Shown: positions 1 through 64,000 of the stretch, one piece after another | Layout of the letters: each line of letters starts with the position of its first letter | Numbering within the stretch: the stretch's first letter is position 1 | Assembly (NCBI GenBank): GCA_965216315.1 | Contig: CBDCFN010000016.1 | Span: 2,277,060-2,341,059 of the forward strand | Length of the DNA stretch: 64,000 nucleotides | Origin: a bacterium | Lineage (GTDB): Bacteria > UBA10199 > 2-02-FULL-50-16 > JAJFLM01 | Reading direction: 5' to 3' | Made by a program: the position numbers and the translations under genes | The notes under the pieces: generated by a model | The model's database searches: none | What the model was told of the DNA's origin: nothing | Seen by the model: the letters and a program-made list of their open reading frames with translations, nothing else

Positions 1-101
1 TCAACATCCGTGTCACCATCTTTTTGGTTAACAGTAAACGTCGCCGCCGTCGCAGTCGCACTCGTGAACAAGATAAATAACGTGATGACCCATTTGGACA
101 T
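1..101 (-). CDS. partial CDS (5' end only, runs off window start): secreted protein, apparent third paralog of the CSLREA/beta-helix family
   Basis: rc ATG at 99-101 preceded by AAGGGGGAA SD; translation MSKWVITLFILFTSATATAATFTVNQKDGDTDVD = signal peptide then A-T-[FY]-x-V-[DN]...D-G/D-D motif like the mature N-termini of the 329-1891 and 12702-14180 products; absent from ORF track because under 60 codons lie inside the window. Confidence 0.4.
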   Translation of the reverse strand, partial: MSKWVITLFILFTSATATAATFTVNQKDGDTDV

Positions 102-328
102 GATTCCCCCTTGTAAGTTGCGCCCAGGCGTGACCGCATGAAGGCGTTATTGTACGCATGTGGGGTGGAGATAGGCAAGCACAAGGCCCGTGATCAGCGG
201 CTTAGAGGCCTACCTGGCTCAAAATGGCCTAAATAACCATGAATTACAGGCGATCCCTCGCTTGTATTCGTGAGATTGCCACGTCGGCTTTGAGCCGACT
301 CGCAATGACAACAATTGATTTTATTAAA

Positions 329-1891
329 TTACTTCCTAATCAACGAACAGCCACCGGAACCGCCGCTTTCATCCGTACAGGTACTGCTGCAACCATCCCC
401 GGCCGTCGTATTGCCATCGTCGCACTCCTCGCCGGTCTGGAGAATCCCGTCGCCGCAAGCGGCCGCCCCTTCATTTTGACAAGTGGAAGAACAACCATCA
501 CCGTCAGCCGTGTTCCCGTCGTCACACTGCTCGCCCGCATCGACGGTGCCATCGCCGCAGGCAGCACCGCCGCCGGTCTCAGTCGTGCAATCCGCCGCAC
601 AGCCGTCGCCGTCCGTCGTATTACCATCGTCACATTCTTCACCGGTGTCGACGTTGCCATTCCCGCAACCGACCTCGACGGCGCCCGCATCACACAAGGC
701 CGTCCCGTCGCCGTCCCCGTCGGCAGGACGCGTAAAGCCACGCTGGTCTGCGGTCAACTCAATCGCGTCTTCATCGACGCAGGAGCCGTCGGCAATGAGA
801 TCGATCGCCGGGCTATTGGCCGCCAGCGTGTGCGTCGGTGTCGGTCCTCCGTTATCCGCCAGTGTCGCTGCGACGATGGGATCGGTTACGGAGTTGTCGT
901 CGCCGGTCTGATTAAACTGACCTGCGCAGGTCGCATCATCGCTGAGGTTATGGCCATCGGAGCTGAGATTGGCAAGAGTACCCGCACAATTTTGCTTCAC
1001 GCCATTAGCCGTATTATTAACGAAAATAGAATTTTGTATTGTCGCATTCTGCGTAATCAGCAGCGCACCACCCGCGCCGGCTGGATCAGCAGCTTCATTG
1101 TTAACAAACGTCGAACTAAAAACATTCAGTGTCCCGGTACTGTTTTCTATAGCGCCACCACCCGTTGTATTGCTGGTCGATGTGTTGTTCGAGAACGTGC
1201 TGTTAATAACGAAACATGTCCCCGTTTCACAGAAAAAGGCTCCGCCACGACTACTCGCCGTATTATCGGACAGAGTTGTGTTACGGAAGATGACCGTCTG
1301 ATTATTGTTCATCGCCACGCTGCCACCGTCAGTACCATCTCCATTTTTTAAGTGGCATTCCTCTATAAGAAGCGCGAATTTGGTGTCGTCACCCGCACCG
1401 TCGCTGACGGTATACACGTGACCTCCGCGACCACTCGACGGGAGGTTGTCGGCATCAAGTGTCATCCCCTTAATGACCACTGTACCATTGGTCGCAAGAT
1501 TCGGATGAAAATGCCGGTCATCAAAGCCGGGGCCGGATTTTATCGTCGTCAGATCGGCGCCGGCTCCCATGATCGTCACCGGTTCAAAAATATCCAGGTC
1601 CCCGATATTTTCAAATTGATTGAACGCGTCTTGATCCGTCTCCGTATTGGCATTGCGGTCGATGTCAATTATGTATTCCCCTTCACCGAGTATAATCACA
1701 TCATGCGCCGCATCGGTATTGGCCTTAATCACCGCTCCACGCAAACTGCAGTCATTATCCGTCGCGTCATCACAAGTTGTCGCTGCCGCATTATCGTCGG
1801 TGCGATCAACGAGGTAGGTCGCCGCCTGAATCTGCGTTGAAAAAAACAGCGCCGCTAACGTTATTACGATATAAGAATAAAATTTTGCCAT
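329..1891 (-). CDS. secreted right-handed beta-helix protein with CSLREA-type N-terminal motif and three C-terminal Myxococcus-type cysteine-rich repeats
   Basis: 520 aa ORF; signal peptide MAKFYSYIVITLAALFFSTQIQA; CSLRGAV motif; N/T/G-rich beta-helix-like middle; three CGNG-x-VD-x-GE(E/Q)CDDGN-x3-GDGC repeats; ends GGCSLIRK without a hydrophobic tail; the many + strand ORFs over 239-1840 are shadow frames. Confidence 0.75.
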   Translation of the reverse strand: MAKFYSYIVITLAALFFSTQIQAATYLVDRTDDNAAATTCDDATDNDCSLRGAVIKANTDAAHDVIILGEGEYIIDIDRNANTETDQDAFNQFENIGDLDIFEPVTIMGAGADLTTIKSGPGFDDRHFHPNLATNGTVVIKGMTLDADNLPSSGRGGHVYTVSDGAGDDTKFALLIEECHLKNGDGTDGGSVAMNNNQTVIFRNTTLSDNTASSRGGAFFCETGTCFVINSTFSNNTSTSNTTGGGAIENSTGTLNVFSSTFVNNEAADPAGAGGALLITQNATIQNSIFVNNTANGVKQNCAGTLANLSSDGHNLSDDATCAGQFNQTGDDNSVTDPIVAATLADNGGPTPTHTLAANSPAIDLIADGSCVDEDAIELTADQRGFTRPADGDGDGTALCDAGAVEVGCGNGNVDTGEECDDGNTTDGDGCAADCTTETGGGAACGDGTVDAGEQCDDGNTADGDGCSSTCQNEGAAACGDGILQTGEECDDGNTTAGDGCSSTCTDESGGSGGCSLIRK

Positions 1892-2014
1892 GATATCGAC
1901 CCCCTGGTTTCGTGGAATCGTAAGTATACCCTATTGAGCAAAGCAGACAAGTTTTGTCGGATATGTGTATCAATTGGCAGGAATCAAGGGCAGAGGCCTC
2001 GATCTATCGAATTT

Positions 2015-2794
2015 CTATTCGGGCATTTCCTCGACCGACCCATCCGTATTCATCATTGCCCCGTCTTTTGCGATACGCTCCATGAGTTCGTGTAGTGGAA
2101 CGGCATGACTCCGACGGGATTCAAACTTTCGCTCTTCATGCTTTTCATCCGTCGCCGCACCTTCTTCCGCGTCGTCATCCTCCCGCATTTCCTTTGCTTG
2201 CATCGGCATCAATCCAGCCAGATGACCGTAACTGGATTTATTTAAAGTTGTGAATGAAGTATCCGTCTCTGCTTCGGTATTCGGAAGCGCGACCCAACGA
2301 TCGTCGTCGAGAGCCAGACCAAGCTGTCCCCAGCTTAGCGGACGTTCGCTCGCCTCGACATGAAGCTGTTCACTCAAACCCTCTTCCGTCGTGAAAAGCA
2401 AAGGGATCTGCTCCTCGCTGCTGAGACTCAAGGAGAAATGATAATACTGCCCGGTCTCAACCCAAAAACTAAAACGACACTCGAAATCGACCGAACCGAT
2501 GACGACGGTTTGAGGACCCTGCTGCACCCAAATCTGGCGTCCGACGCAGTCGCCGTCGCCCGCGAATTCCGCTTCTGCCTGCCACTCGGACTGCGGCGGC
2601 ACCATGCCGATGATCTGGCGATAGGCGGACGGTGGATTACCGGCCTCGGTCCCGCCTTGAAACTGGCTTAGCGGCGGCTGCGTGCCGCAGGCAAAGCCGC
2701 CCAGGGCCTGAATGAACAGGCCCACCACGATGACGATGCATTTTCGTATGGTGTATTCTCCCGATAAGATATTTTGCTTAAGTGAGAACATCAC
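2015..2794 (-). CDS. lipoprotein with GGTEAGNP motif (third gene of the module at 2.0-4.6 kb)
   Basis: 259 aa ORF; N-terminus charged n-region then hydrophobic stretch and lipobox GGFAC; GGTEAGNPP motif soon after the Cys; acidic C-terminal region. Confidence 0.55.
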   Translation of the reverse strand: MMFSLKQNILSGEYTIRKCIVIVVGLFIQALGGFACGTQPPLSQFQGGTEAGNPPSAYRQIIGMVPPQSEWQAEAEFAGDGDCVGRQIWVQQGPQTVVIGSVDFECRFSFWVETGQYYHFSLSLSSEEQIPLLFTTEEGLSEQLHVEASERPLSWGQLGLALDDDRWVALPNTEAETDTSFTTLNKSSYGHLAGLMPMQAKEMREDDDAEEGAATDEKHEERKFESRRSHAVPLHELMERIAKDGAMMNTDGSVEEMPE

Positions 2795-2835
2795 CTAAGT
2801 TATCGAAAGAATAAAGGAAATGTTGTATACAGCGG

Positions 2836-2862
2836 AAAATATCTGTTGACTCAAGTCAACAG
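2836..2862 (-). promoter_or_regulatory. motif copy CTGTTGAC-TTGA-GTCAACAGATATTTT (read on minus strand), upstream of the 2015-2794 lipoprotein gene
   Basis: perfect 8 bp inverted repeat with 4 nt spacer plus AGATA extension; overlaps a 10 bp stem hairpin (2859-2883) that spans the stop codon of 2871-3695. Confidence 0.45.
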
Positions 2863-2870
2863 CTGCGCCT

Positions 2871-3695
2871 TTAGCGCAGCTGTTCGTGCAGATCTTCCGG
2901 ATCTTCGATCGGCTGCTGCGCGCCACCGATCTCATTCAATGATTTGATGACCTTAATAACGCTGTCTCTTTTGATCATCATTTTATCATCACCCTGTTCT
3001 TCTTCCTGCTCCGTAATACCGTAAGTTCCGGTGAACGGATTAGTCACCTCTTCGGCGCCTTGATTCTCCTCGGTGCCGCCAAAGCCTTCTGCAGGACCGG
3101 CCTGTTCCGTCTCGTCTTCACCTTCGCCCTCAGGATAATAGGGACCGCCGGTCCCTTCACTGGACCCGCCCGCCCGGGCGGCATAACTATCGCCTTGCTG
3201 GTAGAAGGAGATCTTGCCAATATCGTGGGTCACTCCGCGGCCTTCGAAACGGACATGAGGCGTATCATCATCGCCAAAGCCAACTCGAACCCGGGTGCCG
3301 TCAGGCATTTCAATATCAAACATATACTTGTCGCCAGACCGCAATCCAGGGATCGTAAAATCACAACTCGGCGTTACAGACGCACTTGTCTCTAAATGAG
3401 TGTGCACGTTCGTGGCAATAACCTTAACGCCCGCGCAGGCGTTCGGTAAATTCGGATCAAAACCGGGAATCTCCTGCATACGAGGAACGTTACCGGTCAC
3501 CGAAACGATGCCGGGGTTTTCGGCCTGCCCGGGATCTTGATCAGTCACCGAGGGACCGTTCCTGGGGTTACCCGCTTCGGTACCGCCTCGAAGTCCGGGA
3601 TTTCCTAAACCGCCACCACTACCCCCAGTATTGCAAGCAGTGACCGTTATCGCCACGACAGCCAAGGTTAAAACTAAATTAAATGCTTTCTTCAT
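2871..3695 (-). CDS. lipoprotein with GTEAGNP motif, coupled to upstream TIGR02147-like gene
   Basis: ORF 2871-3734; internal Met (rc ATG 3693-3695) gives lipoprotein signal MKKAFNLVLTLAVVAITVTAC; motifs GLGNPG and GGTEAGNP; 25 bp after stop of 3721-4569. Confidence 0.65.
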   Translation of the reverse strand: MKKAFNLVLTLAVVAITVTACNTGGSGGGLGNPGLRGGTEAGNPRNGPSVTDQDPGQAENPGIVSVTGNVPRMQEIPGFDPNLPNACAGVKVIATNVHTHLETSASVTPSCDFTIPGLRSGDKYMFDIEMPDGTRVRVGFGDDDTPHVRFEGRGVTHDIGKISFYQQGDSYAARAGGSSEGTGGPYYPEGEGEDETEQAGPAEGFGGTEENQGAEEVTNPFTGTYGITEQEEEQGDDKMMIKRDSVIKVIKSLNEIGGAQQPIEDPEDLHEQLR

Positions 3696-3720
3696 GATGT
3701 AACACCCTTTCGTACGCTTC

Positions 3721-4569
3721 TTACGCTCTTTCATGTTTTGTCACCGGCAGCATCTGGATACTGAGCAAGACAACATCATCTGGATTGTCATCGTCAGCAA
3801 CCAACTGGAGGATTTCGCGTCGAAACTCCTGAATGCGTTTTTTGATCTGCGGGACTCTTTCTTTAATAATTCCTAAAGTCAGAGCACTGACATCCCGTTC
3901 TTTTTGTTCCACCTCGGGAAGCTGCCCTTTTAATAAATCAAACAAACTCTGGTGATAATTTAAAAGCACGAGGGAATCGGCTTCGGCACCGCTCGTTACA
4001 AGCGGTGTCGCCTGTTTCCACTTATTGGTCACCGCATCACGCTCAATAAAATGAAGTCGCGCCAACAATTCGACGGACTTTTTTACTTGCGCGGGAGACA
4101 CTTCCGGCTGCAATCTTTTAGCCAACCACTCGATTGAACCGTCAAAATCCTTAGAAATGATCAACTCGCGCACAACCGGATGATACCAGGTTGAAAAATA
4201 CTCGTAACGATCCTGCGCAAGTGGCTCTAACTGACTGTAGCGTTGAGAACGAATCAACTTCTTATAGTAAGCGTTTTTTTCCGCGTGCGTTTTCGCCTGA
4301 TTAAAGAAGACGAGATTACGAAAGTGCTCGCGCTCCGGACGCTCCAGTTTGATTCCTTTAATGAATTTCTTGAGGCTTTCCTCAGTCAGGTTACGTTCGC
4401 CATCCATGACGAGTTTAAAAATATTGGAGGATTTAAAGCCGGCTTGCCGGGAAAAGACCCGATATGAAAACCCGTACCGCTCTTTGGCCGATTCATACCA
4501 ATCGCGCAAGAAGGCCCGGTAATCCATATAATCGAATACTGAGACGTTATTGTTGCCGTTGTTACCCAT
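3721..4569 (-). CDS. XRE-type HTH protein, TIGR02147/DUF4423-like paralog 1
   Basis: 282 aa; conserved N-terminal block DYRAFLRDWYESAKERYGFSYRVFSRQAGFKSSNIFKLVMDGERNLT (HTH_XRE-like, GxRNLS end); paralogous to 7373-8233, 10214-11062, 18151-18723, 43573-44427. Confidence 0.75.
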   Translation of the reverse strand: MGNNGNNNVSVFDYMDYRAFLRDWYESAKERYGFSYRVFSRQAGFKSSNIFKLVMDGERNLTEESLKKFIKGIKLERPEREHFRNLVFFNQAKTHAEKNAYYKKLIRSQRYSQLEPLAQDRYEYFSTWYHPVVRELIISKDFDGSIEWLAKRLQPEVSPAQVKKSVELLARLHFIERDAVTNKWKQATPLVTSGAEADSLVLLNYHQSLFDLLKGQLPEVEQKERDVSALTLGIIKERVPQIKKRIQEFRREILQLVADDDNPDDVVLLSIQMLPVTKHERA

Positions 4570-4751
4570 GTCACTTACCTATACGCTATTATACCCTGTA
4601 TACTGCCTGTTCTCTAGTTATCGTTCAGCGTCCGGCTTGAGTTGCCTCATTTTGACGAAATTTATCAATTTTTTGTATGCAGCAATCCCTATCTAACTAT
4701 CTGTTATTATTAATTTTTTAATTTCTATCTTATTTATGCCCTTTTTTTTGA

Positions 4752-4790
4752 GTCAACAGGCCCCCCTGTTGACCCAGGTCAACAGATAAT
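4752..4790 (+). promoter_or_regulatory. motif copy GTCAACAGG-cccc-CCTGTTGAC-ccag-GTCAACAGATAAT, upstream of 4873-5463
   Basis: three half-sites of the same 8-mer in alternating orientation about 80 bp upstream of the ORF. Confidence 0.45.
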
Positions 4791-4872
4791 CCTGACGAAA
4801 CGCAACGAAGACTCGAACGAATCCGATAAGTCTCAACGAAACGAACCGCAATTTCTGAGCATGGAGGCAACA

Positions 4873-5463
4873 ATGGGTGAACCAAGCACACTTCTTAATA
4901 TCTATAATAGCACCAAAGACTATATTTGGAACTTAGCCGCTGCGCAGCCCGTGGAAACGGATAGCGATGTCGCTTCCGGCGCTGATGACACGGCGCAAAC
5001 TCATGCGAATACGGATTTACTAGACAAGACCGTCACCCCCTGCAAAAAGGCAACTCCTTCGGTCGTTCGCCTTCATCAAGCCCCGATGCGCCCCGGCCAG
5101 CGGGACGATGGGGATACCGAATTCACCAATTTCATGAAACGACCCGGTTTCGGGCACGACGAACGCGTCGTCAGAGAGCTTGGTTATGCGTTTGACAAGT
5201 CGAAACTACCGGACACGATTACAGTCCGCATGCAAATATCGTCCAATGGAAGTATTGCGGTCGCCGAACTCCCGGAAGACTACAAACCACCGAAGGGCAT
5301 TTCACGGGAGGAAATGAACCACATCATTCATCGAGCGCTCGTGCCTTTTAGCGTGCCTAGCTATGCAGTGCCGGAAGCATCGCGAACGAATCCATGCGCG
5401 TGGATCACGCACACCATATCGCTGAATCCGACACCGGATCCGGCATCAGTACCTAACAGTTAA
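4873..5463 (+). CDS. hypothetical protein
   Basis: ORF 4861-5463; GGAGG SD at 4864-4868 favours the ATG at 4873 (MGEPST...); followed by an intrinsic terminator at 5498-5538; no recognisable domain. Confidence 0.5.
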   Translation: MGEPSTLLNIYNSTKDYIWNLAAAQPVETDSDVASGADDTAQTHANTDLLDKTVTPCKKATPSVVRLHQAPMRPGQRDDGDTEFTNFMKRPGFGHDERVVRELGYAFDKSKLPDTITVRMQISSNGSIAVAELPEDYKPPKGISREEMNHIIHRALVPFSVPSYAVPEASRTNPCAWITHTISLNPTPDPASVPNS

Positions 5464-5470
5464 AAACAGC

Positions 5471-5510
5471 TTACACATACGCACCCATGACACTCCGAAA
5501 AAGGTCATCC
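5471..5510 (+). repeat. direct repeat copy 1 (TTACACATACGCACCCATGACACTCC-G-AAAAAGGTCATCC)
   Basis: 40 bp, 39/40 identical to 5636-5675; runs into terminator hairpin. Confidence 0.7.
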
Positions 5511-5538
5511 TCTTCACCCCTTGAGGATGGCTTTTTTT
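5498..5538 (+). terminator. intrinsic terminator after 4873-5463
   Basis: CATCCTC...GAGGATG stem followed by TTTTTTT (5532-5538). Confidence 0.55.
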
Positions 5539-5548
5539 CGTTCACTCG

Positions 5549-5572
5549 TGTTGACTGACGTTAACAGATAAA
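5549..5572 (+). promoter_or_regulatory. motif copy TGTTGAC-TGAC-GTTAACAGATAA
   Basis: same architecture as 4767-4790 and 5711-5733; sits between terminator 1 and a candidate short transcript. Confidence 0.4.
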
Positions 5573-5635
5573 CTTTTTGCAACGCAACAGTGTGTCGGTA
5601 GGTACCGATAACTAATATACAACAAGTTATTCAAC

Positions 5636-5675
5636 TTACACATACGCACCCATGACACTCCAAAAAGGTCATCCC
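5636..5675 (+). repeat. direct repeat copy 2
   Basis: see 5471-5510. Confidence 0.7.
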
Positions 5676-5700
5676 TCTCCCCGGGGGGATGACCTTTTTA
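5662..5700 (+). terminator. intrinsic terminator, bidirectional architecture
   Basis: AAAAA-GGTCATCCC-tctccccggg-GGGATGACC-TTTTTACTTTT; perfect 9 bp GC-rich stem. Confidence 0.6.
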
Positions 5701-5710
5701 CTTTTAAAGG

Positions 5711-5733
5711 TGTTAACTTACGTCAACAGATAA
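5711..5733 (+). promoter_or_regulatory. motif copy TGTTAAC-TTAC-GTCAACAGATAAAG, upstream of the LysM gene
   Basis: about 100 bp upstream of ATG 5832. Confidence 0.4.
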
Positions 5734-5831
5734 AGCCTTCGTTAACGAATATTAAACAACATCGTTTGCGAATAACCGATAATACTACAGGTAGGCTAAC
5801 TGATAACTCGTTTCAGAAAGGTTGGGATAAC

Positions 5832-6179
5832 ATGTCGTATCAAATTCATACCGTCCGTCCGGGAGACACGTTGGCAAGCATTGCGCGGCACTACGGCGTC
5901 ACCATGCAGCAACTCCGGAAGCTGAATGTTCATCTCACGCAATCGAGTGGCTCGATTCCTCGTACGAGTGCAGGAAGTAAGATTTACGTCGGTGACGAAG
6001 TCCGTATTAAAGAGCTCCTTGAGTGCGGCCGCAACGTCGGGCCTTTTCAGTTGGGTTGTCGTTATGCGTCGAGTGACACATTAAAACTGGAGTTTGGTAT
6101 CAAGGGCGACGTAAGCACACAACCCCTTAATTCCTCAATCATGGTTGGCGCCAGAATCACTTTTTCCGGGGGCAACTAA
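5832..6179 (+). CDS. LysM domain protein
   Basis: MSYQIHTVRPGDTLASIARHYGVTMQQLRKLN is a canonical LysM motif; start taken at the internal ATG 5832 because the upstream part of ORF 5652-6179 crosses a terminator hairpin and a promoter-like motif. Confidence 0.6.
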   Translation: MSYQIHTVRPGDTLASIARHYGVTMQQLRKLNVHLTQSSGSIPRTSAGSKIYVGDEVRIKELLECGRNVGPFQLGCRYASSDTLKLEFGIKGDVSTQPLNSSIMVGARITFSGGN

Positions 6180-6188
6180 ATAGCTGAA

Positions 6189-7376
6189 CTAGGGTTGCGC
6201 CGTAAACGAAGTCGTTGCGGCCTTGGTCTTACCGCCCGTCCCGCAGTCGATTTCATCGACCTTGACCTCGTATTCGGTCCCGGCGGCAAAGGGGTCAACG
6301 CCGTGCTCGCACGCGATCTCATCCGCCCCCAGCTGATGGTTGGTGCAATCGACGTCGATCGCGAGTCCTTTGGGCTGAATAATCAGCGCGCTGGGAAAAT
6401 CGATCAGGCCAAGATGATATTTGCAGCCCAAGCGAACAATCACCTGTTCCGAGAGGCCTACGCCCGTCTGACCGTTGAAGGGATAAATTCTCAAGACCGG
6501 AACCATCCCCCCCAAATCTTCCTCACGACAAGGTGAGCCGGGATCATTGTCATCGATAAAACCATTGAGGTCACAATCCCGCTCCATTTGATCAAGTACG
6601 CCGTCGTTATCATCGTCCGTGTCGATCGCATCCGAGTCCCCATCCTCGTCGCGGTCCGTATAGATCTCCGGATTGTGTTCCGGAATCGCGTCAAGACCCT
6701 CGATCTGCACCCGACCTAAGTCAACGGGTTTCTCGGCCGGGAGCCCGACGTAAAACTCATTTTGGCGGATAAAGGCGCGCTGCTTACTGAGATGTTCCAT
6801 CTTCACGACCAGGCGCGCGACGAGGTCACCGGTCTTTTTTCGGAACTCCAGCATATAAGCGCGCTTGGTCGGCACAGCGAGCTTAAAAGAGCAATCCGAT
6901 TCAATTCTCGTAGTGAGCTCTTGTCGTGCAGAGTTGATCGCGGTCACGGTCGCGGCCGGACAGACCTTGACTACCGCAATTTTAGTCGCCTGCTCGGCCC
7001 ATTCCGTCCGGATGTTTACCAGACTCATCTGCATGAGCGGCCTGATATCCTTATACGGCAATTCGCGCACCGGGCTCTCGATCAGCTGCCGTTCCTCTTC
7101 CACGGGCTGCAGCTGACCGATGATCAGGCGTAGCGGAGCCGGATCCTGATCGTAAGGTGTTCCCGGCCGTGGCCCTGGTCCCGGATCAGTCGGCGTCGCT
7201 TCCGGATTCCCGAAATCCGTTCCCCCGAACTCTGGGTTCCCGAAATCCGTTCCGCTGATCGTTTGCTCGGTATCGACAATGTCCGGTGGTGCGGTATCCG
7301 CTCCCTGCGGCTGGACGCACGCGGCAATAAAAAAGACGAGCGCAATAGTACTGAGCAACCGGCTCCAGCAGGTCAT
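6189..7376 (-). CDS. lipoprotein with tandem GTDFGNPE motifs and thrombospondin-type-3-like Asp-rich calcium-binding repeats
   Basis: 395 aa; lipobox FIAAC; GTDFGNPEFGGTDFGNPE; DRDEDGDSDAIDTDDDNDGVLD and DCDLNGFIDDND; start overlaps stop of 7373-8233 by 4 bp; paralogous to 11507-12652. Confidence 0.7.
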   Translation of the reverse strand: MTCWSRLLSTIALVFFIAACVQPQGADTAPPDIVDTEQTISGTDFGNPEFGGTDFGNPEATPTDPGPGPRPGTPYDQDPAPLRLIIGQLQPVEEERQLIESPVRELPYKDIRPLMQMSLVNIRTEWAEQATKIAVVKVCPAATVTAINSARQELTTRIESDCSFKLAVPTKRAYMLEFRKKTGDLVARLVVKMEHLSKQRAFIRQNEFYVGLPAEKPVDLGRVQIEGLDAIPEHNPEIYTDRDEDGDSDAIDTDDDNDGVLDQMERDCDLNGFIDDNDPGSPCREEDLGGMVPVLRIYPFNGQTGVGLSEQVIVRLGCKYHLGLIDFPSALIIQPKGLAIDVDCTNHQLGADEIACEHGVDPFAAGTEYEVKVDEIDCGTGGKTKAATTSFTAQP

Positions 7377-8233
7377 GATCCACCTGCCTCGTCCGTCGGC
7401 TCTTCGACCATCGGGAATAAATAGATATTCAACTGCAAGACCTCCTCCGTCTCCGTATCATCGGCGACCAGCTTGAGGATGTCCTGTCGAAATTTTTCGA
7501 TTTTCTTCTTTATCTGGTGCAGGCGGGGCTTGGTTACTCCCAAGGTCAACGCCCCCATATAGCGCCTCGGTGCCGGAACGGCCCCAAGCAGGTGGGGGAG
7601 AAGCTTCATCATAGTCTTATGATAATTGAAAAGCTCAACGGATTCAATAGCGGTCCCGGGGGCGAGCACGGAAGAGCTCTGTTCCCAGCGTCCTGACGGG
7701 CTGCGATGGATCAATTCGAGCTTTTCCAAGAGCTCGAGCGAGGCTTCGACCTGCTCCAATTTGATCCGTTTTCCGAGCCGCGTCATCAACCATTCCGGGG
7801 TTCCATCATAGTCCTTGGCCGTGATGAGCTCGCGAATGACCGCATGGTACCAAGCCGAACAATATTCATGCTGATGGGCTCTAATCGGTTGTCTTTGTTG
7901 GTATTTTTTCGAACGCAGCAACAAGTTGTAGTAACGATCCTCTTCTTCATGGGTCTTGGCCTGGTTATACGCGACCAGATTGCTAAAAAAATCGGCGTCC
8001 TGGGCCGCCAGCTTCAAGGCCTTAACCGTCTTCGGCAAGGTATCCGCAGTTAAGTTCCGTTTTCCCTGAATGACCAACATGATGTAGTTGGAGGACTTGA
8101 ACCCGGCGCGTTCCGCAAATCTTCGATAGGACATGGAGGCCCGGGTCTTTTTCTTCGCCTCAAACCAGTCGCGCAAATAGGTACGATAATCGTTGTAATC
8201 GTAGAGATTTATGTCCTCTGCCGGCTCCGACAC
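7373..8233 (-). CDS. XRE-type HTH protein, TIGR02147/DUF4423-like paralog 2
   Basis: 286 aa; DYRTYLRDWFEAKKKTRASMSYRRFAERAGFKSSNYIMLVIQGKRNLT; shared central CSAWYHAVIRELI block. Confidence 0.75.
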   Translation of the reverse strand: MSEPAEDINLYDYNDYRTYLRDWFEAKKKTRASMSYRRFAERAGFKSSNYIMLVIQGKRNLTADTLPKTVKALKLAAQDADFFSNLVAYNQAKTHEEEDRYYNLLLRSKKYQQRQPIRAHQHEYCSAWYHAVIRELITAKDYDGTPEWLMTRLGKRIKLEQVEASLELLEKLELIHRSPSGRWEQSSSVLAPGTAIESVELFNYHKTMMKLLPHLLGAVPAPRRYMGALTLGVTKPRLHQIKKKIEKFRQDILKLVADDTETEEVLQLNIYLFPMVEEPTDEAGGS

Positions 8234-8298
8234 CTACCAAAAATACCTGTAATTACTTGTAGGCGCAACTAAATGGTCTCTTTGGGAGTTCTGGACCG

Positions 8299-10185
8299 CT
8301 AACCCTCACCATTCGGGTCTTGGATGACCATGCGTGCCGCCGCCGTCCAATAGTCGACGTCAATCTCCGCATCGACGAGGAGGCGTGCCCCGGCCAAGGT
8401 CGTAATCTCCGGATGTTCGTGGAAGCGAATCGGGATCAACGGGATAAAGTAAGGTGGGTAACGCTCCAATACATAATCAAGCAGCTCCATTTTATCATCG
8501 TCGCTAAGCCACTCGAGTCGCGCTAACCCCAAAAACCGAAAGGCCTGTCGCAAGTTGAGCGGCTTCGGATAGAGCGACACATGGGCCGTTTGATAGATAT
8601 TCCATAATTCGTGGAGGTGGCTCTCGATCTGACTGCGCTGTTTCTGCGGCGAGGTCACGCCGCCACCTACGAAGATGATGTGCTGTCCCGGATAACGCAA
8701 AAACCGTTTGGCAAATTCCGCAAATTTCTCGACATACTTACCCGAGATATAAACAGACTCATCAAAAATAAACACTGTCGGTTGCACGATATCATCGATC
8801 TCGCGGATCAAGCCGATGGCCCGATCACCTCCCCCCATCGCCTGGGCATCAAGCGAAACGACTCGGTGCCCCCTTTCTGATAAGACCCGTTCCAAATTCC
8901 AGATGAGAACCTCACTTTTTCCGGAGCCCGAAAGGCCGGTCGAAGAGACGAGCTGGACACCATCCTCAATCGCGCTAACGACCTGATCGACTTCGGAAGC
9001 ACGATAGTCACGAAGCGACTTATCCGAAGGATCTCGATCGATCGACCGCAGCAGCCGACTATCCTGAGTACGAAAGCCCACCACATGATAAGGGGATCGC
9101 GGTTGAGTCCGCTGCGATAAGTCAGGAATCGGCGGGGTCTGACGCGGGCGCGGAAATAGGTGGGGTCGATAAATAATCAAGGCATTGCGCACCGTCTCCG
9201 GCAAATTGGTAAAGGGCATCCCGAGCACACCCCGTACACGACGGAGAATGCGGCCGCCGCGTCCCGCAATAACCGATTCACGAAAACGGCTGATAGTCTC
9301 ATCATCCTTTAAATCCAATTGCATCGTGTAGCTGGAGCGATCGAGCAAGAAGGCCAGCCCCGGACGGCGCGCCACGTCCACGACCTGATCAACCGTAAAC
9401 TGATAACCATGACGCTCAATAATCTCGGACACAACTCGCAGCCAGCCGAGTTTAATCCGGGGGAGCACAATAAACCCAGCGAGTTCGCGTGGACTCCTCA
9501 GTTCATTGTATTTATCTTGAGCAAAGGCCTCGCCGTAATCGCCCGCAAATTCCTTCAGTTTATTGCCGATGGCATTGCGAGTTCCCTGATCGATCGTAAC
9601 CCCATCAAAGAAGCGGTAGGCATAACGGCCGACCTCACGCGCTTCGATCTGGAAGTCACTCACCATCCCACTCTTGCGCGCAAAATGAAGTAGATTTTGA
9701 TGGATCTGCAGAGCCAGTCGGGACTTGGATCCCGTAATTTCTATGGATGTATCACTCCTTCGCGTCAGCGATCCGTCCGCATTCCGTTGCCAGACGTACG
9801 TACAACTTCCATTGATACTGTCACCATTCCCTTTAAACTCGGCGTGCGTCTCAAAAGTATTTTCGTTGTGTCTCGCCACACGCAGGCAATCAAGCTTCAA
9901 GGAAATGTTCATTCCTTCAAAGGCATTAATCAGATCCTGGATGGTGACCCGCTCCCCAAAGAATTGCGCAAACGCTTGATGCAAAGCGGGATGCCGCGAC
10001 GCATCCTCAATCGCATAGTCGACATCGTCGATCGATACGGAGCTGAGCCGGTGCGTTTGAATAGGAAACGGCCCCGAAGGAGGATTTAAAATATCGAAAG
10101 AATCCCCGGAGGCCAGAACAGTCGTCATCAAGCCTATTGAGGCTAAACCGTTCGTATAGGAGGACACCACAGGCAGCATACTCAC
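8299..10185 (-). CDS. large protein of unknown function with C-terminal P-loop kinase-like domain (APS-kinase/small-molecule-kinase-like Walker A)
   Basis: 628 aa; track start is GTG at 10183-10185, an ATG lies two codons in (10177-10179); hydrophobic N-terminal stretch; Walker A STGLSGSGKSEV, then VSLDAQAMGGG, Walker B-like VFIFDE; lies between two TIGR02147-like genes with 28 and 65 bp gaps. Confidence 0.65.
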   Translation of the reverse strand: MSMLPVVSSYTNGLASIGLMTTVLASGDSFDILNPPSGPFPIQTHRLSSVSIDDVDYAIEDASRHPALHQAFAQFFGERVTIQDLINAFEGMNISLKLDCLRVARHNENTFETHAEFKGNGDSINGSCTYVWQRNADGSLTRRSDTSIEITGSKSRLALQIHQNLLHFARKSGMVSDFQIEAREVGRYAYRFFDGVTIDQGTRNAIGNKLKEFAGDYGEAFAQDKYNELRSPRELAGFIVLPRIKLGWLRVVSEIIERHGYQFTVDQVVDVARRPGLAFLLDRSSYTMQLDLKDDETISRFRESVIAGRGGRILRRVRGVLGMPFTNLPETVRNALIIYRPHLFPRPRQTPPIPDLSQRTQPRSPYHVVGFRTQDSRLLRSIDRDPSDKSLRDYRASEVDQVVSAIEDGVQLVSSTGLSGSGKSEVLIWNLERVLSERGHRVVSLDAQAMGGGDRAIGLIREIDDIVQPTVFIFDESVYISGKYVEKFAEFAKRFLRYPGQHIIFVGGGVTSPQKQRSQIESHLHELWNIYQTAHVSLYPKPLNLRQAFRFLGLARLEWLSDDDKMELLDYVLERYPPYFIPLIPIRFHEHPEITTLAGARLLVDAEIDVDYWTAAARMVIQDPNGEG

Positions 10186-10213
10186 TTCATCGCCGCTCTG
10201 CGTAAGAAGTTGC

Positions 10214-11062
10214 TTAAGCCTTGGGGCTCGTTAACGGAAACATGTGAATATTGACCTGAACGACCTCTTCCGGGGTTTCATCTGCGGAGACGAATTTGAG
10301 GATGTCCTGACGAAATTTTTGGACTTTTTTCTTGAGTTGCTCCAGCCTTTCTTTACGCACCCCGAGGGTCAATGCACTGATATCGCGTCGTTCTCCCGGT
10401 ACGGTATCAAGAACCTCCTTGGTCAACTCGAGCATATTATAATGATATGCAAATAATTCGATCGAGCGAACATCCGCCCCCGTCGAAACTAAACTATGGC
10501 TCTGTTTCCACCGACCTTTTTTATTGCGCTTGGCGAAGCCCAAGGTTTCTAATAATTCGAGAGAATGCGTCACATCGGCAACAGATACTTTCGGAAAAAT
10601 CCGTTCCGCAATCCATTCAGCAGTCCCGTCATATTCTTTTGCCGTAATGAGTTCGCGAATGACGGCATGGTACCAACGAGAGCAATATTCATATTGGTGC
10701 GTGCGTATCGGTTCTAACTGGTTATACTTTCTCGACCGCAGCATGCGTTGATAATAACGCTCTTTGTCCCGCTGATGTTCCTCCTGCGTATAATGAACCA
10801 GGTTTTCAAAAAATTCCGTCTCCTGCTTGTTCAGCTTGAGCGCCTTGGCCACTTTAGGAATGCTTTCTTGGCTCAAATTTCGCTTGCCCTGCAACACCAT
10901 CATAATGAAATTCCAGGACTTGAGGCCGGCACGCTCCGAGAACTTTCGATACGACATGCCCGCCCGGGTCTGTTTAGCAGCTTTGTACCAATCGTTTAGA
11001 AAATCACGATAATCTAGATAACTAAACGGGCTGACCTGATTGGCAATGCGTGACTGTGACAT
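10214..11062 (-). CDS. XRE-type HTH protein, TIGR02147/DUF4423-like paralog 3
   Basis: 282 aa; DYRDFLNDWYKAAKQTRAGMSYRKFSERAGLKSWNFIMMVLQGKRNLS; closest in sequence to paralog 5. Confidence 0.75.
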   Translation of the reverse strand: MSQSRIANQVSPFSYLDYRDFLNDWYKAAKQTRAGMSYRKFSERAGLKSWNFIMMVLQGKRNLSQESIPKVAKALKLNKQETEFFENLVHYTQEEHQRDKERYYQRMLRSRKYNQLEPIRTHQYEYCSRWYHAVIRELITAKEYDGTAEWIAERIFPKVSVADVTHSLELLETLGFAKRNKKGRWKQSHSLVSTGADVRSIELFAYHYNMLELTKEVLDTVPGERRDISALTLGVRKERLEQLKKKVQKFRQDILKFVSADETPEEVVQVNIHMFPLTSPKA

Positions 11063-11440
11063 AGGGGTTTCAATGATCTTATAACAACCCCCTCATCAAG
11101 TACACAGAAATTGGCATGATGCTTTTAAAGAAAAGAGGCTAATAATACCTCGCTTTTTAGCAGCGAGTTTTCTGTACACGCTCAATGCACAGAGCCTTGT
11201 TGCAGAGGACACCGGCAAGGCGGCACAGCAGGCAATGACGGGGCGACGACCGGAGAGACGCCGCCCCGCCCAGGGTTCAGCTAGCGGTATTGACCGATTC
11301 CAAGGAAACGGACGCACCCGACAACCACCAGCAGAGCCAGAGTGCCTACAGAGAGAAGAACTGATGACTCGCCCGAACAGTTAGTTATCGGATATATGAG
11401 GTCCGCGGATGCGGATTATCAGCAGAATATTCTATAATCA

Positions 11441-11456
11441 GTGTACTTTAGTACAC
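11441..11456. promoter_or_regulatory. palindromic operator-like site GTGTAC-ttta-GTACAC
   Basis: perfect 6 bp half-sites; preceded by TATAAT on the + strand; in the 445 bp region upstream of paralog 3. Confidence 0.45.
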
Positions 11457-11506
11457 TAACAAGTCTCATTTATTTAACAATTCTAAGCAACTATGATTAG
11501 TCGATT

Positions 11507-12652
11507 CTATAAAGCCGTCTTAAAAGTCCAACTCGTCTGCGGAATACTTTCCCCGCCGTCACAGTCGGTCTCCAGCAGCGTCGCCGTGTACGTCATGTTG
11601 TGCACAAAGGGAAGCGCGTGCGTACACTCAATAACCGTATTGCCAACAAAGAGAACCGACACGCACGCAATCGTGGCAGCCACTTCATCCTCGAGTTTGA
11701 TCTTGCCCGAATCAAACTGGCCGACATCAACGGGGCAACTGACCTTGACCCGTATCTTTTGCAACTCACCTATATCCGTTTCGCCACTAAAAGGAGACGC
11801 TGCGAGCACTCGCGGTCCGGAAGAGGATCCTCCTGCGGAACACGCGGAATCTTCGTCGCCATCATCGGGAAAGCCATCGAGGTCACAGTCCGGCTCTTCC
11901 ACATCAGGAATTCCATCATTATCGTCGTCAGGATCGTCTTTGTCATTGAGGCCATCTCCGTCGCGGTCACTCCACGCGCGCGGATCATTGGCCGCCGTTG
12001 CAATCTTACCTGTGCGCGCAATAGCCCCCAAATCGAGCGGGGTGTCCGAAGCCGGGATGTTGAAAGTATGAAGCGGAACGCCTCCGACTACTGAGACGAC
12101 TAAACGCGATTGGATCGAGCCTGCCGACCAAAAACTCATATGATAAAGTTGATTGGAGGGGACCTCAATACGGAAAGAACAATCGTCTTGAATATCGGAC
12201 TCATGAACCTCTCCATCGGAAGCGGTTAACTTGACGTGGTCGACCCCGCAAATCAGCTTCGGCGGGGTCGCGAAGGAACCGGGACCAGGCGCGGGCGGTT
12301 CCGGCACGGTACTTCCTCCCGTCGTAAACCCCGGGGCCAAACCTACCTGGTCGCCCGCGAATCCAGGATTGTCTCCCGGTGCCGGCTCCTCGTTCCCTGA
12401 AGGGGCCTTTTCTGCAATGAGTTTCAACTGACCCGTCACGAGAGCGATGGGATTGCCGAATTCGGAACCCCCTTGAGGATTACCAAATTCCGAACCTCCC
12501 TGTTCCTGCGGATTACCGAATTCGGAAGCGCCGGTCTTTTCGACCTCAGCCCCAGTGGGGACGTTATCGGGAGAATCAAGACCGCCTCCCGGTACACAGG
12601 ATGTCAGTAGGAATAACAGGGCCGTAATCGAAACAATTGAACGCGCGTGCAT
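11507..12652 (-). CDS. lipoprotein with three GSEFGNP motifs and thrombospondin-type-3-like Asp-rich repeats
   Basis: 381 aa; lipobox LLTSC; GASEFGNPQEQGGSEFGNPQGGSEFGNP; DRDGDGLNDKDDPDDDNDGIPD and DCDLDGFPDDGDED; paralog of 6189-7376. Confidence 0.7.
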   Translation of the reverse strand: MHARSIVSITALLFLLTSCVPGGGLDSPDNVPTGAEVEKTGASEFGNPQEQGGSEFGNPQGGSEFGNPIALVTGQLKLIAEKAPSGNEEPAPGDNPGFAGDQVGLAPGFTTGGSTVPEPPAPGPGSFATPPKLICGVDHVKLTASDGEVHESDIQDDCSFRIEVPSNQLYHMSFWSAGSIQSRLVVSVVGGVPLHTFNIPASDTPLDLGAIARTGKIATAANDPRAWSDRDGDGLNDKDDPDDDNDGIPDVEEPDCDLDGFPDDGDEDSACSAGGSSSGPRVLAASPFSGETDIGELQKIRVKVSCPVDVGQFDSGKIKLEDEVAATIACVSVLFVGNTVIECTHALPFVHNMTYTATLLETDCDGGESIPQTSWTFKTAL

Positions 12653-12701
12653 AGACTCTCCCTTTATACCATGTTGTCCCCCGTCAGGGAATAACTACCG
12701 A

Positions 12702-14180
12702 TTATTGTCTCAACAGCGCACGGCGCCCAAACAACACGCCTAATGCTGCCAAGGCCATCACGAAGAGGCCGAGTGTATTTGCCGCGTGAGGCGTCGCGTT
12801 CAGGCTACAACCACCCGATGTCGCGAGTGATTCACTTTCTTCACCCGTTCCATCACCGACGATAACTTCTTCATTTTCCGCCGGATTCTCTTCCGCATCC
12901 TCTCCCTTATCCGCGTCTATGTTTATAAGTTCGCCTTCACATTGATCATCACAACCGTCGCCATTTTCTTCATTCCCGTCGTCGCAGTCCTCTCCCTCAT
13001 CCACAATACCATTGCCACAGAGACCTTTTTCGAAGGCCCCGACATCCGAACTGACCCCAAGAGGCCTCGGAAAACCGCGCTGGTCTTCAGCCAGCTTGAC
13101 AATGATGGCGGCATCAATAGCGAGGCTGCCGGCTCCAAGCGCATGTGTGCGGGTGTCTCCGCCGTTAAAAGCCAAGGCTTGCAACTTAAGATCGGCACTG
13201 TCGACTCCCGATTGATCCGTCGTTTCCGTAAGGTTACAGGTTCCGTCGACATCAATGTTGCCACCACCCGATGTAATCGTCCCGAGACCACCGGACGTAT
13301 CGCAATTCGCGTCAACGCCGCCGGATCCGTCTACCTGTGCCAACAAACTATTATACAAATTCACTTCGCCATCACCGGCAACGAGATGAGCCGCTAGCAG
13401 GTCAGCACGATTATGATAGAAAGTGACATGCCAGAGATCCACATCGTCCGCGAGACTCACCAGCCCGCCACCGGTCGGCGCCGTATTGTTACTGATCGTG
13501 ACATTCACCAACTTGATGTTGCTAGAGCCCGTTCCAACGGCAACACCGCCACCAAAATCGGCAGCGCTATTGTCGCTGACCAAACAGCGCTCCATATCAA
13601 GCGTTCCGGTTCCTATCGCCAGACCGCCGCCAGCGTCGGCTTCATTGCCGATAAGCTCGACATCACGCAAAATAATATCACCGGATCCATCCGAATAGAT
13701 TCCGGCACCGGGTTCCGTGGGGCTCGATCCACTCTGAATCGAGAGTCGCTCAAAAGTTACGTTCGCATTATTTAAAACGTGAAACACTCGACTGTGTTGA
13801 CCACCACTGATAATCGGCAGAGGCAATTTCTTAAGCGGGATAGCACCCGAACTCAAACTCGGGTCCCCTTGGATGATGACATCATCCGTGATATCAAAAT
13901 CGCGCAGGCCATTCGCATCATCATCGACAAGCATCGTCTCATCGATTCCATAAATGCCGTTGGCAATGATAATCGTATCTTCGCCGGGATTGCTATTCGC
14001 TAGATTAATCGCCGCACGCAAGGTGCATGACGTTCCGCCACCGAGCATGAAGAAACAGATACCACCATCTTCCGTTCGATCCACGGTATAAGTCTCCGCG
14101 TGGACTTGAGCCGCCGCCAACATCGCGACAACCACCGCGCTAATAATTGAGAATTTTTTAATCGTTTCCAGTATACCCAT
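12702..14180 (-). CDS. secreted beta-helix protein with CSLREA-type motif, one Myxococcus-type cysteine-rich repeat and MYXO-CTERM-like C-terminal sorting signal
   Basis: 492 aa; signal peptide; CTLRAAINLAN motif; CGNGIVDEGEDCDDGNEENGDGCDDQC; C-terminus SGGCS...TLGLFVMALAALGVLFGRRALLRQ (Cys motif, hydrophobic helix, basic tail). Confidence 0.75.
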   Translation of the reverse strand: MGILETIKKFSIISAVVVAMLAAAQVHAETYTVDRTEDGGICFFMLGGGTSCTLRAAINLANSNPGEDTIIIANGIYGIDETMLVDDDANGLRDFDITDDVIIQGDPSLSSGAIPLKKLPLPIISGGQHSRVFHVLNNANVTFERLSIQSGSSPTEPGAGIYSDGSGDIILRDVELIGNEADAGGGLAIGTGTLDMERCLVSDNSAADFGGGVAVGTGSSNIKLVNVTISNNTAPTGGGLVSLADDVDLWHVTFYHNRADLLAAHLVAGDGEVNLYNSLLAQVDGSGGVDANCDTSGGLGTITSGGGNIDVDGTCNLTETTDQSGVDSADLKLQALAFNGGDTRTHALGAGSLAIDAAIIVKLAEDQRGFPRPLGVSSDVGAFEKGLCGNGIVDEGEDCDDGNEENGDGCDDQCEGELINIDADKGEDAEENPAENEEVIVGDGTGEESESLATSGGCSLNATPHAANTLGLFVMALAALGVLFGRRALLRQ

Positions 14181-14275
14181 GATCTTTCCTCCAGTTAGAA
14201 ATTTTTCGGTCCTACTAGTTATCGACTCCGGTGGGGTCTAAGTTGAGCGTCAATGAGGAATATTTACCTAAAACA

Positions 14276-14291
14276 GTGTACATGAGTACAC
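14276..14291. promoter_or_regulatory. palindromic operator-like site GTGTAC-atga-GTACAC
   Basis: 96 bp upstream of the 12702-14180 start, in an AT-rich promoter region. Confidence 0.45.
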
Positions 14292-14396
14292 ATATAATCT
14301 TAATAAAACTTAATTATTTTAATTAGTTAGATAATATTTATTTGAGATATTTGCGAAATTGTTGTCCACATAGACTTGTGGAGTCGGACTGAGGGG

Positions 14397-14434
14397 CATA
14401 AAAAAAGGGCCGGGCCCCGAAGAGCCCGACCCAG
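14397..14434 (-). terminator. intrinsic terminator downstream of 14455-14985
   Basis: minus-strand reading gives GGGTCGGGCTCTTCGGGGCCCGGCCC hairpin followed by TTTTTTT (forward A-run 14400-14406). Confidence 0.6.
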
Positions 14435-14454
14435 GTGTGTCTCATGCGTATGGG

Positions 14455-14985
14455 TTAGGTGTTCACAAAAGGATTAACTACCTTTGGCGCTTTCGACGTG
14501 GCTGGTTTGTATGGTCCGCCGCGATAGACGAACGGACTCTGATTCGCCCTCTTGTCGAGCGCGTCGATCTCGTCCGTCGAAAGGCGATGTTCCGCACAAT
14601 AGTCATGAATCTGATCGGATAGCTGCCAATAATTACTGCGATTTCCGGCCTTAATCTGACTGGCCGCTTGCTTCATCATCCCTTCCGCTTCGGCTTTGTA
14701 GAGCGCATGATTTTCCGTGCGTTCCAACGCAACGTTTACGGCACGTAATTTAACCGTTTGTACGTAACTCTCCGGCAAAAAAGAACCGAGTTCTTCCGCC
14801 CGAACGGCCAAATGATCCAAAGCCGCGTCGACAGTGACAAGACTTTCAAACTGGCCGGCCTCAACAAGCTCAACCACGCGCGTCATATCTTCATGTAAAC
14901 GCAGTTCCTGGCGATTCATCTGATTATAATTAATATTCGGTAATTTGTGTGTTGCTCGTATAGACATTGGTCTCCCCCAATACAC
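14455..14985 (-). CDS. hypothetical protein
   Basis: 176 aa ORF with ordinary composition; terminator immediately downstream; no recognised domain. Confidence 0.45.
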   Translation of the reverse strand: MYWGRPMSIRATHKLPNINYNQMNRQELRLHEDMTRVVELVEAGQFESLVTVDAALDHLAVRAEELGSFLPESYVQTVKLRAVNVALERTENHALYKAEAEGMMKQAASQIKAGNRSNYWQLSDQIHDYCAEHRLSTDEIDALDKRANQSPFVYRGGPYKPATSKAPKVVNPFVNT

Positions 14986-15066
14986 TTTGAGTTAATATTT
15001 TAATTCTCCAATGTCGCTTATTATCGGGAGATGCCATTGAAACGTTTCGTCGGCGCCTAAATTAAC

Positions 15067-15082
15067 GTGTACCATGGTCCAC
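15067..15082. promoter_or_regulatory. palindromic operator-like site GTGTAC-catg-GTCCAC (variant half-site)
   Basis: in divergent region between 14455-14985 and 15144-15686. Confidence 0.4.
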
Positions 15083-15143
15083 TAGAATACCTACCACTCG
15101 ACAGATACAACACAACGCACACACAATCGAACCGATAAACTAT

Positions 15144-15686
15144 TTGCATAAGGAGTTTGTCATGAGCATTTATTCACTTCCTAAAACACAGGACGAACAA
15201 AAAAATATTCTGACAGAGTCGGCGTCAGAACAGGAAGAAGACTATTCATTTACCATTGACGGCAACTTAATGGTCGACACGGGGGCCAATATAAGCACGG
15301 ATAAGGCCACCGCTTCGATGACTTTTCAGCTGGGCGGCACTTTCTTTTGGCATCTCCACCCTGACATCTCGCCCGGCTTTTACGTCGGTGCCCGCTATCA
15401 CTTAGTTCCGGAACGCGCCCATCGCGTCCACCGTGTCGGCCTCACTGCGAGTCCCGCGTTGATGATTCATCTAGCACGCACAACAATCATCGCCGAGGGC
15501 GGTCTACGCCCTCAATATAATCACACTGACGCGGCTTTTGATCTCGGCGGCGGAGGTTCCATCAATATTGTATTTTCCGATTGGGGCGTGGGCGTTTTTG
15601 CGGAGCAACACGACATTCTCATGGATAGAATGCGCGATGGCGTGAGTCTTGGTATCCGCCTCTTTACTCATTTTATCCTGTACTAG
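15144..15686 (+). CDS. hypothetical protein
   Basis: 180 aa ORF; GTGTAC-N4-GTCCAC palindrome about 62 bp upstream; start could be the second Met. Confidence 0.45.
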   Translation: MHKEFVMSIYSLPKTQDEQKNILTESASEQEEDYSFTIDGNLMVDTGANISTDKATASMTFQLGGTFFWHLHPDISPGFYVGARYHLVPERAHRVHRVGLTASPALMIHLARTTIIAEGGLRPQYNHTDAAFDLGGGGSINIVFSDWGVGVFAEQHDILMDRMRDGVSLGIRLFTHFILY

Positions 15687-15732
15687 GTCCTATCTTGCTT
15701 CCAGCATTGATTTAGTTTAAAGCTTGGAGCCC

Positions 15733-16572
15733 ATGTCCACCGCGATTTCAATCAAGGGGCTCTACAAGAAGTATGGCAAGTTTGAGGCCTTGCGCAATGT
15801 GGAACTCGAAATCCCACAAGGCGAATTTTTCGGCCTGTTGGGTCCTAATGGGGCCGGTAAAACAACCCTCATCAAGACGATTGTTGGCCTCGCGAAAAAG
15901 AATGCCGGCTCGGTTGAAGTCTGCGGCCTGGATGTCACTCAACACTATATCCGGACACGTGCCTTGATCGGCCTTTCTCCGCAAGAACCCAACGTCGACC
16001 GCTATTTTAAGGTCCGCAAATTGATGGAGTTTCAAGGCGGCTTTTATGGACAGTCACGAACGGAACGGCGGCACCGCACGGAAGAGTTGATTGAACAGTT
16101 CGGATTGACTGAAAAAATTAACACTCAATTCTGGCGGCTCTCCGGCGGCATGCAAAAGCGCGTCATGGTCGCGCGTTCGATGATGGCGTATCCTAAAATC
16201 CTCATCTTAGACGAGCCTACTTCGGGAGTGGATGTGGAACAACGCTATGAACTTTGGGAACAGCTGCGTGGCCTTAATAAAGATGGGACAACGATTATCC
16301 TCACCACTCACTATATTGATGAAGCCGAACAACTCTGCGAACGAGTCGGCATTATTGATCAAGGACAGATCATCGAAATAGGCCCTCCTCAAGAATTGAT
16401 TCAACGGCACTGCCAACAATACTTCATCGTCAATGGCGAACAGCATCAACAAATCAATGGACTGCAAGTCAATGACGTCCAAATTGAAAAAGGCAGCCTC
16501 GAAAAGGTCTTTTTGAAACTGACAGGTCATTCCATTCATCAAGATGAAGCTCGGGAGGACACGTCCGCATGA
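15733..16572 (+). CDS. ABC transporter ATP-binding protein (ABC-2 type)
   Basis: Walker A GPNGAGKTT, ABC signature LSGGMQKR, Walker B ILILDEP; track ORF begins at TTG 15724, ATG 15733 has GGAG SD. Confidence 0.85.
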   Translation: MSTAISIKGLYKKYGKFEALRNVELEIPQGEFFGLLGPNGAGKTTLIKTIVGLAKKNAGSVEVCGLDVTQHYIRTRALIGLSPQEPNVDRYFKVRKLMEFQGGFYGQSRTERRHRTEELIEQFGLTEKINTQFWRLSGGMQKRVMVARSMMAYPKILILDEPTSGVDVEQRYELWEQLRGLNKDGTTIILTTHYIDEAEQLCERVGIIDQGQIIEIGPPQELIQRHCQQYFIVNGEQHQQINGLQVNDVQIEKGSLEKVFLKLTGHSIHQDEAREDTSA

Positions 16573-17333
16573 AATCATGGAATGCAATCTCCACGCTGAT
16601 CGAACGCGAGTTCTATCGTTTTTTCCGTCTTGCCGGCCAGACTATTGCCCCACCGGTCATCATGACCATCTTATTTATTGTGATTTTCGGCTATTCACTC
16701 GGTAGTCGCATCCGTGAGATCTCGGGTTTTTCCTATATTATCTATATCATTCCGGGGCTCGCGGGAATGGGCGTCATCAATAACGCCTATGCCAATTGCA
16801 CCACGTCGCTTTTCATGGCGCGCAGTGACCGATCAATTGAAAACATCCTCGTCACTCCTATCAGCTATATACGTATCGTCTCTTCGATGGTCATGGGCGG
16901 CATGGCCCGCGGAATGATTGTCGGCGGCATCACCGTCGCGGTCGCCGTTCCTTTAACCGGACTCGAGATCGCATCAATCCCCGCCACGATAGGAGTGATG
17001 ATCCTTGTCGCAATTTGCTTCGCGTCCTTTGGAGTCATCAACGGACTCTGGGCTGAGAGTTGGGATCACGTCGCCACGGTAGCCAATTTCGTTATTACGC
17101 CGTTCATCTACCTTGGTGGTGTCTTTTATTCGATTTCCATGCTGCCGCCAACCTGGAGACAGGTCTCTGCCGGCAATCCACTTTACTACATGATTGACTC
17201 GATGCGCTGGGCCATCCTGGGCAGCAGTGATATCGATCCGTCAATCAGTATCAGCATCATCGCTGGGCTGGCCTTGATCACCTTTTCGACTGCTGTCTAT
17301 CTATTTCGGCGCGGCTACAAACTCGTTGTCTAA
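16569..17333 (+). CDS. ABC-2 family transporter permease
   Basis: 254 aa polytopic membrane protein; start overlaps ATPase stop by 4 bp. Confidence 0.8.
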   Translation: MKSWNAISTLIEREFYRFFRLAGQTIAPPVIMTILFIVIFGYSLGSRIREISGFSYIIYIIPGLAGMGVINNAYANCTTSLFMARSDRSIENILVTPISYIRIVSSMVMGGMARGMIVGGITVAVAVPLTGLEIASIPATIGVMILVAICFASFGVINGLWAESWDHVATVANFVITPFIYLGGVFYSISMLPPTWRQVSAGNPLYYMIDSMRWAILGSSDIDPSISISIIAGLALITFSTAVYLFRRGYKLVV

Positions 17334-18124
17334 GAGCGTGCTATTTTAGCCTTTAAGATCTCTTTTTTGATAAGCGACCTAAACTCTTCGACTTTTTTAG
17401 CGATCTTTTGCTCACTCCCAAGGTCTTGCAAGGTCACTCGCTGCGGCGCTCCCCATCTCATCACTACTTTTGATGGAAACAGGAATGGTAGTTTCGGAAT
17501 AATCATGAACGGCGTTTTCACCAACGGCTTTACGAGACTATCGATAACAAATTTGTTTTGAATGAGCCAAATCTTAAGTGTTTTCTCCAAACCTGCATGC
17601 CCAATCGGAATGATCGATACTGACTCTTTACCTGTCTCCTTTAAATACTGCTTGGCAATCCTTAAGAAACCCGCATGAAAGGCCGCCACCGAGTGGCCGT
17701 TATTAAATGCTTTAACAAAATCCAATCCTTCCGGAAATAGTAAGATATGACGACGTTTCAGCGCTTGAACCCCTGTTGCAACTGAAAGCGGAACACATTG
17801 CCCTAACTGGAGATATTCTCTGAAAATAGGTATTTTGAAGGCCTCGCGCAACACCATCATATGAATCTTTCCAGCGCCTTGAGAGAAGACATGCTGACAC
17901 ACCAGCGGCGCCTCAAGGGTCAGAGCATGATTGAGAATGAAAATTACGTGCTCCTTTTTCGCCCGCACTATACCTTCCTCGACAGAACCTTCGTGCCGAA
18001 CACGATAGTGTAAGTCATGAAGATACTTAAGCCAGGATTTCGCATGGAGCTCGTAGACAGAATCGCTGACAATGGAATCGTCATAATTGAAGGAAAAAAC
18101 CTTTTTTAATAGTCGTGGCATCAT
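17330..18124 (-). CDS. lysophospholipid acyltransferase-like protein
   Basis: 264 aa; NH motif (ILNHALTLEAP) and LLFPEG motif typical of PlsC-type acyltransferases. Confidence 0.55.
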   Translation of the reverse strand: MMPRLLKKVFSFNYDDSIVSDSVYELHAKSWLKYLHDLHYRVRHEGSVEEGIVRAKKEHVIFILNHALTLEAPLVCQHVFSQGAGKIHMMVLREAFKIPIFREYLQLGQCVPLSVATGVQALKRRHILLFPEGLDFVKAFNNGHSVAAFHAGFLRIAKQYLKETGKESVSIIPIGHAGLEKTLKIWLIQNKFVIDSLVKPLVKTPFMIIPKLPFLFPSKVVMRWGAPQRVTLQDLGSEQKIAKKVEEFRSLIKKEILKAKIARS

Positions 18125-18150
18125 CGCAACTATTATGAATATTAATTAAA

Positions 18151-18723
18151 TCAAACTGGTCTGTCTAATTTTTTATATGTTAGCTTTTTTTCGTCTGGAA
18201 TCACGGGGATGAGTTCGATCGACATCGTCATCATCTCTTCAGGAACGACATCATCGTCGACTAAATTGAGAAGTTTACTCCGAAACTCTCGGATTATTTT
18301 TTTGAGTTGAGGCAAGTTATCTCTAATGATTCCAAAAGTAATCTCACTTAAATCGCGTTTACCCTGATCGAGGCTGAGTGTTTGAAGGCGATGCACATTA
18401 CGAATAGCCATCAGTTCTAGATAGTGTTCCTTAATTTCGTCAGGGCTCTCAGCCTGATTTAAGAAGACGAGATGCCGAAAATACTCCGCTTCGTCGTCTT
18501 CCAAGCGCAAACCTCGAATAAATTTTCTTAAACTTTTTAGTGTTAGGTTGCGGTCGCCATCCATAACGAGCTTGAGGATATTAGAAGAACCAAACCCGGC
18601 ATGTTGTGAAAAGATACGGAGAGAAAATCCGTAGGTCAGGCGCTTGGCACTCTCATACCAGTCCTTGAGAAAAGTCCTATAATCGAGATAATCATAGACA
18701 CAGATGTCGGATACAATATTCAT
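18151..18723 (-). CDS. XRE-type HTH protein, TIGR02147/DUF4423-like paralog 4, shortened (about 190 aa versus about 283)
   Basis: YDYLDYRTFLKDWYESAK...SLRIFSQHAGFGSSNILKLVMDGDRNLT conserved; central block present in the other four copies is missing; start taken at rc ATG 18721-18723; no lipoprotein partner downstream. Confidence 0.6.
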   Translation of the reverse strand: MNIVSDICVYDYLDYRTFLKDWYESAKRLTYGFSLRIFSQHAGFGSSNILKLVMDGDRNLTLKSLRKFIRGLRLEDDEAEYFRHLVFLNQAESPDEIKEHYLELMAIRNVHRLQTLSLDQGKRDLSEITFGIIRDNLPQLKKIIREFRSKLLNLVDDDVVPEEMMTMSIELIPVIPDEKKLTYKKLDRPV

Positions 18724-18936
18724 GCTAAACCTGTATCCGCTTTGATGCCCACTTTCCTTATCGGTCAAAGCCAAATTTTGTTTTCAACTATTTTTAATTT
18801 TTTGAAAAAACTCTTAATTTCAGCGACTTATAATGACTACGAGGCAGGCGGAACGGACCGCAGCCTCTCGGTCCGCCCGCCAGCAGTGCTATCGCACCGG
18901 TCATACCCTCGCGATAGGTGGAGTCATTTTCATCGA

Positions 18937-19512
18937 TTAGGGTGCCCGCAGGAATTCAAACGAAAGGCTCACCCCAAGCGTGACAGCCCACGAGTCAAGC
19001 TCCGTAACATCCATAAAGCCGGCTTTCAGATAAATCGGTATTTCGACAGATGGCAGGATTCCAAACGCGCCCGCGGCAGCGCCGACTTGAGTTTTATCGG
19101 CATTAAGATCGCGAAGTACCTCAGCTTCAACTCCAGCCCAGACCCCAAAAAAGACGGGGCCCATAACGTTGGCACTGCCACCCACGCGTTTACTGTCCGC
19201 ACTCATATAACTGCTGACACCAATGCCCAGGCTCATGCCGGTGGTATCCGTGGCCTGCAGGTTTAGGGCCGCGTTCCCCCCCACCTGATGACCATTCTCG
19301 GTCGGTACCGCCGCTCCGCCAACGCGCCAAAGATCATGCAGTCTCAATTCCTCTCCAAATAATTTGATCGTCTTTCCTGGTCCACCCATAATTATTCCTC
19401 CTTCGCCCCAATAAGCTAAGAGAAATTTCGGCACGTGAGTGGAAATGTTTCTCGTCAATTCAAACGAAACGTTAATCTTTGCATTCGTTTGGATGCGATT
19501 AGGACGGGACAC
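18937..19512 (-). CDS. hypothetical protein, possibly a truncated outer-membrane beta-barrel remnant
   Basis: 191 aa; Gly/Ala/Val-rich alternating pattern, C-terminal ...SFEFLRAP; no signal peptide within the ORF, so could be a fragment or mispredicted. Confidence 0.3.
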   Translation of the reverse strand: MSRPNRIQTNAKINVSFELTRNISTHVPKFLLAYWGEGGIIMGGPGKTIKLFGEELRLHDLWRVGGAAVPTENGHQVGGNAALNLQATDTTGMSLGIGVSSYMSADSKRVGGSANVMGPVFFGVWAGVEAEVLRDLNADKTQVGAAAGAFGILPSVEIPIYLKAGFMDVTELDSWAVTLGVSLSFEFLRAP

Positions 19513-19693
19513 CGCACGGGGATAACGATGCCCCGCCGTTGCGTTCGGCTAACGACGTGCACGCACCTCAACCGAGTCACGTACACTCCCCGGTCACCAG
19601 CTGTATGCACTCATTACAGTATTAAGATTTTGAATGGGAGCAAAGAAAAGAAACAAACGCGCAATTCTTTTTGCATTCATTTGTATGCAGCGA

Positions 19694-20140
19694 CTATGGA
19701 GTAACTGATTTGCGATTCTGAAACCAACCAATTCCCGCACCGAGTAAAGCGGCGATGGGCGCCGTCAACCAACCGAACAACAAGAGACTCCAAAAAGTAA
19801 AAGCAAGACTCCCATAGAGCCCATCGATCGGACCAATTGGGGGCTCATTGAGTGAAGAACGTGAGTCAATGATGTTTAAATAAAGTATATGAATATACCA
19901 AGTCACTGGATGCGACGCGATGCCGACGATCAATCCGATTAAGGCCCCGCGCTTGCCGTTGACAAAAGACCATTTCTTAATAACCAAGTACCAGAGTCCC
20001 AATGAGACGAGAAAGGCAGCCAGGCCCGCGGACCCAGTCAGTTGCATCCAACCCCCACCTTCCGCGGAAGCCAACACCAACATGGCGACAAAGGCACCCG
20101 TTAGTCCGAAAACCAATGCCGCCTTGACAGAACGAATCAT
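19694..20140 (-). CDS. small integral membrane protein
   Basis: 148 aa with about four hydrophobic helices. Confidence 0.5.
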   Translation of the reverse strand: MIRSVKAALVFGLTGAFVAMLVLASAEGGGWMQLTGSAGLAAFLVSLGLWYLVIKKWSFVNGKRGALIGLIVGIASHPVTWYIHILYLNIIDSRSSLNEPPIGPIDGLYGSLAFTFWSLLLFGWLTAPIAALLGAGIGWFQNRKSVTP

Positions 20141-20255
20141 ATTCGAAGTCTAACTGATATCGACGAATCGTTCTACTACTCACACACTTACATTTACGAC
20201 GTTTTGAGCTGTAATTATAACTGATGACAAGAAGCGTGCGGCTTAGTAAAGGAGT

Positions 20256-22316
20256 ATGTCGATGTCGGAACCTAAACACACGAATCGTCTCGCCCAAGAA
20301 AAAAGCCCGTATCTCCTCCAACACGCCCACAATCCGGTCGACTGGTATCCCTGGGGCCCGGAAGCGTTTGAGAAAGCCAAGGCCGAAGACAAAGCGATTT
20401 TTCTCTCCATCGGTTACGCGACCTGCCATTGGTGTCACGTGATGGAACGCGAGTCCTTCGAAAATGAAGAAATCGCTAAGATCATGAACGAACACTTTAT
20501 CAATATTAAAGTCGACCGCGAGGAGCGCCCCGATGTCGATCAGATTTATATGACCGCAGTCCAGGCCATGACCGGCGGCGGGGGCTGGCCCCTCTCAGCC
20601 TTCTTAACACCCGAACGCACCCCTTTTTACGGCGGAACTTATTTTCCGCCTGATCGCCGTTATGGACGCCCGGGCTTTCCCGAAATACTCGAAGAAATTG
20701 CGCGCGTCTGGCGCGAAGAACGCGATCGTGTCATCGGCACCAGCAAACAATTAACGGAGGTCATTGAACAAAACCTCACGAATCAACCGGGTGAACTTCT
20801 CGATGAAGCGGTCCTCAAGAAATTTTATCAACACACCTCCCATAGCTTTGATGCCGAATATGGCGGCTTCGGCCCTGCACCGAAGTTTCCGCGGAGCGAG
20901 CAGATCTCGATCTTACTTCGGATCCATCGGAGAACCGGTGAAAAACGGGCTCTCGAAATGGCGACACGCACGCTGGATGCCATGGCGCGGGGAGGAATCT
21001 ATGATCACTTGGGAGGCGGCTTTGCGCGTTATGCAACGGACCAGCGCTGGTTGATTCCGCACTTTGAGAAAATGCTCTACGACAATGCCCTGCTCACGCG
21101 TTCTTATCTCGAGGCCTACCAGGTCACCCATAACGAAGACTGGGCGAGTATCGCTAAAGAAACTTTGGATTACGTCTTGCGCGACATGACGGCAGAGTCC
21201 GGCGGCTTCTTTTCCGCGGAAGACGCGGATAGCGAAGATGAAGAAGGAAAATTTTATACCTGGTCCGAACCGGAACTAAAAACCGTTCTCACGGAGGCCG
21301 AATTAAAGGAGTTCAAGCAGCTGTTTCCCCTCAGCCTTGCCAGCATACTCGATGGCAAGTTTGTCCTGCACCTGGACCCAAAAGCCCCCTGGCAAGAACG
21401 CTATACACAAGGCAATAAAGGGATTCTGCAAAAACTCTTTGAGCAGCGTGCGCGGCGAATACGCCCGCTACTGGACGACAAAATCCTTGCCTCCTGGAAT
21501 GGGCTGATGATCAGTGCCATGGCGCAAGCGGCCGGCATTCTGCAAGAAGTGCGCTACTTGGCAGCGGCTCAAAATGCGATGCATTTTATCATCGACAACT
21601 TTTGGGATGGCGAGATCTTGAAGCGACGCTATCGTGCCGGTGAGGTGCGTTACAATGGTTCCCTCGACGATTATGCCTGCATCATCGCGGCCCTGCTCGA
21701 CCTCTACGCAGCGGATTTTGACTCCCAATGGTTTACCCTCGCGGTTAATCTACAAAAAAGTGTGGATCGCTTATTTTGGGACGCGTCTGCAAGCGGCTAC
21801 TACTACACGGATGCAACGGACAATTCACTGATCACTCGCACCAAGGAACTCTACGATGGTGCCATGCCTTCGGGAAACTCCATCACGGCAATGAATCTCA
21901 TCCGGCTTTACCATTACACCCTAGATGAAAGGTATCTGCAACGTTTTCACGAAGTCATTCGTGCCGTTTCGGGGCGTCTCAAAGACAATCCCCTCATTGC
22001 CCCGGCGTTACTACTCGCCATCGACTTTGCAACAGATGAGCCGGCCGAAATCGTCATTGCCGGGATGAAGGATGATCCCTGCGTCCAAGAAACACTCAAC
22101 GATCTCGCGCAGAGTTTTTTACCGAATAAAGTCGTTGCCCTTGCCGACAGTATGGATCCAGAGCGCCTCCAACAAATGCCACTTATCGAAGGCAAGGTGC
22201 CTCAGAACAATAGGGCCACCATCTATATCTGTAAAAACCATAGCTGTCAGAAACCGGTACACGAATGGCCCAAAGCCAAGAAATCCTTAACTCCCAGTAA
22301 ATACGATATTTCTTAG
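20256..22316 (+). CDS. thioredoxin-domain protein of the DUF255/YyaL family
   Basis: N-terminal [22 protein letters not shown]...[12 protein letters not shown] thioredoxin-like CxxC block; long alpha-helical C-terminal domain; 686 aa. Confidence 0.85.
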
Positions 22317-22337
22317 CTCTCACCTTTAAGATTTCAT

Positions 22338-22353
22338 GTGGACCTAGGTACAC
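22338..22353. promoter_or_regulatory. palindromic operator-like site GTGGAC-ctag-GTACAC (variant half-site)
   Basis: 114 bp upstream of 22467-22880; a further GGTACACA half-site at 22368-22375. Confidence 0.4.
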
Positions 22354-22466
22354 TGAGAATTATTTCAGGTACACAACAACGCCTCCACTCAAACCGATAA
22401 AACCCAACGTAGTCATTTATAAAAACTAACAGAGAGTCATCAAATACTCATCGTTAAGGAGATCTC

Positions 22467-22880
22467 ATGAAACCGCGTATCGTATCTAAAGAACAGTTTA
22501 ATAATATGACCAGCAAAGAGGTCTGCGGTGACGCCTGGACCGGACCTCAAGTCGAAGACAAAGGCAAAATAGGCACGCTTGAGCTGACGGACGGTCAGGT
22601 TGTTCATCCTATTTGTGGCATGCAAACCTCACCTGCCGGACCCGACGGCGAGCTGATCAGCATTGACCGTACTTGGTACGATGGAAACAGCGGACATTTA
22701 TCTAATGTTCGTTGGTACTTTAGCGCTAACCCTACTTACAATTCCTTTTCGAATGAATCGCCGCTGACGCGTTTAAAAGATGTCCTTCAAGCCAATCCGA
22801 ACATCACTAATGTGTCTTCGAACCTGTGGAAATACATTACACAGCAGGAGATCATCTGGAACAACATGTCCGAATGTTAA
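22467..22880 (+). CDS. hypothetical protein
   Basis: 137 aa ORF with RBS AAGGAG upstream; GTGGAC-N4-GTACAC palindrome 114 bp upstream. Confidence 0.45.
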   Translation: MKPRIVSKEQFNNMTSKEVCGDAWTGPQVEDKGKIGTLELTDGQVVHPICGMQTSPAGPDGELISIDRTWYDGNSGHLSNVRWYFSANPTYNSFSNESPLTRLKDVLQANPNITNVSSNLWKYITQQEIIWNNMSEC

Positions 22881-22894
22881 AGAGAGGATCCACG

Positions 22895-23203
22895 TCACGA
22901 CTCTGGTCTGTCATCGCGCTTTTGCCATTCGCTAAAGGCCTGAGGATTCGTTGCTAAATCAAGAGCCGATATCTTCTTTGAGTGCCCCCGTGTAGCTTTA
23001 GCGTAGCCCATCACAAAACCGATAAGCCCTATCGGCACCGCGGCTATACCGCCCCAAACAACGGGCATGACGCACAGACCTGCAACATACGATGTCCCCG
23101 AATCGGCAGCACAAACAATCACACTAAAGAGCGCACCGAGCGCCACACAAATTCCTGCGGCACCGAAACCCCAAACTATGGCCCTTAAAAAGCGTTGTTT
23201 CAT
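22895..23203 (-). CDS. small membrane protein
   Basis: 102 aa, two or three hydrophobic helices. Confidence 0.4.
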   Translation of the reverse strand: MKQRFLRAIVWGFGAAGICVALGALFSVIVCAADSGTSYVAGLCVMPVVWGGIAAVPIGLIGFVMGYAKATRGHSKKISALDLATNPQAFSEWQKRDDRPES

Positions 23204-23384
23204 TATCGCGTAAATCTACTCCGGCCCGTCATTTTATTCCAGTTTCCTTACACCTCAGGCATTCGCGTTACTCGAATGTACTACTATCCAGTCGAATTGA
23301 TCCTTAAAAAATAAGGACTGAGACTTGTCACATAAGCAACAATTACTTCTTGTCGTGAGTTTATTCCTTATATAGAGTCCCCCA

Positions 23385-25637
23385 ATGCTGCGTCGTCTGA
23401 CCCCGGCCATAGTTATCGCATTGATCATTGGAGCGGTCTATCTGCTGTATCTCCACCATCAAATCATCTCCAAGTTTGAGTACCATCGGTGGAATTTGCC
23501 CTCACGGGTCTATTCGGATGCTTTCCCACTCTATCCGGGACGGCAGGTCCCGGCCTCGGCCATCCATCAGCGACTCCGCCATTTAGGTTATATTTCCGTC
23601 GGCTCGCAACCACGTCACCACGGCCAGTACCATTACGCCGGTGGGCAGTTTGCAATTTATCTCCACAGCTTCGACTACCCCGAAGACAAGTTTGAAGGAT
23701 ATCCCATCTCATTCAGCGTTGGCGATGGTGTCGTTCAAGACCTGATCCGACGGGATACCGGCGAGCCACTCTCCCTGACCCGACTCGAACCGGAGTTGGT
23801 TGCCTCGATCTTTGACCAGGAGATGGAAGACCGAACCGTCGTCAAACTCGAACAAGTCCCGGATGACCTGATTGAATCCATTATCGCGATCGAAGACGAA
23901 CGCTACTATTCGCACTTTGGGGTGGATCCCATCGGCATTGCCCGCGCCTTTGTCTCCAATATCACTAAGGGCGGTATTGTTCAGGGCGGTTCAACCCTGA
24001 CCCAACAACTCGTAAAGAATATTTTTCTTTATCCAAAAAAATCCTTCGTCCGTAAATTCAACGAAATGATCATGGCCCTGATGATGGAGATTCGCTACAG
24101 CAAAGATGAAATCCTGCAGGCCTATCTCAACGAAATTTACCTAGGACAACAGGGGGCGGCCAGCATCTCCGGCGTTGCCGAAGCGTCACGCTACTATTTC
24201 TCCAAAGAGGTCAGTCAGCTCAGCGTGGCCGAATGTGCCCTGCTTGCCGGCATGATCCGCTCTCCCGGCTATTACTCGCCCTTCAATAATCCGAAACGGG
24301 CACGCGACCGCCGCAACTTCGTTTTAAAACGCCTCCATGATAAGAAACTGATCCTCGCCCAAGAGTACAAACAGGCGCGTCAAGTGCCGTTGCCCAAGAA
24401 ACGTAAGCGCGACAAGCTAAGTAATGCCCCTTTCTTTGTCGATTTTGTCCAAAAACAGCTCAAAGAAAATTTTCCGGCCGACAAACTTCGTTCGGAAGGC
24501 CTGAGAATCTTCACAACCTTAGACATGAGCATGCAGCGAGCGGCGGAAAAGTCGGTCTCTGATTGGCTCAACCGCCTGGAAAAAGATTATGCCTATCTCA
24601 AAAAGAAAGCCAAAGAAGGGAAGCACTTGGAATCCGCGCTCATCGCCGTGCAACCACAAACAGGCTATGTCAGGGCCTATGTCGGCGGCCGTGACTACAC
24701 CAAAGTGCAATTCGACCACATCAGTGATGCGCGCCGCCAACCCGGCTCCGCCTTCAAACCCTTTGTCTTCCTCACGGCCTTAGATCCGTCACGCCGGGAT
24801 CCACCCTTCACCTTATCTTCTCTCATTGACGATGATCCGTTTCATGTGAAGGCGGGCGGCAAGCGTTGGTCACCGAAGAACTATGACAAAAAAAACCACG
24901 GCAAAGTCCGCCTCCGGACGGCACTCGAAAAAAGTCTCAACGTTGCCACTTCGCGATTAGCCTTAGAGGTCGGACTGGAACACGTGGTCTACACGGCACG
25001 TGAAGCGGGCATCACCAGCAAACTGGAAGCCTATCCGTCGCTCGCGTTGGGTTCCTTTGAAGTCACTCCTTTGGAACTCGTTGCCGCCTACACAATCTTT
25101 CCGAATCAGGGAGTCCGCACCCGCCCCGTCGCCATCCGCCAGGTTGTCACTAAGGAGGGCGAGGTCTTGGAGAAGAAAGACTTTCAGATGAAGCGGATTT
25201 TTTCGGAAGACGTTATCTATTTAATGAACCGATTGCTCGCCGGCGTCGTCGATCGAGGCACGGCGACACGCGCACGCAGCATGGGTCTTACCGGCATTGC
25301 GGCAGGCAAAACGGGAACGACGACGGACTATCGAGACGCCTGGTTTGTGGGCTATACACCGGACTTGCTGGCCCTCTCCTGGGTTGGCTATGATGATAAT
25401 GCCAAGACCCAACGTTCCGGCTCTAGCGGCGCCCTGCCTATTTGGACCAATTTCATGAAGCAGGCGACAAGGGGCCGTCAGTACAAAGATTTTATCGCGA
25501 CTCCGAAGATAATCGTCGTTGATGTTGACAAACAGACCGGGCTCTTGTCCAAAAGAAGCTGTGGACCAAGTTATGAAGAGTATTTCATCGAAAAGACCGA
25601 ACCGACGCGCTTCTGCGACGAGCCGGACCTCCCCTAA
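23385..25637 (+). CDS. class A penicillin-binding protein (bifunctional glycosyltransferase/transpeptidase, PBP1A family)
   Basis: N-terminal TM anchor; glycosyltransferase motifs IAIEDERYYSHFGVD and GGSTLTQQLVKN; transpeptidase domain with SAFKPF; 750 aa. Confidence 0.9.
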   Translation: MLRRLTPAIVIALIIGAVYLLYLHHQIISKFEYHRWNLPSRVYSDAFPLYPGRQVPASAIHQRLRHLGYISVGSQPRHHGQYHYAGGQFAIYLHSFDYPEDKFEGYPISFSVGDGVVQDLIRRDTGEPLSLTRLEPELVASIFDQEMEDRTVVKLEQVPDDLIESIIAIEDERYYSHFGVDPIGIARAFVSNITKGGIVQGGSTLTQQLVKNIFLYPKKSFVRKFNEMIMALMMEIRYSKDEILQAYLNEIYLGQQGAASISGVAEASRYYFSKEVSQLSVAECALLAGMIRSPGYYSPFNNPKRARDRRNFVLKRLHDKKLILAQEYKQARQVPLPKKRKRDKLSNAPFFVDFVQKQLKENFPADKLRSEGLRIFTTLDMSMQRAAEKSVSDWLNRLEKDYAYLKKKAKEGKHLESALIAVQPQTGYVRAYVGGRDYTKVQFDHISDARRQPGSAFKPFVFLTALDPSRRDPPFTLSSLIDDDPFHVKAGGKRWSPKNYDKKNHGKVRLRTALEKSLNVATSRLALEVGLEHVVYTAREAGITSKLEAYPSLALGSFEVTPLELVAAYTIFPNQGVRTRPVAIRQVVTKEGEVLEKKDFQMKRIFSEDVIYLMNRLLAGVVDRGTATRARSMGLTGIAAGKTGTTTDYRDAWFVGYTPDLLALSWVGYDDNAKTQRSGSSGALPIWTNFMKQATRGRQYKDFIATPKIIVVDVDKQTGLLSKRSCGPSYEEYFIEKTEPTRFCDEPDLP

Positions 25638-25671
25638 CCCCTCCTTGGTAAGGAGGGGAAGTCTCTGCATC

Positions 25672-26067
25672 TTGTTGGTTGCGTTGTGTTTGACCTTTAC
25701 CGCATGTCCCAAGCGGCCAACAACGCGTCCTCCCCGACCTGAGGTCGAACATCGCCGCCCCGAGGTCATTCGCCCCAACGGACAAGACTCGCCGGAACAA
25801 AAGGCCGCCGATCAACTGATCGTCGCGGGGATTGCCGCGCTCAAAGACGATGACGCGGAAAAAGCTGCAACTCATTTCGAGCAGGCCGTTCGCATCGCTT
25901 CCTCTTACGGTCCCGCCTACTATTGGCTGGCACGTGCCAAGTATGACCTCGACCAACTCACGCGCGCCTGGGATTTGCTCGACCGCGCGGAATTATTGAT
26001 CGGCCATGAGAGCCGCTGGCTCGAGCGCATCGACCAGCTCCGCGCCGCAATTTCCGACGCACGGTAG
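25672..26067 (+). CDS. putative small lipoprotein with TPR-like helical region
   Basis: AAGGAGGGG SD at 25650-25658; probable TTG start 25672 giving LLVALCLTFTAC lipobox; the upstream part of ORF 25519-26067 overlaps the PBP 3' end and is probably not translated. Confidence 0.4.
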   Translation: MLVALCLTFTACPKRPTTRPPRPEVEHRRPEVIRPNGQDSPEQKAADQLIVAGIAALKDDDAEKAATHFEQAVRIASSYGPAYYWLARAKYDLDQLTRAWDLLDRAELLIGHESRWLERIDQLRAAISDAR

Positions 26068-26098
26068 CCCCTTTCCCCGCGCCCCAATAGCGAGTATA

Positions 26099-26608
26099 AT
26101 GAAGCCATTCGACATGGCGACACGGAAGCAGGCAGCAGCGGACCCGAAGAAAAAGCCGGCCAAAAAGCGCGTCAAAAAAAAGCACGTCGTCGACTCAGTC
26201 AGATTCTCTAAACAATTAAAGTGGTTGGAGCCTTATCTGCGCCGGGCCAAGGACAAGATGCCCAGCCTGGAGCTGCCCCGCTACGTCCGTCCGTTCAAAC
26301 CTTCAAAAAACAAGATCTTGAGGACGCTGGGCAATGCCTTCTTTGAAACCAAGACGATTTCACTCGCGACCCACGATCAGCTGCTCCAAAAGCAACCGGA
26401 CAATACGTATCTGGTCTATCGCATCGTCAAACTGCATCGAAAACGCATCTTGGAAACCTTTGCGCACGAACTCGCCCACTTCCGCTATCCGGATCACAAC
26501 TACGAACAGGAAGAGTATACCAAGTCGATTTTTAAGGCCTTCGAGATGAAAGAGACCTGCCCCACCTGCAAGGGCACGGGTAAGGTGCATGCCCTCTGTG
26601 AAAGCTAA
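26099..26608 (+). CDS. putative zinc metallopeptidase-like protein (HExxH motif plus C-terminal CxxC zinc-ribbon-like element; SprT/YgjP-like)
   Basis: start taken at MKPFDMATRK; lysine-rich basic N-region; HELAH motif; CPTCKGTG near C-terminus. Confidence 0.45.
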   Translation: MKPFDMATRKQAAADPKKKPAKKRVKKKHVVDSVRFSKQLKWLEPYLRRAKDKMPSLELPRYVRPFKPSKNKILRTLGNAFFETKTISLATHDQLLQKQPDNTYLVYRIVKLHRKRILETFAHELAHFRYPDHNYEQEEYTKSIFKAFEMKETCPTCKGTGKVHALCES

Positions 26609-26688
26609 ACCGACCTCACAGGGATGAGTAGCGGTTCAATGAATTGAACCGCTACCAACCCTGGAATGAGGAGGTCTCACCCTAGCTC

Positions 26689-27369
26689 TTAGTGAACCGG
26701 AGACTGCGTGAGGTGTTCACGGATCTGTGCAAGCGCATCCGGGTTATCACGGAAGTACGCCTGGGCCAACGACTGGGCATCCCGGCTACCGCCGACGTAA
26801 ATATCCCGCGTCGCAATGGGCGCCACCGGTACGGCTGGTTCATCCGGCGGATTTCCCGTCACGACGACGGGGGTCCGAACGGGCCCGCCTGCATTGGCAA
26901 GGGGCATGGCTCCGGCGGGTCGGCGGTTAGCAAAGTTTGCCGAAAAGGTCAGGGTCTGGCCCTGGTAACGAACGGTTGCCACATTGGAGTCGCTTAGATT
27001 CGGTACCGTACCCGGCTGACCGACTCCGCCGCGAGCCATCGTTCCCTGCGAGCGCGCGATGATCGCATCGACAGGACTAAACAGGTTGGCGGGTTGCCGC
27101 GTCGTGCCGCTATCCGGCGCTTGAGTGGCGCGTGCCACTATCGGATTAGCAGGCGGGGGCGTCGGTTCGGGCAAACTCGCCAACAGATCCTCAGCTGGGT
27201 CCGCAGGGGCTGTTTGGCCGTGAGCTCGATCGTAAGTTGCAAGCGCTTCATCTACCGACTGCGTAATAGGATCTGCCGATGCTGTCGGGCTGGCTTGGCC
27301 GTGAGCTCGATCGTAAGATTGAAGGGCCGCGTCAACGACGGCCCCGATATCGATTGTATTTCCACCCAT
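26689..27369 (-). CDS. low-complexity Ala/Pro/Thr-rich protein of unknown function, paralog A (MGGNTI N-terminus)
   Basis: 226 aa; strong SD AAGGAG 8 nt upstream of ATG; internal repeats DAALQSYDRAHGQ and DEALATYDRAHGQ; no signal peptide; paralog of 28539-29087. Confidence 0.6.
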   Translation of the reverse strand: MGGNTIDIGAVVDAALQSYDRAHGQASPTASADPITQSVDEALATYDRAHGQTAPADPAEDLLASLPEPTPPPANPIVARATQAPDSGTTRQPANLFSPVDAIIARSQGTMARGGVGQPGTVPNLSDSNVATVRYQGQTLTFSANFANRRPAGAMPLANAGGPVRTPVVVTGNPPDEPAVPVAPIATRDIYVGGSRDAQSLAQAYFRDNPDALAQIREHLTQSPVH

Positions 27370-27476
27370 GATAAGTCTCCTTGTTTTATACGGTTTTGGT
27401 TAAATCCTTCATTGGACACAACGTTTCGCGTTCGGCTTCGATAAGGGTCGCGTCATGGGAATCAGACACTATTGTT

Positions 27477-28574
27477 ATGCCTGGATTCCAAAATCTCACG
27501 ACCGTGGCCCGACGTCTGCGCGTCCATCTGCAGCAGCATCACGGGCCGAATGACCCCGCGCTTGATCGCGGGATTCCTCTGCGCCGTTGGGCTGCCCCTT
27601 CTTCTTCCGGTCTCAGTTCCCAAGCCCCACAGCTTGTCCCGGGTCAGGCCGATACTCTGGTCAGCGTCCCGGAAATCTTTCAAGAAAGTCTGCGTCGTCT
27701 AGAACAAATTCGTTTTGGCTCGACTTCCTTTGCCAGGGAGGTGGCTTCAACCAACCCGACCGCCACTGACTTCTATAATGACTACCGCCGCGACGCGGCT
27801 TACTTTCCCCCCTGGCTCATCGATGATGGCAACCCCATCAACTTGGCGGATCATGCCTTGCGGGCCCGTATCGATTCCGTCGTTCAGACAGCTCAGCGGG
27901 AAGCACAACGCAGGGGCCACCGACGGGGATCGGTCCCCTACAATGACCTGGTTTTGACGCGGCTGTTGCAATCGCTCCGCCAGGCTCAAAGTGCCGGCGG
28001 TTTTGGCCTGAGCTACGTCTTCAGTGCCGGCAACCGCCATCGGCGCCGTAATGCCATCGAGGCCTTCGCCGCCCATCAAGGTGACTGCAATGCCTTCTCG
28101 TTTCTCTTCTACGCCTTGGCACGACGTGCGGGACTCAATCCCCGCTTCATCAGTATTCCGGGGGAGCGCCAAAGCTACACGGGACCGTTTCGGGCGATCT
28201 ATCACGTCGGCGTCGCCGTCGAAGTTCGTCCCGGCGCCTTACGGCCCTGTGATCCGAGTCGCGGGGTCCGTGTCGATGAAGGGCGTTATCAATGGTATCC
28301 GCTGACCAACCTCGAAATGCTGGCCAGTTTCCTGCGGGATGTCGGCCTCTACAATGTAAGTCGACCCGCAGAACAAGAGCAGATCTTGCTCCAGGCCTAT
28401 CGACTGGCTCCGAACAGCTTCGACATCGCTCACGACGTCAGCTGGTTTTATCGGAACATCCGGCACAGCCCCCGAAGGGCTGCGCCCTACGTGCGTAGGG
28501 CGCAGCAGATTAATCCTTCGATGCAGCCGATCTGGGAATCAGTCCAGCGTCAGCGGGCCGGGCGTCCGAAGTAA
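27477..28574 (+). CDS. transglutaminase-like cysteine peptidase superfamily protein
   Basis: Cys motif GDCNAFSFLFYALARRAGLNPRFISIP, His motif YHVGVAVEV and Asp CDPS in canonical order and spacing; start uncertain (track TTG 27381 is 12 bp from the divergent gene, ATG 27477 preferred). Confidence 0.6.
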   Translation: MPGFQNLTTVARRLRVHLQQHHGPNDPALDRGIPLRRWAAPSSSGLSSQAPQLVPGQADTLVSVPEIFQESLRRLEQIRFGSTSFAREVASTNPTATDFYNDYRRDAAYFPPWLIDDGNPINLADHALRARIDSVVQTAQREAQRRGHRRGSVPYNDLVLTRLLQSLRQAQSAGGFGLSYVFSAGNRHRRRNAIEAFAAHQGDCNAFSFLFYALARRAGLNPRFISIPGERQSYTGPFRAIYHVGVAVEVRPGALRPCDPSRGVRVDEGRYQWYPLTNLEMLASFLRDVGLYNVSRPAEQEQILLQAYRLAPNSFDIAHDVSWFYRNIRHSPRRAAPYVRRAQQINPSMQPIWESVQRQRAGRPK

Positions 28575-29087
28575 CGCCGCACGGTCATTGGGACGGGCCC
28601 AAAGAGTCTGACCGCCGTGGCTGCGAACCGCGACAAAACCTTCGCTGGGCGCGCTGGCGCCAGCAGACGTCACGATGACCGGATGACCTTGGATGGTGCC
28701 GGTGCGAACACTCGGCGTTCCGCTCCCACCACGGGCCATTGGCGTATCCGAGGTTACAGGAGCGTCAATAGGACGCTCGGTTACAGGTCTCGGCTGACTA
28801 AAACGAGCGGCACTGCGTGCCACTGCGCCAGCAGTAGGAGCACTACCGCTCGTCGATCCATTGTGGTTGGCATCATAAGAAGCGAGTGCACTATTCACCT
28901 GCGGTTCAACAGCGTTGTTATCATAGGAGTCTAACGCAGCATCGACGATGGCGACCGTTTGGCGCGCCTCAGGTGTGGTTGCGGGAGCATCAGACAGCGG
29001 CACGGAATCGAGTAATTCCGTATTCGGTTCAGGCGCGGCCTGTTGCATGAGAGTTTCAAGACTTGGTCTAATAGTATTATCCCCCAT
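28539..29087 (-). CDS. low-complexity Ala/Pro/Ser/Thr-rich protein of unknown function, paralog B (MGDNTI N-terminus)
   Basis: GAGGAGG SD 8 nt upstream of ATG at 29085-29087; shares MG-x-NTI start, VDAALxSYD, ALASYD and MARGG-x-G-x-P segments with 26689-27369; 3' end overlaps the convergent 27477-28574 by 36 bp. Confidence 0.55.
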   Translation of the reverse strand: MGDNTIRPSLETLMQQAAPEPNTELLDSVPLSDAPATTPEARQTVAIVDAALDSYDNNAVEPQVNSALASYDANHNGSTSGSAPTAGAVARSAARFSQPRPVTERPIDAPVTSDTPMARGGSGTPSVRTGTIQGHPVIVTSAGASAPSEGFVAVRSHGGQTLWARPNDRAALLRTPGPLTLD

Positions 29088-29238
29088 TGTATTTACCTCC
29101 TCAAGTAAAAGGGTGAATTGTTTGAGCACTACTAGAGCAAAGAGTGTGCCAGCAGAGGCATTTAGGAATAAAAGTTATAACACTATGAAAGTATTATGAG
29201 TATCGTACGTGAGGTGGGAGGTCGCCAGGACCTAAAAC

Positions 29239-29275
29239 GTGAACAACGTGAACATATATTGTTTACGTTGTTCAC
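29239..29275. promoter_or_regulatory. large inverted repeat GTGAACAACGTGAACA-tatat-TGTTTACGTTGTTCAC in divergent promoter region
   Basis: 16 bp arms matching 15/16 with 5 nt AT spacer; the left arm carries a tandem CGTGAACA direct repeat. Confidence 0.5.
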
Positions 29276-29333
29276 ACTATTGTGGGCTCAAAAGGAAATT
29301 GCACCTCTGCCCGGAATGGCATAGAGCTGCTGC

Positions 29334-29837
29334 ATGGCGACCAAGATCTTCATCGACGGCTACAATCTCCTCTGGGCCTCCGACACCCATCGCCCCGAGG
29401 CGATTCGCAACTTCGAGCACTCACGCGAAGAGTTGATCCAACGCCTCGCCGGCAGTCCGCGGCTCGCGCGCCATCAAGTCACAATTGTTTTTGACGCGCA
29501 CAAAACGGACGCCTACGACCTGAGTTCAGAAACCATCGATGGGATTGAGGTCCAGTTTACCAGGCAGGGCCAATCCGCCGACAGCGTGCTCAAAAAGCTG
29601 GCGCGTCAACATGGCAGTGCGGCCGTCATCATTAGTTCGGATCGAGAAGTCGCGCGTTATGCGGAAAAAAGGGGTTGCGGCGTATTAGGCTCTCATGAAT
29701 TTGACCTCCTCTTGGATAGTCCACCGGCCAGTGAGGATGACGCCTTCGAGGACGCCGACGAGATCAGTTATAGCAAAAAAGGACCCGCGCGCCGTGACCC
29801 CAAAGCACGGCGTCGCGCCCTCGCGCGGCTGCGCTAG
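29334..29837 (+). CDS. NYN-domain (YacP-like) predicted RNA-binding nuclease
   Basis: N-terminus KIFIDGYNLLWA matches YacP/NYN family starts; 167 aa; basic C-terminal tail. Confidence 0.65.
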   Translation: MATKIFIDGYNLLWASDTHRPEAIRNFEHSREELIQRLAGSPRLARHQVTIVFDAHKTDAYDLSSETIDGIEVQFTRQGQSADSVLKKLARQHGSAAVIISSDREVARYAEKRGCGVLGSHEFDLLLDSPPASEDDAFEDADEISYSKKGPARRDPKARRRALARLR

Positions 29838-29851
29838 GCCTATTCCCTCAC

Positions 29852-30190
29852 TTAATGAACCTGCTGGGCAACGGGAATCGCTAATTGACGCCGCCCGATC
29901 GCCAAGGCCGTGACGAGGCCGCCCTCAAAGTAGGCCCCGATCTGCGCCTCCAAACGTTGTTTGATGAAGCGAAAGGGACCGGGCTCACAACTGAGCGGTT
30001 CCGCGTAAATATCCGCGCGAACATTGGTCATCCGGCCCTCGCCGGTCACTGTATAAGTAAATCGAACCAGCCCATTAAATGAGTAAGGGACTCGAGAGAC
30101 GATTCTCTGTACCCCGCGTACCAGCTCCGCTTGGGTCCACTCCGGTTCGGCAGACTCTATCCTCAGTGTGGAATCGATATGGTGTGACAT
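29852..30190 (-). CDS. hypothetical protein
   Basis: 112 aa; strong SD AAGGAGGG 5 nt upstream of ATG. Confidence 0.5.
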   Translation of the reverse strand: MSHHIDSTLRIESAEPEWTQAELVRGVQRIVSRVPYSFNGLVRFTYTVTGEGRMTNVRADIYAEPLSCEPGPFRFIKQRLEAQIGAYFEGGLVTALAIGRRQLAIPVAQQVH

Positions 30191-30295
30191 GCTTACCCTC
30201 CTTAATGCCCACTAACGTAGCAAGTACCATGCCAAAAAAATCGCGTTCATTTTTTGGACCCAGTTGAAATCATTCAGTAAAGTTATCAACAGATT

Positions 30296-30327
30296 TTCTC
30301 ATTTTGATAACGTTATCAAAATGAGAA
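30296..30327. promoter_or_regulatory. perfect 32 bp palindrome TTCTCATTTTGATAAC|GTTATCAAAATGAGAA
   Basis: lies 106 bp upstream of 29852-30190 start and about 120 bp downstream of tRNA-Pro; no T-run follows on either strand, so operator-like rather than terminator-like. Confidence 0.5.
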
Positions 30328-30443
30328 TGTGGAAACGGGTCATCGCAAATATCCTTTTATTTTATCGATAGTTCGCAGCGATATCTGGAGTGAGCTAGGC
30401 GCAGGAGTGACCTAGGGTGCCGAAATTGTGAGCGAAGCAATTG

Positions 30444-30517
30444 TCGGGGAGACAGGATTTGAACCTGCGACCCCTGCGTCCCGAACGCAGTGCTCTACCA
30501 GGCTGAGCTACTCCCCG
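30444..30517 (-). tRNA. tRNA-Pro (anticodon CGG)
   Basis: cloverleaf readable by eye: acceptor CGGGGAG/CTCCCCG, D-arm GCTC..GAGC, anticodon stem CTGCG/CGCAG with loop TTCGGGA, T-arm GGTTCAAATCC; CCA not encoded. Confidence 0.9.
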
Positions 30518-30725
30518 TAATAATGGGGGTGTGTGCTTCGCCAAGCTAGCTTGGAACACACCCTTCTTACTATCGCGCCGTTTGCCTCGTGCCCTCCGCG
30601 GCACGAGTTTACCGGCTTGATCCCCCAAACCCCCGCTCCTCGATAAGCAAAGCTTTCTCGGAACGACGGCTCGACCGAAGCGAATGATGTCCTAAATTTC
30701 TGCGGAAAAAGCAAAGGAATATCCT

Positions 30726-31700
30726 TTAGGACCCTGACATCACGACACCGCGAGGCGGGGTAAAGGTCAAGTGCCCGCGTCCCGCCTGGGTAAAGGCCAT
30801 CGAGCGCAAGATTTCATGAGGGGTCGAGGTTGCGTCATCCACGGTCGCCAAGAGAACGTAGCCACAACCGGCGTGATACGCCGACCCCTTTTTATAAGGG
30901 ACGGGATGGTATTCGGTGCCCTCAATGACGTACGGATCCCCTCCCTCGCCGGCTTGGGGAATGCCTGCCTGACCCACGGGGGCTATCATGACATTGTCGA
31001 AGGTCCGCGTATAGGTCACACCCTCCGCCGTGCGTCCCGTCACTCCCAGCTGTCCTGCCACCGGGTTAAAAGGGCCCTGGAGAGGAAGACGAATCGAATC
31101 ACTGGAAAGATGGGACGTCCCGCCAAAACGAATGTCGCTGGCCAGATAAACCTGAGCCCCGTCGCTACCTTCCACCGTCTTACCGGCGATCGAGACGAGG
31201 AGCCCCTCGAGCTCCGTCGATTGACTCAAGGCCGTCTGAATATCACGGACCAGTGCCTGCTCCTGGCTGTCACTAAGATCCAATCCCGAGGCGAAGACCT
31301 GCACGCGGTCCAGAGACGCCATGGTCAGCCCCTCGGTATTCGCAACCGTCGCATCGAGATAAATCATCAAGGATCCGGTATCGAGACGGGTGTAGCGATC
31401 GCCCAAGGCTCCGGTCAGGGTCTCTCCCACGATTCGATTGACCTCCGGATTGGAGAGGCGATGGCCGGGGTCCGACATGGGCGGCGTCGACGCTGAAGAG
31501 GCCGGGAGGGTCCGTGCCATCACGGATGTACCGCCGTTGGCACCTGAAGACCCCGCCATCGCTTGAAACGAACGGCTTACCTCGGCCTCCGTCATAGTTG
31601 GCTCGGCCGCTACGGCGGTATCACTGGATACAAATTGTGCTGTATTGATATCGGCCATGGTGCGAACCATGGCGCTTCCTTGAATAATTGTTTCAGACAT
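30726..31700 (-). CDS. hypothetical protein
   Basis: start at MSETIIQ with GGAGG SD; 5' UTR and upstream operator nearly identical to those of 42867-43409; no recognised domain. Confidence 0.5.
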   Translation of the reverse strand: MSETIIQGSAMVRTMADINTAQFVSSDTAVAAEPTMTEAEVSRSFQAMAGSSGANGGTSVMARTLPASSASTPPMSDPGHRLSNPEVNRIVGETLTGALGDRYTRLDTGSLMIYLDATVANTEGLTMASLDRVQVFASGLDLSDSQEQALVRDIQTALSQSTELEGLLVSIAGKTVEGSDGAQVYLASDIRFGGTSHLSSDSIRLPLQGPFNPVAGQLGVTGRTAEGVTYTRTFDNVMIAPVGQAGIPQAGEGGDPYVIEGTEYHPVPYKKGSAYHAGCGYVLLATVDDATSTPHEILRSMAFTQAGRGHLTFTPPRGVVMSGS

Positions 31701-31769
31701 TACACACCTCCATGCCTTATTTATTTTCGTCACAATACTCAGGGCAGTTGTGAATGGCGCCGAGATTCA

Positions 31770-31786
31770 GTGTACTCTCAGTACAC
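31770..31786. promoter_or_regulatory. palindromic operator-like site GTGTACT-ctc-AGTACAC
   Basis: 70 bp upstream of 30726-31700 start; the extended 19 bp match CGTGTACTCT-N-AGTACACG is shared with 43478-43496. Confidence 0.5.
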
Positions 31787-31950
31787 GATATTATATGTTA
31801 TAACTATTTGTTTTTATTTATTATTCTATCTATTCTATTTTTTATGTGATTATATATGAAGGAGTTAAAAGTACACGAGGCGAGAACGCAGCAACTTAGA
31901 ATTAATGCCGTCGATAAGACCTCGACTCAAGTGAGGGAGGCTTGTGTGGT

Positions 31951-32853
31951 GTGAGTGGAAACTTCTGTAAACCCTTAAAAGATCAAGATCCGACCGCTCA
32001 TGCGCTCTGTAACCAACTGCGTCATGCCGGCGTCACGAGGGACACACTCGACCAAGGTTCGACTCGCCCTGACTACCAGAACTTCGGCCGTCACCAACTC
32101 GAGGTCACCGACACGTCCGGTTTCTCAATGGCGCACAATGGCGTCCTTGAAATCGCAGAAATTTATGACGCGGCCCTAGCCGCTGCGAGCCTGGCCTGGC
32201 AGCAACCCAGCCGGTACCACGTCGACCCTCGGTCGCAACTAGCCATCCCTTGGCTCCCATCGACCGGCAGTGGTGACACCTCAGTGGATCGCCAACTAGA
32301 AGCCTTGATCCAAAATCCAGCCGCGGCCCTGCCCACCCATGAACCTCCGGGTAGCCCGGCCGCCCATCGTCAGCTGGCCCAACTCCTTTATACAATCTTG
32401 TTACCGGCACTGAACCCAGGGACAGACCTTGACGCCTACCTCTATGCTTCCTACTGCCGCAAACTCGGCATTGTCGCCCAACCGATAGAGTTGACCCTGT
32501 CCGATCGCGTACTGATCGGACTCCAGCTCGATCCCCAGTGGCCCAACCACCTGACATTTGTCGACTTTACGAGAGGGCCGCGCGGTTTTGACGTGACCCT
32601 CTTTGCCGGCGATTGGGTCGCCATCTCCGAGCGAGAGCTGCTCGCCTATCATTATCTCCAGCAAGCGGCCCAACCCCAGGGACTCCAGCGGGCCCTCATG
32701 ATCGCCCCGCAGAACTACCGCGTCATTGCCGCCGAGGCCCGCTTCTTAATGGAAAACGGTTCGCGTGATCAGGCCTGCCAGCGGCTCCGCGAGAGCCTCC
32801 GCCTCAACGCCGTCTTCGCCGGCGCCAGTCAGATGTACGCCCATGACTGCTAA
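31951..32853 (+). CDS. hypothetical protein, possible Cys-His-Asp hydrolase-like fold
   Basis: ORF 31942-32853; GAGGGAGG SD at 31933-31940 favours the GTG at 31951; ordered motifs ASYCRKLGI, NHLTFVDF, GDWV noted, but assignment is weak. Confidence 0.45.
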   Translation: MSGNFCKPLKDQDPTAHALCNQLRHAGVTRDTLDQGSTRPDYQNFGRHQLEVTDTSGFSMAHNGVLEIAEIYDAALAAASLAWQQPSRYHVDPRSQLAIPWLPSTGSGDTSVDRQLEALIQNPAAALPTHEPPGSPAAHRQLAQLLYTILLPALNPGTDLDAYLYASYCRKLGIVAQPIELTLSDRVLIGLQLDPQWPNHLTFVDFTRGPRGFDVTLFAGDWVAISERELLAYHYLQQAAQPQGLQRALMIAPQNYRVIAAEARFLMENGSRDQACQRLRESLRLNAVFAGASQMYAHDC

Positions 32854-32900
32854 CACACGCGCACCGTGACAAAGTTGCAGGGCTCTGTTAGGCCCAAGGC

Positions 32901-34976
<2,076 letters not shown>

Positions 34977-34988
34977 GAAATAGACACT

Positions 34989-35549
34989 ATGCTGTTAGAC
35001 ATCGTTAAATACCCGAACCCGGAACTCACGAAGGCCTGTGCCCCCGTTGACGCCGTTAATCAGGACATCCGTCAACTCGTGACCGATATGTTCGAAACCA
35101 TGTACGCCAATCAGGGCGTCGGGTTGGCGGCCCCCCAGGTAGGCGTCCCTCTCGACCTACTCGTTATCGACGTCGGGCGGCTCGAAAATGAAGAGACTAA
35201 GCCGGACCCGATTGCCTTGATCAATCCTCAACTTAAGAGCCAAGAAGGCAAAATTATCTGGGAAGAAGGCTGCCTTTCGTTGCCTGAGCTCATCGTCCCG
35301 GTCGAGCGTTCCGCCAAGGTCGTCGTGACGGCCCTCAATCCGGATGGAAAGGAAATTACCCTCCTCGGGGAAGAACTACTGGCCGTTGCCCTCCAGCACG
35401 AGATCGACCACCTCAACGGCATCCTCCTCGTCGACAAGGTCTCGCGGCTCAAGCGTGACCTCTATCGCAAAAAATTGGCTAAGCATGAGGTCATCGAGGA
35501 ATCGATCGAGGCCCCCGCCGTAGCCAGTCGAAAACCTTATCTGGGGTAG
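34989..35549 (+). CDS. def: peptide deformylase
   Basis: motifs GVGLAAPQVG, EGCLS, QHEIDHLNG. Confidence 0.9.
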   Translation: MLLDIVKYPNPELTKACAPVDAVNQDIRQLVTDMFETMYANQGVGLAAPQVGVPLDLLVIDVGRLENEETKPDPIALINPQLKSQEGKIIWEEGCLSLPELIVPVERSAKVVVTALNPDGKEITLLGEELLAVALQHEIDHLNGILLVDKVSRLKRDLYRKKLAKHEVIEESIEAPAVASRKPYLG

Positions 35550-35554
35550 AAGCG

Positions 35555-36556
35555 ATGACGTCACCCCTTCGCATCCTCTTTATGGGTAGTCCCGCCGCTG
35601 CGGTCCCCTGTCTCGATTATCTCCATGAATCAGAACATGAGCTGGTCGCCGTCGTCACGCAACCGGATCGTCCGGTGGGGCGCGGCCGCCACCTGACTCC
35701 TTGTGCCGTCGCGGCGCGCGCCCGCGAATTGGATCTGCCCCTCTATCAGCCCGACAAATTGACACAACCTCCCTTCAGCGACACCCTCAAGCCGCTCGCG
35801 ATCGACCTCGCCATCGTCGTCGCCTACGGCAAGCTGTTGAGACCTGATATACTGCAAGCCCCCCGCTATGGCTGTTGGAATGTCCACTTCTCGCTCCTGC
35901 CCAAGTATCGCGGGGCGGCCCCCTGTCAATGGGCCCTCATCAATGGCGAAGCTGAGACGGGCATCAGTATCATTCGCCTGGTTGAGGCGCTGGACGCCGG
36001 CCCGATTCTCAACCAGGCCCGCACTCCCATCGATGCCAACGAAACGGCGGGTGAGCTACTGACGCGACTCGCCGCACAAAGCCCGGCGCTCCTTGCGAAG
36101 ACCCTCAAGGAGCTCCAAATGGATCGCCTCAATGAAACGGTCCAGGATGACGCAGCGGCCAGCCTCGCCCCCATCCTCAAAAAGGAGGATGGCCACTTGG
36201 ATTGGACGCAGAACGCGCTTCAGCTCAAGAACCGAATTCGGGGACTCAACCCCTGGCCCGGGGCCTATAGTTATTTGCCCCATGAGATAGGCTCGGCGCC
36301 ATCACACAGGGGACCCTCCGTTGACAAGATCCGGCTGAAAATCTACAGTGCCCAAACCGTCACATCACCGGGCCCTGAAGCTAACAAGGCAAGCCCGGGA
36401 ACAATACTCCAGGCGGACATCAAAGCGGGACTCTGGGTGGCCTGTGGCGACGGCGCCCTGCAAATCGACGAACTCCAGTCCCCTGGGAAGAAACGCATGC
36501 GTGCCGCCGATTTTTTACGGGGGCACCCGCTCAATGAGGAGTCACAGCTCTTATGA
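35555..36556 (+). CDS. fmt: methionyl-tRNA formyltransferase
   Basis: N-terminal formyltransferase domain (RILFMGSP, NVHFSLLPKYRGAAP) directly downstream of def. Confidence 0.9.
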   Translation: MTSPLRILFMGSPAAAVPCLDYLHESEHELVAVVTQPDRPVGRGRHLTPCAVAARARELDLPLYQPDKLTQPPFSDTLKPLAIDLAIVVAYGKLLRPDILQAPRYGCWNVHFSLLPKYRGAAPCQWALINGEAETGISIIRLVEALDAGPILNQARTPIDANETAGELLTRLAAQSPALLAKTLKELQMDRLNETVQDDAAASLAPILKKEDGHLDWTQNALQLKNRIRGLNPWPGAYSYLPHEIGSAPSHRGPSVDKIRLKIYSAQTVTSPGPEANKASPGTILQADIKAGLWVACGDGALQIDELQSPGKKRMRAADFLRGHPLNEESQLL

Positions 36557-37206
36557 AACTCATCGCTCCTTCCATCCTTTCGGCCGATTTTGCGAACCTC
36601 GGCACTGAAATCCAGGCGGTCGAGCAGGCCGGCGCCGACTGGATCCACTGCGACGTCATGGACGGCCATTTCGTCCCGGCCCTGACGATAGGACCCATGC
36701 TGGTCGAAGCCGCGGCACGCAGCACGAGCCTCCCGCTCGACGTCCACCTGATGATTGAAAATCCGGACGACTACATCCCCGAATTTGCAAAGGCGGGGGC
36801 CCAGTATATCACCGTCCATCAGGAGGCCTGCCCCCACCTGCATCGGACGATACAGCTCATTAGAGACAACGGCGCCAAACCAGGCGTCTCGCTGAATCCA
36901 TCGACCCCCGTCAGCACACTTGAGGACATTCTCGAAGACGTGGACCTCGTACTGATCATGACCGTCAATCCGGGTTTTGGGGGCCAGGAGTTTATCGAAG
37001 GCTGCCTGCCCAAGATCTCCAAGCTGCGTCAAATGATCGATGCGGGCACGCACCCCGTCCTCCTCGAGGTCGATGGCGGCGTCAAGGCCCACAACATCGC
37101 CCGCCTCTCCGAAGCGGGGGCCGATGTCTTCGTCGCCGGGTCTGCCATCTTTGGCAGCGACGACTATGCTAGCACCATCGCAGCCTTTCGCAAGGCCATC
37201 GCCTAG
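36553..37206 (+). CDS. rpe: ribulose-phosphate 3-epimerase
   Basis: MKLIAPSILSADFANLG..., HCDVMDGHFVP, TVNPGFGGQ motifs; 4 bp overlap with fmt. Confidence 0.9.
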   Translation: MKLIAPSILSADFANLGTEIQAVEQAGADWIHCDVMDGHFVPALTIGPMLVEAAARSTSLPLDVHLMIENPDDYIPEFAKAGAQYITVHQEACPHLHRTIQLIRDNGAKPGVSLNPSTPVSTLEDILEDVDLVLIMTVNPGFGGQEFIEGCLPKISKLRQMIDAGTHPVLLEVDGGVKAHNIARLSEAGADVFVAGSAIFGSDDYASTIAAFRKAIA

Positions 37207-37359
37207 ACCTGATCTGCGTCATTTCATAGCGAACAAAGTGAGCGAGAGGGGGAGGCTCCAGGAGCTTTGCTTCTGGAGGGGGCGACGCAAGCCCCTACGA
37301 CGTCCTGGTGCGTCATAAATCCTGGACAATGCGTCATTGGATATGTAAGCATAGGATGT

Positions 37360-37569
37360 ATGGAGCTCGAAATCTATCGTGCCGCAATCGGAGGACTCGG
37401 ACCGTGGGAACTGGTCATCATTCTCGCAGTCGTCTTAGTCGTGTTTGGTGCCGGCAAGCTCCCGAAGGTGGGATCATCAATCGGTGAGGCCCTCAAGAAT
37501 TTTAAAAAATCAGTCAGTAGTGACGATGACGATCAAAATAAGAAACCGGATGGAGGGGATGCATCATGA
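37360..37569 (+). CDS. tatA: twin-arginine translocase subunit TatA/E
   Basis: GGLGPWELVIILAVVLVVFGAGKLPKVGSSIGEALKNFKK is the TatA TM plus amphipathic helix signature; start taken at in-frame ATG 37360; acidic C-terminus. Confidence 0.7.
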   Translation: MELEIYRAAIGGLGPWELVIILAVVLVVFGAGKLPKVGSSIGEALKNFKKSVSSDDDDQNKKPDGGDAS

Positions 37570-38084
37570 CGGCCAAAAAGGAACGGATAATTAAGCGCTA
37601 TCAAAACCGTAAGCTCTATGACACGAGCCAAAGCCGGTACGTAACGCTCAACGATATCGCCGACATGATCAAGAACGGTGAAGACGTCAAGATTATTGAT
37701 AACCAGTCCAAAGAGGATCTGACCTCGCTGACTTTGACGCAGATTATCTTTGAACAAGAAAAGAAGAAAAAAAGCCTCCTCCCGCTTCCAGCGCTGCGGG
37801 ACATCATTCGCAGTGGACCGAGCCAAGTCGTCGATTTTGTCGCCAGTAAGGCCGACGAGGTCGTGCACTCCATTACCCATGCCCGCGATGAGGTGGAAGA
37901 CTATCTGGATAAAATGATCAAAAAAGGCGATCTCTCGCTCGAAGATATGCGCCAGCTCCTCCGCTCCTTCGTCGACAATAAGATCAAGCCGAAGATCGGT
38001 GTCCCCGGCTTCCAGTCCGAAGTCCATCAGATGCGCAAGAAGATCGACGATCTGGAGAAGAAGCTTCAGCAGTATGAAAAGTAG
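37566..38084 (+). CDS. PhaR-like DNA-binding protein (PHA synthesis repressor family N-terminal domain)
   Basis: RIIKRYQNRKLYDTSQSRYVTLNDIADMIKNGEDVKIIDNQSKEDLTSLTLTQIIFEQE closely matches the PhaR N-terminal domain; coiled-coil C-terminus; start overlaps tatA stop. Confidence 0.7.
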   Translation: MTAKKERIIKRYQNRKLYDTSQSRYVTLNDIADMIKNGEDVKIIDNQSKEDLTSLTLTQIIFEQEKKKKSLLPLPALRDIIRSGPSQVVDFVASKADEVVHSITHARDEVEDYLDKMIKKGDLSLEDMRQLLRSFVDNKIKPKIGVPGFQSEVHQMRKKIDDLEKKLQQYEK

Positions 38085-39007
38085 TGTTCGCAGACCTGTC
38101 TCGAAAAAAGCTCATCCTCGTCTCCGGTAAAGGGGGCGTCGGCAAAACGACGATCAGCGCGGCGCTCGCCTGGCACTTAAGCCAGGCTGGCCGCAAGGTC
38201 CTGCTCGCTACGATCGATTGCGAGGACCAAATCCCCTCCCTCTTTGACCGCAAGCCGATGGGCTATGAACCGAGTCCACTCCGCCCCCAACTCTCCGGCA
38301 TCAACATTACCGCCCGTAAGGCTTTTGAAGAATATGTCGTCCGACAGATCATGTTTCACTCGATCTATTCAGCCGTCTTCGACAATAAATACGTGCGCGC
38401 TTTTATTGAGGGCACCCCGGGCATGGCGGAGCTCATGTGCATCGGTAAGGTCTACGACATGGTCGATGAATACGACACGATCGTGCTCGATGCCCCCGCA
38501 ACCGGACATGGTAAGTCGCTCCTCCAAGTCCCGACGGTTGTTGCCGAAGCCGTCCGGGTTGGTCCTCTGAAGACAAATTCCGAGAAAATTGAAGCCCTTC
38601 TTAAGGACTCAACAAAAACCGGCCTGCTCATCGTCAGTCTTGCCGAGGAAATGCCGGTTGAGGAGACCCTCGAACTGCGGGAATGGATCCAAAGCCATCT
38701 CGGCATTGAGCCAACCGGGGTTATCATTAACGGCCTGTTTACACCGTTGTTCCCCCACCACTCCGATCAAGAACGATGTGAGACTTTTTTCCGCGAACAC
38801 AACTCCAACCCCGTCATGGAAGGCTTACGTCATAGCTATTATATGCGCATGAAACGCTCGGAGCTCCATGCGCACTACACGCAACAGCTGCAAGAACAAC
38901 TTAAAGGGCTCCCAACCGTAGAAATCCCGTTTTATTTTTGCGAATCTATTGGGACAACTGAGCTCAAAGACATTGGAGAACGCATCGAAAGCCATGAATC
39001 AACGTAA
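38084..39007 (+). CDS. ArsA/GET3-family P-loop ATPase (single domain), copy 1
   Basis: GTG start overlapping PhaR-like stop; deviant Walker A VSGKGGVGKTT; DAPATGH switch motif. Confidence 0.75.
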   Translation: MFADLSRKKLILVSGKGGVGKTTISAALAWHLSQAGRKVLLATIDCEDQIPSLFDRKPMGYEPSPLRPQLSGINITARKAFEEYVVRQIMFHSIYSAVFDNKYVRAFIEGTPGMAELMCIGKVYDMVDEYDTIVLDAPATGHGKSLLQVPTVVAEAVRVGPLKTNSEKIEALLKDSTKTGLLIVSLAEEMPVEETLELREWIQSHLGIEPTGVIINGLFTPLFPHHSDQERCETFFREHNSNPVMEGLRHSYYMRMKRSELHAHYTQQLQEQLKGLPTVEIPFYFCESIGTTELKDIGERIESHEST

Positions 39008-40124
39008 AGGCAAACCCAAACTCTCCGCACTGATCCAATCCCAGGAGATTCTCGTCGTCTGTGGCAGCGGTGGCGTCGGCAAAACAACCTCGGCGGCCGC
39101 CATCGCAATGCAAGCGGCCATGATCGGCAAACGAGCTATCGTCCTCACGATTGATCCCGCCAAGAGATTGGCTTCTTCAATGGGTCTCGAGGCCCTCACG
39201 GATGAACCGATGCAAATACAGGACGATTATTTTCCGAGCCCGCCTAAGGGATCGCTCCATGCCATGATGCTCGATACCAAACGGACCTTTGATCGTATCA
39301 TCGAAAAATATGCCCCCTCGGTGGAGGCACGACAGGCCATCTTGGAGAACCGTCTCTATCAACAAATGTCCAATATGCTCGCCGGCTCGCATGAGTACAT
39401 GGCCATGGAACGACTGTATGAAATCCACCATGATGGTAATTTCGATCTGGTCGTCCTGGATACGCCACCGACGCGTAACGCCCTTAATTTTCTCGACTCA
39501 CCTAAAAAAATGGTCGACCTGACGCGCCACTCCGTCATCAAGTGGTTTCTTAAACCAGGGGTCTTTGCCGGCAAAGTCAGCTTTGGGCTCTTCCAAAAAA
39601 CAGCGGAAAAAGTCCTCAATGTCTTCGATCAACTTGCCGGTTTTAGTTTTCTCCATGAGCTAGCGGAAATGATTAGCGGCATGGCCGATATGTTGGGGGG
39701 GTTTGGTGAACGCGCCGAAAAGATTTATGAGCTGCTACGCTCGTCAAAAGTCAGTTTCATCTTAGTCGCTACTCCTGAAAAAATGGCATTGCAAGACGCA
39801 CGCTACTTTCATGAGCAGATCGGCGAATATGAATTACCTCTCGCCGGTTTTGTATTTAACCGGGTCTATCCGAATTACATTCCATCGGAGGAAGCGATTG
39901 AAGAGGCCAGGGCCCAACTCAAATCACTCCCCAACAACGTCGAAATCGGCTTGATCAAGAATCTTGAGGACTTTTTTATGCTGCAAAAGAGACATGAATT
40001 GAGCATCAAGGAATTCAAAAAGGCATGTGGCTCCAAGACCTTCTACACGTCCGTCCCTTTTTTAGAGACGGACGTGCATGACATGGAAGGACTTGCCGAA
40101 ATTAATCGGTATTTATTCGCTTAA
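38994..40124 (+). CDS. ArsA/GET3-family P-loop ATPase (single domain), copy 2
   Basis: Walker A CGSGGVGKTT, LDTPPTRN motif; ORF track start 38949, ATG 38994 chosen to minimise overlap. Confidence 0.75.
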   Translation: MNQRKGKPKLSALIQSQEILVVCGSGGVGKTTSAAAIAMQAAMIGKRAIVLTIDPAKRLASSMGLEALTDEPMQIQDDYFPSPPKGSLHAMMLDTKRTFDRIIEKYAPSVEARQAILENRLYQQMSNMLAGSHEYMAMERLYEIHHDGNFDLVVLDTPPTRNALNFLDSPKKMVDLTRHSVIKWFLKPGVFAGKVSFGLFQKTAEKVLNVFDQLAGFSFLHELAEMISGMADMLGGFGERAEKIYELLRSSKVSFILVATPEKMALQDARYFHEQIGEYELPLAGFVFNRVYPNYIPSEEAIEEARAQLKSLPNNVEIGLIKNLEDFFMLQKRHELSIKEFKKACGSKTFYTSVPFLETDVHDMEGLAEINRYLFA

Positions 40125-40125
40125 A

Positions 40126-40710
40126 CTATCCGAAGTATTCTTTGAGGCCTTCACTGTTCGGCTTCATCGACTTCTCACCCTCTTGCCAGTTGGCCGGGCA
40201 AACTTCGCCGTGTTTCTCATGAAACTGCAGGGCCTCCACCATGCGAAGGGCCTCATCCACGCTGCGGCCTAATGGCAGATCATTGACCACTTGATGACGC
40301 ACTTTACCATCCTTATCGATCAAGAAGAGACCACGATAGGCAATACCCGCACCTGGAACAAGCACGTCATAATCAGCGGCAATCGACTTACTCAGATCGG
40401 ATACCAACGGATACGTCACGCCTTCGATACCACCGACTTTCTTAGGTGTATTGACCCACGCCAGATGAGAGAAATGTGAATCAACTGAACATCCAATAAC
40501 TTGAACATCCTTGGCTTCAAATTCGGCCAGCTTCTCTTGAAAGGCATGGATTTCAGTCGGACATACAAAAGTAAAATCGAGGGGATAGAAAAAAAGTACG
40601 ACATACTTCTTCCCCTTGAATTGCGACAAGGTAAATCCATCTTGGATATCGCCATTGACAACCGCGTTAGCTTTAAAATCTGGAGCCGGTTTTCCGACTA
40701 GTACACTCAT
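40126..40710 (-). CDS. typical 2-Cys peroxiredoxin (AhpC/Tsa family)
   Basis: FFYPLDFTFVCPTE peroxidatic Cys motif and C-terminal resolving Cys (EVCPANW). Confidence 0.9.
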   Translation of the reverse strand: MSVLVGKPAPDFKANAVVNGDIQDGFTLSQFKGKKYVVLFFYPLDFTFVCPTEIHAFQEKLAEFEAKDVQVIGCSVDSHFSHLAWVNTPKKVGGIEGVTYPLVSDLSKSIAADYDVLVPGAGIAYRGLFLIDKDGKVRHQVVNDLPLGRSVDEALRMVEALQFHEKHGEVCPANWQEGEKSMKPNSEGLKEYFG

Positions 40711-40737
40711 GATTCACTCCTTTTTATCATCTTGTGA

Positions 40738-41154
40738 TTACGTTGTTGCTATACAATCTTGACAAATCCCCGTGAGAACAACTGAGACAGAGTCGACACG
40801 ATTGTTTGTCCTTTTTTCAAAATCTTTAAAAGTAGGCAGCCCACCCTCATCGGGAATATCTAAAATCGCGTGGCATTCCGAACAACAGAAATGGTGATGA
40901 GGCTTTGTCTCCGGGTCGAAACTGACCTGATCTTCGTAAAACTTATATTTTCGGACCAAGCCCAATTCACTCAACATGTTGAGCGTATTATAAACAGTGG
41001 CCATGCTCATCGTCGGGTAGGCCGGCTTGAGATCTTCGTAAACCCGCGCCGCAGTGGGATGGGACCTGTTGCCCTCCATATAATCGACGATCGAGAGGCG
41101 CTGCGGGGTAAGCTTGAAACCTGATTCCTTCAATTTTTCAGTGAGTTGGCTCAT
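40738..41154 (-). CDS. Fur-family metalloregulator, likely PerR-type given adjacent peroxiredoxin
   Basis: Fur-type HTH (LKLTPQRLSIVDYM), HHHFCC..C metal-site motifs; 138 aa; 21 bp palindrome immediately upstream. Confidence 0.8.
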   Translation of the reverse strand: MSQLTEKLKESGFKLTPQRLSIVDYMEGNRSHPTAARVYEDLKPAYPTMSMATVYNTLNMLSELGLVRKYKFYEDQVSFDPETKPHHHFCCSECHAILDIPDEGGLPTFKDFEKRTNNRVDSVSVVLTGICQDCIATT

Positions 41155-41158
41155 TACT

Positions 41159-41179
41159 AATTAAGAATAATTCTTAATT
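41159..41179. promoter_or_regulatory. perfect 21 bp palindrome AATTAAGAAT-A-ATTCTTAATT, candidate Fur/PerR-type operator for the regulator-peroxiredoxin operon
   Basis: 7-1-7/10-1-10 inverted repeat architecture resembling Fur/PerR boxes, located 5 bp upstream of the regulator start codon. Confidence 0.55.
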
Positions 41180-41217
41180 TAGAATTATTATAACTTAGAA
41201 CAAGGAAGTCAAGGGGC

Positions 41218-41556
41218 CTATTCAGCCGTGTACGCCACGATGGCCTCATGGTCCGTGGAGCCAAGGTCGATAAAACGGATCCCGAGTCCGGAGACACCAG
41301 GATAAGTAGGGGCCAGCTTTTCGAGCCGAACCACCTCGCCGGTCGTACGAATCGGCGCCTCCGTCGGCCCCAATGAAAAAGAAAGAAACATCTTCGTACC
41401 TAATTTGAGTGGAATTTCCGACTCGATAAACAGGCCACCCAAACTAATATCCGTTGTATAGAAGTAAATAAATCCTTCTCCGAATTCATCTTCGAGAACA
41501 ACTTGAGTTCTCAAAGTCTTGCGCGGATGAATGCGTTTTTCAGATGCGTCTGCCAT
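41218..41556 (-). CDS. PilZ domain protein (putative c-di-GMP receptor)
   Basis: RIHPRK (RxxxR) and DISLGG (D-x-S-x-x-G) motifs; 112 aa. Confidence 0.7.
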   Translation of the reverse strand: MADASEKRIHPRKTLRTQVVLEDEFGEGFIYFYTTDISLGGLFIESEIPLKLGTKMFLSFSLGPTEAPIRTTGEVVRLEKLAPTYPGVSGLGIRFIDLGSTDHEAIVAYTAE

Positions 41557-41990
41557 TAGCCTTTGGCACTCCTTTTAAGTCGCCGTTTCTTAGGGGCCGG
41601 CGCCGGTTCTGTCGAACCACTGAGCGGATGAAATTTAGAAGCCACTCGATTGATGACGGTGATCAAGTCGTAAGGATAAAACGGCTTCGGCACGAGCTCG
41701 ACCTTGTCTTCTTCGCGAGCCAACTCTTTGAGATCCATCCGTTGCGGGCCACTGATCAACACCGTCGGATATTCATCGATAAAGGCCGGCCGGCCTTCCT
41801 GCTCGATCGCATTGCCATTAATGAGAATCACGTGAGGTTTCGCTCGGCGTTGGCGGGCATCCAGACCGTCTGCACTCTCGGCAAATTCAATCCGATAACC
41901 GGGCAGATCCCTGAAGAGCAGCCCATACATATTCTTGGCTAATTCCGAGCGATCAATGATCAAAAGACGCAAAGTAGAGGTGCGACGCAT
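41556..41990 (-). CDS. response-regulator receiver-like protein (divergent REC domain)
   Basis: LLIIDRSE...VILINGN pattern like CheY-fold receivers; basic C-terminal tail; overlaps PilZ start by 1 nt. Confidence 0.5.
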   Translation of the reverse strand: MRRTSTLRLLIIDRSELAKNMYGLLFRDLPGYRIEFAESADGLDARQRRAKPHVILINGNAIEQEGRPAFIDEYPTVLISGPQRMDLKELAREEDKVELVPKPFYPYDLITVINRVASKFHPLSGSTEPAPAPKKRRLKRSAKG

Positions 41991-42185
41991 GGGAGAGAAC
42001 CTACTTCAATAGGACGCGGATGACAAGCCTTACGAAAAAGGCGTCATAGGTGGGCCAGGGGTGGGATTTGCTCGCTACGCTCACCGCAATCTAAGGAATT
42101 ACATCCTGGTCTTCGCCTTCGGCGAAGCGGATTGTCGAACCCACTGCCTGTGGCAGGGGCTTCTCATCCTCCACTACAAATAAAA

Positions 42186-42215
42186 ATAAGGACCCCAGTT
42201 AGGGTCCTTATTTTT
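42186..42215 (-). terminator. intrinsic terminator downstream of tRNA-Ser(GCU), hairpin flanked by A and T runs on both sides
   Basis: AAGGACCC-cagtta-GGGTCCTT perfect 8 bp stem flanked by AAAAAT and ATTTTTAT. Confidence 0.65.
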
Positions 42216-42218
42216 ATG

Positions 42219-42305
42219 CGGAGAGGGTGGGATTCGAACCCACGGTGCAGTTTCCCGCACACTTCCTTAGCAGGGAAGCGCCTTCAGCCACTCGGCCACC
42301 TCTCC
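42219..42305 (-). tRNA. tRNA-Ser (anticodon GCU)
   Basis: acceptor GGAGAGG/CCTCTCC, anticodon stem CTTCC/GGAAG with loop CTGCTAA, long variable arm, T-arm GGTTCGAATCC; 87 nt. Confidence 0.9.
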
Positions 42306-42552
42306 GATCCGAAAACGAAAGCGCAGCTTCCGCTTTCTTTAGTTAAGGGGAAGATACTGCTCTCCCCCTTAACTATCCCTCATCTGTCATAATCGCCTCA
42401 ATTTCAAGATATTTTCTAAGGAGGGGGTACCAGCGAGCGCAGCGAGTGTCCGTAGGGGGAACCTGGGTTCCCCCTCGGAAATATTCGAAAGTGACAATTG
42501 GATTCAATCTATGAGCTTCGTTTTAGCGAAGCCCTCTAGGTCACTACAGATG

Positions 42553-42637
42553 CGGAGGGGGTGGGATTCGAACCCACGGTACCTTGCGGCACGGCGGTTT
42601 TCAAGACCGCTGCCTTCAACCACTCGGCCACCCCTCC
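42553..42637 (-). tRNA. tRNA-Ser (anticodon UGA)
   Basis: acceptor GGAGGGG/CCCCTCC, anticodon stem GCGGT/ACCGC with loop CTTGAAA, long variable arm, T-arm GGTTCGAATCC; 85 nt. Confidence 0.9.
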
Positions 42638-42805
42638 AATTCGCCAGCGAAAGCATGAGCTTTCACTGGCCTTAGTTAAGGGGGGAGATAAGGGCCTCCC
42701 CCCCTAACAATTCCCCTCTGTCTTGTTCAGACGGGGGTACGGAGAAGTGTCACATCCTAGCGACGTTGAAGTATGTTGGCAAGTCAGGTGTTCATTTACA
42801 CACCC

Positions 42806-42826
42806 AAAAAGCCCCTCGCGGGGCTC
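42806..42826 (-). terminator. intrinsic terminator downstream of 42867-43409
   Basis: minus-strand GCCCC-GCGA-GGGGC hairpin followed by TTTTT. Confidence 0.55.
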
Positions 42827-42866
42827 TTGGGGTGTGTATTGGGTGATGTAAAGAAAAACTTTCAAC

Positions 42867-43409
42867 TTATTTTGCGTCAGCCACGACTCCAGTATCCAAA
42901 TTAAGGTAGTGACGGTGTCTTCCCGTCGCATCTGTATAGACAAGCTTAACTTCATGGTCGTTACGCCCTGCCGTAATACGGACATTCCGCTTAATGTAAT
43001 TGAAGCCATTTAGGTCGCGATCAAATTTTCCAATAGTTGAACCAATCAATCGATACTGACCATCCGACATCAACGCAGACGTTTCTTCCCAGCCAGAACC
43101 GTCACCCCAATACCGTGTATTATCATCTCTACGGGTTAGGGATACGAAATGACGGTCCAAAGTTTTTTGGGCTCTTTTGCTGGTCTTGTAGCGTGTGTCA
43201 TGATCGAGTCGATTTTTACATAGATCATCCAGTGCCCTCCGAGGATCGATTGAGCGCTCGACTCCATCGATTGTTTGGCAAAACGCATCCCCTTCATCGA
43301 CAACCCCATTCTCATTGAGATCACGAACTCTCATGCCAGCGGGATTATTAGAATTGTACTCGTCGACAGATACCTGTTTAAATAACTTCGGATTCTTTAT
43401 TTCCGCCAT
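42867..43409 (-). CDS. hypothetical protein
   Basis: start at MAEIKNPKLF with GGAGG SD; 5' UTR and operator nearly identical to those of 30726-31700; terminator downstream. Confidence 0.5.
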   Translation of the reverse strand: MAEIKNPKLFKQVSVDEYNSNNPAGMRVRDLNENGVVDEGDAFCQTIDGVERSIDPRRALDDLCKNRLDHDTRYKTSKRAQKTLDRHFVSLTRRDDNTRYWGDGSGWEETSALMSDGQYRLIGSTIGKFDRDLNGFNYIKRNVRITAGRNDHEVKLVYTDATGRHRHYLNLDTGVVADAK

Positions 43410-43478
43410 CACACACCTCCATGCTTTTCAAATTTTCGTCAGTATTGACACGAGAGTTGCTACAAGAGAGGTATTTCC

Positions 43479-43495
43479 GTGTACTCTAAGTACAC
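43479..43495. promoter_or_regulatory. palindromic operator-like site GTGTACT-cta-AGTACAC
   Basis: 70 bp upstream of 42867-43409 and 78 bp upstream of paralog 5. Confidence 0.5.
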
Positions 43496-43572
43496 GCTCA
43501 TAATGCCATATAGCCCTTTTTAAACACTAAATAAGTAGGATATTGTCCTTAATATAGACGGAAATTTCGGGT

Positions 43573-44427
43573 ATGATAGTACACGTGACCCCAGTCAAGC
43601 TCTTCGAATACCTCGATTACCGCGAATACCTCAAAGCTTGGTTTGAGGCAGCCAAACAGACACGGGCGGGGATGTCGTACCGGCTCTTTTCCAAGCGGGC
43701 CGGGCTCAAATCGACTAACTTCATCATGCTCGTCATGCAGGGCAAACGGAACTTGAGTGACAAAGCGGCCAAAATGGTCGCGAAAGGGCTCAAGCTGTCC
43801 AAGGAAGAGTCGGAGTTCTTCCGCTATCTCGTCCTCTTTAACCAGGCCGAGGCCCATAACGATAAGGCCCTGTATTATGAGCAGATGCTGCAATTTCGAC
43901 AGTACCGCAAGCACCGGCCGATTAGCCAGGAAGAGTATGCATACTGCTCTCAATGGTATCATGCGGCCATTCGCGAGCTGATCCTTGATCCTGATTTTGA
44001 TGGCAAGCCCACCTGGATCGCGGAACGGCTTGGCAATCGAATTAGCCGCGAGGAGGCTGCAGAATCGCTGAAGTTACTGCAAAAACTGAACTTTGTGCAG
44101 CGCACCCCATCAGGTCGCTGGCAGCAACAGGATGTGACGCTGACGGCGGGATCTCGGGTTGTATCTCTCGAGTTATTCAATTATCATTTAAGTATGATGG
44201 CGCTGTCCCCCCAGTTACTTGAAAGCCTGCCCGGGCAGCGTCGCGATATGAGCGCGGTCACGATGGGTATCGCAGCAGGACGTTTGCCTGAGCTCAAAAA
44301 GAAACTCCAGAAATTCCGTAAGAGTCTCCTCAAATTTTCCGCTGAAGCGGCCGACCCCGAGGAAGTGGTGCAGGTCAATCTCTACATGTTCCCCTTAACC
44401 GTCCCGAAAGGGTGCAAAGACTCATGA
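43573..44427 (+). CDS. XRE-type HTH protein, TIGR02147/DUF4423-like paralog 5
   Basis: 284 aa; YLDYREYLKAWFEAAKQTRAGMSYRLFSKRAGLKSTNFIMLVMQGKRNLS. Confidence 0.75.
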   Translation: MIVHVTPVKLFEYLDYREYLKAWFEAAKQTRAGMSYRLFSKRAGLKSTNFIMLVMQGKRNLSDKAAKMVAKGLKLSKEESEFFRYLVLFNQAEAHNDKALYYEQMLQFRQYRKHRPISQEEYAYCSQWYHAAIRELILDPDFDGKPTWIAERLGNRISREEAAESLKLLQKLNFVQRTPSGRWQQQDVTLTAGSRVVSLELFNYHLSMMALSPQLLESLPGQRRDMSAVTMGIAAGRLPELKKKLQKFRKSLLKFSAEAADPEEVVQVNLYMFPLTVPKGCKDS

Positions 44428-45065
44428 AATTCATATTACTAGGAACTCTGCTCTTCTTATTAAGTGCCTGCGCACCGGGGATGTCTCCCCTTAGCAGCAG
44501 TCCTACTTCAATGGATGCGGAAACGGCAGGTGGTGAGACTGCAGCTCCCGACGACGTCGACGCCGGGAGCCCCCAAGTTGGGGGGACTGAATTTGAAAAT
44601 CCCGAAGCCGGCGGCGCGCCTCCCGATGTACCGGGAGAAGATATCCCCGTCAGCGACGAAGATGATGACCCTAAAGGAAACCCTGCGGACACCGTACAAA
44701 ACAATACGACACGTATTGTCGTAGGCCACTTACAAACCGAAGGGGGAGATAACGATGGCGCGGCCAACCCTCACGTCACGGTTCTCGGCTATGTGAACTC
44801 GAGTTGTCCCGCGGACGATCTTATCATCGTTGACCCGAACGCGAAGGAACAATCGGTCAAGATTGGTCCGAAATGTCTCTTTCAATTCAGTGCCCTAACA
44901 GGTCTTCATTACCAGGTACGCTTCCTAAAAGACGGCGAAATGGTCGCTAAATTTCCCACGCCCCTACTGGTCAAACAGGGGAACCCCCCCCTCGACCTGG
45001 GGAAAATTCGATTTCAGGATGGGCTGGCAATCCGGACCGCTATAGAAAAGAAACTCTCTCCCTGA
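44424..45065 (+). CDS. lipoprotein with GGTEFENPE motif, coupled to paralog 5
   Basis: start MKFILLGTLLFLLSAC overlaps upstream stop (ATGA); GGTEFENPEAGG motif; acidic region. Confidence 0.65.
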   Translation: MKFILLGTLLFLLSACAPGMSPLSSSPTSMDAETAGGETAAPDDVDAGSPQVGGTEFENPEAGGAPPDVPGEDIPVSDEDDDPKGNPADTVQNNTTRIVVGHLQTEGGDNDGAANPHVTVLGYVNSSCPADDLIIVDPNAKEQSVKIGPKCLFQFSALTGLHYQVRFLKDGEMVAKFPTPLLVKQGNPPLDLGKIRFQDGLAIRTAIEKKLSP

Positions 45066-45071
45066 CAAATA

Positions 45072-45371
45072 TTAGCGATACTTTTCGGCCTTGTGGTGGT
45101 TATGCACCTTGATTTCTTTGGGAATCTCAACGTCCCGAAAGATCATCTTACAACGATAGCAGACGAGTTGAGTCGGTACGACCAGAAAAAGGACACCATC
45201 AATGATAATAGCGCCGATCCACGAGAGATTATAGGTCCAAAAACTCGTCACCGCAGCCACCAGAATCACCGCAATCCCTAACTTTTTAGGAAAGCGCTTT
45301 TCCTTATAGACATCCGGGCATTGACATTCTGGACATATAAAAGGGCTTGTCTGTGCAGCTGCTTCCATCAC
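45072..45371 (-). CDS. small membrane protein with two CxxC pairs (zinc-ribbon-like)
   Basis: CPECQC...CYRCK flanking two hydrophobic helices; 99 aa. Confidence 0.45.
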   Translation of the reverse strand: MMEAAAQTSPFICPECQCPDVYKEKRFPKKLGIAVILVAAVTSFWTYNLSWIGAIIIDGVLFLVVPTQLVCYRCKMIFRDVEIPKEIKVHNHHKAEKYR

Positions 45372-45381
45372 TCATTCCTCG

Positions 45382-46199
45382 TTATGACGGCACGGAAGAA
45401 AATGCGAAGATAAACTGCGAAATCAGTTCGCCAATGATAATAAATACAAAACCGATATACATAAAGGCGGTTGCTGACTGATTGGACCCGATGCGTGACG
45501 TCGACCAAATCATGTAGGCTAGAATGGCCGGGATCCCGAGACCCACACAGATCCGCAACCAGAAGAAGATTCCATAGCCTTGAAAGGACGTCAGCAAGGC
45601 GACAATGGTCTTCATTTCGCCCGTTGGATTCATCAACAACCAAGTCGCCCCGACCGCCAGAATTTTAAGGGTGATTGTAATAATGACGATTGCCGCCATA
45701 CGGTTAAGCAATTTTTTTGGCATATCCGTACCAACTAAATACCAATGACCAAAAAGCATTCCGCCCAAAAAGGCTCCCAGCAGCCAGCTGGTCGTCAGGA
45801 AATGAGTCGTGACCAGAAATCCCGGCAAACCTAATGTGGGTCGAGCCCCCATGAAAAGGAGGCTATCAACGATAATTGCCGCAATGGCCAACAATCCGGT
45901 TAACTTCAAAAAAATCTTGTACGTATCCTTGAGGGTTAAATAGATAATGCCCCAGCCTAGCAATGCCATCGCCGCAACCACACCGTACAAAACATTTGCA
46001 TAGACAGTCAGGCTACTGGCTGGCACATCGCCATAGTGCCAACGCAGCAATAATCCACCGATGATGAACAGAAAGGAGAGCAAATTAATCCACTTGAAAA
46101 AATTCGCATCTATTTCGTCTTGTTGAAGGAATAAGCAAAGCGCCAGCATTCCGCAGCCCATCTGCAACAGAAATAAGTTGAAAATAATAGTGACGCTCA

Positions 46200-46200
<1 letters not shown>
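45382..46200 (-). CDS. polytopic integral membrane protein of unknown function
   Basis: 272 aa, seven or more hydrophobic helices; start overlaps serS stop. Confidence 0.5.
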
Positions 46201-47477
<1,277 letters not shown>

Positions 47478-48515
47478 TTAGTTAGCCCTCGACAATTCGT
47501 CATCAATGACCTCTTTGAATGCCGGAAATGGGCGCGCACCGGAAAGCATGCGACCATTAATAAAAAATGCCGGCGTTCCCGAAACCCCAACGGACTGCCC
47601 GTAACGAAGTGAATCTTGCACTAACTTGGCATATTTATCGGAAGACAGGCAGCTCTCAAAGTCCGCTTGCTTCAGCTTGAGCTCTTTTGCGTATTTCTTG
47701 AGGGCATCTTCACTCAAGGCTTTTTGGGATTTAAAGAGCCTGTCATTATATTCCCAGTACTTGCCCTGTTCACGTGCGCAATGAGCGGCCTCGTGAGCCT
47801 TCTGCGCCTCCTTGTGAAAGGAGAGCGGGAAGTCTCTAAAAACATAATGCACCTTCTCACCATACTCAGTAATAATCTGATTCACCGTCTCGCGAGCTCG
47901 TCCGCAAAAAGGACACTGGTAATCTGAAAACTCAATAATTTTGACAGGGGCGCCTTCCGGACCTTTGCCCGGATGATCGCCGCCAGCAACTTCCACTCGC
48001 GGCGGCGTAATCAAAAACTTAATATCCGCGTCTTTGCGCAGCTTGGCAATTAGCGCCCCACGAGCCTCACGAAATTTCTGTTGATACATGTAACCGCGAA
48101 TCAGCCCCTTGACCTCATCAAACTTCTTTCCTTGAAACCGCGCTTTGCGTTGATTGTAATAGTCTTCAATGACGTCATCCGTGATACTGATTTTTCCGCT
48201 GATTTCTCTCTTGTTAAGTTCTTCAATAGAAATGCCCTGCTTAGCCGCTTCGGCTTCGATAAGTTTCTGATTGATAATCTGATCCACGCCACTCTTTTGG
48301 GCCGCATACATATCCATGCGCGCCTGCCGTAATTGTCCCGACGCAATTTGCTCGATATCCGCCTCTGTCACTGCCTTGCCATTGACCGTTGCCAACACAA
48401 CGTTGTCCGTATCGCCTTGCGCAGTTGATGAAGACGTCGCTGACTTCGGCCCGCCTTGATTACAGGCTAACAATAAACTCACTAAGGCAATCAGGGGAAT
48501 GGATCTCTTGAACAT
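47478..48515 (-). CDS. DsbA-family thiol:disulfide oxidoreductase lipoprotein with N-terminal chaperone-like domain
   Basis: lipobox LLLAC; thioredoxin-fold CPFC active site (FSDYQCPFCGRA); start at internal ATG 48513-48515. Confidence 0.7.
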   Translation of the reverse strand: MFKRSIPLIALVSLLLACNQGGPKSATSSSTAQGDTDNVVLATVNGKAVTEADIEQIASGQLRQARMDMYAAQKSGVDQIINQKLIEAEAAKQGISIEELNKREISGKISITDDVIEDYYNQRKARFQGKKFDEVKGLIRGYMYQQKFREARGALIAKLRKDADIKFLITPPRVEVAGGDHPGKGPEGAPVKIIEFSDYQCPFCGRARETVNQIITEYGEKVHYVFRDFPLSFHKEAQKAHEAAHCAREQGKYWEYNDRLFKSQKALSEDALKKYAKELKLKQADFESCLSSDKYAKLVQDSLRYGQSVGVSGTPAFFINGRMLSGARPFPAFKEVIDDELSRAN

Positions 48516-48586
48516 GATGAACTCCTTAGGCATGAAATATAACAAAGTAGGGGCGACCAGACCGGCCGCCCCTACTGAATTGTTAT

Positions 48587-49999
48587 CTATATATCATAAT
48601 ACAGAGAAAACTCAAAAGGAACCGGACGCAGTTTCATCGGGTTCACTTCTTCATTTGTCTTGTAATCAATCCACATCTGGATCACGTCTTCGGTAAAGAC
48701 ATCACCCTTGAGCAAGAAGCCATGGTCTTCCTTGAGGGCTTCCAACGCTTCTTCAAGTGAGCCAGGTGTGCTCGGCACATTGGCCAACTCTTCAGGGGAG
48801 AGTGAATAGATGTCTTTATCCAACGGATCACCCGGATCAATGCGGTTCTGAATTCCATCCAGGCCCGCCATCAACATGCAAGCAAAGGCCAGATAGCCGT
48901 TACAGGATGGATCCGGAAAGCGGCACTCAAGGCGCTTGGCCTTGGGTGAGTTGGAATACATGGGAATACGTATTGCCGCAGAACGGTTGCGACTTGAGTA
49001 GGCCAGATTAACCGGCGCTTCAAATCCAGGCACCAAACGACGATAAGAATTAGTCGTCGCGTTACTGAAAGCACAGATTGAACGGGCATGTTTAAGAATG
49101 CCGCCCATATAATGGAGGGCCGTTTCCGACAAACCACCGTACTTGTCACCGGCAAAAGTCGGGTCCCCACCCTTCCAAATGGATTGGTGGACGTGCATGC
49201 CGCTGCCATTATCTTCAAAAATCGGCTTCGGCATAAAAGTAACGGTCTTATTGTGACGACGTGCTACGTTCTTGACGATATATTTAAACCACATCAGCTT
49301 GTCAGCCATTCGCGTCAATTCGTCAAAACGCATGTCGATCTCAGCCTGGCCGGCTGTTGCCACTTCATGATGTTGGCATTCAACATGAATCCCAATTCTT
49401 TCCATTTCCAAGACCATTTCAGAACGAATATCCTGAAAGCTGTCCGTAGGAGGCACTGGAAAATACCCTTCTTTGTAGCGAGGTTTATAACCAAGATTCG
49501 GATTTTCATCACGTCCGGTGTTCCAACGACCTTCCTTGGAATCAACATAGTAAAAACCATGTTGTTGTGATTGGTCGAAACGAACATCATCAAAGATGAA
49601 AAATTCTGCTTCAGGACCAAAAAAGACTTTGTCACCGATACCTGTTGACTTCAGATACTCTTCAGCCTTCTGAGCAACATTGCGAGGATCGCGCGTATAC
49701 TTTTCTTTAGTGATCGGATCCATGATATTACAAATCAACGACAACGTCGGAACTTGCATGAAAGGATCCATCATAGCCGTAGCGGGATCAGGCATCACCA
49801 GCATGTCAGATGCGTGAATTGCCTGCCATCCGCGAATAGATGATCCATCGAATCCATAACCATCTTCAAACGAAGATTCATCTAACTCACTCATGGGGAT
49901 CGTAAAATGCTGCCACACGCCAGGAAAGTCGATGAACTTCAGATCGACCATCTTGGCATTATTTTCTTTGGCATAGGCCAGTGCTTCTTTAGGCTTCAT
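48587..49999 (-). CDS. glnA: glutamine synthetase type I
   Basis: 470 aa; GS catalytic motifs ([23 protein letters not shown], adenylylation-region NLAYSS); downstream of glnB. Confidence 0.92.
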
Positions 50000-50024
50000 T
50001 GCAAAACTCCTTCTCTAATATAGT

Positions 50025-50384
<360 letters not shown>

Positions 50385-50551
50385 CTATCGTCTTAGTCGA
50401 TTCCGATAAGGCCTGTCTAGGGGGAAATTGGCTTAGGGAAATGTTGTTAAATTACTAAAGCTTACCCTGTCAGTGCCGTCAAAAGAACGACACTGACAGG
50501 CGACAAAAATGTCATTGGCCGACAATTTTATGCGGTTACAGGGGCCCCACG

Positions 50552-51244
50552 TCAGGCCGATGGCCCGGATGAAACTGTAAAGGCGTCATAGTCACAGGCC
50601 GACGGGGCCCGGACCTTATCCGCATTGCCGTCGGTCAGGATACCAAAGCCGGTCGGACTCTTTTGGATCTCTTCACCAAAGTTGGCTTTGTAGTCCTCCG
50701 GAATATTAACGGACACGGTCTGCCAAGCCCCCGGATCCGCCGGAGGGCCGGAGTTCTTGATGATCATATGAAACTTATTGGGTTTCTTCCGAATCACCGT
50801 ACCGACCGGAACGGAGGTCGACCAGGTATATTTCAAGGCCTTGCCGCTATACTTCCCAAAGACAATGTAGATCCCACAGGCCGAATCGTTGGTGTTCTTG
50901 AAGTCACGTTCGTCGGCACCCTTCGGCAACGTCCGTGCCCGCCATTTCCAACTGATCCAAGGATGCTTTTTAACATCCCACAGAAACTGACGCATCACCT
51001 GAACCGAGAGATTCTTGTCATCTTTAGCGCGCAAAAACTTATTTCCGCCTTCTTCGGCAACAACGTACACTTCCTGGGCTTTGCCGCGTTGAAACGGATA
51101 GGTGCGCAAGCGCTTGGGAAACTTCCCTACTTTATAATCGGAAAATGATTCGATGACTCTGGAATCTGCATGCGTAGCATTCACACTGCTTGTGACAAAA
51201 AAACCGGCTGCAATAAACATGAGAAACAATTTTAATAGGCTCAT
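50552..51244 (-). CDS. secreted protein of unknown function
   Basis: 230 aa with signal peptide; translationally coupled to galU upstream; hairpin downstream. Confidence 0.45.
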   Translation of the reverse strand: MSLLKLFLMFIAAGFFVTSSVNATHADSRVIESFSDYKVGKFPKRLRTYPFQRGKAQEVYVVAEEGGNKFLRAKDDKNLSVQVMRQFLWDVKKHPWISWKWRARTLPKGADERDFKNTNDSACGIYIVFGKYSGKALKYTWSTSVPVGTVIRKKPNKFHMIIKNSGPPADPGAWQTVSVNIPEDYKANFGEEIQKSPTGFGILTDGNADKVRAPSACDYDAFTVSSGPSA

Positions 51245-52119
51245 AGCTGTACATTCTCCTTTATGAAATCTCGTAATCCCTCGCCGATATCTGGATGAGC
51301 GAGGCCATAGGCCAAACTAGCTGTCGCGTAACCCAATGGGTTGCCCGCATCATAATGTTCACCACTAAATTCATAACCAATCAAACCTTCGGCTTGCGCT
51401 AATTCTTGCAAGGCATCTGTCAATTGAATCTCGCCAACGGCTCCCGGCGTAAGGCGTTCTAACGAATCAAATATCTTTGATGGTAACAGATAACGGCCCA
51501 CAATGGCTAGATCTGATGGAGCGTCGCTAATAGCCGGTTTTTCAACAACTGTTTTCACTTGATGCACCCTATCCTGCGTGGCCGTAACATCAACGATACC
51601 GTAACGCGTTACTTGTTCCGTTGGAACGCGACGAAGCGCGACACAGGCCAATTTTTCCTTGTCCCATACGGACATCATCTGCTGCAAACAGGGGACTTCC
51701 GAGCGCACCAAATCATCGGGAAGCAGCACCGCAAAGGACTCATCACCAACGGCCTCTCGTGCCATCAACACAGCATGTCCCAGGCCGAGTGCCTCTTCTT
51801 GAATCACTTCCGTCACTTTGATGCCTTGTTGAATTTGTTGGAGAACAGCCAACAGGTCGGCCTGACCCTTCTTTTCGAGGTGCCTCATTAAATCAGTGTC
51901 CGGCTCAAAGTAATCCATCAAGGCATACTTGCGGGGGCTGACGACTAAGATCACCTCCTCGATCCCGGAAGCCACAACTTCATCGATATTCAACTGGAGC
52001 AACGGACGGTCCACAATTGGGAACAGCTCTTTGGGCGTCACTTTAGAGGCCGGCAAAAAGCGGGTACCCAGACCTGCAGCCGGGATGACGACCTTACGTA
52101 TCGAAGATGCTTTTGTCAT
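51241..52119 (-). CDS. galU: UTP--glucose-1-phosphate uridylyltransferase
   Basis: N-terminal KVVIPAAGLGTRFLPASK nucleotidyltransferase motif; 292 aa. Confidence 0.85.
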   Translation of the reverse strand: MTKASSIRKVVIPAAGLGTRFLPASKVTPKELFPIVDRPLLQLNIDEVVASGIEEVILVVSPRKYALMDYFEPDTDLMRHLEKKGQADLLAVLQQIQQGIKVTEVIQEEALGLGHAVLMAREAVGDESFAVLLPDDLVRSEVPCLQQMMSVWDKEKLACVALRRVPTEQVTRYGIVDVTATQDRVHQVKTVVEKPAISDAPSDLAIVGRYLLPSKIFDSLERLTPGAVGEIQLTDALQELAQAEGLIGYEFSGEHYDAGNPLGYATASLAYGLAHPDIGEGLRDFIKENVQL

Positions 52120-52121
52120 GA

Positions 52122-53219
52122 TTAGGGTTTTGCAACGACCTTTAAAGGAGTGACATTAACCGGTGGCGTACGACTTTTACTAACAGCTACTTTATCGTGT
52201 TCTTTGAGCCAACTCAATATTTGCGGATAGACTTCCTTGGGCGCATTAATTCCGAGCACGAGATCCAAATGGCCATAATCACTTTTGTATCCGAACTCTT
52301 TGCCGAACACGATGAATTTTTTCTTACGTGATTTCACGCGATCATAACCATAATAAACATCGGGAAGCGGTGTCAGCCCATCCACGGAACCGGCCAACAC
52401 CATCCAAGGGGCCTTAATGGAATGCAAACTATGATGATAGCTAAAGCGTCTATCTAGGGTATCAAAGTGATTTTCTTGATACCAACGATGGAGCTGCAAA
52501 AAAAGTGGTACGGAAATATTTTCGACCGCAACGCGAGAAGCAATACGAAGCGTCTTCTTATCAATATTATCGAGACAGTAATAAAAATTATCCAGTAATG
52601 GCGCCGCTAAGCCAACCGCGGGAAAAGCCAGCGATGAAAGATATTTGCCGGGAATAACCGGGACCCATTTCAATAAGCGATCCTCAATCTTGATCAGCAG
52701 TTGAGCAAAACCAGGCTTGGCATGGGCGTTCATCGCCGAAGCGATGGCAACAGCACTGCGGCAGATCTTATTTCCCATCGTCTGCACCACTGCATAGATT
52801 AAGGCTCCCCCCAAACTGTGCCCTACCCAATGAAAAGATTTGTGGCCGGTTTCTTTTTTGATGTGATCAATAAACTTCGGAATATCCGTAAAGACGTGGT
52901 CATCAAAGGTCCAATCCGGACGGATCAACGATTGCACCCGCTTCATCGGCGAGAGGGCCTGGCTCTTGCCTGCCCCGCGCAGTTCTAAAATCCAGACATC
53001 AAAGCCCCTGCGATAGAGGTATTTCGCCAACGAAATATTCTCGTCAGGAAAGTCGACGTCATAGCGATTCGTCCCCAGCCCGTGGATGAGCAACACCGGT
53101 GCCCGTTGGGTCTTGCGCCCATAGCGGTAGGCCGCAAGACGCCACCCATCTTGGGTCTCAATGAAATATTCGATCGGTTCGAGCCTTCGCTTGGCCATAC
53201 TACTCCACAAATTCTCCAT
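52122..53219 (-). CDS. alpha/beta-fold hydrolase
   Basis: HGLGTN oxyanion region and nucleophile elbow GHSLGG; 365 aa. Confidence 0.7.
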   Translation of the reverse strand: MENLWSSMAKRRLEPIEYFIETQDGWRLAAYRYGRKTQRAPVLLIHGLGTNRYDVDFPDENISLAKYLYRRGFDVWILELRGAGKSQALSPMKRVQSLIRPDWTFDDHVFTDIPKFIDHIKKETGHKSFHWVGHSLGGALIYAVVQTMGNKICRSAVAIASAMNAHAKPGFAQLLIKIEDRLLKWVPVIPGKYLSSLAFPAVGLAAPLLDNFYYCLDNIDKKTLRIASRVAVENISVPLFLQLHRWYQENHFDTLDRRFSYHHSLHSIKAPWMVLAGSVDGLTPLPDVYYGYDRVKSRKKKFIVFGKEFGYKSDYGHLDLVLGINAPKEVYPQILSWLKEHDKVAVSKSRTPPVNVTPLKVVAKP

Positions 53220-53391
53220 TATTATTACGAATTTGTTTCGCGCCGCAGGAGAACATCTGACTTGAGCATAGAGGGAAAATAGGGGTCCTGTCTAGGGGAT
53301 TAGCAAAGACGCCGAGAGTACTTAATGAACTGAAATAATTGCTTTTTTCAGCTGATGTGGCTCTATAAGCCAAATCACGCAAACCACATGA

Positions 53392-53637
53392 ATGAACCCA
53401 GAGGAGCCAATCATGACTGAAAAAGCCGAACGCGATATCGAAAAAGGCTATAGCACGTCCGAATTTGTCGCTAAATTACGCCGCTTAGCGGACTCGCTTG
53501 AAAATGGTGAGAAATTTGAGATCCAGATCGCCAATGAACGGATCTACATCCCCGTGCGCGCCGAATTTAATATTGAGCACGAGCGTGAAGGCGATGAGGA
53601 AGAGATCGAGTTTCAGATCAAATGGAAGAACGATTGA
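53392..53637 (+). CDS. small acidic protein, amphi-Trp-domain-like
   Basis: 81 aa, Glu-rich, C-terminal IEFQIKW; family call recalled from memory. Confidence 0.4.
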   Translation: MNPEEPIMTEKAERDIEKGYSTSEFVAKLRRLADSLENGEKFEIQIANERIYIPVRAEFNIEHEREGDEEEIEFQIKWKND

Positions 53638-53652
53638 TTATTTCCTTGCTAT

Positions 53653-53668
53653 TTGAACGATCGTTCAA
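53653..53668. promoter_or_regulatory. candidate SOS (LexA) box, perfect palindrome TTGAACGATCGTTCAA of GAAC-N4-GTTC type
   Basis: 16 bp perfect inverted repeat 50 bp upstream of the lexA-like start. Confidence 0.6.
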
Positions 53669-53717
53669 TAGACTCTTTTGAGTGCCAACTCGAAACCCTA
53701 ATAGCCTCGAATCTACC

Positions 53718-54269
53718 ATGACGCCCCTGAGACGCTTCTATCGCGTCCAGGGGCGCATGCCTAGCTACGAGGAGATGAAGGAGCTGTATGGCTATGCCTC
53801 CAAGAATGCCGCTTATTACCTGGCGAATAAGCTGATCGAGGCGGGATATATTATTAAAGATGCTACCGGACGCTTGTTGCCAGCGGGGAAGCACTTTGGT
53901 CTGCCTGTCCTAGGCTATGTGCAGGCCGGCTTCCCCAGCCCGGCGGAAGAGGAACTCATCGATACCCTGAGCCTGGACGAGTACCTGATCGAGAGCCCGG
54001 AGATGAGCTTTATGCTCAAGGTCACGGGAGACTCGATGATTGAGGCGGGGATCCATCCGGAAGACCTCGTCATCGTCGAACGAGGCCAACAACCGAAGAA
54101 CGGCAACATCGTCTTGGCTCAAGTGGATGGGGAATGGACTCTCAAGTATTATCAAAAAAAGAAGAACCAACTCTTCCTCGTCCCCGCCAATCATAAGTAT
54201 CCGATTATCCGACCCGAACGCGAATTGAGGGTCGAGGGAATTATTCGCGCCGTTATTCGAAAATATTGA
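53718..54269 (+). CDS. lexA: LexA-like repressor (S24 peptidase family)
   Basis: N-terminal winged-helix region, Ala-Gly cleavage site context (VQAGFP), S24 catalytic GDSM and downstream Lys; start at ATG 53718. Confidence 0.75.
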   Translation: MTPLRRFYRVQGRMPSYEEMKELYGYASKNAAYYLANKLIEAGYIIKDATGRLLPAGKHFGLPVLGYVQAGFPSPAEEELIDTLSLDEYLIESPEMSFMLKVTGDSMIEAGIHPEDLVIVERGQQPKNGNIVLAQVDGEWTLKYYQKKKNQLFLVPANHKYPIIRPERELRVEGIIRAVIRKY

Positions 54270-54303
54270 CCACAATTGATTTATAAGTGGACGCCGGGTG
54301 GTT

Positions 54304-54368
54304 CGAGCTGCCTTCGGACCGTCTGCGTTTTGAGACGCAGCCGAAGGTCTGCGAAGAATCAGGACCCG
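54304..54368. repeat. structured repeat copy in lexA/Y-family-polymerase intergenic region
   Basis: nested inverted repeats CCTTCGG...CCGAAGG and CTGCGT...ACGCAG; homologous to 33357-33419. Confidence 0.6.
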
Positions 54369-54384
54369 GCGCAATTGAAATAAA

Positions 54385-55686
54385 ATGAACCCGATCACAA
54401 TTCGTTCTTGGCCCAGTGCGATCGCGCACGTGGATGCCGATGCCTTTTTTGCAAGCGTGGAACAGGCCCTCCATCCCGAATACCGTGGTAAACCCATCAT
54501 TACCGGCGCTGAACGTGGCATTGTCGCGTGTGCCAGTTACGAGGCCAAGGCCCTCGGCATCCGACGGGCCGTGAGCCTCAAAGAAGCCAAGGCCATCTGC
54601 CCGCAGCTTATTATCGTCCCTAGCGACTATGAGACTTACAGTCTGTTTTCCAAACGCATCTTCGCAATTCTCCGCCGTTTCTCTCCCCAGGTCGAAGAGT
54701 ACTCCATCGACGAAGCCTTCGTAGACCTCAAAGGACTGCGCCGCGTCCATCATTGCTCTTACCCTCAGATTGCTGAAAAGATGAAAACCGCGATTGAGAG
54801 TGAGCTGGGCATTACCGTCTCGGTAGGTCTCAGCCTTTCCAAGAGCTTAGCAAAACTCTGTTCTAAACGAGATAAACCCGATGGTTTTACGGCAATCCCG
54901 GGTCGAGAGATCCACCAACTCTTACAAACCACACCACTCCAAGAGGTTTGGGGCTTCGGACCTAACACCACGGCCCTGCTCCAAAAAAACGGGCTCCGTA
55001 GCGCTTGGGATTATCTACAGTTGCCGATTGATTTTATTAAGAAGCGTCTCGGCAAAGTGGGATTGGAACTCTACTATGAACTCAGAGGCGAATCACTTTA
55101 CAAAGTCGACCGCGTCCTCAAATCGACTTATGCGAGTATTTCCAAATTCAAAACCTTTGCCCCGGCTTCACGTGACCGATCGATGGTTTATGCTCGGGCC
55201 TTACGTAACCTCGAATCCGCTTGTATCAAGGCCCGCCGCTATCAACTCCAGACCAAGCGACTTGTCTTGATATTGCGTGCCCAGGACTTTTCCAGTCGTG
55301 CGCAAGAAGTCCGGCTCTCTCGACCTAGCGCCTATCCACTCGAACTTCAAACCGCACTCCAACAACTCTTTGCTAATCTGTTTGAGCCCAGACAACTCTA
55401 CCGCGCCACCGGCATAGTCCTCACTCACCTGACCACCACTGACGGCCAACAATTTGATCTCTTCGAAGATCCCGTTCGTGTCATCAAAATCAGCCAGCTT
55501 TATGAGTCGATTGACGAGATCAATGCGCGCTATGGCAAACACACAGTGTTTTTAGGGAATGAAGTGGTGATTCGCGGCGCTCATTCCGGCCGCCGCGGCA
55601 AAGCCCCCACGCGCCAAAAGAATTTACTCAAAGGAGAAACGGGGCGACAAAGAATTGGAATTCCTCGACTGGAATATAAAATCTAG
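54385..55686 (+). CDS. Y-family DNA polymerase (UmuC/DinB-like translesion polymerase)
   Basis: IAHVDADAFFASVEQ, SIDEAF catalytic motifs; 433 aa; downstream of lexA-like gene. Confidence 0.85.
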   Translation: MNPITIRSWPSAIAHVDADAFFASVEQALHPEYRGKPIITGAERGIVACASYEAKALGIRRAVSLKEAKAICPQLIIVPSDYETYSLFSKRIFAILRRFSPQVEEYSIDEAFVDLKGLRRVHHCSYPQIAEKMKTAIESELGITVSVGLSLSKSLAKLCSKRDKPDGFTAIPGREIHQLLQTTPLQEVWGFGPNTTALLQKNGLRSAWDYLQLPIDFIKKRLGKVGLELYYELRGESLYKVDRVLKSTYASISKFKTFAPASRDRSMVYARALRNLESACIKARRYQLQTKRLVLILRAQDFSSRAQEVRLSRPSAYPLELQTALQQLFANLFEPRQLYRATGIVLTHLTTTDGQQFDLFEDPVRVIKISQLYESIDEINARYGKHTVFLGNEVVIRGAHSGRRGKAPTRQKNLLKGETGRQRIGIPRLEYKI

Positions 55687-56486
55687 GCATTGAGCCGATA
55701 GAGAATAAAAGTAATATCATCGGGCTTCGATGGCTTGCCGTTTTTCGGAGCCTGCATCCGCTGTTGCGCTTCAGCAACTAGATCCGACATAATACATTCA
55801 AGCTTGCCCTTGCGAATACGCTCGATCAATTCATCATTGGTGAAATTATCCGCGAGTCCATCCGAACAGACCAGTACCGTATCACGAGAGCGCAAACGAC
55901 GCGGCATCCCGACCTCAATGTGCAAATCACTCGCCCCGATCACGTTCGACACGATGTGCAAGTCATCATGAGCCAAGGCTTCCTTTTCATTCAAAACTCC
56001 CGCCTCGACCGCATAACCGACCGGCGAATGGGAAATACTCTGAGAGCGCACCTTACCTCGCTGCCCCACCGCCACGATGTGAGAATCCCCGACATGATAG
56101 TTTCGAATTAAGTCGCCCATGACACCAACGACGGAAAGAGTCGTTGCAGCCCCTGTCCCAAGATTGCGGACGGCTTTATTGGCTGCTTCAAATCCATTGA
56201 GCACATAAGGGCGCCAGGTCTTCGCCTCCAGATCAACCGTTTCAAGAGCTTTTTGTAATTTGGTAACCGCCAGCGCCGCCGCTTTGGCTCCACCGCGATG
56301 CCCACCTAAACCATCCGCGACGGCCAACACCACGCCTTTTCTTCCGATAGGAATAATCGCGGCAGCATCTTCGTTAGGGCCTTCTTTATCAGGTGCGCGT
56401 GCACTGAAAACTCCGACGACTCCCCAATCCAATAAACATATCTCTCCGGCTTCCATCGTCGCTTCGAGATATGTTTTTACTCCCAT
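55683..56486 (-). CDS. PP2C-family Ser/Thr protein phosphatase
   Basis: AVADGLGGH and VCSDGLAD metal-binding motifs; 267 aa. Confidence 0.8.
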   Translation of the reverse strand: MGVKTYLEATMEAGEICLLDWGVVGVFSARAPDKEGPNEDAAAIIPIGRKGVVLAVADGLGGHRGGAKAAALAVTKLQKALETVDLEAKTWRPYVLNGFEAANKAVRNLGTGAATTLSVVGVMGDLIRNYHVGDSHIVAVGQRGKVRSQSISHSPVGYAVEAGVLNEKEALAHDDLHIVSNVIGASDLHIEVGMPRRLRSRDTVLVCSDGLADNFTNDELIERIRKGKLECIMSDLVAEAQQRMQAPKNGKPSKPDDITFILYRLNA

Positions 56487-57211
56487 TCCAGGCTCTCCAG
56501 ATACTGCCGCAATTGACCTGCCGTCTTAAATTTTTTAAGGATCATGGACCGCTTCAATCCACAACAAATGTCCTTCACCACCGCAGGCTGTTTCGCATAA
56601 CGCTTGGCTCCCCCAATGATATCGTAAAAGAGCCGGATCATATCACAGACATCATCTTTAATATTTTGCGGCCTAGGGGCCTTCCAATGGAAAAGATCGA
56701 TCAACTTCAGGTCAAATCCCAACCCATACCGTTGCACAATAATATTATCGGTATGAAGATCCCCGTGATACTCATTGAGGGCATGAATCTCTTCCATCCC
56801 GGTAGCCAGGTCATGCAATAAACAGAGTGCTTCAAAGAAATTAAAGCGTTTGCCCGCCTGTCGTTTTAAAAACTCACTGAGCAACTCACCTTCTACAAAT
56901 TCCGATACTAGGAAAGTAACCGGCACCTTGCGGAACTGAATCGTTTCCTGCGTATGATAATGCATGACTATAGGACAATGTCTCAGCTTATAGAGTTTTT
57001 TGGCATGAAACTTCACCATACGGTTTTGTAGATTTCTATGAGGGAAAAAGAACTTGCCCGCCTTTTCAATACCGGTTTTGAGCTCTCTCAGCAGATAGAC
57101 CTCACCTTCCCAGCCTGAGCCAATCCGTTCTAGGACTTCATACTTACGGACAAGGATACGGCCTGCGTTAAAACCAAATGAGGTGACTCTTTTAGATGAT
57201 TGGACTGCCAT
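56477..57211 (-). CDS. small protein-kinase-like protein (minimal eukaryotic-like kinase fold)
   Basis: glycine-rich loop GSGWEGEVY, Lys in AGKFFF, catalytic-loop-like HGDLHTDNI, DLF; 244 aa; 10 bp overlap with PP2C gene. Confidence 0.6.
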   Translation of the reverse strand: MAVQSSKRVTSFGFNAGRILVRKYEVLERIGSGWEGEVYLLRELKTGIEKAGKFFFPHRNLQNRMVKFHAKKLYKLRHCPIVMHYHTQETIQFRKVPVTFLVSEFVEGELLSEFLKRQAGKRFNFFEALCLLHDLATGMEEIHALNEYHGDLHTDNIIVQRYGLGFDLKLIDLFHWKAPRPQNIKDDVCDMIRLFYDIIGGAKRYAKQPAVVKDICCGLKRSMILKKFKTAGQLRQYLESLEWE

Positions 57212-57318
57212 TGTAACTCATCAAGAATATCGTGCTCAATAAATCAATTTCTGCCTTTTTAAAAGATTTTTTCGTGTCACTTGACGATTTTAAACCATAT
57301 CATTATTTATTCCCCGCC

Positions 57319-57588
57319 ATGCCTATCTACGAATACATCTGCCAAAAATGTGGCCAGGAGATTGAGGCCATCCAAAAGGTCTCAGAAGCACCGCTGACTC
57401 AACATGACGACTGTGGCGGCAAACTCGAAAAAAAACTCTCTCTCTCCGCTTTTCATCTCAAGGGGGGTGGCTGGTACGCAGATGGCTATAGCCAAAAGAG
57501 CAGCAAACCTGATAAAAAAGAACCTAAAACGAGCTCAGACGATAAAAAAACAACGTCAAAGAAAAAAGAAAAGACGCCGTCATCGTAG
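57319..57588 (+). CDS. FmdB-family zinc-ribbon protein
   Basis: MPIYEYICQKCGQEIE...CGGK CxxC-CxxC start typical of the family; Lys/Ser-rich tail. Confidence 0.6.
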   Translation: MPIYEYICQKCGQEIEAIQKVSEAPLTQHDDCGGKLEKKLSLSAFHLKGGGWYADGYSQKSSKPDKKEPKTSSDDKKTTSKKKEKTPSS

Positions 57589-57644
57589 CATGCAGTGGCT
57601 GAACCCGTTATTTTGCCTTACAATAAGCGTAGGAACCTTAAGAA

Positions 57645-58838
57645 ATGAAAGCATTAATACTTGCGCTTAGCCTACTGAATTCTATCTTTATACTTGCTTG
57701 TTCTTCATCATCTGATGATGTCGAACACCGCGCTGTCAAATGGGTTCTTTCCCGACCCGTCAGTTTTGACCTCAGAATCCCCCCCCAGATTTTCAAGGGT
57801 CAATTGCCGAGCGATCCTGAGCTGGCCGAATGTCATACGCAAGGCATGGAAATCGTCAATGAAAATGTCATTATCAGCTGTAGTCTGTACAATTCCCGCC
57901 AAAAAATTCGCCGGAGCTATGCGGCCGAAAGCCTACTCCTCAAAGCTCCATTAAAAGACATTACTAACACAGCCCAGAAACATCACATCGCCTGGTCAAT
58001 GAAGAAAATCACTGAGACCGTTCCCGCTGCCGAACAAAAACGAATTACTGATTCAATGATTCGCAATATTCCAAGCACCCTCGGCACTTTCATGAATTGG
58101 TTTTTGCCTTTAGATGATATTGAGCACGTCATGGGACATCCGTCGGGCCTTGCTTATGACCAGAAAGCCGGCGGGCTCTGGGTCGCAAACGCCGTCTATG
58201 GATGGGATTCTTATACTCATCTACTCCTCTTAGACCCAGACACGCTTGAACCTATTCCCAAGCACCAACCACTCGCCGTTCACGATCACCTTGGTTTTGT
58301 TGCGACGACAGCAGGCCCTTTTCTCTGGTCTTTCAACTGGGGAAAAGAACCGCGTATGATTATTATTGATCCAAGCACGGGAAAGACACGGTGGCGACCG
58401 CGCCCTGTTCCTAATAATATCGCGTATCAGGACTGCGACAACCTTGATGAGCATACTATACTATGCGCAGGAGGCATGAAACTGCCTAATAGTTGGTACC
58501 CGCAACGGGATGGTGTCCTCCACATGCTGAGTGTAAGCGGTAATGAACTTGATTATTTAAAAGTCTATCACACCGAAACACTTGTATGGAGACCTAAATT
58601 CGCAGAGAAGGTATCATCAAAATTCGGCTCAAGAAGCTTTGTCAGTGTAGAAACAATCGGTGACATCGAAATGGATGAATCTAATTACTACGGGGATTAC
58701 ACGACACCACTACCACTCACCAATGCCGGTATGGCTGTCGGCCCAAACAAGAAATATATCTATTTCCTGCCTGATGATCTGCCCCATGCACGGTTGATAA
58801 GATTTGAGCTGAGTAAGGTTCCTGCCGGTAAGGACTAG
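57645..58838 (+). CDS. lipoprotein of unknown function
   Basis: 397 aa; lipobox FILAC; no recognised domain. Confidence 0.5.
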
Positions 58839-61300
58839 TGAGTAATTGTAGCTGAATCGGATTGAGTAACATCCTTAGAAAAGATTTCTTCAGAATCTTC
58901 CGCACCACCATCATCGACGAGAGGACTCTTTTTAAATAGGCTTTCGGGATTCTCCATCCGCAATGCAATCATCAGGACATCGTCCATATTCTCAACCGGC
59001 CTGACATCAAGCTGCTTGAGAATCTTCTTAGGAATATCCTTCAGATCTTTTTCATTTTCTTTGGGGATAATAATGAGTTTGATGCCGCCTCGATGCGCTG
59101 CAAGACTCTTCTCCTTGAGCCCGCCGATAGGAAGAACGCGTCCGCGCAAGGTAATTTCACCGGTCATCGCCACATCTTTACGAACAGGTATCTTTAAAAG
59201 AGCCGAGACAATCGCTGTCGCCATCGTAATACCTGCCGACGGACCATCTTTGGGAGTGGCTCCTTCCGGAACATGTATATGAATATCGAGACGTTGATAA
59301 AAATTGCGCGGCAGTCCAAAGGCCTGTGCGCGTGAACGCACATAACTCATCGCCGCCTGCGCCGACTCCTGCATGACATCACCTAGTTTGCCGGTCACCG
59401 TCAATTTTCCTTTACCAGGCACGACACTGACCTCGGTTTGAAGCAGTTCACCACCAAACTCAGTCCAAGCCAAGCCTGTTGACATGCCAACTTCATCCTT
59501 TTCCTCCATCGCCCCATATCGAAACTTAGGTGGTCCTAAATAGGTAGGAATGTTTTTAGCCGCCACACGCACGCTTTTCTCAGATCCTTCTTCCGTTAAT
59601 TTGCGCGCGACTTTACGGCAAATTTTGGCAATGACTCGATCGAGGTTTCTCACCCCGGCTTCACGCGTATAACGTCGAATGATATGCTTAATCGCGCTAT
59701 CCAGTACCAGCAATTTCTCACTTGTCAGCCCGTGATCCTCGAGTTGTTTTCGAACCAAATACTTTTTAGCAATATTAAGTTTTTCATCTTCCGTATACCC
59801 AGGGATACGAATCATTTCCATACGGTCAAGCAATGGATGTGGGATTGAAGACAGCGTGTTGGCTGTCGTAATAAACATAACATGGGAAAGATCGTAATCC
59901 AGATCCAGATAATGATCGTTGAAAGTTGTGTTTTGTTCCGGATCTAGAACCTCCAGCAGGGCCGCCGACGGGTCACCACGAAAGTCCATTGACATTTTAT
60001 CGACCTCATCGAGAAGGAAGACCGGATTACTGGAACCTGCCTTTTTAAGGCTTTGAATAATCTTGCCCGGTAGCGCACCGATATAGGTCCGGCGATGGCC
60101 TCGAATCTCAGCCTCATCTCGAACGCCCCCTAAAGAGCAACGAATAAACTTGCGGCCCATCGCACGCGCAATTGAGCGCGCCAGCGATGTCTTTCCGACA
60201 CCCGGAGGTCCGACCAGGCACAAGATAGGGCCCTTCATCTTCTCAACCCGACTCAGTACGGCAAGATATTCGAGAATCCGTTCTTTCGGCTCATCAAGCC
60301 CATAATGATCCTCGTCGAGTACGTTGCGAGCCACTTTGATATCAACCTTGTCCTCTGTCATGTCATACCATGGCAGGGAAATCGCCCAATCGATATAATT
60401 ACGCACGACCGTCGCTTCGGCACTCATCGGACTCATCATCTTTAACTTGCGAAATTCTTTTTGGACTTTTTTGGTCGCCTCGGCGCTCATCTTCTTGCTC
60501 TTGATTTCGTCTTCCAGTTCTTGGAGTTCGCTCCTAAACTCATCTCTCTCTCCGAGCTCACGCTGAATGGCCTGCATTTGTTCATTGAGGTAATATTCCT
60601 TTTGCGTCTTCTCCATTTGCTTCTTGACGCGACCACGAATTTTTTTCTCAACCTGCAAGATCTCTATTTCCGACTGCAAATGACCATAGAGTTTTTCAAG
60701 GCGTTCGGCTGGAATTTCCGTTTCTAATAATTTTTGTTTATCAGATAACTTCAATTGGAGATGAGCAACGATCGTATCGGCTAAACGCGAAGGGTCATCA
60801 ATCGTCGCAACAGACGTCATCATTTCAGGCGGAATATATTTGTTCAACTTGATGTATTGCTCAAAGGTCGTCTTGACGGTACGCATGAGAGCTTCGATCT
60901 CTGTCGTCAACTCCCGATTCTCATACACTTCATCGACCTCGGCTAAAAAGAACGGCGTTTTTGCTACAAACTCTTTAATACGTGCGCGCCGTTTACCTTC
61001 TACCAGCACCTTGACAGTCCCATCGGGCAAACGCAGGAGCTGAATGATCGTCCCCAGCGTTCCCATCCTATAAATATCTTCTTCTTTGGGGTCATTCGTT
61101 TTGGCATTGACCTGTGCCGCCAGCAAAATGTCCTTCTCTTTGCTCATCGCCTCATCCAAGGCGGCTATCGATTTCTCCCGGCCAACAAAAAGGGGCACGA
61201 CCATGTGGGGAAAGACAATGATGTCACGAAGCGGCAGCAGGGGAACACCGACTCCCTTAGGCCCTTTCGCTTCTTCCATATCATCCTTAACAAAACCCAT
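58835..61300 (-). CDS. lon: ATP-dependent Lon protease
   Basis: N-terminal LON domain, Walker [10 protein letters not shown], proteolytic Ser in PKDGPSAGI; 821 aa. Confidence 0.95.
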
Positions 61301-61345
61301 AGTAATTCTCTTTAACTAAAGATTGAACTGCCGCCGTATCTGCCG

Positions 61346-62599
61346 TTAAGCAGATTCGGCCTCTTTTTCATAGACGACGACCGGTTCGCCCTTCTTAACG
61401 ATAACATCTTCGTTAATGATAACTTCCTTGATATCGTCGTTAGAAGGGACATCGTACATTATGTCTAACATAATGTGCTCGAGGATGGCACGCAAGCCCC
61501 GAGCCCCGGATTTTCTTTTAGCGGCCTCTCGGGCGACGGCACGGAGCGCGCCCTCCCGGAATTTCAGCTTCACCTTCTCAAAATCGAAAAGGCGTTGATA
61601 CTGCTTCACCAGGGCGTTTCTCGGCTTGGTCATTATCTCAACCAAGGAGTTTTCATCTAACTCCCCTAAGGTCGCAATGACGGGAATACGCCCAATGAAC
61701 TCTGGGATAAGCCCGAATTTCAACAGATCTTCAGTCAGTGTCTTAGGCAATAGTTGACTAACACCCATTTCCTTATGTGTCTGCAGATCTGCCCCAAAAC
61801 CTAAGCTCTTAGTTCCGATGCGGCGCCGAATAATGTCCTCGAGACCAACAAACGCACCACCAACGATAAATAAAATGTTGGAGGTATCAATCGGAATAAA
61901 CTCTTGCTGCGGATGCTTGCGTCCCCCTTTGGGAGGCACATTGGCAACCGTTCCCTCAATAATTTTCAGTAATGCCTGCTGAACCCCTTCGCCTGAAACG
62001 TCGCGTGTAATGGAGGGACTATCGGCCTTGCGACTTATCTTATCAATTTCATCGATGTAGACAATGCCCCGCTCACAGCGCGCCTTATCATAGTCCGCGG
62101 CCTGCAAGAGATTGAGAATAATATTCTCGACGTCTTCACCAACATAACCGGCTTCGGTCAGGGTTGTAGCATCAGCAATCGTAAAAGGAACATTAAGAAT
62201 TTTTGCCAACGTCTGTGCGAGCAACGTCTTACCGCAACCCGTCGGACCAATCAGTAGGATATTGCTCTTTTGGAGTTCGACATCGCTCGTTGAACCCCGT
62301 GCCTCAATCCGTTTGTAGTGGTTATAAACCGCGACAGCCAGAACCTTCTTGGCCCGTTCCTGGCCGATGACATATTCGTCTAAGATATTTTTGATTTCAT
62401 GCGGCTTGGGAATACCGGTCTTAGCAGTCGATTGATCTGTCCGTGCATTCTCTTCGGCGATAATGTCATTACATAGATCAATACATTCATCGCAAATATA
62501 GACCGTGGGTCCTGCGATCAGCTTTCTAACTTCCTTTTGCGACTTGCCACAAAAGGAACAAGAAAGATTCGTTGGGTCATCCACATAATTTCGACTCAT
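61346..62599 (-). CDS. clpX: ATP-dependent Clp protease ATP-binding subunit ClpX
   Basis: N-terminal zinc finger CSFCGK...CDEC, Walker A GPTGCGKT, 417 aa. Confidence 0.95.
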
Positions 62600-62607
62600 T
62601 GAATCAC

Positions 62608-63249
62608 CTACTTCTTGGTGCCACTCACAACTTCCATTTTTTTATCAATATCTCGTGACCTAATCACGTCATCTACCAAGCCGTACTCAACGGCCTCCTC
62701 GCCAGACATGAAAAAATCACGCTCCGTATCGGCCTGTATCTTCTTAATCGACTGGCCCGTTGCCTTAGCTAGTATGTTATTCAGTTCCTCGCGCAATCGC
62801 AAGATTTCTCGGGCATGGATATCAATATCGGTCGCTTGGCCTTGAAATCCGCCCATTGGCTGGTGGATGAGGATGCGGGAATGCGGGAGGGCATGGCGTT
62901 TGCCTTTAGTCCCGGCAGCAAGCAGTACAGCCCCCATAGAGGCCGCCTGACCCACACAGAGAGTCGACACGTCCGGTTTTACATACCGCATCGTGTCAAG
63001 AATGGCGAGACCGGCAGTGACGGAACCGCCCGGCGAATTGACATAGACGTAAATATCTTTTTCCGGGTCATCTGATTCCAAAAAAAGCATCTGCGCAATG
63101 ATCAAATTGGCCATATCATCCCCAATGGCCGTCCCGATAAAGATAATTCGGTCTTTTAAGAGCCGAGAAAAGATGTCATAGGCCCGCTCCCCTCGGTGGG
63201 TCTGCTCAATGACCATGGGCACTAACGTCGAGGCATACGGTCCGCTCAT
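62608..63249 (-). CDS. clpP: ATP-dependent Clp protease proteolytic subunit
   Basis: catalytic Ser in GQAASMGA, His in HQP; 213 aa. Confidence 0.95.
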
Positions 63250-63273
63250 AATTCCCCCATTAAGTATTTAAAT

Positions 63274-64000
63274 TTATTCACTTTTTTTTGCCTGCTTTGT
63301 ATCGATTTTAGCTTCAGCCAGAATAAAATCAAGGGTTTTGTCCTGCAGGATCAAGGCATCCAATTGGCGCATTCGATCCTGATTGGCTTCGTAGAACTGC
63401 CGCACATTCACTTTTTGCTGATTCGTCATGCGCGCCACTTCCTCCAACTTCGCTTCCCTATCTTCATCGTTGACCTGAATGCTTTCATCAATCCAGATTC
63501 TCTCAAAAAGCAACATGCCTTTCACGCGCAACGTCGCCTCGGCTAAATTCTTTTCGCGGAACACTTCCGGTGTAATTCCAAGGGCCTCTGCTGACTGACC
63601 CTGCATCTTTAAATTCTGAGTCAGTTGATCAAACATGCTCGCAAGTTCGCTTTCAATCATCGACTCAGGAACCTCAAACTCATTCGCTTTCACAAGTGAC
63701 TCGACAACTTCCCGATGGAGTCTGCCTCTATCGGCGCGCTTTTTCTGTCCAGCCAGGTCCTCCTTGATCTGTTTTTTTAAAGCTTTCAGATCTTCCTGGC
63801 CCAAGTCTTTGGCAAACTCATCATCTAACTTGGGCAACACCTTTTGTTTCACATCCTTTAAATGCACGGAGTAATGCATTTTTTTGCCTGCAAAGTTCTT
63901 ATCGGCAAAATCATCCGGTAGAGTTACGTCTATTTCCCGTTTATCACCAATTTTAGCGTCTTTGAGATTATCTTCGAATTCTTTCAGCAGGGTCCCGCTG
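63274..64000 (-). CDS. tig: trigger factor, 3' part only (ORF remains open to the window end)
   Basis: reading frame continues upstream of the track Met through position 64000; C-terminal chaperone domain; canonical tig-clpP-clpX-lon order. Confidence 0.85.
   Translation of the reverse strand, partial: SGTLLKEFEDNLKDAKIGDKREIDVTLPDDFADKNFAGKKMHYSVHLKDVKQKVLPKLDDEFAKDLGQEDLKALKKQIKEDLAGQKKRADRGRLHREVVESLVKANEFEVPESMIESELASMFDQLTQNLKMQGQSAEALGITPEVFREKNLAEATLRVKGMLLFERIWIDESIQVNDEDREAKLEEVARMTNQQKVNVRQFYEANQDRMRQLDALILQDKTLDFILAEAKIDTKQAKKSE

Follow-up and report, generated by a model that had tools for sequence, protein, structure and literature searches.

Our comparison of a 64-kb bacterial window (the whole stretch of DNA analysed here) with 86 unrelated metagenome or MAG loci indicates that the palindromes GTGTAC-N4/5-GTACAC found in this window (class A) are most likely DNA-binding sites of the TIGR02147/DUF4423 regulators encoded beside them. 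To the whole model, in which TIGR02147 dimers bind the palindromes and exert class-I-type activation of lineage-specific genes, we assign a probability of about 0.7. The window encodes five TIGR02147/DUF4423 proteins and the genome no fewer than seven, as chromosomal paralogs with no linkage to restriction-modification (R-M) genes, and we found no description of the function of this large family in the literature. The proteins are about 280 aa long and combine an N-terminal XRE-like HTH, a winged helix and a helical DUF4423 part.

Class A is represented by four perfect and two one-mismatch copies (Table 1), all six lying where the first-pass annotation had placed them and, as it had also claimed, outside genes, within the intergenic share of roughly 8% (a greedy ORF map assigns 92% of the window to coding sequence). 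All perfect GTNNNC-N4/5-GNNNAC palindromes that the window contains are likewise intergenic. That these sites exceed chance is borne out by the counts: with up to two mismatches the N4 form is observed 5 times against 0.59 expected, a number reached by 0 of 100 shuffles, while the N5 form is observed 3 times against 0.71 expected, two of the three being perfect; by arithmetic, about 0.008 perfect copies are expected per 64 kb, versus the 4 observed. The sites fall into 16-bp and 17-bp spacing classes, and their half-site centres are separated by 10-11 bp, the spacing with which an HTH dimer would contact a single face of the DNA. The match common to A5 and A6, previously given as 19 bp, is in fact 18 bp long (GTGTACTCT-N-AGTACACG), since the two sites do not agree in the base that flanks it on the 5' side (A versus C). 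A weak seventh copy with two mismatches (GGGTATGATAGTACAC, positions 43569-43584) has no conserved counterpart in the close relative. Four further sites form a second palindrome class, GTTGAC-N4-GTCAAC (class B), that the first-pass annotation had missed; B4 is located within a long ORF call, yet upstream of an in-frame ATG (5832) preceding the LysM domain.

Table 1. Palindromes, predicted sigma-28-like promoters, TIGR02147/DUF4423 paralogs and predicted target genes in the window.
Feature	Coordinates	Strand	Sequence or motif	Context
A1	11441..11456		GTGTACTTTAGTACAC (N4)	28 nt upstream of GCATCC-N16-CGATAAC (minus); 379 bp upstream of paralog 3
A2	14276..14291		GTGTACATGAGTACAC (N4)	29 nt upstream of TCAACT-N16-CGATAAC (minus), gene 12702-14180
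A3	15067..15082		GTGTACCATGGTCCAC (1 mismatch)	Divergent promoters: minus side, 18-nt gap to GAAACG-N16-CGATAAT, gene 14455-14967; plus side, 28-nt gap to CACAAC-N16-CGATAAA, gene 15144/15162-15686
A4	22338..22353		GTGGACCTAGGTACAC (1 mismatch)	19 nt upstream of ACAACA-N16-CGATAAA (plus), gene 22467-22880
A5	31770..31786		GTGTACTCTCAGTACAC (N5)	18 nt upstream of ACAACT-N16-CGAAAAT (minus), gene 30726-31700
A6	43479..43495		GTGTACTCTAAGTACAC (N5)	18 nt upstream of GCAACT-N16-CGAAAAT (minus), gene 42867-43409; 78 bp upstream of divergent paralog 5
B1	2845..2860		GTTGACTCAAGTCAAC	17 nt upstream of TACAAC-N16-CGATAAC (minus), lipoprotein gene 2015-2794
B2	4768..4783		GTTGACCCAGGTCAAC	18 nt upstream of GCAACG-N16-CGATAAG (plus), gene 4861-5463; about 200 bp upstream of divergent paralog 1
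B3	5550..5565		GTTGACTGACGTTAAC (1 mismatch)	18 nt upstream of GCAACA-N16-CGATAAC (plus), before LysM-protein ORF 5652-6179
B4	5712..5727		GTTAACTTACGTCAAC (1 mismatch)	27 nt upstream of AACAAC-N16-CGATAAT (plus)
Promoter	2800..2827	-
Promoter	4802..4829	+
Promoter	5584..5611	+
Promoter	5755..5782	+
Promoter	11385..11412	-
Promoter	14219..14246	-
Promoter	15021..15048	-
Promoter	15111..15138	+
Promoter	22373..22400	+
Promoter	31724..31751	-
Promoter	43433..43460	-	GCAACT-N16-CGAAAAT
Promoter	4618..4643	-		No palindrome
Promoter	18758..18782	-		No palindrome
Promoter	31893..31917	+		No palindrome
Paralog 1	3721..4569	-	Helix KSSNIFKLV	Candidate binder of class B sites
Paralog 2	7373..8233	-	Helix KSSNYIMLV
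Paralog 3	10214..11062	-	Helix KSWNFIMMV	Candidate binder of 16-bp class A sites
Paralog 4	18151..18774	-	Helix GSSNILKLV	Short, without central winged-helix part
Paralog 5	43573..44427	+	Helix KSTNFIMLV	Candidate binder of 17-bp class A sites
Target of A2	12702..14180	-		Secreted beta-helix / choice-of-anchor-Q / Cys-rich-repeat protein
Target of A3, minus	14455..14967	-		Orphan protein
Target of A3, plus	15144..15686	+		No family match
Target of A4	22467..22880	+		No family match
Target of A5	30726..31700	-		No family match
Target of A6	42867..43409	-		No family match

Each palindrome precedes the -35 of a predicted sigma-28-like promoter, nCAACn-N16-(C)CGATAA, by 17-19 or 27-29 nt, which places its centre near -61.5 or -72. 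All ten window palindromes are flanked by CGAWAA at +39-41 or +49-51 in one or both directions, giving 11 predicted promoters, with a -35 of CAAC in contrast to the canonical sigma-28 TAAA; neither fliA nor flagellar genes were seen within the window. Several predicted promoters of this kind in the window stand without a palindrome (Table 1), which speaks against the model. The TATAAT-like hexamers previously noted next to the sites are present, but a sigma-70-type promoter was called at none of the six class A sites, and it is a different promoter motif that stands at a fixed distance from each of them. In the metagenome loci, a sigma-70-type TTG begins 18-20 nt past 24 of the 39 non-redundant palindromes (the usual gap being 18 nt), with TAnnnT in the proper place after it. 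Phylogenetic footprinting, proposed earlier as a check, gave a positive result at A6: the 85%-identical ortholog (loci L003 and L004) retains both the palindrome and the minus-strand GCAACT-N16-CGAAAAT promoter, the -35 and -10 of which are conserved in L003. The promoter of paralog 5 itself is not definable from the window and the comparison with this relative.

A dimer bound near -61.5 or -72 would most likely recruit or stabilise RNA polymerase by class-I-type activation, the 27-29 nt gap representing one helical turn more than the 17-19 nt gap. The geometry of the sites appears to fit such activation better than repression, and since they lie upstream of the -35 without overlapping the TATAAT box, the term "operator" used in the first-pass annotation is not the best reading in its repressor sense. 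That the same protein acts at the same sites as a repressor or dual regulator is nevertheless a serious, if considerably less probable, interpretation. In that case the dimer upstream of the -35 would either block contact between the UP element and alpha-CTD or form oligomers that cover the promoter, with repression lifted by a ligand that the DUF4423 part senses. Characterised XRE-family proteins are mostly repressors, and several local features agree with this, namely an A/T-rich AGAAA/AGATAA stretch just after the palindromes, at the position expected of an UP element, a degenerate GTATAC half-site downstream of the predicted -10 near paralog 1, and the palindrome of locus L087, a mere 16 nt before the start codon, which suggests auto-repression there and thus that the regulatory sign may vary among promoters. 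However, the distance of 18 nt to the -35 (with its +10 variant) is strictly conserved between the two promoter types and among highly divergent loci, a hallmark of face-of-helix contact with the polymerase and not of steric occlusion; moreover, the window palindromes never overlap a -35 or -10, and many of the -35 hexamers that go with them are poor, a trait of promoters that depend on an activator.

The identity of the binding protein is suggested by the distribution of the palindromes throughout the family. In 38 of 79 unrelated loci, the TIGR02147 gene is preceded within 250 bp by a perfect symmetric GTRTNC-N4/5-GNAYAC, which amounts to 41 matches in 19.8 kb upstream compared to 5 in 355 kb elsewhere (2.07 versus 0.014 per kb, an enrichment of about 147-fold). 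All generic GTNNNC palindromes upstream of TIGR02147 genes are of this type; one-mismatch sites occur in about a dozen additional loci, and about a third of the family loci have no recognisable site. Furthermore, the operator sequence varies together with the recognition helix, as counted per 80%-identity cluster over 33 clusters. G at operator position 3 is paired with M or L in the helix in 9/9 clusters, and A with K or Q in 19/20 (Fisher 1e-6, a statistic that ignores phylogeny), while the GTTGAC operator accompanies the SSNIFK helix in 4/4 clusters. This co-variation holds within one closely related clade bearing four operator types, and the operator type was correctly forecast from the helix sequence for three new loci out of three. 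In an AF2 model (pLDDT 81), which comprises the XRE-like HTH and the winged-helix domain, the co-varying residues are situated in the third helix. Taken with the enrichment, these comparisons support the earlier proposal that the XRE-like TIGR02147 paralogs are the probable binders. It is improbable that an unrelated transcription factor binds the palindromes and controls TIGR02147 genes with their neighbours by coincidence: four of the six class A sites have no TIGR02147 gene next to them, as such a factor would allow, but the arm sequence follows the TIGR02147 helix and permits forecasts, the association spans loci labelled Fibrobacterota, 'Deltaproteobacteria' and unclassified, and no other regulator gene is consistently near the sites among the loci examined.

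We consider it very unlikely that the palindromes are RNA hairpins (terminators, attenuators or processing sites) instead of DNA sites. Four of them do fold at -7.4 to -9.3 kcal/mol (z -2.7 to -5.5), symmetric changes in the arms would also preserve a stem, and A2 was listed as weakly terminator-like; yet A3 and A4, at -2.1 and -5.3 kcal/mol, respectively, are no better than shuffles, the mismatches are not G-U compensations, and a T-run is absent save for a weak one at A2, the real terminator of the gene upstream being at 14407-14432. In addition, the sites are upstream of predicted promoters, the GT...AC ends and exact two-fold symmetry found family-wide are not required by an RNA stem, and Rfam yielded no match. 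That the sites are mere chance matches, or stem from the spread of a small repeat or mobile element, can practically be dismissed, for although A5 and A6 are embedded in homologous modules of roughly 80 nt, the other sites have only the palindrome and promoter motifs in common, with unlike flanks, the chance expectation is below 1, and the same motif class occurs upstream of homologous genes in unrelated metagenomes.

Under the favoured model of TIGR02147 dimers acting as activators, we infer direct binding through the N-terminal XRE-like HTH, the recognition helix (..S-x-N-F-x-M-L-V in paralogs 2, 3 and 5) reading each half-site of GTGTAC-N4/5-GTACAC and that of the paralog-1 subfamily (S-S-N-I-F-K-L-V) reading the sister class GTTGAC-N4-GTCAAC. 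As a working assignment, the 17-mers would belong to paralog 5, the 16-mers to paralog 3 and the GTTGAC sites to paralog 1, and class B sites do occur alongside paralog-1-like genes in four other loci (L084, L085, L086 and L087). For paralog 2 the helix code predicts a GTGTnC-type specificity; no palindrome was found upstream of paralogs 2 and 4. The sites look like dimer sites, as the first-pass annotation had proposed, but its single binder has probably to be replaced by more than one paralog, given the two spacing classes and the second operator class. The paralog genes would themselves be auto-regulated via divergent or upstream promoters.

The genes that the bound dimers would switch on appear to be lineage-specific secreted, lipoprotein and orphan genes, and the comparative evidence agrees with the earlier view that the sites mark uncharacterised genes. 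The secreted-protein gene predicted to be controlled from A2 is followed by a lipoprotein gene (11507-12652), and a search of 5.8 billion sequences for homologs of the minus-direction A3 target returned only itself. In L003, a gene occupies the same divergent position as the A6 target behind the conserved promoter, and protein-level homology between the two was not detected.

A regulator accompanied by palindromic sites is an already known kind of arrangement. R-M controller (C) proteins have an XRE-type HTH and recognise, as dimers, short palindromic boxes in front of their own gene, which they autoregulate, including by activation. C.AhdI, C.Esp1396I and C.BclI have this HTH type in common with TIGR02147, the N-terminal domain of which has 1y7y and 3clc among its best fold/sequence matches (probability 0.97-0.99, with weak E-values of 0.1-0.4) and matches C.BclI weakly. 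However, C proteins are single-domain proteins of about 80 aa with tandem C-boxes, whereas TIGR02147 proteins carry the additional winged-helix and helical parts and have single 16/17-mers. RRNPP-type XRE regulators such as PlcR and Rgg are activators with a palindromic box upstream of secreted-protein promoters, and their C-terminal TPR domain senses a peptide. TIGR02147 proteins similarly join an XRE HTH to a larger C-terminal domain, but it is composed of a winged helix and helices without TPR, and no peptide-signal gene is evident. The putative position of the palindrome centres, near -61.5 or one turn further, resembles CRP-type class I activation (-61.5, -71.5), as do the two-fold symmetry, the 16-17 bp length and the half-site spacing, although the TIGR02147 fold is unrelated, the window promoter is sigma-28-like instead of sigma-70 and the alpha-CTD contact is putative. 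Finally, the (C)CGATAA -10 recalls the FliA (sigma-28) attack-phase promoters of Bdellovibrio bacteriovorus (TTAAG-N16-CCGATA), which are also broadly used for non-flagellar surface, secreted and unknown genes (PMC3627812); the window -35 is CAAC and not TTAAG/TAAA, and the sigma assignment is tentative. Bdellovibrio likewise has a DUF4423 protein, Bd3700; the literature we found describes no activator site upstream of its FliA promoters. With the sites described here, the uncharacterised TIGR02147/DUF4423 family gains a testable motif and a specificity code.

All six palindromes that the first-pass annotation had described are present, four of them as perfect copies of GTGTAC-N4/5-GTACAC and the remaining two (15067 and 22338) with one mismatch each; we refer to them as class A. 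The form with a 4-nt spacer occurs five times in the window when up to two mismatches are allowed, against 0.59 times in shuffled sequences (none of 100 shuffles held five or more), and the form with a 5-nt spacer three times, two of them perfect, against 0.71. The placement outside genes also held up, since all six are intergenic on a greedy ORF map even though 92% of the window is coding, and perfect palindromes of the wider type GTNNNC-N4/5-GNNNAC are intergenic without exception. Two-fold symmetry, over-representation and confinement to intergenic DNA near promoters are the features of sites bound by dimeric helix-turn-helix transcription factors. The Fibrobacter LexA box, which we take to be TGCNC-N4-GTGCA, was dropped as an identity for the palindromes because the sequences do not match. 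The TATAAT-like hexamers reported beside the sites are indeed adjacent to them, but they were rejected as -10 boxes, as a sigma-70 consensus scan called none of the sites a promoter and gave a total close to expectation (15 matches against 12.5). Elsewhere in the window, a perfect intergenic palindrome belongs to neither class A nor the class B described below, and a 37-nt imperfect palindrome probably serves another regulator (both in the table).

Features of the window discussed in the text, with coordinates (class A sites by first position)
Feature	Position (strand)	Remarks
TIGR02147/DUF4423 paralog 1	3721-4569
TIGR02147/DUF4423 paralog 2	7373-8233
TIGR02147/DUF4423 paralog 3	10214-11062
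TIGR02147/DUF4423 paralog 4	18151-18774	short
TIGR02147/DUF4423 paralog 5	43573-44427
Class A site A1	11441	N4; adjoins paralog 3
Class A site A2	14276	N4; target is a secreted beta-helix / choice-of-anchor-Q protein (12702-14180, -), then a lipoprotein
Class A site A3	15067	N4; targets are two divergent genes, no assigned function
Class A site A4	22338	N4; target without assigned function
Class A site A5	31770	N5; target without assigned function
Class A site A6	43479	N5; target without assigned function; also adjoins paralog 5
Class B site	2845-2860
Class B site	4768-4783
Class B site	5550-5565	one mismatch
Class B site	5712-5727	one mismatch
Promoter motif, example	4802-4829 (+)
Promoter motif, example	14219-14246 (-)
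Promoter motif, example	22373-22400 (+)
Promoter motif, example	43433-43460 (-)
Promoter motif, example	63899-63925 (-)	adjoins trigger-factor C-terminal ORF; may be spurious
GGTE(F/A)GNP lipoprotein	2015-2794 (-)
GGTE(F/A)GNP lipoprotein	2871-3734 (-)
GGTE(F/A)GNP lipoprotein	6189-7376 (-)
GGTE(F/A)GNP lipoprotein	11507-12652 (-)
GGTE(F/A)GNP lipoprotein	44412-45065 (+)
Homologous module with A5	31700-31786
Homologous module with A6	43409-43495
Leader	11063-11384	between A1-linked promoter and paralog 3 start
Other palindrome, perfect	283-299	GTCGGCTTTGAGCCGAC
Other palindrome, imperfect	29239-29277	GTGAACAACGTGAACAT-ATAT-TGTTTACGTTGTTCAC; upstream of YacP-like NYN-domain gene (29334-29837)

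At all ten palindromes of the window, the sequence CGA(T/A)AA begins 39-41 or 49-51 nt from the palindrome edge on at least one side, with a hexamer nCAACn 16 nt before it, and the distance from the palindrome to this predicted -35 is 17-19 nt at six promoters and 27-29 nt at five. Among the 11 promoters linked to a palindrome, nine have nCCGATAA or CGATAA as the -10 element and two have CGAAAAT, in agreement with the -10 of sigma-28 (FliA), GCCGATAA. The combined motif AAC-N16-18-CGAWAA is found at 13 intergenic places in the window, each oriented towards a gene start at most 70 nt away. Compared with the FliA-type attack-phase promoters of Bdellovibrio, TTAAG-N16-CCGATA (PMC3627812), the -10 is similar but the -35 is different: the sigma-28 element (TAAA; TTAAG in Bdellovibrio) is absent about 15-16 nt upstream, where nCAACn stands instead, resembling the AAC of ECF-type promoters. 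Because of this -35 we file the promoter as sigma-28-like or ECF-like rather than as an established FliA promoter. In other organisms, TTG starts 18-20 nt after the palindrome at 24 of 39 non-redundant sites, and a TAnnnT hexamer then follows at sigma-70 spacing. An A/T-rich AGAAA/AGATAA stretch lies beside the palindrome on its promoter side. With predicted transcription starts and standard promoter numbering, the palindrome centre would fall at about -61.5 in both arrangements, or at about -72 with the longer gap.

Inspection of the DNA upstream of other promoters of the same type revealed a second operator class, GTTGAC-N4-GTCAAC (class B), whose four copies are all grouped around paralog 1, are each followed by AGATAA and have the same spacing to sigma-28-like promoters as class A. 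Three independent contigs encode proteins that share the recognition helix SSNIFKLV with paralog 1 and are 69-75% identical to it; each of these contigs has GTTGAC-type palindromes, including one upstream of the paralog-1-like gene. At a more distant comparison locus, L087, a GTTGAC-type site likewise accompanies a paralog-1-like gene. These sequences link class B to the paralog-1 subfamily of TIGR02147. At another comparison locus (L085, 300-720), three tandem class B modules are spaced about 170 nt apart, each followed by a hairpin and a T-run, and may represent short transcripts, each with a terminator of its own, ahead of a paralog-1-like gene.

If a factor contacts RNA polymerase from the upstream side, its distance to the promoter should stay constant, as it does here in diverged loci and with two types of promoter; this favours activation, which we infer as the preferred mode of action. 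That the TIGR02147 proteins act instead as repressors, or as dual-action regulators, is less probable; such a role would fit L087, where only 16 nt separate the correctly predicted GTTGAC site (9100-9115) from the start codon of the regulator gene and a degenerate copy lies just upstream, and is at odds with the constant upstream spacing at two types of promoter. The L087 arrangement indicates that the geometry varies within the family, and perhaps the sign of autoregulation as well. Some 2 kb from the TIGR02147 gene of a further locus, L086, a stand-alone RNA polymerase alpha C-terminal domain protein of 94 aa (PF03118; 2013-2297) is encoded, intriguing beside the alpha-CTD-type geometry proposed for these candidate activators.

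The candidate activators, the TIGR02147/DUF4423 proteins, number five in the window, with two further paralogs outside it on the same 2.4 Mb contig. Paralogs 3 and 5 score 278 and 256 bits with NCBIfam TIGR02147 (curated cut-off 50 bits), and in tblastn these two share 41-54% identity with paralogs 1 and 2; in the C-terminal half, Pfam PF14394 (DUF4423) gives 138 bits for paralog 3 against a cut-off of 30, and only 27.6 bits for paralog 4, a truncated protein. The Pfam helix-turn-helix (HTH) models do not match the TIGR02147 proteins. An AlphaFold (AF2) model built from 19 sequences (pLDDT 81) shows a predicted N-terminal XRE-like HTH, a central winged-helix unit and long C-terminal helices, the N-terminal helices 16-30, 36-43, 50-55 and 63-72 having pLDDT above 90. 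Foldseek related the N-terminal region to NHTF, C.AhdI, lambda cI and C.Esp1396I with probabilities of 0.97-1.0 and weak E-values (0.1-0.4), and the middle part to MarR-like proteins, also with a weak E-value, the matches covering sub-domains only. A sequence search of the PDB returned nothing significant, and none of the solved homologs spans the full length of the protein. At the standard distance upstream of their own promoters, paralogs 1, 2 and 4 have neither a class A nor a class B palindrome; paralog 1 has only a doubtful GTATAC-AGG-GTATAA downstream of the predicted -10. The leader before paralog 3, of about 320 nt and partly G+C-rich, contains a single, doubtful ORF of 73 codons and has no Rfam match; Rfam finds three tRNAs and nothing else in the whole window.

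For comparison, loci were collected from genomes (2), metagenomes (80) and by exact protein look-up (8); the genome contig search with paralog 5 returned only two loci, both from distant Fibrobacterota, and the metagenome search used a 7-sequence alignment as query. Clustered at 50% identity, this large family has 14,328 representatives at E<=1e-10, and its loci are labelled Fibrobacterota, 'Deltaproteobacteria' and Bdellovibrionales, often with several paralogs per genome. In the literature searched we found TIGR02147/DUF4423 as a mere name in one proteomics table, with no functional description. In the 250 bp that precede the TIGR02147 gene, 38 of 79 loci have a perfect symmetric GTRTNC-N4/5-GNAYAC, and about a dozen further loci have versions with one mismatch; the motif occurs 41 times in 19.8 kb of upstream DNA and five times in the remaining 355 kb, a roughly 147-fold difference. 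Upstream of family genes the arms are of the types GTATAC, GTATTC, GTGTTC, GTGTAC and GTATCC, and both arms always change symmetrically. Phylogenetic footprinting, as the first-pass annotation had advised, agrees with this association: a MAG with an 85%-identical ortholog of paralog 5 retains GTGTACTCTGAGTACAC at the same position.

Arm and protein also change together. The helix S-P-N-F-L-K-L-V goes with the operator arm GTATnC, T-S-N-F-x-M-L-V with GTGTTC and S-[TWS]-N-F-x-M-L-V with GTGTAC; counted over 80%-identity clusters, operator position 3 is G with M/L in the helix in 9/9 clusters and A with K/Q in 19/20 (Fisher 1e-6, kinship ignored), and the switch of arm is seen also inside one closely related clade. 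In the AF2 model, the co-varying residues of segment 47-55 belong to helix 50-55 and the three residues preceding it. Operators predicted from the helix were correct at all three loci unseen beforehand: GTTGAC for P0134 (found: GTTGACTCCAGTCAAC), GTGTTC for P0158 (GTGTTCAAATGAACAC) and GTATWC for P0171 (GTATACGACCGTATAC). These predictions and the helix/arm co-variation make it unlikely that an unrelated protein binds the palindromes, and they support the XRE-like paralogs, proposed from the start, as candidate binders. Isoleucine was rejected as the determinant of GTTGAC, since locus L090, with helix KSTNIFKLV, has a GTATAC site, which makes the code provisional at that position.

Formation of an RNA hairpin or terminator is disfavoured, as two sites fold like shuffled sequences and are unstable, the stems have only three GC pairs, five of the six palindromes lack a T-run, and the sites are located upstream of predicted promoters. 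A repeat element is excluded, except for the homologous modules that hold A5 and A6. These modules, of about 80 nt, are about 76% identical to one another and to a relative (L003, 1219-1296), and consist of the 17-bp palindrome, GCAACT-N16-CGAAAAT and a 5' UTR ending in GCATGGAGGTGTGTRATG; the proteins downstream appear unrelated. The match common to the two sites is 18 bp, not 19 bp as previously given.

The predicted targets of class A are listed in the table, and those of class B are a lipoprotein, an unassigned gene and a LysM protein. The A3 target 14455-14967 (-) has no homolog but itself among 5.8 billion proteins, and no homolog was therefore available for a footprint of this non-regulator target; its product is a true orphan under candidate palindrome control. 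At its C-terminus the secreted A2 target has GGCS, then a hydrophobic stretch and a tail rich in Arg, which we take to resemble a MYXO-CTERM sorting signal; this end, together with a Cys-rich acidic repeat (TIGR02232), hints at a Myxococcota/Bdellovibrionota-like lineage. Paralogous lipoproteins with N-terminal GGTE(F/A)GNP repeats are encoded mostly beside or immediately downstream of a TIGR02147 paralog, which suggests regulator-lipoprotein gene pairs.

A regulator with palindromic sites is a system of an ordinary kind. Our most far-reaching reading, to which we give a probability of about 0.45, is that TIGR02147/DUF4423 would be a large family of upstream-binding (class-I-like) activators. 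On this reading, divergence of the paralogs would have produced mutually orthogonal pairs of protein and operator (GTATAC, GTATTC, GTGTTC, GTGTAC, GTATCC and GTTGAC) set by two or three recognition-helix residues; in this lineage the activators would be coupled to sigma-28-type promoters, and each paralog would gate a few lineage-specific genes of its own, for secreted proteins, lipoproteins or orphans. To our knowledge, activators are not usually thought necessary for the sigma-28 class. What is new is a first motif, geometry and specificity code for a large family without assigned function: the consensus site, fixed geometry and helix code turn a 'domain of unknown function' into a testable hypothesis. 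Regulons with orphan secreted targets become predictable in uncultured lineages, and the naturally orthogonal protein-operator pairs are possible parts for synthetic circuits.

What the first reader, a model, noticed from the sequence alone, without database searches (positions are those of the whole stretch)
26689..29087. Cluster of two paralogous low-complexity MG(G/D)NTI proteins flanking a transglutaminase-like enzyme
26689-27369 and 28539-29087 (both minus, both with strong SD) encode Ala/Pro/Ser/Thr-rich proteins without signal peptides that share the N-terminus MG-x-NTI, the segments VDAALxSYD and ALA(T/S)YD, and MARGG-x-G-x-P. Between them, on the opposite strand, lies a protein with a clear transglutaminase-like Cys-His-Asp core (GDCNAFSFLFYALARRAGLNPRFIS / YHVGVAVEV / CDPS). 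The composition of the paralogs resembles disordered effectors or enzyme substrates; they may be substrates or partners of the transglutaminase-like enzyme. The cluster reads as more GC-rich than its surroundings and lies close to tRNA-Pro, so it may be horizontally acquired.
Basis: partly seen in the sequence, partly recalled or inferred. Interest (0 to 1): 0.7.

Follow-up and report, generated by a model that had tools for sequence, protein, structure and literature searches.

The report
Lysine-free transglutaminase-like enzyme and partners
A rare, uncharacterised chromosomal gene cluster in which a transglutaminase-fold enzyme sits between two small sister proteins, and enzyme and neighbours alike almost completely avoid lysine, which hints at a lysine-directed protein-modifying module; it is not a recently imported island.

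Summary
The two minus-strand ORFs (226 and 182 aa, strong SD sites) are real and are distant paralogues over their N-terminal halves. The gene between them (27477-28574) encodes a transglutaminase-fold protein. It has an invariant Cys204-His243-Asp259 triad, a new N-terminal helical domain (PPWLxDD motif) and two C-terminal TPR motifs. Its AlphaFold model (pLDDT 91) matches menin, S. pyogenes TglA, LapG and other TGase-like structures.

The enzyme family is rare: 80 representatives among 1.84 billion, 15 of them close. No Pfam, NCBIfam, PADLOC or significant PHROG family matches the flanking proteins.

- In every other locus examined with flanks, the enzyme gene also has small opposite-strand orphan genes beside it, and B has clear orthologues.
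- A catalytically dead paralogue (31951-32853) with its own low-complexity partner lies 3.4 kb away.
- Enzyme and partners are essentially lysine-free (1 K in 773 residues, against 3-13% in neighbours of equal GC). Lysine content co-varies between enzyme and partner across loci.

The horizontal-transfer idea is not supported. The GC excess lies at codon positions 1 and 2, the housekeeping block next door is equally GC-rich, no att repeats or integrase are present, and TG-NYN-priA-def-fmt-rpe is syntenic in a distant relative.

The function is inferred, not shown.

The parts
26689..27369 (-). Gene A: 226-aa Ala/Pro/Ser/Thr/Gly-rich protein (50% APSTG) with no lysine and N-terminus MGGNTI. It is a paralogue of B over residues 1-120.
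   Evidence: ORF and translation. SD read. Paralogy. Lysine count. No Pfam, NCBIfam or PADLOC family, and only one insignificant PHROG match (E=0.0065, no stretch passing). No homologue outside the three known sequences in 5.8 billion proteins.
27214..27336 (-). Internal duplication inside gene A: 42-nt copies 81 nt apart. They encode the two VDxALxxYDRAHGQ units.
   Evidence: the repeat finder family D1, 81% identity. B also carries the motif twice; the B orthologues carry it once.
27477..28574 (+). TG: 365-aa transglutaminase-fold enzyme made of an N-terminal helical domain (PPWLIDD motif), a Cys-His-Asp core and two TPR motifs. It has one lysine, as its last residue, and 47 arginines.
28086..28088 (+). 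Codon of the catalytic Cys204 (GDCNAF), at the N-terminus of helix 204-217.
   Evidence: Invariant in 19 of 19 close and 54 of 54 distant family members. Secondary structure. Codon read.
28203..28205 (+). Codon of His243 (YHVGVAV), in strand 239-251.
   Evidence: Invariant. Secondary structure.
28251..28253 (+). Codon of Asp259 (CDPS), at the end of strand 254-259.
   Evidence: Invariant among the 19 close members. Secondary structure.
28308..28511 (+). C-terminal helical repeat region (residues ~278-345), holding two TPR motifs.
   Evidence: The family profile matches consensus TPR proteins over profile positions 288-359, E down to 5e-16. TPR Pfam hits occur in family members. Helices.
28539..29087 (-). 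Gene B: 182-aa protein with no lysine and N-terminus MGDNTI. It is convergent with TG and overlaps its 3' end by 36 nt. It has orthologues in the same position in other loci.
   Evidence: Orthologues L001:6334-6846 (E=3e-14) and L003:3808-4317 (E=2e-16). The conserved C-terminal module (..PVVITxxxASAPEGYVxV....GQTLWA) is seen. Lysine count.
29334..29837 (+). NYN/YacP-like nuclease gene. It is a syntenic neighbour with normal lysine content and is probably not part of the module.
   Evidence: Pfam NYN_YacP E=5e-25. The same gene directly follows TG in L006 and L007. K is 4.8%.
29852..30190 (-). w112: 112-aa lysine-poor protein (1 K). It shares a short module with the proteins encoded convergently downstream of TG in two other loci, so it is a possible third partner.
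   Evidence: Smith-Waterman against L008:3957-4226, z=4.9 (2 of 1000 shuffles). That protein against L015:4308-5177, z=6.9 (0 of 1000). Lysine count. The evidence is moderate only.
30726..31700 (-). w335: 324-aa Ser/Thr/Ala/Gly-rich, lysine-poor protein (3 K). It is divergent from the dead TG paralogue.
   Evidence: ORF. Start ATG 31700 with a GGAGG SD read. K is 0.9%. Only weak similarity to the B-family C-terminal module (hhalign P=0.016; z=3.2).
31951..32853 (+). w303: catalytically dead paralogue of TG. The Cys region is lost, His is replaced by Arg, and Asp is kept. The TPR-like tail is retained. It has 3 K.
   Evidence: hhalign of the family profile against w303: probability 97.7%, E=1.3e-12, 263 aligned columns. 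Start GTG 31951 lies 10 nt after a GGAGG; the ORF opens at TTG 31942.

Best explanation
What it is. The locus is a chromosomal, lineage-restricted module. Its core is a cytoplasmic transglutaminase-fold thiol enzyme (TG). The N-terminal helical domain and C-terminal TPR motifs give TG the same overall layout as menin, namely a TGase-like core packed against a peptide-binding TPR surface.

The partners. The small, low-complexity, fast-evolving proteins encoded on the opposite strand beside TG (A and B here, perhaps also w112) are its dedicated protein partners or substrates. The proposal is that TG holds them through short conserved motifs and a small C-terminal module.

The chemistry. TG would act through a Cys204 acyl-enzyme intermediate. 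In many lineages the enzyme and its partners have together purged nearly every lysine while keeping arginine. The most likely reaction is therefore amine-directed acyl transfer, that is transamidation or isopeptide formation onto lysines of other proteins. The lysine-free state would then protect enzyme and partner from modifying themselves.

The second copy. An inactive TG paralogue (w303) with its own partner (w335) is probably a binding-only derivative.

Shown: the fold, the triad, paralogy, neighbourhood conservation, lysine depletion and its co-variation.
Inferred: physical interaction, the substrate relationship and the type of reaction.
For: Enzyme.
- The Cys-His-Asp triad is invariant and sits in canonical positions: Cys at a helix N-terminus, His and Asp on successive strands.
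- The C-terminal TPR motifs are detected by sequence profile.

Linkage to the flanking genes.
- An opposite-strand gene for a Pfam-less small protein lies directly beside TG in the window, L001, L002, L003, L005, L006, L009, L010, L011 and L015. Many of these proteins are low-complexity.
- B-type orthologues are found (E=1e-14 to 1e-16).
- A second partner family (L006, L011, L009, L010, L005) shares a 43-column C-terminal module with the B family (hhalign P=7.5e-4). Each profile picks the other family among its first non-member hits.

Lysine.
- A, TG and B together have 1 K in 773 residues. Equal-GC neighbours have 3.2-13%.
- The same holds in L001, L002, L003, L006 and L015, whose neighbours have 3-13% K.
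- K-normal enzymes (L005, L010, L011) have K-rich partners at 8-9%.
- K-free and K-normal members are interleaved in a neighbour-joining tree.
- Where K-normal members have K, K-free members most often have R.
- More distant relatives have normal K.

Literature. Lysine deserts are documented as protection against lysine-directed conjugation (PMC10665810, PMC10169902).
Against: - No experiment and no complex prediction supports binding.
- Partners are on the opposite strand, so they are not co-transcribed with TG.
- The partner families are only marginally related to each other. A third type (L001:2491-3042 and L002:10612-11094) and the L015 neighbours show no detectable similarity to B.
- No Gln or other residue is conserved across all partner types.
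- About a third of the close enzymes have normal lysine content, so lysine avoidance is not intrinsic to the fold.
- Other lysine-free genes of unknown function sit nearby in some loci (L003:6534-7430, L002:11413-12363). The pressure may therefore come from outside the enzyme.
Confidence: 0.45

Rival explanations
1. TG is a purely hydrolytic thiol enzyme, that is a site-specific protease, isopeptidase or glutamine deamidase. It would process the neighbouring proteins as LapG processes LapA. Lysine avoidance would then reflect some other lysine-targeting activity in these lineages, not TG chemistry.
For: LapG and other TGase-like cysteine proteases are among the best structural matches. Most bacterial TGase-like proteins are thought to be proteases (Makarova, Aravind and Koonin 1999, from memory). 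Several close enzymes and all distant relatives have normal lysine content.
Against: It does not explain why enzyme and partner lose lysine together and repeatedly. No conserved cleavage motif was found across partner types.
Confidence: 0.2
2. The lysine-free proteins (TG, A, B, w112, w335, w303) are effectors delivered into a eukaryotic host or prey cell. Lack of lysine would protect them from ubiquitin- or Pup-type tagging, and TG would modify host proteins.
For: Lysine depletion is clustered (6 of the 7 K-poor genes in the window are contiguous). The sequences are low-complexity and have no Sec signal. Repeat proteins typical of predatory or social delta-type bacteria occur in the window. 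Lysine deserts evade lysine-directed degradation (PMC10665810).
Against: No secretion-system gene, chaperone or recognisable signal lies in the window. The cluster is embedded in conserved housekeeping synteny. K-normal relatives exist. The lifestyle of the organism is unknown.
Confidence: 0.12
3. There is no functional link. A and B are fast-evolving orphan genes that merely sit beside TG, and lysine loss is a compositional side effect of GC-rich, Ala/Pro/Arg-rich sequence.
For: Partner similarity across loci is weak or absent. Every K-free locus has GC of at least 0.56. The genes are on opposite strands.
Against: Neighbours of equal or higher GC keep 3-13% K. L008 (GC 0.64) has a K-normal enzyme. 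0 K against 47, 14 and 12 R is far from the K/(K+R) of 0.28-0.65 in adjacent genes. B orthologues keep position and orientation at 33-36% identity.
Confidence: 0.13
4. It is a toxin-immunity or toxin-antitoxin pair, with TG as a toxic protease or deamidase and B or A as its inhibitor.
For: There is tight genetic linkage of an enzyme with a small protein. In L003 the locus lies among PemK and ParE/Phd modules.
Against: The genes are convergent or divergent, not an operon. No PADLOC family matches and only one insignificant PHROG hit. No plasmid or phage copies were found. Synteny with priA-def-fmt is conserved. A dead paralogue is retained.
Confidence: 0.05
5. The cluster is a genomic island recently acquired at tRNA-Pro.
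For: tRNA-Pro lies 1.4 kb away. GC is higher than on the left flank. The segment w112, tRNA-Pro, w335, w303 is absent between NYN and priA in L006.
Against: GC3 is not elevated. The housekeeping block at 32-37 kb is equally GC-rich. No att-like repeat was found and no integrase. TG-NYN-priA-def-fmt-rpe is syntenic in L006. No plasmid or phage homologues were found.
Confidence: 0.03

Closest known systems
Transglutaminase-like superfamily (Pfam PF01841 Transglut_core; papain-like Cys-His-Asp thiol enzymes)
   Different: The window protein scores below the Pfam gathering cut-off (21 against 23 bits). It has a unique ~190-residue N-terminal domain with invariant PPWLxDD, D125 and GG(L/F)G motifs, plus a C-terminal TPR pair. 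No NCBIfam family matches the window protein, and no more specific Pfam family appears among those listed.
Menin (PDB 3re2)
   Different: Identity is 8% and there is no sequence-level relationship. Menin is a eukaryotic scaffold without a catalytic triad (from memory), whereas here the triad is invariant. The dead paralogue w303 is the closer functional analogue.
LapG / bacterial transglutaminase-like cysteine proteinases (PDB 4fgo, 4fgq)
   Different: LapG is periplasmic, calcium-dependent, lacks TPR and cleaves a giant adhesin under LapD control (from memory). TG has no signal peptide, and its neighbours are small cytoplasmic-looking proteins.
Streptococcus pyogenes TglA (PDB 9crn)
   Different: Identity is 9-13%. 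I could find no paper on its function in the library, so no functional transfer is possible.
Lysine deserts in ubiquitin/Pup-system components; transglutaminase-type protein tagging (Legionella MavC)
   Same: Components of lysine-directed conjugation machinery avoid lysine (PMC10665810, PMC10169902). A bacterial transglutaminase can ligate a protein Gln to a target Lys without ATP (MavC, from memory). The product is the same kind of bond as pupylation.
   Different: No Pup, ubiquitin or UBact-like fold or C-terminal GGQ/GGE is present in A or B. No ligase, proteasome or Cif-like domain lies nearby. This is an analogy only.

Membership tests
Transglutaminase-like superfamily | Papain-like alpha+beta core fold | tested here: met
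Transglutaminase-like superfamily | Cys-His-Asp triad in canonical order and secondary-structure context | tested here: met
   C204, H243 and D259 are invariant in 19 sequences. C and H are invariant in 54 more distant ones. Helix 204-217 and strands 239-251 and 254-259 are in the model.
Transglutaminase-like superfamily | Score above the Pfam PF01841 gathering threshold | tested here: not met
   20.9-21.1 bits against a cut-off of 23 for the window protein. Relatives reach E=2e-6 and 2e-9, so the family is a divergent branch.
Transglutaminase-like superfamily | Thiol-dependent transamidase or hydrolase activity | not testable with these tools
   Needs biochemistry.
TPR-containing proteins | 34-residue helix-turn-helix repeats detectable by profile | tested here: met
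   Family profile positions 288-359 match consensus TPR proteins, E down to 5e-16. TPR_17 and TPR_1 hits occur in members.
LapG-type BTLCP | Periplasmic location (signal peptide) | tested here: not met
   The N-terminus MPGFQNLTTVARRLRVHLQQHH has no hydrophobic h-region.
LapG-type BTLCP | Adhesin substrate and a LapD-like regulator nearby | tested here: not met
   None among the ORFs at 24-42 kb.
Menin | Sequence homology to the menin family | tested here: not met
Toxin-antitoxin / toxin-immunity pair | Co-directional, co-transcribed gene pair | tested here: not met
   A is divergent from TG and B is convergent with it. The same holds in the other loci.
tRNA-associated genomic island | Integrase plus a direct repeat of the tRNA 3' end | tested here: not met
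   No integrase domain in the ORFs at 25-33 kb. No such repeat in 24-34 kb.
tRNA-associated genomic island | Deviant synonymous-site composition and absence from relatives | tested here: not met
   GC3 is 0.51-0.63, against 0.69-0.77 for adjacent housekeeping genes. Synteny is conserved in L006.
Pup/UBact-like protein tags | Small disordered protein ending in GGQ/GGE or a similar motif, with a ligase nearby | tested here: not met
   B ends ...GPLTLD, A ends ...QSPVH, and the orthologues end ...VIAQ and ...AIVN. No ligase was found.
Lasso-peptide B protein / RiPP leader peptidase | Short precursor peptide and an Asn-synthetase-like cyclase in the cluster | tested here: not met
   The neighbours are 112-335 aa. 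No cyclase or RRE domain was found.
A/B paralogue family (defined here) | Significant pairwise or profile similarity between A and B | tested here: met
   The similarity is restricted to the N-terminal half; the C-terminal halves are not alignable.

The most novel reading that the evidence does not exclude
TG and its lysine-free, largely unstructured partners form an ATP-independent protein-tagging or cross-linking system. The transglutaminase would load a partner glutamine onto Cys204 and transfer the whole partner onto lysines of target proteins, making the same gamma-glutamyl-epsilon-lysine bond as pupylation. Enzyme and tag would have purged their own lysines to avoid self-conjugation, and the dead paralogue would act as a reader or adaptor. 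This would be a new bacterial analogue of ubiquitin/Pup-type tagging built on a transglutaminase.
Probability: 0.1. Interest if true: 0.85.

Novelty: new variant of a known kind. Interest (0 to 1): 0.5.

Why it matters
The transglutaminase-like superfamily is large, but few of its bacterial members have a known substrate.

This branch is rare and unannotated. It comes with its own candidate protein partners and carries an unusual, repeatedly evolved signature: enzyme and partner lose all lysines together while the surrounding genes do not.

That gives a concrete, testable handle. Does the enzyme transfer acyl groups to lysines, and are the neighbours the donors? If so, it would add a transglutaminase-based route to bacterial protein tagging or cross-linking. 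It would also extend the lysine-desert concept beyond ubiquitin and Pup systems.

If not, it remains a well-defined new subfamily, TGase core plus TPR in a menin-like layout, for structural genomics.

Tried and rejected
- Word-indexed searches with B alone and with an A/B/orthologue profile returned only the three known sequences. The partner family cannot be enlarged that way.
- A PDB sequence search with TG alone gave only noise.
- The first AlphaFold run, with a 2-sequence alignment, was unusable (pLDDT 51). Only the 19-sequence alignment gave a good model.
- The afdb50 library was unavailable.
Exact look-ups of P0001 and P0003 failed.
- The metagenome scan mostly returned duplicates of L003 and L002-type loci.
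- A combined C-terminal-module HMM did not significantly recover A or w335 (E=2.5 and 0.27).
- The third partner type (L001:2491-3042 and L002:10612-11094) and the L015 neighbours are not detectably related to B or to the second partner family.
- My impression that w112, L008:3957-4226 and L015:4308-5177 resemble a TonB C-terminal domain got no Pfam support and is dropped.
- A crude FoldIndex profile was ambiguous, because Ala-rich sequence scores as 'folded'. 'Disordered' therefore rests on composition only.
- Literature searches for TglA found nothing usable.
- Promoter and terminator scans were at chance level.
- An N-myristoylation reading of the MG N-termini was considered and dropped. 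The L003 orthologue starts MTKPIT, and position 6 is Ile in A and B.
Full report
**1. Observation.**
The three genes are as described.
- Gene A is 26689-27369(-), 226 aa.
- Gene B is 28539-29087(-), 182 aa.
- Between them on the plus strand lies an ORF that opens at 27381.

Both minus-strand genes have strong SD sites, read directly: AAGGAGA-6 nt-ATG for A and AGGAGG-8 nt-ATG for B. NCBI calls both with these ends. The quoted motifs are all present.

A and B are related above chance:
- BLASTP E=4e-5.
- Smith-Waterman z=5.5, with 0 of 1000 shuffles reaching the score.
- B-family profile against A, hhalign P=2.5e-5.

The similarity covers only the N-terminal ~120 residues: the MG-x-NT start, one or two V(D)xALxSYD units, and MARGGxG. 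Gene A carries a 42-nt internal duplication that encodes the repeated unit.

**2. The enzyme.**
Alignment with orthologues fixes the start at ATG 27477 (MPGF..., 365 aa).
- Pfam Transglut_core matches at E=4e-4 but below its cut-off. It matches 5 of 19 close relatives and 9 of 54 distant ones.
- With a 19-sequence alignment AlphaFold gives pLDDT 91 and pTM 0.91.
- The Foldseek top hits are all TGase-like.
- Cys204, His243 and Asp259 are invariant. They sit at a helix N-terminus and on two successive strands.
- The last ~70 residues are two TPR motifs by sequence profile.
- The N-terminal ~190 residues are helical. They carry invariant PPWLxDD, D125 and GG(L/F)G motifs and match no known family.

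The transglutaminase fold is therefore confirmed. The layout, a TGase core plus TPR, is menin-like.

**3. Rarity.**
- A word-indexed search of 5.8 billion proteins found only the protein itself and one 55% relative.
- A full HMMER scan of 1.84 billion representatives found 80 proteins at E<1e-3, 15 of them at E<1e-30.
- No homologues were found in plasmid or phage collections.
- A and B have no relatives beyond two B orthologues.
- No family in Pfam, NCBIfam or PADLOC matches A or B. PHROGs gave only one insignificant hit for A.

**4. Neighbourhood.**
I fetched ten further distinct loci that carry relatives of 32-55% identity. One of them (L016) was too short to show any flank.

| Locus | Genes next to TG |
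|---|---|
| L001, L003 | A B orthologue lies convergent just downstream (E=3e-14 and 2e-16), as in the window |
| L005, L010 | A convergent downstream gene of a second family |
| L006, L009, L011 | The same second family, divergent upstream |
| L002, L001 (second TG copy) | A third partner type |
| L015 | The window's exact layout: small gene(-), TG(+), overlapping small gene(-), both small proteins starting MG |

The second family shares a 43-column C-terminal module with B (..GT.x.xG..F.......P.xGY.....; hhalign P=7.5e-4). Each family's profile picks the other among its first non-member hits, at insignificant E-values. The partners evolve fast, and their mutual homology is only partly demonstrable.

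**5. Extension of the cluster.**
- The ORF at 31951-32853 is a full-length homologue of TG (hhalign probability 97.7%, E=1.3e-12). It lacks the catalytic Cys segment, has Arg in place of His, and keeps the Asp and the TPR-like tail. It is a dead paralogue.
- It is divergently paired with a 324-aa Ser/Thr/Ala-rich protein (30726-31700).
- The 112-aa gene at 29852-30190 shares a short module with the downstream partners in L008 and L015 (z=4.9 and 6.9).

**6. Lysine avoidance.**
In the window:

| Protein | Lysines / residues |
|---|---|
| A | 0 / 226 |
| TG | 1 / 365 (the last residue), with 47 Arg |
| B | 0 / 182 |
| w112 | 1 / 112 |
| w335 | 3 / 324 |
| w303 | 3 / 303 |

Adjacent genes of the same GC have normal lysine content: priA 3.5%, fmt 4.5%, rpe 3.2%, def 7.0%, NYN 4.8% and the SprT-like gene 13%. 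At about 4% K, roughly 32 lysines would be expected in A+TG+B. One is observed.

The same contrast holds in L001, L002, L003, L006 and L015. There TG and the adjacent small proteins have 0-1 K, while their neighbours have 3-13%.

Enzymes with normal lysine content (L005, L010, L011) have K-rich partners at 8-9%.
- GC does not explain this. L008 (GC 0.64) has a K-normal enzyme, and L006 (GC 0.56) has a K-free one.
- K-free and K-normal members are interleaved in a neighbour-joining tree.
- At positions where K-normal members have K, K-free members most often have R.
- More distant relatives have normal or high K.

Enzyme and partner thus appear to share a selective pressure against the lysine side chain, and that pressure seems to have been switched on or off repeatedly. 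Lysine deserts are known from components of lysine-directed conjugation systems (PMC10665810, PMC10169902).

**7. Horizontal transfer.**
- GC by codon position shows the excess at positions 1 and 2, which reflects Ala/Pro/Gly/Arg-rich, Lys-free composition. GC3 is 0.51-0.63. That is lower than in priA/def/fmt/rpe at 0.69-0.77.
- The 1-kb windows of the priA-rpe block from 32 to 37 kb are as GC-rich as the cluster.
- No repeat of the tRNA-Pro end was found, and no integrase.
- L006 keeps the order TG-NYN-priA-def-fmt-rpe.

The enzyme gene is an old resident of this chromosomal site. Only the segment w112, tRNA-Pro, w335, w303 and gene B are variable relative to L006.

**8. Mechanism.**
Best reading (confidence 0.45): TG is a thiol acyl-transfer enzyme. 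It holds dedicated low-complexity partners on its TPR and N-terminal surface, as menin holds disordered peptides, and acts on or with them. The joint lysine purge points to amine-directed chemistry (transamidation).

The rivals are:
- a purely hydrolytic processing enzyme (0.20);
- no functional link at all (0.13);
- lysine-free effectors that evade host tagging (0.12);
- a toxin-immunity pair (0.05);
- a tRNA-linked island (0.03).

None of the interaction or chemistry steps is shown. They need complex prediction and biochemistry.

**9. Comparison and novelty.**
The enzyme is a divergent branch of the transglutaminase-like superfamily. Fold and triad tests are met, and the Pfam threshold is not.
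- It is not a LapG-type BTLCP: it has no signal peptide, and there is no adhesin or LapD nearby.
- It is not menin: there is no sequence homology, and here the triad is intact.

Three features have no described counterpart that I could find: the pairing with orphan partner proteins, the dead paralogue and the coordinated lysine avoidance. I rate it a new variant of a known kind, with interest 0.5.

**10. Organism.**
It is unnamed. The window is chromosomal (serS, glnA, lon, dinB, priA, def, fmt). It carries myxo_disulf_rpt and choice-of-anchor Q proteins. That suggests a Myxococcota/Bdellovibrionota-like lineage, which is an inference.

Noticed in passing
window 30296-30327: A perfect 32-nt palindrome, TTCTCATTTTGATAAC|GTTATCAAAATGAGAA, lies between the start of the 112-aa gene and tRNA-Pro. 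It looks like a dimeric regulator operator.
   Followed up: no
window 29239-29275: A near-perfect palindrome, GTGAACAACGTGAACA-N5-TGTTTACGTTGTTCAC, lies in the divergent intergenic region between gene B and the NYN/YacP gene. It is a possible shared operator.
   Followed up: no
window 26006-26608 (+): A very lysine-rich (13%) protein with an HExxH motif (AHELAHF) and a C-terminal CxxCxGxG zinc ribbon. Pfam hits to WLM, YgjP-like and DnaJ_CXXCXGXG are only weak. It is convergent with the lysine-free gene A. The true start is probably downstream of 26006, because the ORF overlaps the preceding TPR gene.
   Followed up: partly
window 329-1891 (-) and 12702-14180 (-): Large proteins with cysteine-rich acidic repeats (TIGR02232 myxo_disulf_rpt) and choice-of-anchor Q domains. 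This is a lineage hint towards Myxococcota/Bdellovibrionota-like bacteria. A similar Cys-rich repeat protein occurs at L010:3359-3799.
   Followed up: no
window 37566-40124 (+): A PhaR-like regulator is followed by two ArsA/Get3-family ATPases whose best NCBIfam matches are BagA/BagB-type. The second ORF overlaps the first by ~60 nt.
   Followed up: no
L003 6534-7430 (-), L002 11413-12363 (-), L001 3231-4097 (-), L013 631-1518 (-): Further proteins of 288-316 aa with no lysine at all and no Pfam match lie close to the TG genes in other loci. L003:6534-7430 has 39 Arg and 0 Lys. The lysine-free set may be larger than enzyme plus partner.
   Followed up: partly
L003 1681-2273 and 5669-6255: In this relative the TG/B pair is embedded between PemK-type and ParE/Phd-type toxin-antitoxin modules. 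That suggests a variable genomic region there, unlike the housekeeping context of the window and L006.
   Followed up: no
L002 and L015 (both GCA_036274695.1); L001: Single genomes or contigs carry two or more TG paralogues, each with its own lysine-free neighbours. The family tends to expand within a genome, as in the window (TG plus the dead copy).
   Followed up: partly
window 25519-26067 (+): A TPR-containing ORF (TPR_19 E=5e-5; weak PilW-like match) overlaps the 3' end of the PBP1A gene and the start of the HExxH gene. The start codons in this stretch are uncertain.
   Followed up: no

Follow-up and report, generated by a model that had tools for sequence, protein, structure and literature searches.

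A 37-bp inverted repeat as a candidate enhancer of a sigma-54-type promoter in front of an orphan bacterial gene

Introduction

The NtrC sites at glnAp2 and the inverted 20-bp repeats of AtoC at atoD are enhancer positions of sigma-54-dependent promoters. Matches to the sigma-54 consensus can, for their part, be non-productive. Sigma-54 enhancers are typically found about 70-150 bp upstream of the promoter (PMC3844500), and several dyad sites, each taking a dimer, are a common design of these elements, as for instance in the case of NorR (PMC2831303).

The locus described here is part of a 64-kb stretch of bacterial DNA that was analysed as a whole and is called the window. It contains a 37-bp inverted repeat located between two divergent gene starts, those of the orphan MGDNTI gene and of a gene for an NYN-domain protein (Table 1). 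The original prediction, made from the sequence alone, had regarded this repeat as an operator for a dimer of dimers with shared control of both genes. The present analysis leads to a different proposal, to which we give about an even chance: that the repeat is the upstream activating sequence, or enhancer, of a sigma-54-dependent promoter driving the MGDNTI gene. Most likely, then, it is not a new type of bacterial control element but one of a familiar type.

Table 1. Coordinates of the repeat and of the features discussed with it (window positions, except in the last row, where positions are those of the loci named).
Feature	Position	Strand	Details
Inverted repeat, 37 bp	29239-29275	none	GTGAACAACGTGAACA-TATAT-TGTTTACGTTGTTCAC; proposed enhancer (upstream activating sequence)
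Arms of the repeat	29239-29254; 29260-29275		GTGAACAACGTGAACA; TGTTTACGTTGTTCAC
Heptads of the repeat	29239-45; 29248-54; 29260-66; 29269-75		GTGAACA; GTGAACA; TGTTTAC; TGTTCAC
Exact 9-bp tandem	29237-29254	plus	ACGTGAACA, two copies; forms the left arm; read directly from the sequence
AT-rich spacer, promoter to repeat	29152..29215	none	34% GC against 51% in the window; possible bend for looping
Sigma-54-type -24/-12 promoter, TGGCAC-N5-TTGCT	29151..29137	minus	TGGCACACTCTTTGC(T); GG 29150-29149, GC 29138-29137
MGDNTI mRNA start, predicted	29125	minus	by arithmetic, counting 12 nt on from the GC element (from its C); 38-nt leader
Ribosome-binding site GAGGAGG	29102-29096	minus	8 nt before the ATG at 29087
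MGDNTI gene, 182 aa	28539..29087	minus	orphan; proposed enhancer target
NYN_YacP-domain gene	29334-29837	plus	Pfam NYN_YacP, E=4.7e-25; divergent neighbour of MGDNTI
Putative sigma-70-type NYN promoter	29299..29327	plus	TTGCAC, 17 nt, TAGAGC, 6 nt to ATG; inferred, no call by the promoter scan
Second sigma-54-type promoter	30234..30220	minus	TGGCATGGTACTTGCT; TGGCAY-N5-TTGCW; upstream of a 112-aa ORF (ATG 30190, GGAGG)
Perfect 32-bp palindrome	30296-30327		TTCTCATTTTGATAAC/GTTATCAAAATGAGAA; at -88 to -119, centre -103
Four-heptad GTGAACA/GTAAACA operators before HTH-ParA genes	L065 276-312; L068 ~531-567; L069 2955-2994; L070 2938-2978		plasmids and islands, alphaproteobacterial

Sequence and architecture of the repeat

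The repeat is composed of two 16-nt arms, complementary at 15 of the 16 positions and separated by a 5-nt TATAT spacer. Direct reading of the sequence bears out the size and symmetry first described, and the open reading frames confirm the position between the two gene starts. The sole mismatch of the arms (G29250/T29264) corresponds to a G-U wobble in plus-strand RNA and to an A-C mismatch in minus-strand RNA. As for the internal tandem repeats that had also been noticed, the one in the left arm is exact, and the one on the right side is imperfect (TGTTTACGT / TGTTCACAC). Within the arms, four heptads resembling GTGAACA are arranged as 7-2-7-5-7-2-7, with centre spacings of 9, 12, and 9 bp, and a protein-binding site for two dimers would be the most sensible reading of such a four-heptad dyad in intergenic DNA that is predicted not to be transcribed.

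The repeat is real and far beyond chance. Inverted repeats with 16-nt arms, at most one mismatch, and a gap of 0-12 nt occur at four places in the real window, against none in 40 dinucleotide-preserving shuffles of it. The four strongest short-range inverted repeats of the window comprise two terminator-like elements and the two elements located upstream of the two sigma-54 matches. The terminator-like pair, both long and A/T-flanked, resemble bidirectional terminators, one at 5662-5699 (AAAAAGGTCATCCC...GGGATGACCTTTTT) and the other at 42171-42226 (AAATAAAAATAAGGACCC...GGGTCCTTATTTTTAT), next to a tRNA-Ser gene.

The search for the motif elsewhere, which had been proposed as a check, was carried out within the 64-kb window and the fetched loci, and it returned no second copy of the kind that REP- or MITE-like dispersal would leave. 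The 16-mer, with up to three mismatches, has no occurrence in the window beyond its own two arms, the 8-mer CGTGAACA is not enriched there, and a blastn-short comparison of the whole intergenic region with the window and all fetched loci gave no further copy, nor any target-site-like flank in the window.

The symmetry of the repeat would also allow an RNA hairpin, with a stability of -30.9 kcal/mol in its plus-strand context (z=-5.7) and of -23.5 kcal/mol in its minus-strand context (z=-3.8), the hairpin on the minus strand being followed by GUUUUAGG. Such a hairpin might act as a weak minus-strand terminator or insulator, halting transcripts of the 112-aa gene that run antisense through NYN before they arrive at the MGDNTI promoter, or it might be a structural part of an extended NYN or MGDNTI leader. 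The first of these roles is conceivable, since NYN and the 112-aa gene are convergent and the 14 bp that separate them contain no predicted terminator. Nonetheless, we consider an RNA function of the repeat very improbable. An intrinsic terminator follows a gene of the same orientation and has a G+C-rich stem and then a U-tract; the stem of the repeat has 44% GC, it is accompanied by four U residues on the minus strand and by none useful on the plus strand, and no gene end adjoins it on either strand, the repeat lying between divergent gene starts. Moreover, if transcription begins where predicted (minus strand, 29125; plus strand, ~29334), neither transcript would include the repeat. A terminator role, which was the outcome that would have spoken against the original prediction, is thus disfavoured, and the terminator scan makes no call on the repeat. 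Rfam gave a single, meaningless match to a miRNA hairpin, which at 21.5 bits is below the gathering score of 97.

A sigma-54-type promoter in front of the MGDNTI gene

The minus strand at 29151..29136 reads TGGCACACTCTTTGCT, a perfect sigma-54 consensus pointing at the MGDNTI gene that had escaped the first reading of this DNA. Across the 64 kb, TGGCAC-N5-TTGC is matched perfectly by this element alone (0.07 matches expected per shuffle), and the more relaxed TGGCAY-N5-TTGCW has exactly two matches in the window, both of them intergenic, on the minus strand, and upstream of ORFs with a GGAGG. The MGDNTI promoter aligns with the conserved sigma-54 promoters of related loci, is identical at 15 of 18 positions to the mapped dgaA site of Salmonella (TGGCACAACCTTTGCTCT; PMC3844500), and places its -24/-12 element 38-50 nt upstream of the ATG. 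No sigma-54 promoter was found upstream of the paralogous MGGNTI gene, of glnB-glnA, or of a 335-aa ORF.

The position of the repeat with respect to this promoter is that of an enhancer. Counted from the predicted start, it extends from -114 to -150, with its centre at -132; measured to the promoter's 5' end, its near edge is at 88 bp and its far edge at 124 bp, within the usual range of about 70-150 bp, and its dyad symmetry would provide multiple sites for activator dimers. The AT-rich spacer between both elements contains an IHF-like match with one mismatch (TATGAAAGTATTA, 29184-29196), which is statistically weak (66 such matches in the window against about 50 expected). No sigma-70 promoter was called over the repeat.

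The MGDNTI protein belongs to no Pfam family and has no homologue among 5.8 billion proteins except itself, and the repeat is left without comparative support because its proposed target gene is an orphan. A weak paralogue is encoded 1.2 kb away (26689-27369, E=3e-5). Both orphans, MGGNTI (26689-27369) and MGDNTI, are on the minus strand and have VDAAL.SYD repeats in common; for the pair, neither a Pfam family nor homologues elsewhere were found. A transglutaminase-like gene (27381-28574) is flanked by the two. A 203-aa gene of the related locus L058 was considered as a positional orthologue of MGDNTI or MGGNTI and was dropped for lack of significant similarity.

The NYN gene and its rearranged neighbourhood

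The putative NYN promoter has the same geometry in two relatives (alignment A2), namely TTGCCA-17-TAGAAG-6-ATG in L058 and TGACGG-17-TATTAG-6-ATG in L063, and both keep this proximal motif without the GTGAACA repeat. In the window and in these two loci (29299-29336; L058 1046-1096; L063 ~140-190), the NYN gene has no ribosome-binding site. These features suggest that the NYN mRNA is leaderless and transcribed from its own promoter independently of the repeat. Of the operator originally proposed, the binding of two dimers is reasonable, whereas the shared control of NYN and MGDNTI is disfavoured by the context and is not supported, since the repeat lies further upstream than either candidate promoter and does not reach into them, which is the geometry of an activator site, and NYN keeps its own motif. 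NYN might still be affected by the repeat, given that 23 bp separate the end of the repeat from the NYN -35-like hexamer.

Among the genomes compared, the repeat and the MGDNTI gene are confined to this one. None of the 12 related loci carries the repeat, and in seven related contexts (L001-L003, L058, L061-L063) it does not precede the NYN homologues; no copy of it is found at orthologues or at other targets in these 12 loci and the window. In L001, the transglutaminase-like gene abuts NYN directly. From this arrangement and from the absence of homologues and of the repeat elsewhere, it follows that the repeat behaves as a single unit with the MGDNTI gene and the promoter of that gene, and that this unit is specific to the lineage.

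The same arrangement makes the segment 28575-29290 look like an insertion, since in L001 the transglutaminase-like gene is directly followed by NYN, and the repeat could be a functionless by-product of local rearrangement, that is, a scar or a recent duplication-inversion at the point where the MGDNTI segment was joined to the NYN promoter. In this sense, the similarity to the relatives resumes about 25 bp past the repeat, the neighbourhood is rearranged in every relative examined, and the exact 9-bp tandem of the left arm fits recent slippage. However, four heptads at even spacing and a 16-nt arm with a single mismatch exceed chance by far, the heptad layout matches that of the plasmid HTH-ParA loci L065, L068, and L069 described below, the repeat is at enhancer distance from a perfect sigma-54 promoter, and the window has neither a second copy nor a target-site-like flank. 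We therefore regard an origin as a mere scar as improbable.

The neighbourhood from 26689 to 32900 is heavily rearranged in comparison with L001, L063, and L064. In L063, NYN, tRNA-Pro, and priA are contiguous, and the orientation of tRNA-Pro differs in L064. The window contains extra inserted orphan genes: MGDNTI, the 112-aa module, and the ORFs at 30726-31733 and 31942-32853 that flank tRNA-Pro. The 335-aa orphan ORF (30726-31733, minus strand) is preceded by very AT-rich DNA that contains a perfect 17-bp palindrome, GTGTACT-GAG-AGTACAC (31770-31786).

A conserved sigma-54 module next to NYN

The second sigma-54-type promoter of the window and the 32-bp palindrome upstream of it form a module (30220-30327) that is kept in the related loci L002, L063, L058, and L062 (alignment A3, aligned on the promoter), whose NYN proteins are 61-73% identical to that of the window. 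The module precedes different downstream genes in these four loci. In L002, L058, and L063 it is divergent from NYN, the slot that in the window is held by the MGDNTI promoter and the GTGAACA repeat; in the window, the module is downstream of NYN. Given this conservation in four related loci, the lineage probably uses sigma-54 with upstream dyad enhancers. A perfect DnaA-box sequence occurs in the conserved enhancer region of L002 (~3875-3885) and L063 (~107-117; TTATCCACA / TGTGGATAA), and the window carries at 30282-30292 the sequence TGTTGATAA, one mismatch from a DnaA box.

Operators with the same heptads in front of HTH-ParA genes

The heptad layout of the repeat has been found in other bacteria. 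A metagenome scan with a pattern of three of the four heptads, for which about one chance hit is expected, returned four loci, including L065 and L068. The strict full-layout pattern gave no match in metagenomes, and the three-heptad pattern gave none in viral contigs. Two of the four, the mutually homologous L065 and L068, both show GTGAACAAYGTAAACA-N5-TGTTTAC-NN-(C/A)GT(T/A)CAC, in which the fourth heptad is present though the search did not demand it; the left arm of L065 is identical at 16 of 16 positions to the minus-strand arm of the window. Homologous loci were found on the plasmid pRL1 of Rhizobium leguminosarum (L069) and on a Methylocystis plasmid (L070). The first three loci (L065, L068, and L069) have GTGAACR-AY-GTAMACA-N5-TGTTTAC-NN-CGTTCAC, and the window repeat shares their 7-2-7-5-7-2-7 layout. 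The gene downstream of the operator in L065 and L068 codes for a ParA ATPase with an HTH fused at its N-terminus. This arrangement resembles that of the self-repressing type Ia ParA proteins (P1 ParA, F SopA), and an operator that overlaps a -35 element shortly before the start codon, as in these loci, is what would be expected for self-repression. These loci indicate that the heptad layout is a working protein-binding architecture. The L065 operator is about 200 bp from the apparent end of a tRNA gene.

The main rival of the enhancer proposal, and second to it, comes from these loci. The window repeat might be a conventional operator for a small AlpA/HTH_17-like helix-turn-helix regulator, working as a repressor site or a class-I-type activator site for NYN and/or MGDNTI, or it might be the orphaned relic of such an operator. 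We judge this to be unlikely. In L065, L068, L069, and L070, the HTH-ParA operators overlap a conserved TTGAC -35 hexamer, 7-8 nt upstream, with the start codon within about 20 nt, and the window has neither: a -35 hexamer at 7-8 nt from the repeat is absent on either strand, no -35/-10 element is overlapped, and the ORFs that adjoin the repeat are NYN and MGDNTI, with no HTH-ParA gene directly downstream. A tblastn search detected no homologue of the HTH of the HTH-ParA proteins in the 64 kb. In addition, the location of the repeat upstream of both candidate promoters is a poor one for a repressor. The HTH-ParA family looks small and alpha/gamma-proteobacterial; a search for homologues of the HTH domain gave 13 mostly partial alpha/gamma-proteobacterial proteins, none of them linked to sigma-54 activators, and the Methylocystis member already departs from the layout. 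It is important to note that the scan was built to return this layout and should yield about one hit by chance; the resemblance therefore serves as a lead and does not prove a common binder.

The two other loci of the metagenome scan were judged unrelated. One of them (L066) has 39% GC, and the other (L067) carries an iteron-like array of TGTTCAAACTG / GTGAACAC units (6825-7082, with periods of 11 and 21), which is probably a replicon or partition site with no relation to the window. A blastn search of plasmids with the repeat gave one 18-nt chance match inside a nitrate reductase beta-like ORF.

Both readings could meet if the four-heptad dyad were a portable module for an AlpA/HTH_17-like domain, perhaps taken from the par operator of a mobile element and co-opted as a sigma-54 enhancer; the activator would then be an AAA+ protein, or a ParA-like one, with a non-canonical DNA-binding domain. 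This combination has only a slim chance of being correct.

A model for the control of MGDNTI

According to the enhancer proposal, the sigma-54 RNA polymerase would sit as a closed complex at the MGDNTI promoter. An AAA+ enhancer-binding activator, encoded elsewhere in the genome, would bind the four heptads as two dimers and assemble into an active ring, which would reach the polymerase by looping of the AT-rich spacer, possibly with the help of IHF, and open the promoter with ATP. From this predicted activator, the looping, and the ATP-driven opening, it would follow that the repeat serves to activate MGDNTI in response to a signal, and that NYN would be affected only secondarily, if at all. 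Pfam detected no enhancer-binding protein, Sigma54_activat domain, or rpoN among the tested ORFs of at least 300 aa in the window. Furthermore, the binder need not be an enhancer-binding protein, since a like heptad layout elsewhere is a sigma-70 promoter-overlapping operator for an HTH protein of another kind.

If the proposal is correct, the repeat would be the sequence that an uncharacterised sigma-54 activator recognises in an uncultured and poorly known lineage, which is deltaproteobacterium-like and has a genome of about 2.4 Mb, and a fast-evolving orphan gene would respond to a signal in an all-or-none manner. Taken with the conserved module nearby, this would mean that small proteins specific to the lineage have been placed under sigma-54. 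In practice the gain is modest, namely a defined site with which to pull down the regulator and a clean pair of promoter and enhancer for reporters; no long-standing question is opened.

Comparison with known systems

Several well-known operators have the GTGAA/TTCAC core in common with the repeat: Rex (TTGTGAA-N6-TTCACAA), the CRP/FNR type (TGTGA-N6-TCACA), LexA of Gram-positive bacteria (GAAC-N4-GTTC), and parS (TGTTTCAC-GTGAAACA). They differ in that no pair of heptads of the window is at the spacing that they require. The inner pair of the repeat is GTGAA-N9-TTTAC, its direct repeats are GAAC-N5-GAAC, and its orientation is opposite to that of parS. By inspection against their consensus sequences, Rex, CRP/FNR, LexA variants, NrdR, CpxR, PhoP, parS, and NifA (TGT-N10-ACA) were ruled out on spacing.

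The HTH-ParA operators come closer, having nearly the same heptads, spacing, and overall length, but the window has a sigma-54 promoter at enhancer distance, no promoter overlap, and no ParA-HTH gene nearby. The conserved module next to NYN is like the repeat locus in its promoter type (TGGCAY-N5-TTGCT), in the large palindrome about 100 bp upstream, and in the NYN-divergent slot that it occupies in the relatives. In contrast, its binding sequence is unrelated (TTCTCATTTTGATAAC/GTTATCAAAATGAGAA plus the element CTGTGGATAAC), the repeat is centred about 30 bp further out (-132 against -103), and the module is kept across genomes whereas the GTGAACA repeat is not.

No enhancer that matches the GTGAACA heptad in the 7-2-7-5-7-2-7 layout was found, and the literature on the motif yielded nothing relevant. 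With respect to the known sigma-54 enhancers, the repeat is set apart by its proposed target, an orphan gene, and by its lack of conservation in relatives. Its general design is nonetheless that of NtrC at glnAp2, of the three NorR sites at norV, and of AtoC at atoD: a dyad, multi-site element about 70-150 bp upstream of TGGCAC-N5-TTGC, with AT-rich and possibly IHF-bent DNA in between, and with a number of half-sites that fits two dimers nucleating a ring.

Follow-up and report, generated by a model that had tools for sequence, protein, structure and literature searches.

The locus considered here lies in a stretch of 64,000 nucleotides of bacterial DNA, referred to as the window, and its elements are all read on the minus strand. 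A tRNA-Pro(CGG) gene is followed there by a perfect palindrome, a second conserved block, a promoter element, a Shine-Dalgarno sequence and a small gene, ORF112.

30443-30517, minus strand: tRNA-Pro(CGG) (Rfam span 30444-30517), in its ancestral place between yacP and priA.
30296-30327, minus strand: perfect 32-bp palindrome, documented by its sequence, by statistics, by conservation in loci L003 and L031 and by a dyad pair in locus L004.
30264-30292, minus strand: second conserved block CTGTTGATAACTTTACTGAATGATTTCAA (block 2), invariant at 21 of 29 positions, whereas only 4 of the 28 positions that follow are invariant.
30219-30234, minus strand: sigma-54-type promoter TGGCATGGTACTTGCT, recognised by consensus, three-genome conservation and PSSM.
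30196-30203, minus strand: strong Shine-Dalgarno sequence AAGGAGGG, with 5 nt between it and the ATG at 30190.
29852-30190, minus strand: the presumed regulated gene of 112 aa (ORF112), whose product belongs to a tiny family with homologs P0138 in L003 and P0137 in L031.

The palindrome, TTCTCATTTTGATAAC|GTTATCAAAATGAGAA at 30296-30327, is a perfect 16+16 inverted repeat with zero spacer. Its start lies 115 nt from the 3' end of tRNA-Pro(CGG) and its other end 105 nt from the ATG of ORF112; the first-pass annotation gave about 120 and 106 bp. The description given there of a perfect repeat with neither spacer nor T-run held, and a T-run is absent after the palindrome on either strand. No other zero-spacer palindrome in the window is long, the runner-up having an arm of 8 nt, and simulation of the window with a first-order Markov model, repeated 200 times, gave longest arms of 6-11 nt. 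From the local base composition about 2.5e-5 palindromes with 16-nt arms are expected per 64 kb, or about 1e-3 per 2.4 Mb. The palindrome is confirmed as real and beyond chance. Core scans showed no family of such palindromes elsewhere in viral or metagenome contigs: the 12 matches of the core 18-mer in viral contigs and the 13 matches of the core 20-mer in metagenome contigs lay in unrelated, mostly AT-rich DNA, and none of them had a palindrome arm longer than 13 nt. Among the three matches inspected in GC-rich contigs, one was coding and none adjoined an informative gene.

The comparison covers four genomes at the level of sequence. A YacP search of genome contigs gave only relatives of 30-34% identity and PriA homologs were used instead; L003 and L004 were fetched around these, and L031 was added later. 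The nearest PriA homologs of the source genome are 63%, 59% and 55% identical, and the genome by this measure represents a deep-branching lineage; the YacP of L031 is 79% identical to that of the window. The order yacP, tRNA-Pro(CGG), priA-def-fmt-rpe is common to L003, L004 and L031, with priA following the tRNA at 5-100 nt in all three. In L031 only 3 nt separate the tRNA from the yacP stop and 75 nt separate it from priA; the corresponding gaps in L004 are 61 nt and 5 nt. Compared with L031 and L004, the window carries an additional 605 bp on the 3' side of the tRNA, comprising ORF112 and the palindrome, and an additional 2.38 kb on its 5' side. In L003 and L031 the ORF112 homolog and its element are found on the far side of yacP as seen from the tRNA, with the homolog and yacP transcribed divergently; in L003 a DUF5122 gene, situated in the gap between yacP and the tRNA, also separates the element from tRNA-Pro.

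As judged from this arrangement, the 605-bp cassette of gene, promoter and putative enhancer appears to be a resident that was relocated locally across yacP, and not a foreign insertion. It possibly took along the yacP-proximal part of the old intergenic region, for which the alignment is weak. Just 3' of tRNA-Pro the window has a 13-nt direct repeat on the minus strand (30387-30416, CCTAGGTCACTCC tgcg CCTAGCTCACTCC), which is partly alignable with yacP-proximal intergenic DNA of L003. The tRNA-Pro gene is a neighbour only, with no functional link to the palindrome. On its other side, the 2.38-kb block at 30518-32900 contains ORF335 (335 aa, minus strand) and ORF303 (303 aa, plus strand), neither of which has a family match or a counterpart in the L003, L004 and L031 loci; homology to the DUF5122 gene of L003 was considered for both and rejected. 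The block appears from these comparisons to be a lineage-specific insertion. A check of synteny proposed in the first-pass annotation showed extra DNA beside the tRNA relative to related genomes, but this is made up of a locally relocated cassette and about 2.4 kb of lineage-specific ORFs.

What was conserved during these rearrangements is a defined series of elements. On the sense strand the window reads TTCTCATTTTGATAACGTTATCAAAATGAGAA-AAT-CTGTTGATAACTTTACTGAATGAT...TTGGCATGGTACTTGCT...AAGGAGGG..ATG, L003 reads TTCTCATTTTGAGAC-C-TTATCAAAATGATAA-AAA-CTGTGGATAACTTTATTGAGTGAT...TTGGCATAGTTCTTGCT...AAGGAGG..ATG and L031 reads TTATCATTTTGATAG-G-TTATCAATTTGAGAA-AAG-CTGTGGATAACTTTATCAAGTCAT...TTGGCACGGGAATTGCT...AAGGAGG..ATG. 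Invariant in these three genomes are 24 of 32 positions in the palindrome, 21 of 29 in block 2 and 12 of 17 in the promoter element, against 4 of 28 in the spacer that follows block 2. Other intergenic DNA of the three cassette genomes is fully diverged. Since the encoded proteins are only 31-38% identical and neutral DNA is saturated at this distance, the blocks are under selection. The copies in L003 and L031 are imperfect palindromes with conserved arms. Because the arms in the window hold, at each position where the three orthologous copies disagree, the majority base if there is one, the perfection of the window copy looks like that of an unmutated consensus site in which only the centre differs (CG, 2 nt instead of 1).

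The fourth genome defines the basic unit. L004 carries TTATCAGATTGAGAA-TT-TTATCATTTTGAGAG, and the unit is therefore a 15-bp dyad, TTMTCA-N3-TGAKAA, of which the palindrome in the window represents two adjoining copies (30296-30310 and 30313-30327) with CG between them. All eight dyads across the four genomes fit this pattern with at most one mismatch each, and no further match was found elsewhere in the window or in the L003 and L004 loci. Dyad spacing takes two forms, 15-1-15 (L003, L031) and 15-2-15 (window, L004). In the window, L003 and L031 the GG of the -24 element is 87 and 70-71 bp away from the dyad centres; for L004 the distances to the GG of the sigma-54 site are 102 and 85 bp. Relative to the predicted start site the centres are at about -94 and -111 in the window and at about -94 to -126 over the four genomes. 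To our knowledge the half-site TTMTCA-N3-TGAKAA matches no known activator site, and a literature search for it returned nothing relevant. A candidate for a second member of the regulon within the window was discarded: its half-site match at 43309 is weak and inside a coding region, and its TGACAC...TTGCT element at 43446 is devoid of the GG.

The promoter element has the conserved form TGGCAY-N5/6-TTGCT with GG-N10-GC spacing. In the window the GG of -24/-25 is at 30233-30232 and the GC of -12/-13 at 30221-30220, which places the predicted transcription start near 30208, about 12 nt past the GC. The consensus TGGCACG-N4-TTGCW is matched at 11 of 12 positions in the window, 10 of 12 in L003 and 12 of 12 in L031; TTGGCA and TTGCT are invariant in the three genomes and the 5-6 nt between them vary. 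The Shine-Dalgarno sequence and ATG follow the element at 25-35 nt on the right strand in all three, with AAGGAGG at the equivalent place in L003 and L031. A sigma-54 PSSM was built from 29 intergenic sigma-54-bound sites of Salmonella listed in PMC3844500. The orthologous site was the top match in L003 (20.5 bits) and in L031 (13.7 bits), and the window promoter ranked third of 128,000 window positions with 14.6 bits, a score just below that of the weakest Salmonella training site (16.0 bits). The second rank in the window was intragenic and had no GC, and the first, 29151-29134, scored 19.0 bits, which equals the median of the training sites. A scan of 29800-30800 for sigma-70-like promoters found none, nor did direct reading reveal a conserved -10 hexamer 16-18 nt past TTGGCA. 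An A/T hairpin at 30233-30258, CCAAAAAAT-N7-ATTTTTTGG, abuts the -24 element in the window and has no conserved equivalent in L003 or L031; once the cassette had been relocated, it may have acted as a weak block to transcription running on from tRNA-Pro.

ORF112 was at first sight an orphan, as a word-index protein search returned only the query itself. This appearance was an artefact of word-based protein searching: tblastn found a 103-aa gene in L003 with 38% identity over 85 aa (E 4e-13), and exhaustive phmmer found the 130-aa P0137 in L031. Other phmmer matches, mostly several stretches of large repeat proteins (323-4816 aa) that aligned to a beta-hairpin segment, were judged spurious. The predicted fold is alpha-beta-beta-alpha-beta and weakly resembles the C-terminal domains of TonB and TolA. 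Autoregulation by ORF112 is considered unlikely, since it has no predicted DNA-binding fold. In L004 the element, with dyads of the form TTATCA-N3-TGAGAA, stands before a gene of 245 aa, of which neither ORF112 nor the 182-aa ORF discussed below is a homolog. The sigma-54 match there, TGGCATGAATTGTGCA, is the best of that locus (20.1 bits), and the dyads are about 100 bp upstream of it (3099-3224). A dyad pair and promoter at a different gene suggest a small regulon whose membership may differ between genomes.

Block 2 is centred about 30 bp from the centre of the palindrome, on the promoter side. It contains a third dyad-like unit, TTGATAA-CT-TTAYYRA (TTGATAA-CT-TTACTGA in the window), and the pattern TKGATAANNTTAYYRA, with 0.00 matches expected, occurs in this block and in the palindrome core but nowhere else. 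Its plus strand agrees with the IHF consensus WATCAANNNNTTR at 12 of 13 positions in the window and at 11 of 13 in L003 and L031. The block also contains a DnaA box, TGTGGATAA, which is perfect in these two relatives and matches at 8 of 9 positions in the window. IHF sites are often found between enhancer and sigma-54 promoter, where they are common and not obligatory. From its sequence block 2 may be a third, weak activator site or a DNA-bending (IHF-like) site.

The association of dyad pair, block 2, -24/-12 element, ribosome binding site and gene is conserved as a cassette in three genomes. On this basis we consider it probable that the palindrome is the enhancer (UAS) of a sigma-54-dependent promoter driving the 112-aa gene. 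The first-pass annotation had offered, as one of two options, that the palindrome is an operator for the downstream gene. This was correct insofar as a conserved cis-regulatory element travels with the gene, but the position of the palindrome, some 100 bp upstream of a conserved -24/-12 promoter, argues for the enhancer of an activator rather than for the operator of a repressor. Sigma-54 promoters are otherwise silent and depend on an activator. According to the model that we favour, a dimeric helix-turn-helix activator of the bEBP class (NtrC-like AAA+) would bind each dyad, and its dimers would oligomerise on the dyad pair. By DNA looping, possibly aided by bending at the conserved block 30264-30292, the activator would contact the closed complex that sigma-54 holoenzyme forms at -24/-12, and its use of ATP would open the promoter for transcription from near 30208. 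The usual distance of enhancers upstream of sigma-54 promoters is 70-150 bp (PMC3844500). Among the 30 window ORFs scanned, in 64 kb of a genome of about 2.4 Mb, none encodes RpoN or a Sigma54_activat (PF00158) protein, and neither appears in the Pfam lists of the L003 and L004 loci. The element of L003, L031 and L004 is located also in a divergent intergenic region towards yacP and could in these relatives serve the yacP side too.

A parallel case for such an enhancer-promoter grammar is found 1 kb away, where the best PSSM match of the window is preceded by a palindrome of its own.

29239-29275, minus strand: a different palindrome, GTGAACA-AC-GTRAACA, a 5-nt gap and an inverted copy, giving four GTRAACA units.
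29136-29151, minus strand: second sigma-54-type promoter TGGCACACTCTTTGCT, the best PSSM match in the window (19.0 bits).

This palindrome (GTGAACAACGTRAACA, 5-nt gap, inverted copy) has its centre about 132 bp upstream of where transcription is predicted to start, and the promoter is followed by the Shine-Dalgarno sequence GAGGAGG and the ATG at 29087 of a low-complexity ORF of 182 aa (28539-29087, minus strand). The cassette sits 5' of yacP, which is the place of the ORF112 cassette in the relatives, and has no counterpart in the fetched loci.

The arrangement at ORF112 could also be the work of a conventional dimeric regulator, a repressor or class I activator of Fur-like, TetR-like or other type, for which the dyads would be the operator and sigma-54 would not be involved; in the relatives such a regulator might control a divergent promoter on the yacP side. 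The AT-rich dyads of GATAA-like hexamers resemble Fur-type boxes, and the element lies 35-130 bp upstream of yacP or of an ORF397-homolog/yacP pair in L003, L031 and L004. In the window, however, the element has moved away from yacP together with the -24/-12 promoter and ORF112, and over the genomes its distance to the sigma-54 element is fixed while that to the yacP-side start is variable. Simple occlusion would require a shorter distance than the 70-110 bp by which it lies upstream of the one promoter-like element that is conserved. Direct reading also shows spacings that misfit known boxes: the Fur 7-1-7 arrangement TGATAA-N3-TTATCA is not observed, the gap here being N1-N2, and neither the FNR pattern (TTGAT-N4-ATCAA) nor that of CRP is followed. 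The window core TGATAACGTTATCA fits by eye the consensus TGWNANCGNTNWCA of cre/LacI-GalR operators, but the central CG is peculiar to the window copy and is absent from L003 (GAGACCTTATC) and L031 (GATAGGTTATC), which have an odd, 1-nt centre. Readings of the core as a cre/LacI, FNR/CRP or Fur site were rejected on these grounds of spacing or conservation, and no regulator of cre/LacI-GalR or Fur type is encoded nearby. We regard a conventional operator as unlikely.

The resemblance of block 2 to a DnaA box opens two further readings. Combined with the sigma-54 promoter, the dyad pair and the DnaA-box-like block could form a DnaA/IHF module, either DARS/datA-like or providing an input of replication status, beside priA; in a milder version they could belong to a portable enhancer-promoter module that relocates and was recruited by the ORF112 family in three genomes and by the 245-aa gene of L004. 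Taken together, these versions have only a slim chance of being correct. The element could otherwise be an architectural DnaA-box/IHF cluster next to the replication-restart gene priA, resembling DARS or datA or belonging to a DnaA-regulated promoter. The perfect TGTGGATAA in the block beside the palindrome in L003 and L031, the similarity of the TTATCA half-sites to DnaA boxes (7 of 9 positions) and the IHF match on the plus strand of block 2 are in its favour. Yet the box in the window, TTATCAACA, is mismatched at a conserved position, conservation spans whole 15-bp dyads with TCATTTTGA arms and not 9-mers like TTATCCACA, the dyads of L004 are kept where the DnaA-like block is absent, and GC skew shows no origin here. 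This reading is very improbable.

The location beside a tRNA gene had led the first-pass annotation to its other option, a relic of a recombination site bounding a GC-rich block at 26.7-32.9 kb. Such a relic would be an att site or a lox/dif-like core (13-6-13) left by an element that had integrated at the 3' end of tRNA-Pro. As with tRNA-linked att sites, the palindrome adjoins a tRNA 3' end and extra DNA is present compared with relatives, namely the 605 bp between yacP and the tRNA 3' end that L031 and L004 do not have; the 32 bp can be interpreted as a pair of recombinase arms flanking a short spacer, and a 9-nt match to tRNA positions 50-58 occurs at 29856-29864, near the far junction. 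That match does not extend. The direct repeat of the tRNA-Pro 3' end that was to be looked for is not there: a 22-mer of that end, allowing up to three mismatches, had no other match in the window, and blastn-short of the tRNA gave at best 9-10 nt at E >= 3 with no extension. Pfam, NCBIfam and PHROGs revealed no integrase, recombinase or transposase domain in the ORFs at 26.0-35.0 kb, where the domain matches were YacP, PriA and a weak transglutaminase-like one, along with weak DnaJ_CXXCXGXG/WLM matches in ORF 26006-26608 and one marginal PHROG of unknown function in ORF226. The element of L003 and L031 is located away from the tRNA and attached to a homologous gene, and the palindrome is thereby conserved in the promoter region of relatives, an outcome that the first-pass annotation had itself counted against a relic. 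The inserted DNA is a resident cassette of composition that is not atypical; nor is the supposed GC-rich block distinct, given that GC is 0.53-0.54 at 29-32 kb and 0.59-0.61 at 32-37 kb, where the adjoining core genes priA, def and fmt are equally GC-rich. An att-like relic is thus hardly credible.

An equally poor prospect is an RNA hairpin acting as terminator or processing signal of tRNA-Pro, or a functionless product of quasi-palindrome correction: the palindrome is on the strand of the tRNA, 115 nt downstream, would fold with a dG of -15.1 kcal/mol and might have been made perfect by template switching, but the stem is AT-rich where an intrinsic terminator requires a GC-rich stem and a U-tract, a terminator scan of 29800-30800 gave 0 sites, and an Rfam scan found tRNAs only and nothing at the palindrome. 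In L003 and L031 the palindromes, imperfect but with conserved arms, are flanked by divergent genes, which require no terminator, and persistence of the element between genomes whose PriA proteins are 63% identical points to a role at the level of DNA. Between them, the loci of the relatives and the lack of an integrase, of a repeat of the tRNA and of a U-tract effectively refute both the att relic and the terminator.

Other repeats and repeated genes of the window were observed in passing. Perfect inverted repeats with 13-nt arms and 2-nt loops are present at 26628-26655 and 28479-28506, the former between the convergent ORFs 26006-26608 (plus strand) and 26689-27369 (minus strand), where it is a possible bidirectional terminator. 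A perfect palindromic motif of 17 bp, GTGTACTCTNAGTACAC, occurs twice (31770-31786 and 43479-43495; expected 0.02), once in the divergent intergenic region of ORF335 and ORF303 and once about 80 nt upstream of a DUF4423 gene at 43573-44427; by its sequence and placement it looks like an operator common to both sites, for another regulator. At least four paralogous genes of about 282 aa have a C-terminal DUF4423 (E 1e-35 to 1e-40). The one paper found to mention this domain deals with Bdellovibrio, which hints at a possible relationship of the organism to that genus.

3721-4569: DUF4423 paralog (Pfam domain).
7373-8233: DUF4423 paralog (Pfam domain).
10214-11062: DUF4423 paralog (Pfam domain).
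43573-44427: DUF4423 paralog (Pfam domain).

If the enhancer reading of the palindrome at 30296-30327 is correct, the locus offers a testable regulatory module in a deep-branching uncultured lineage, in which a conserved block stands between a double dyad that matches the consensus perfectly and a canonical -24/-12 promoter. The motif TTATCA-W3-TGAKAA could then serve to locate the remaining members of the regulon and, by co-occurrence, the activator. The locus also illustrates that a striking palindrome beside a tRNA gene need not mark an integration site.

Among known systems, the sites of LuxO type, TTGCA-N3-TGCAA, are found upstream of sigma-54 qrr promoters. They share with the dyads described here the short arms 3 nt apart and the position upstream of a sigma-54 promoter, a resemblance only, since the bases differ, the arrangement is 6-3-6 instead of 5-3-5 and the lineages are unrelated. 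The closer likeness is to NtrC and its enhancer at glnAp2 of E. coli and Salmonella, to PspF at pspA, DctD at dctA and ZraR at zraP, with which it shares two adjacent dyads upstream of a -24/-12 promoter. In glnAp2 the dyads are about 32 bp apart from centre to centre, whereas those of the window abut at 16-17 bp. The distance of the putative enhancer to the promoter falls within the approximately 70-150 bp given for such systems (PMC3844500). A conserved block also lies between the two, in a place where IHF sites are often found. By this analogy the architecture would work like that of NtrC and glnAp2, and the palindrome would be an ordinary instance of a sigma-54 enhancer.
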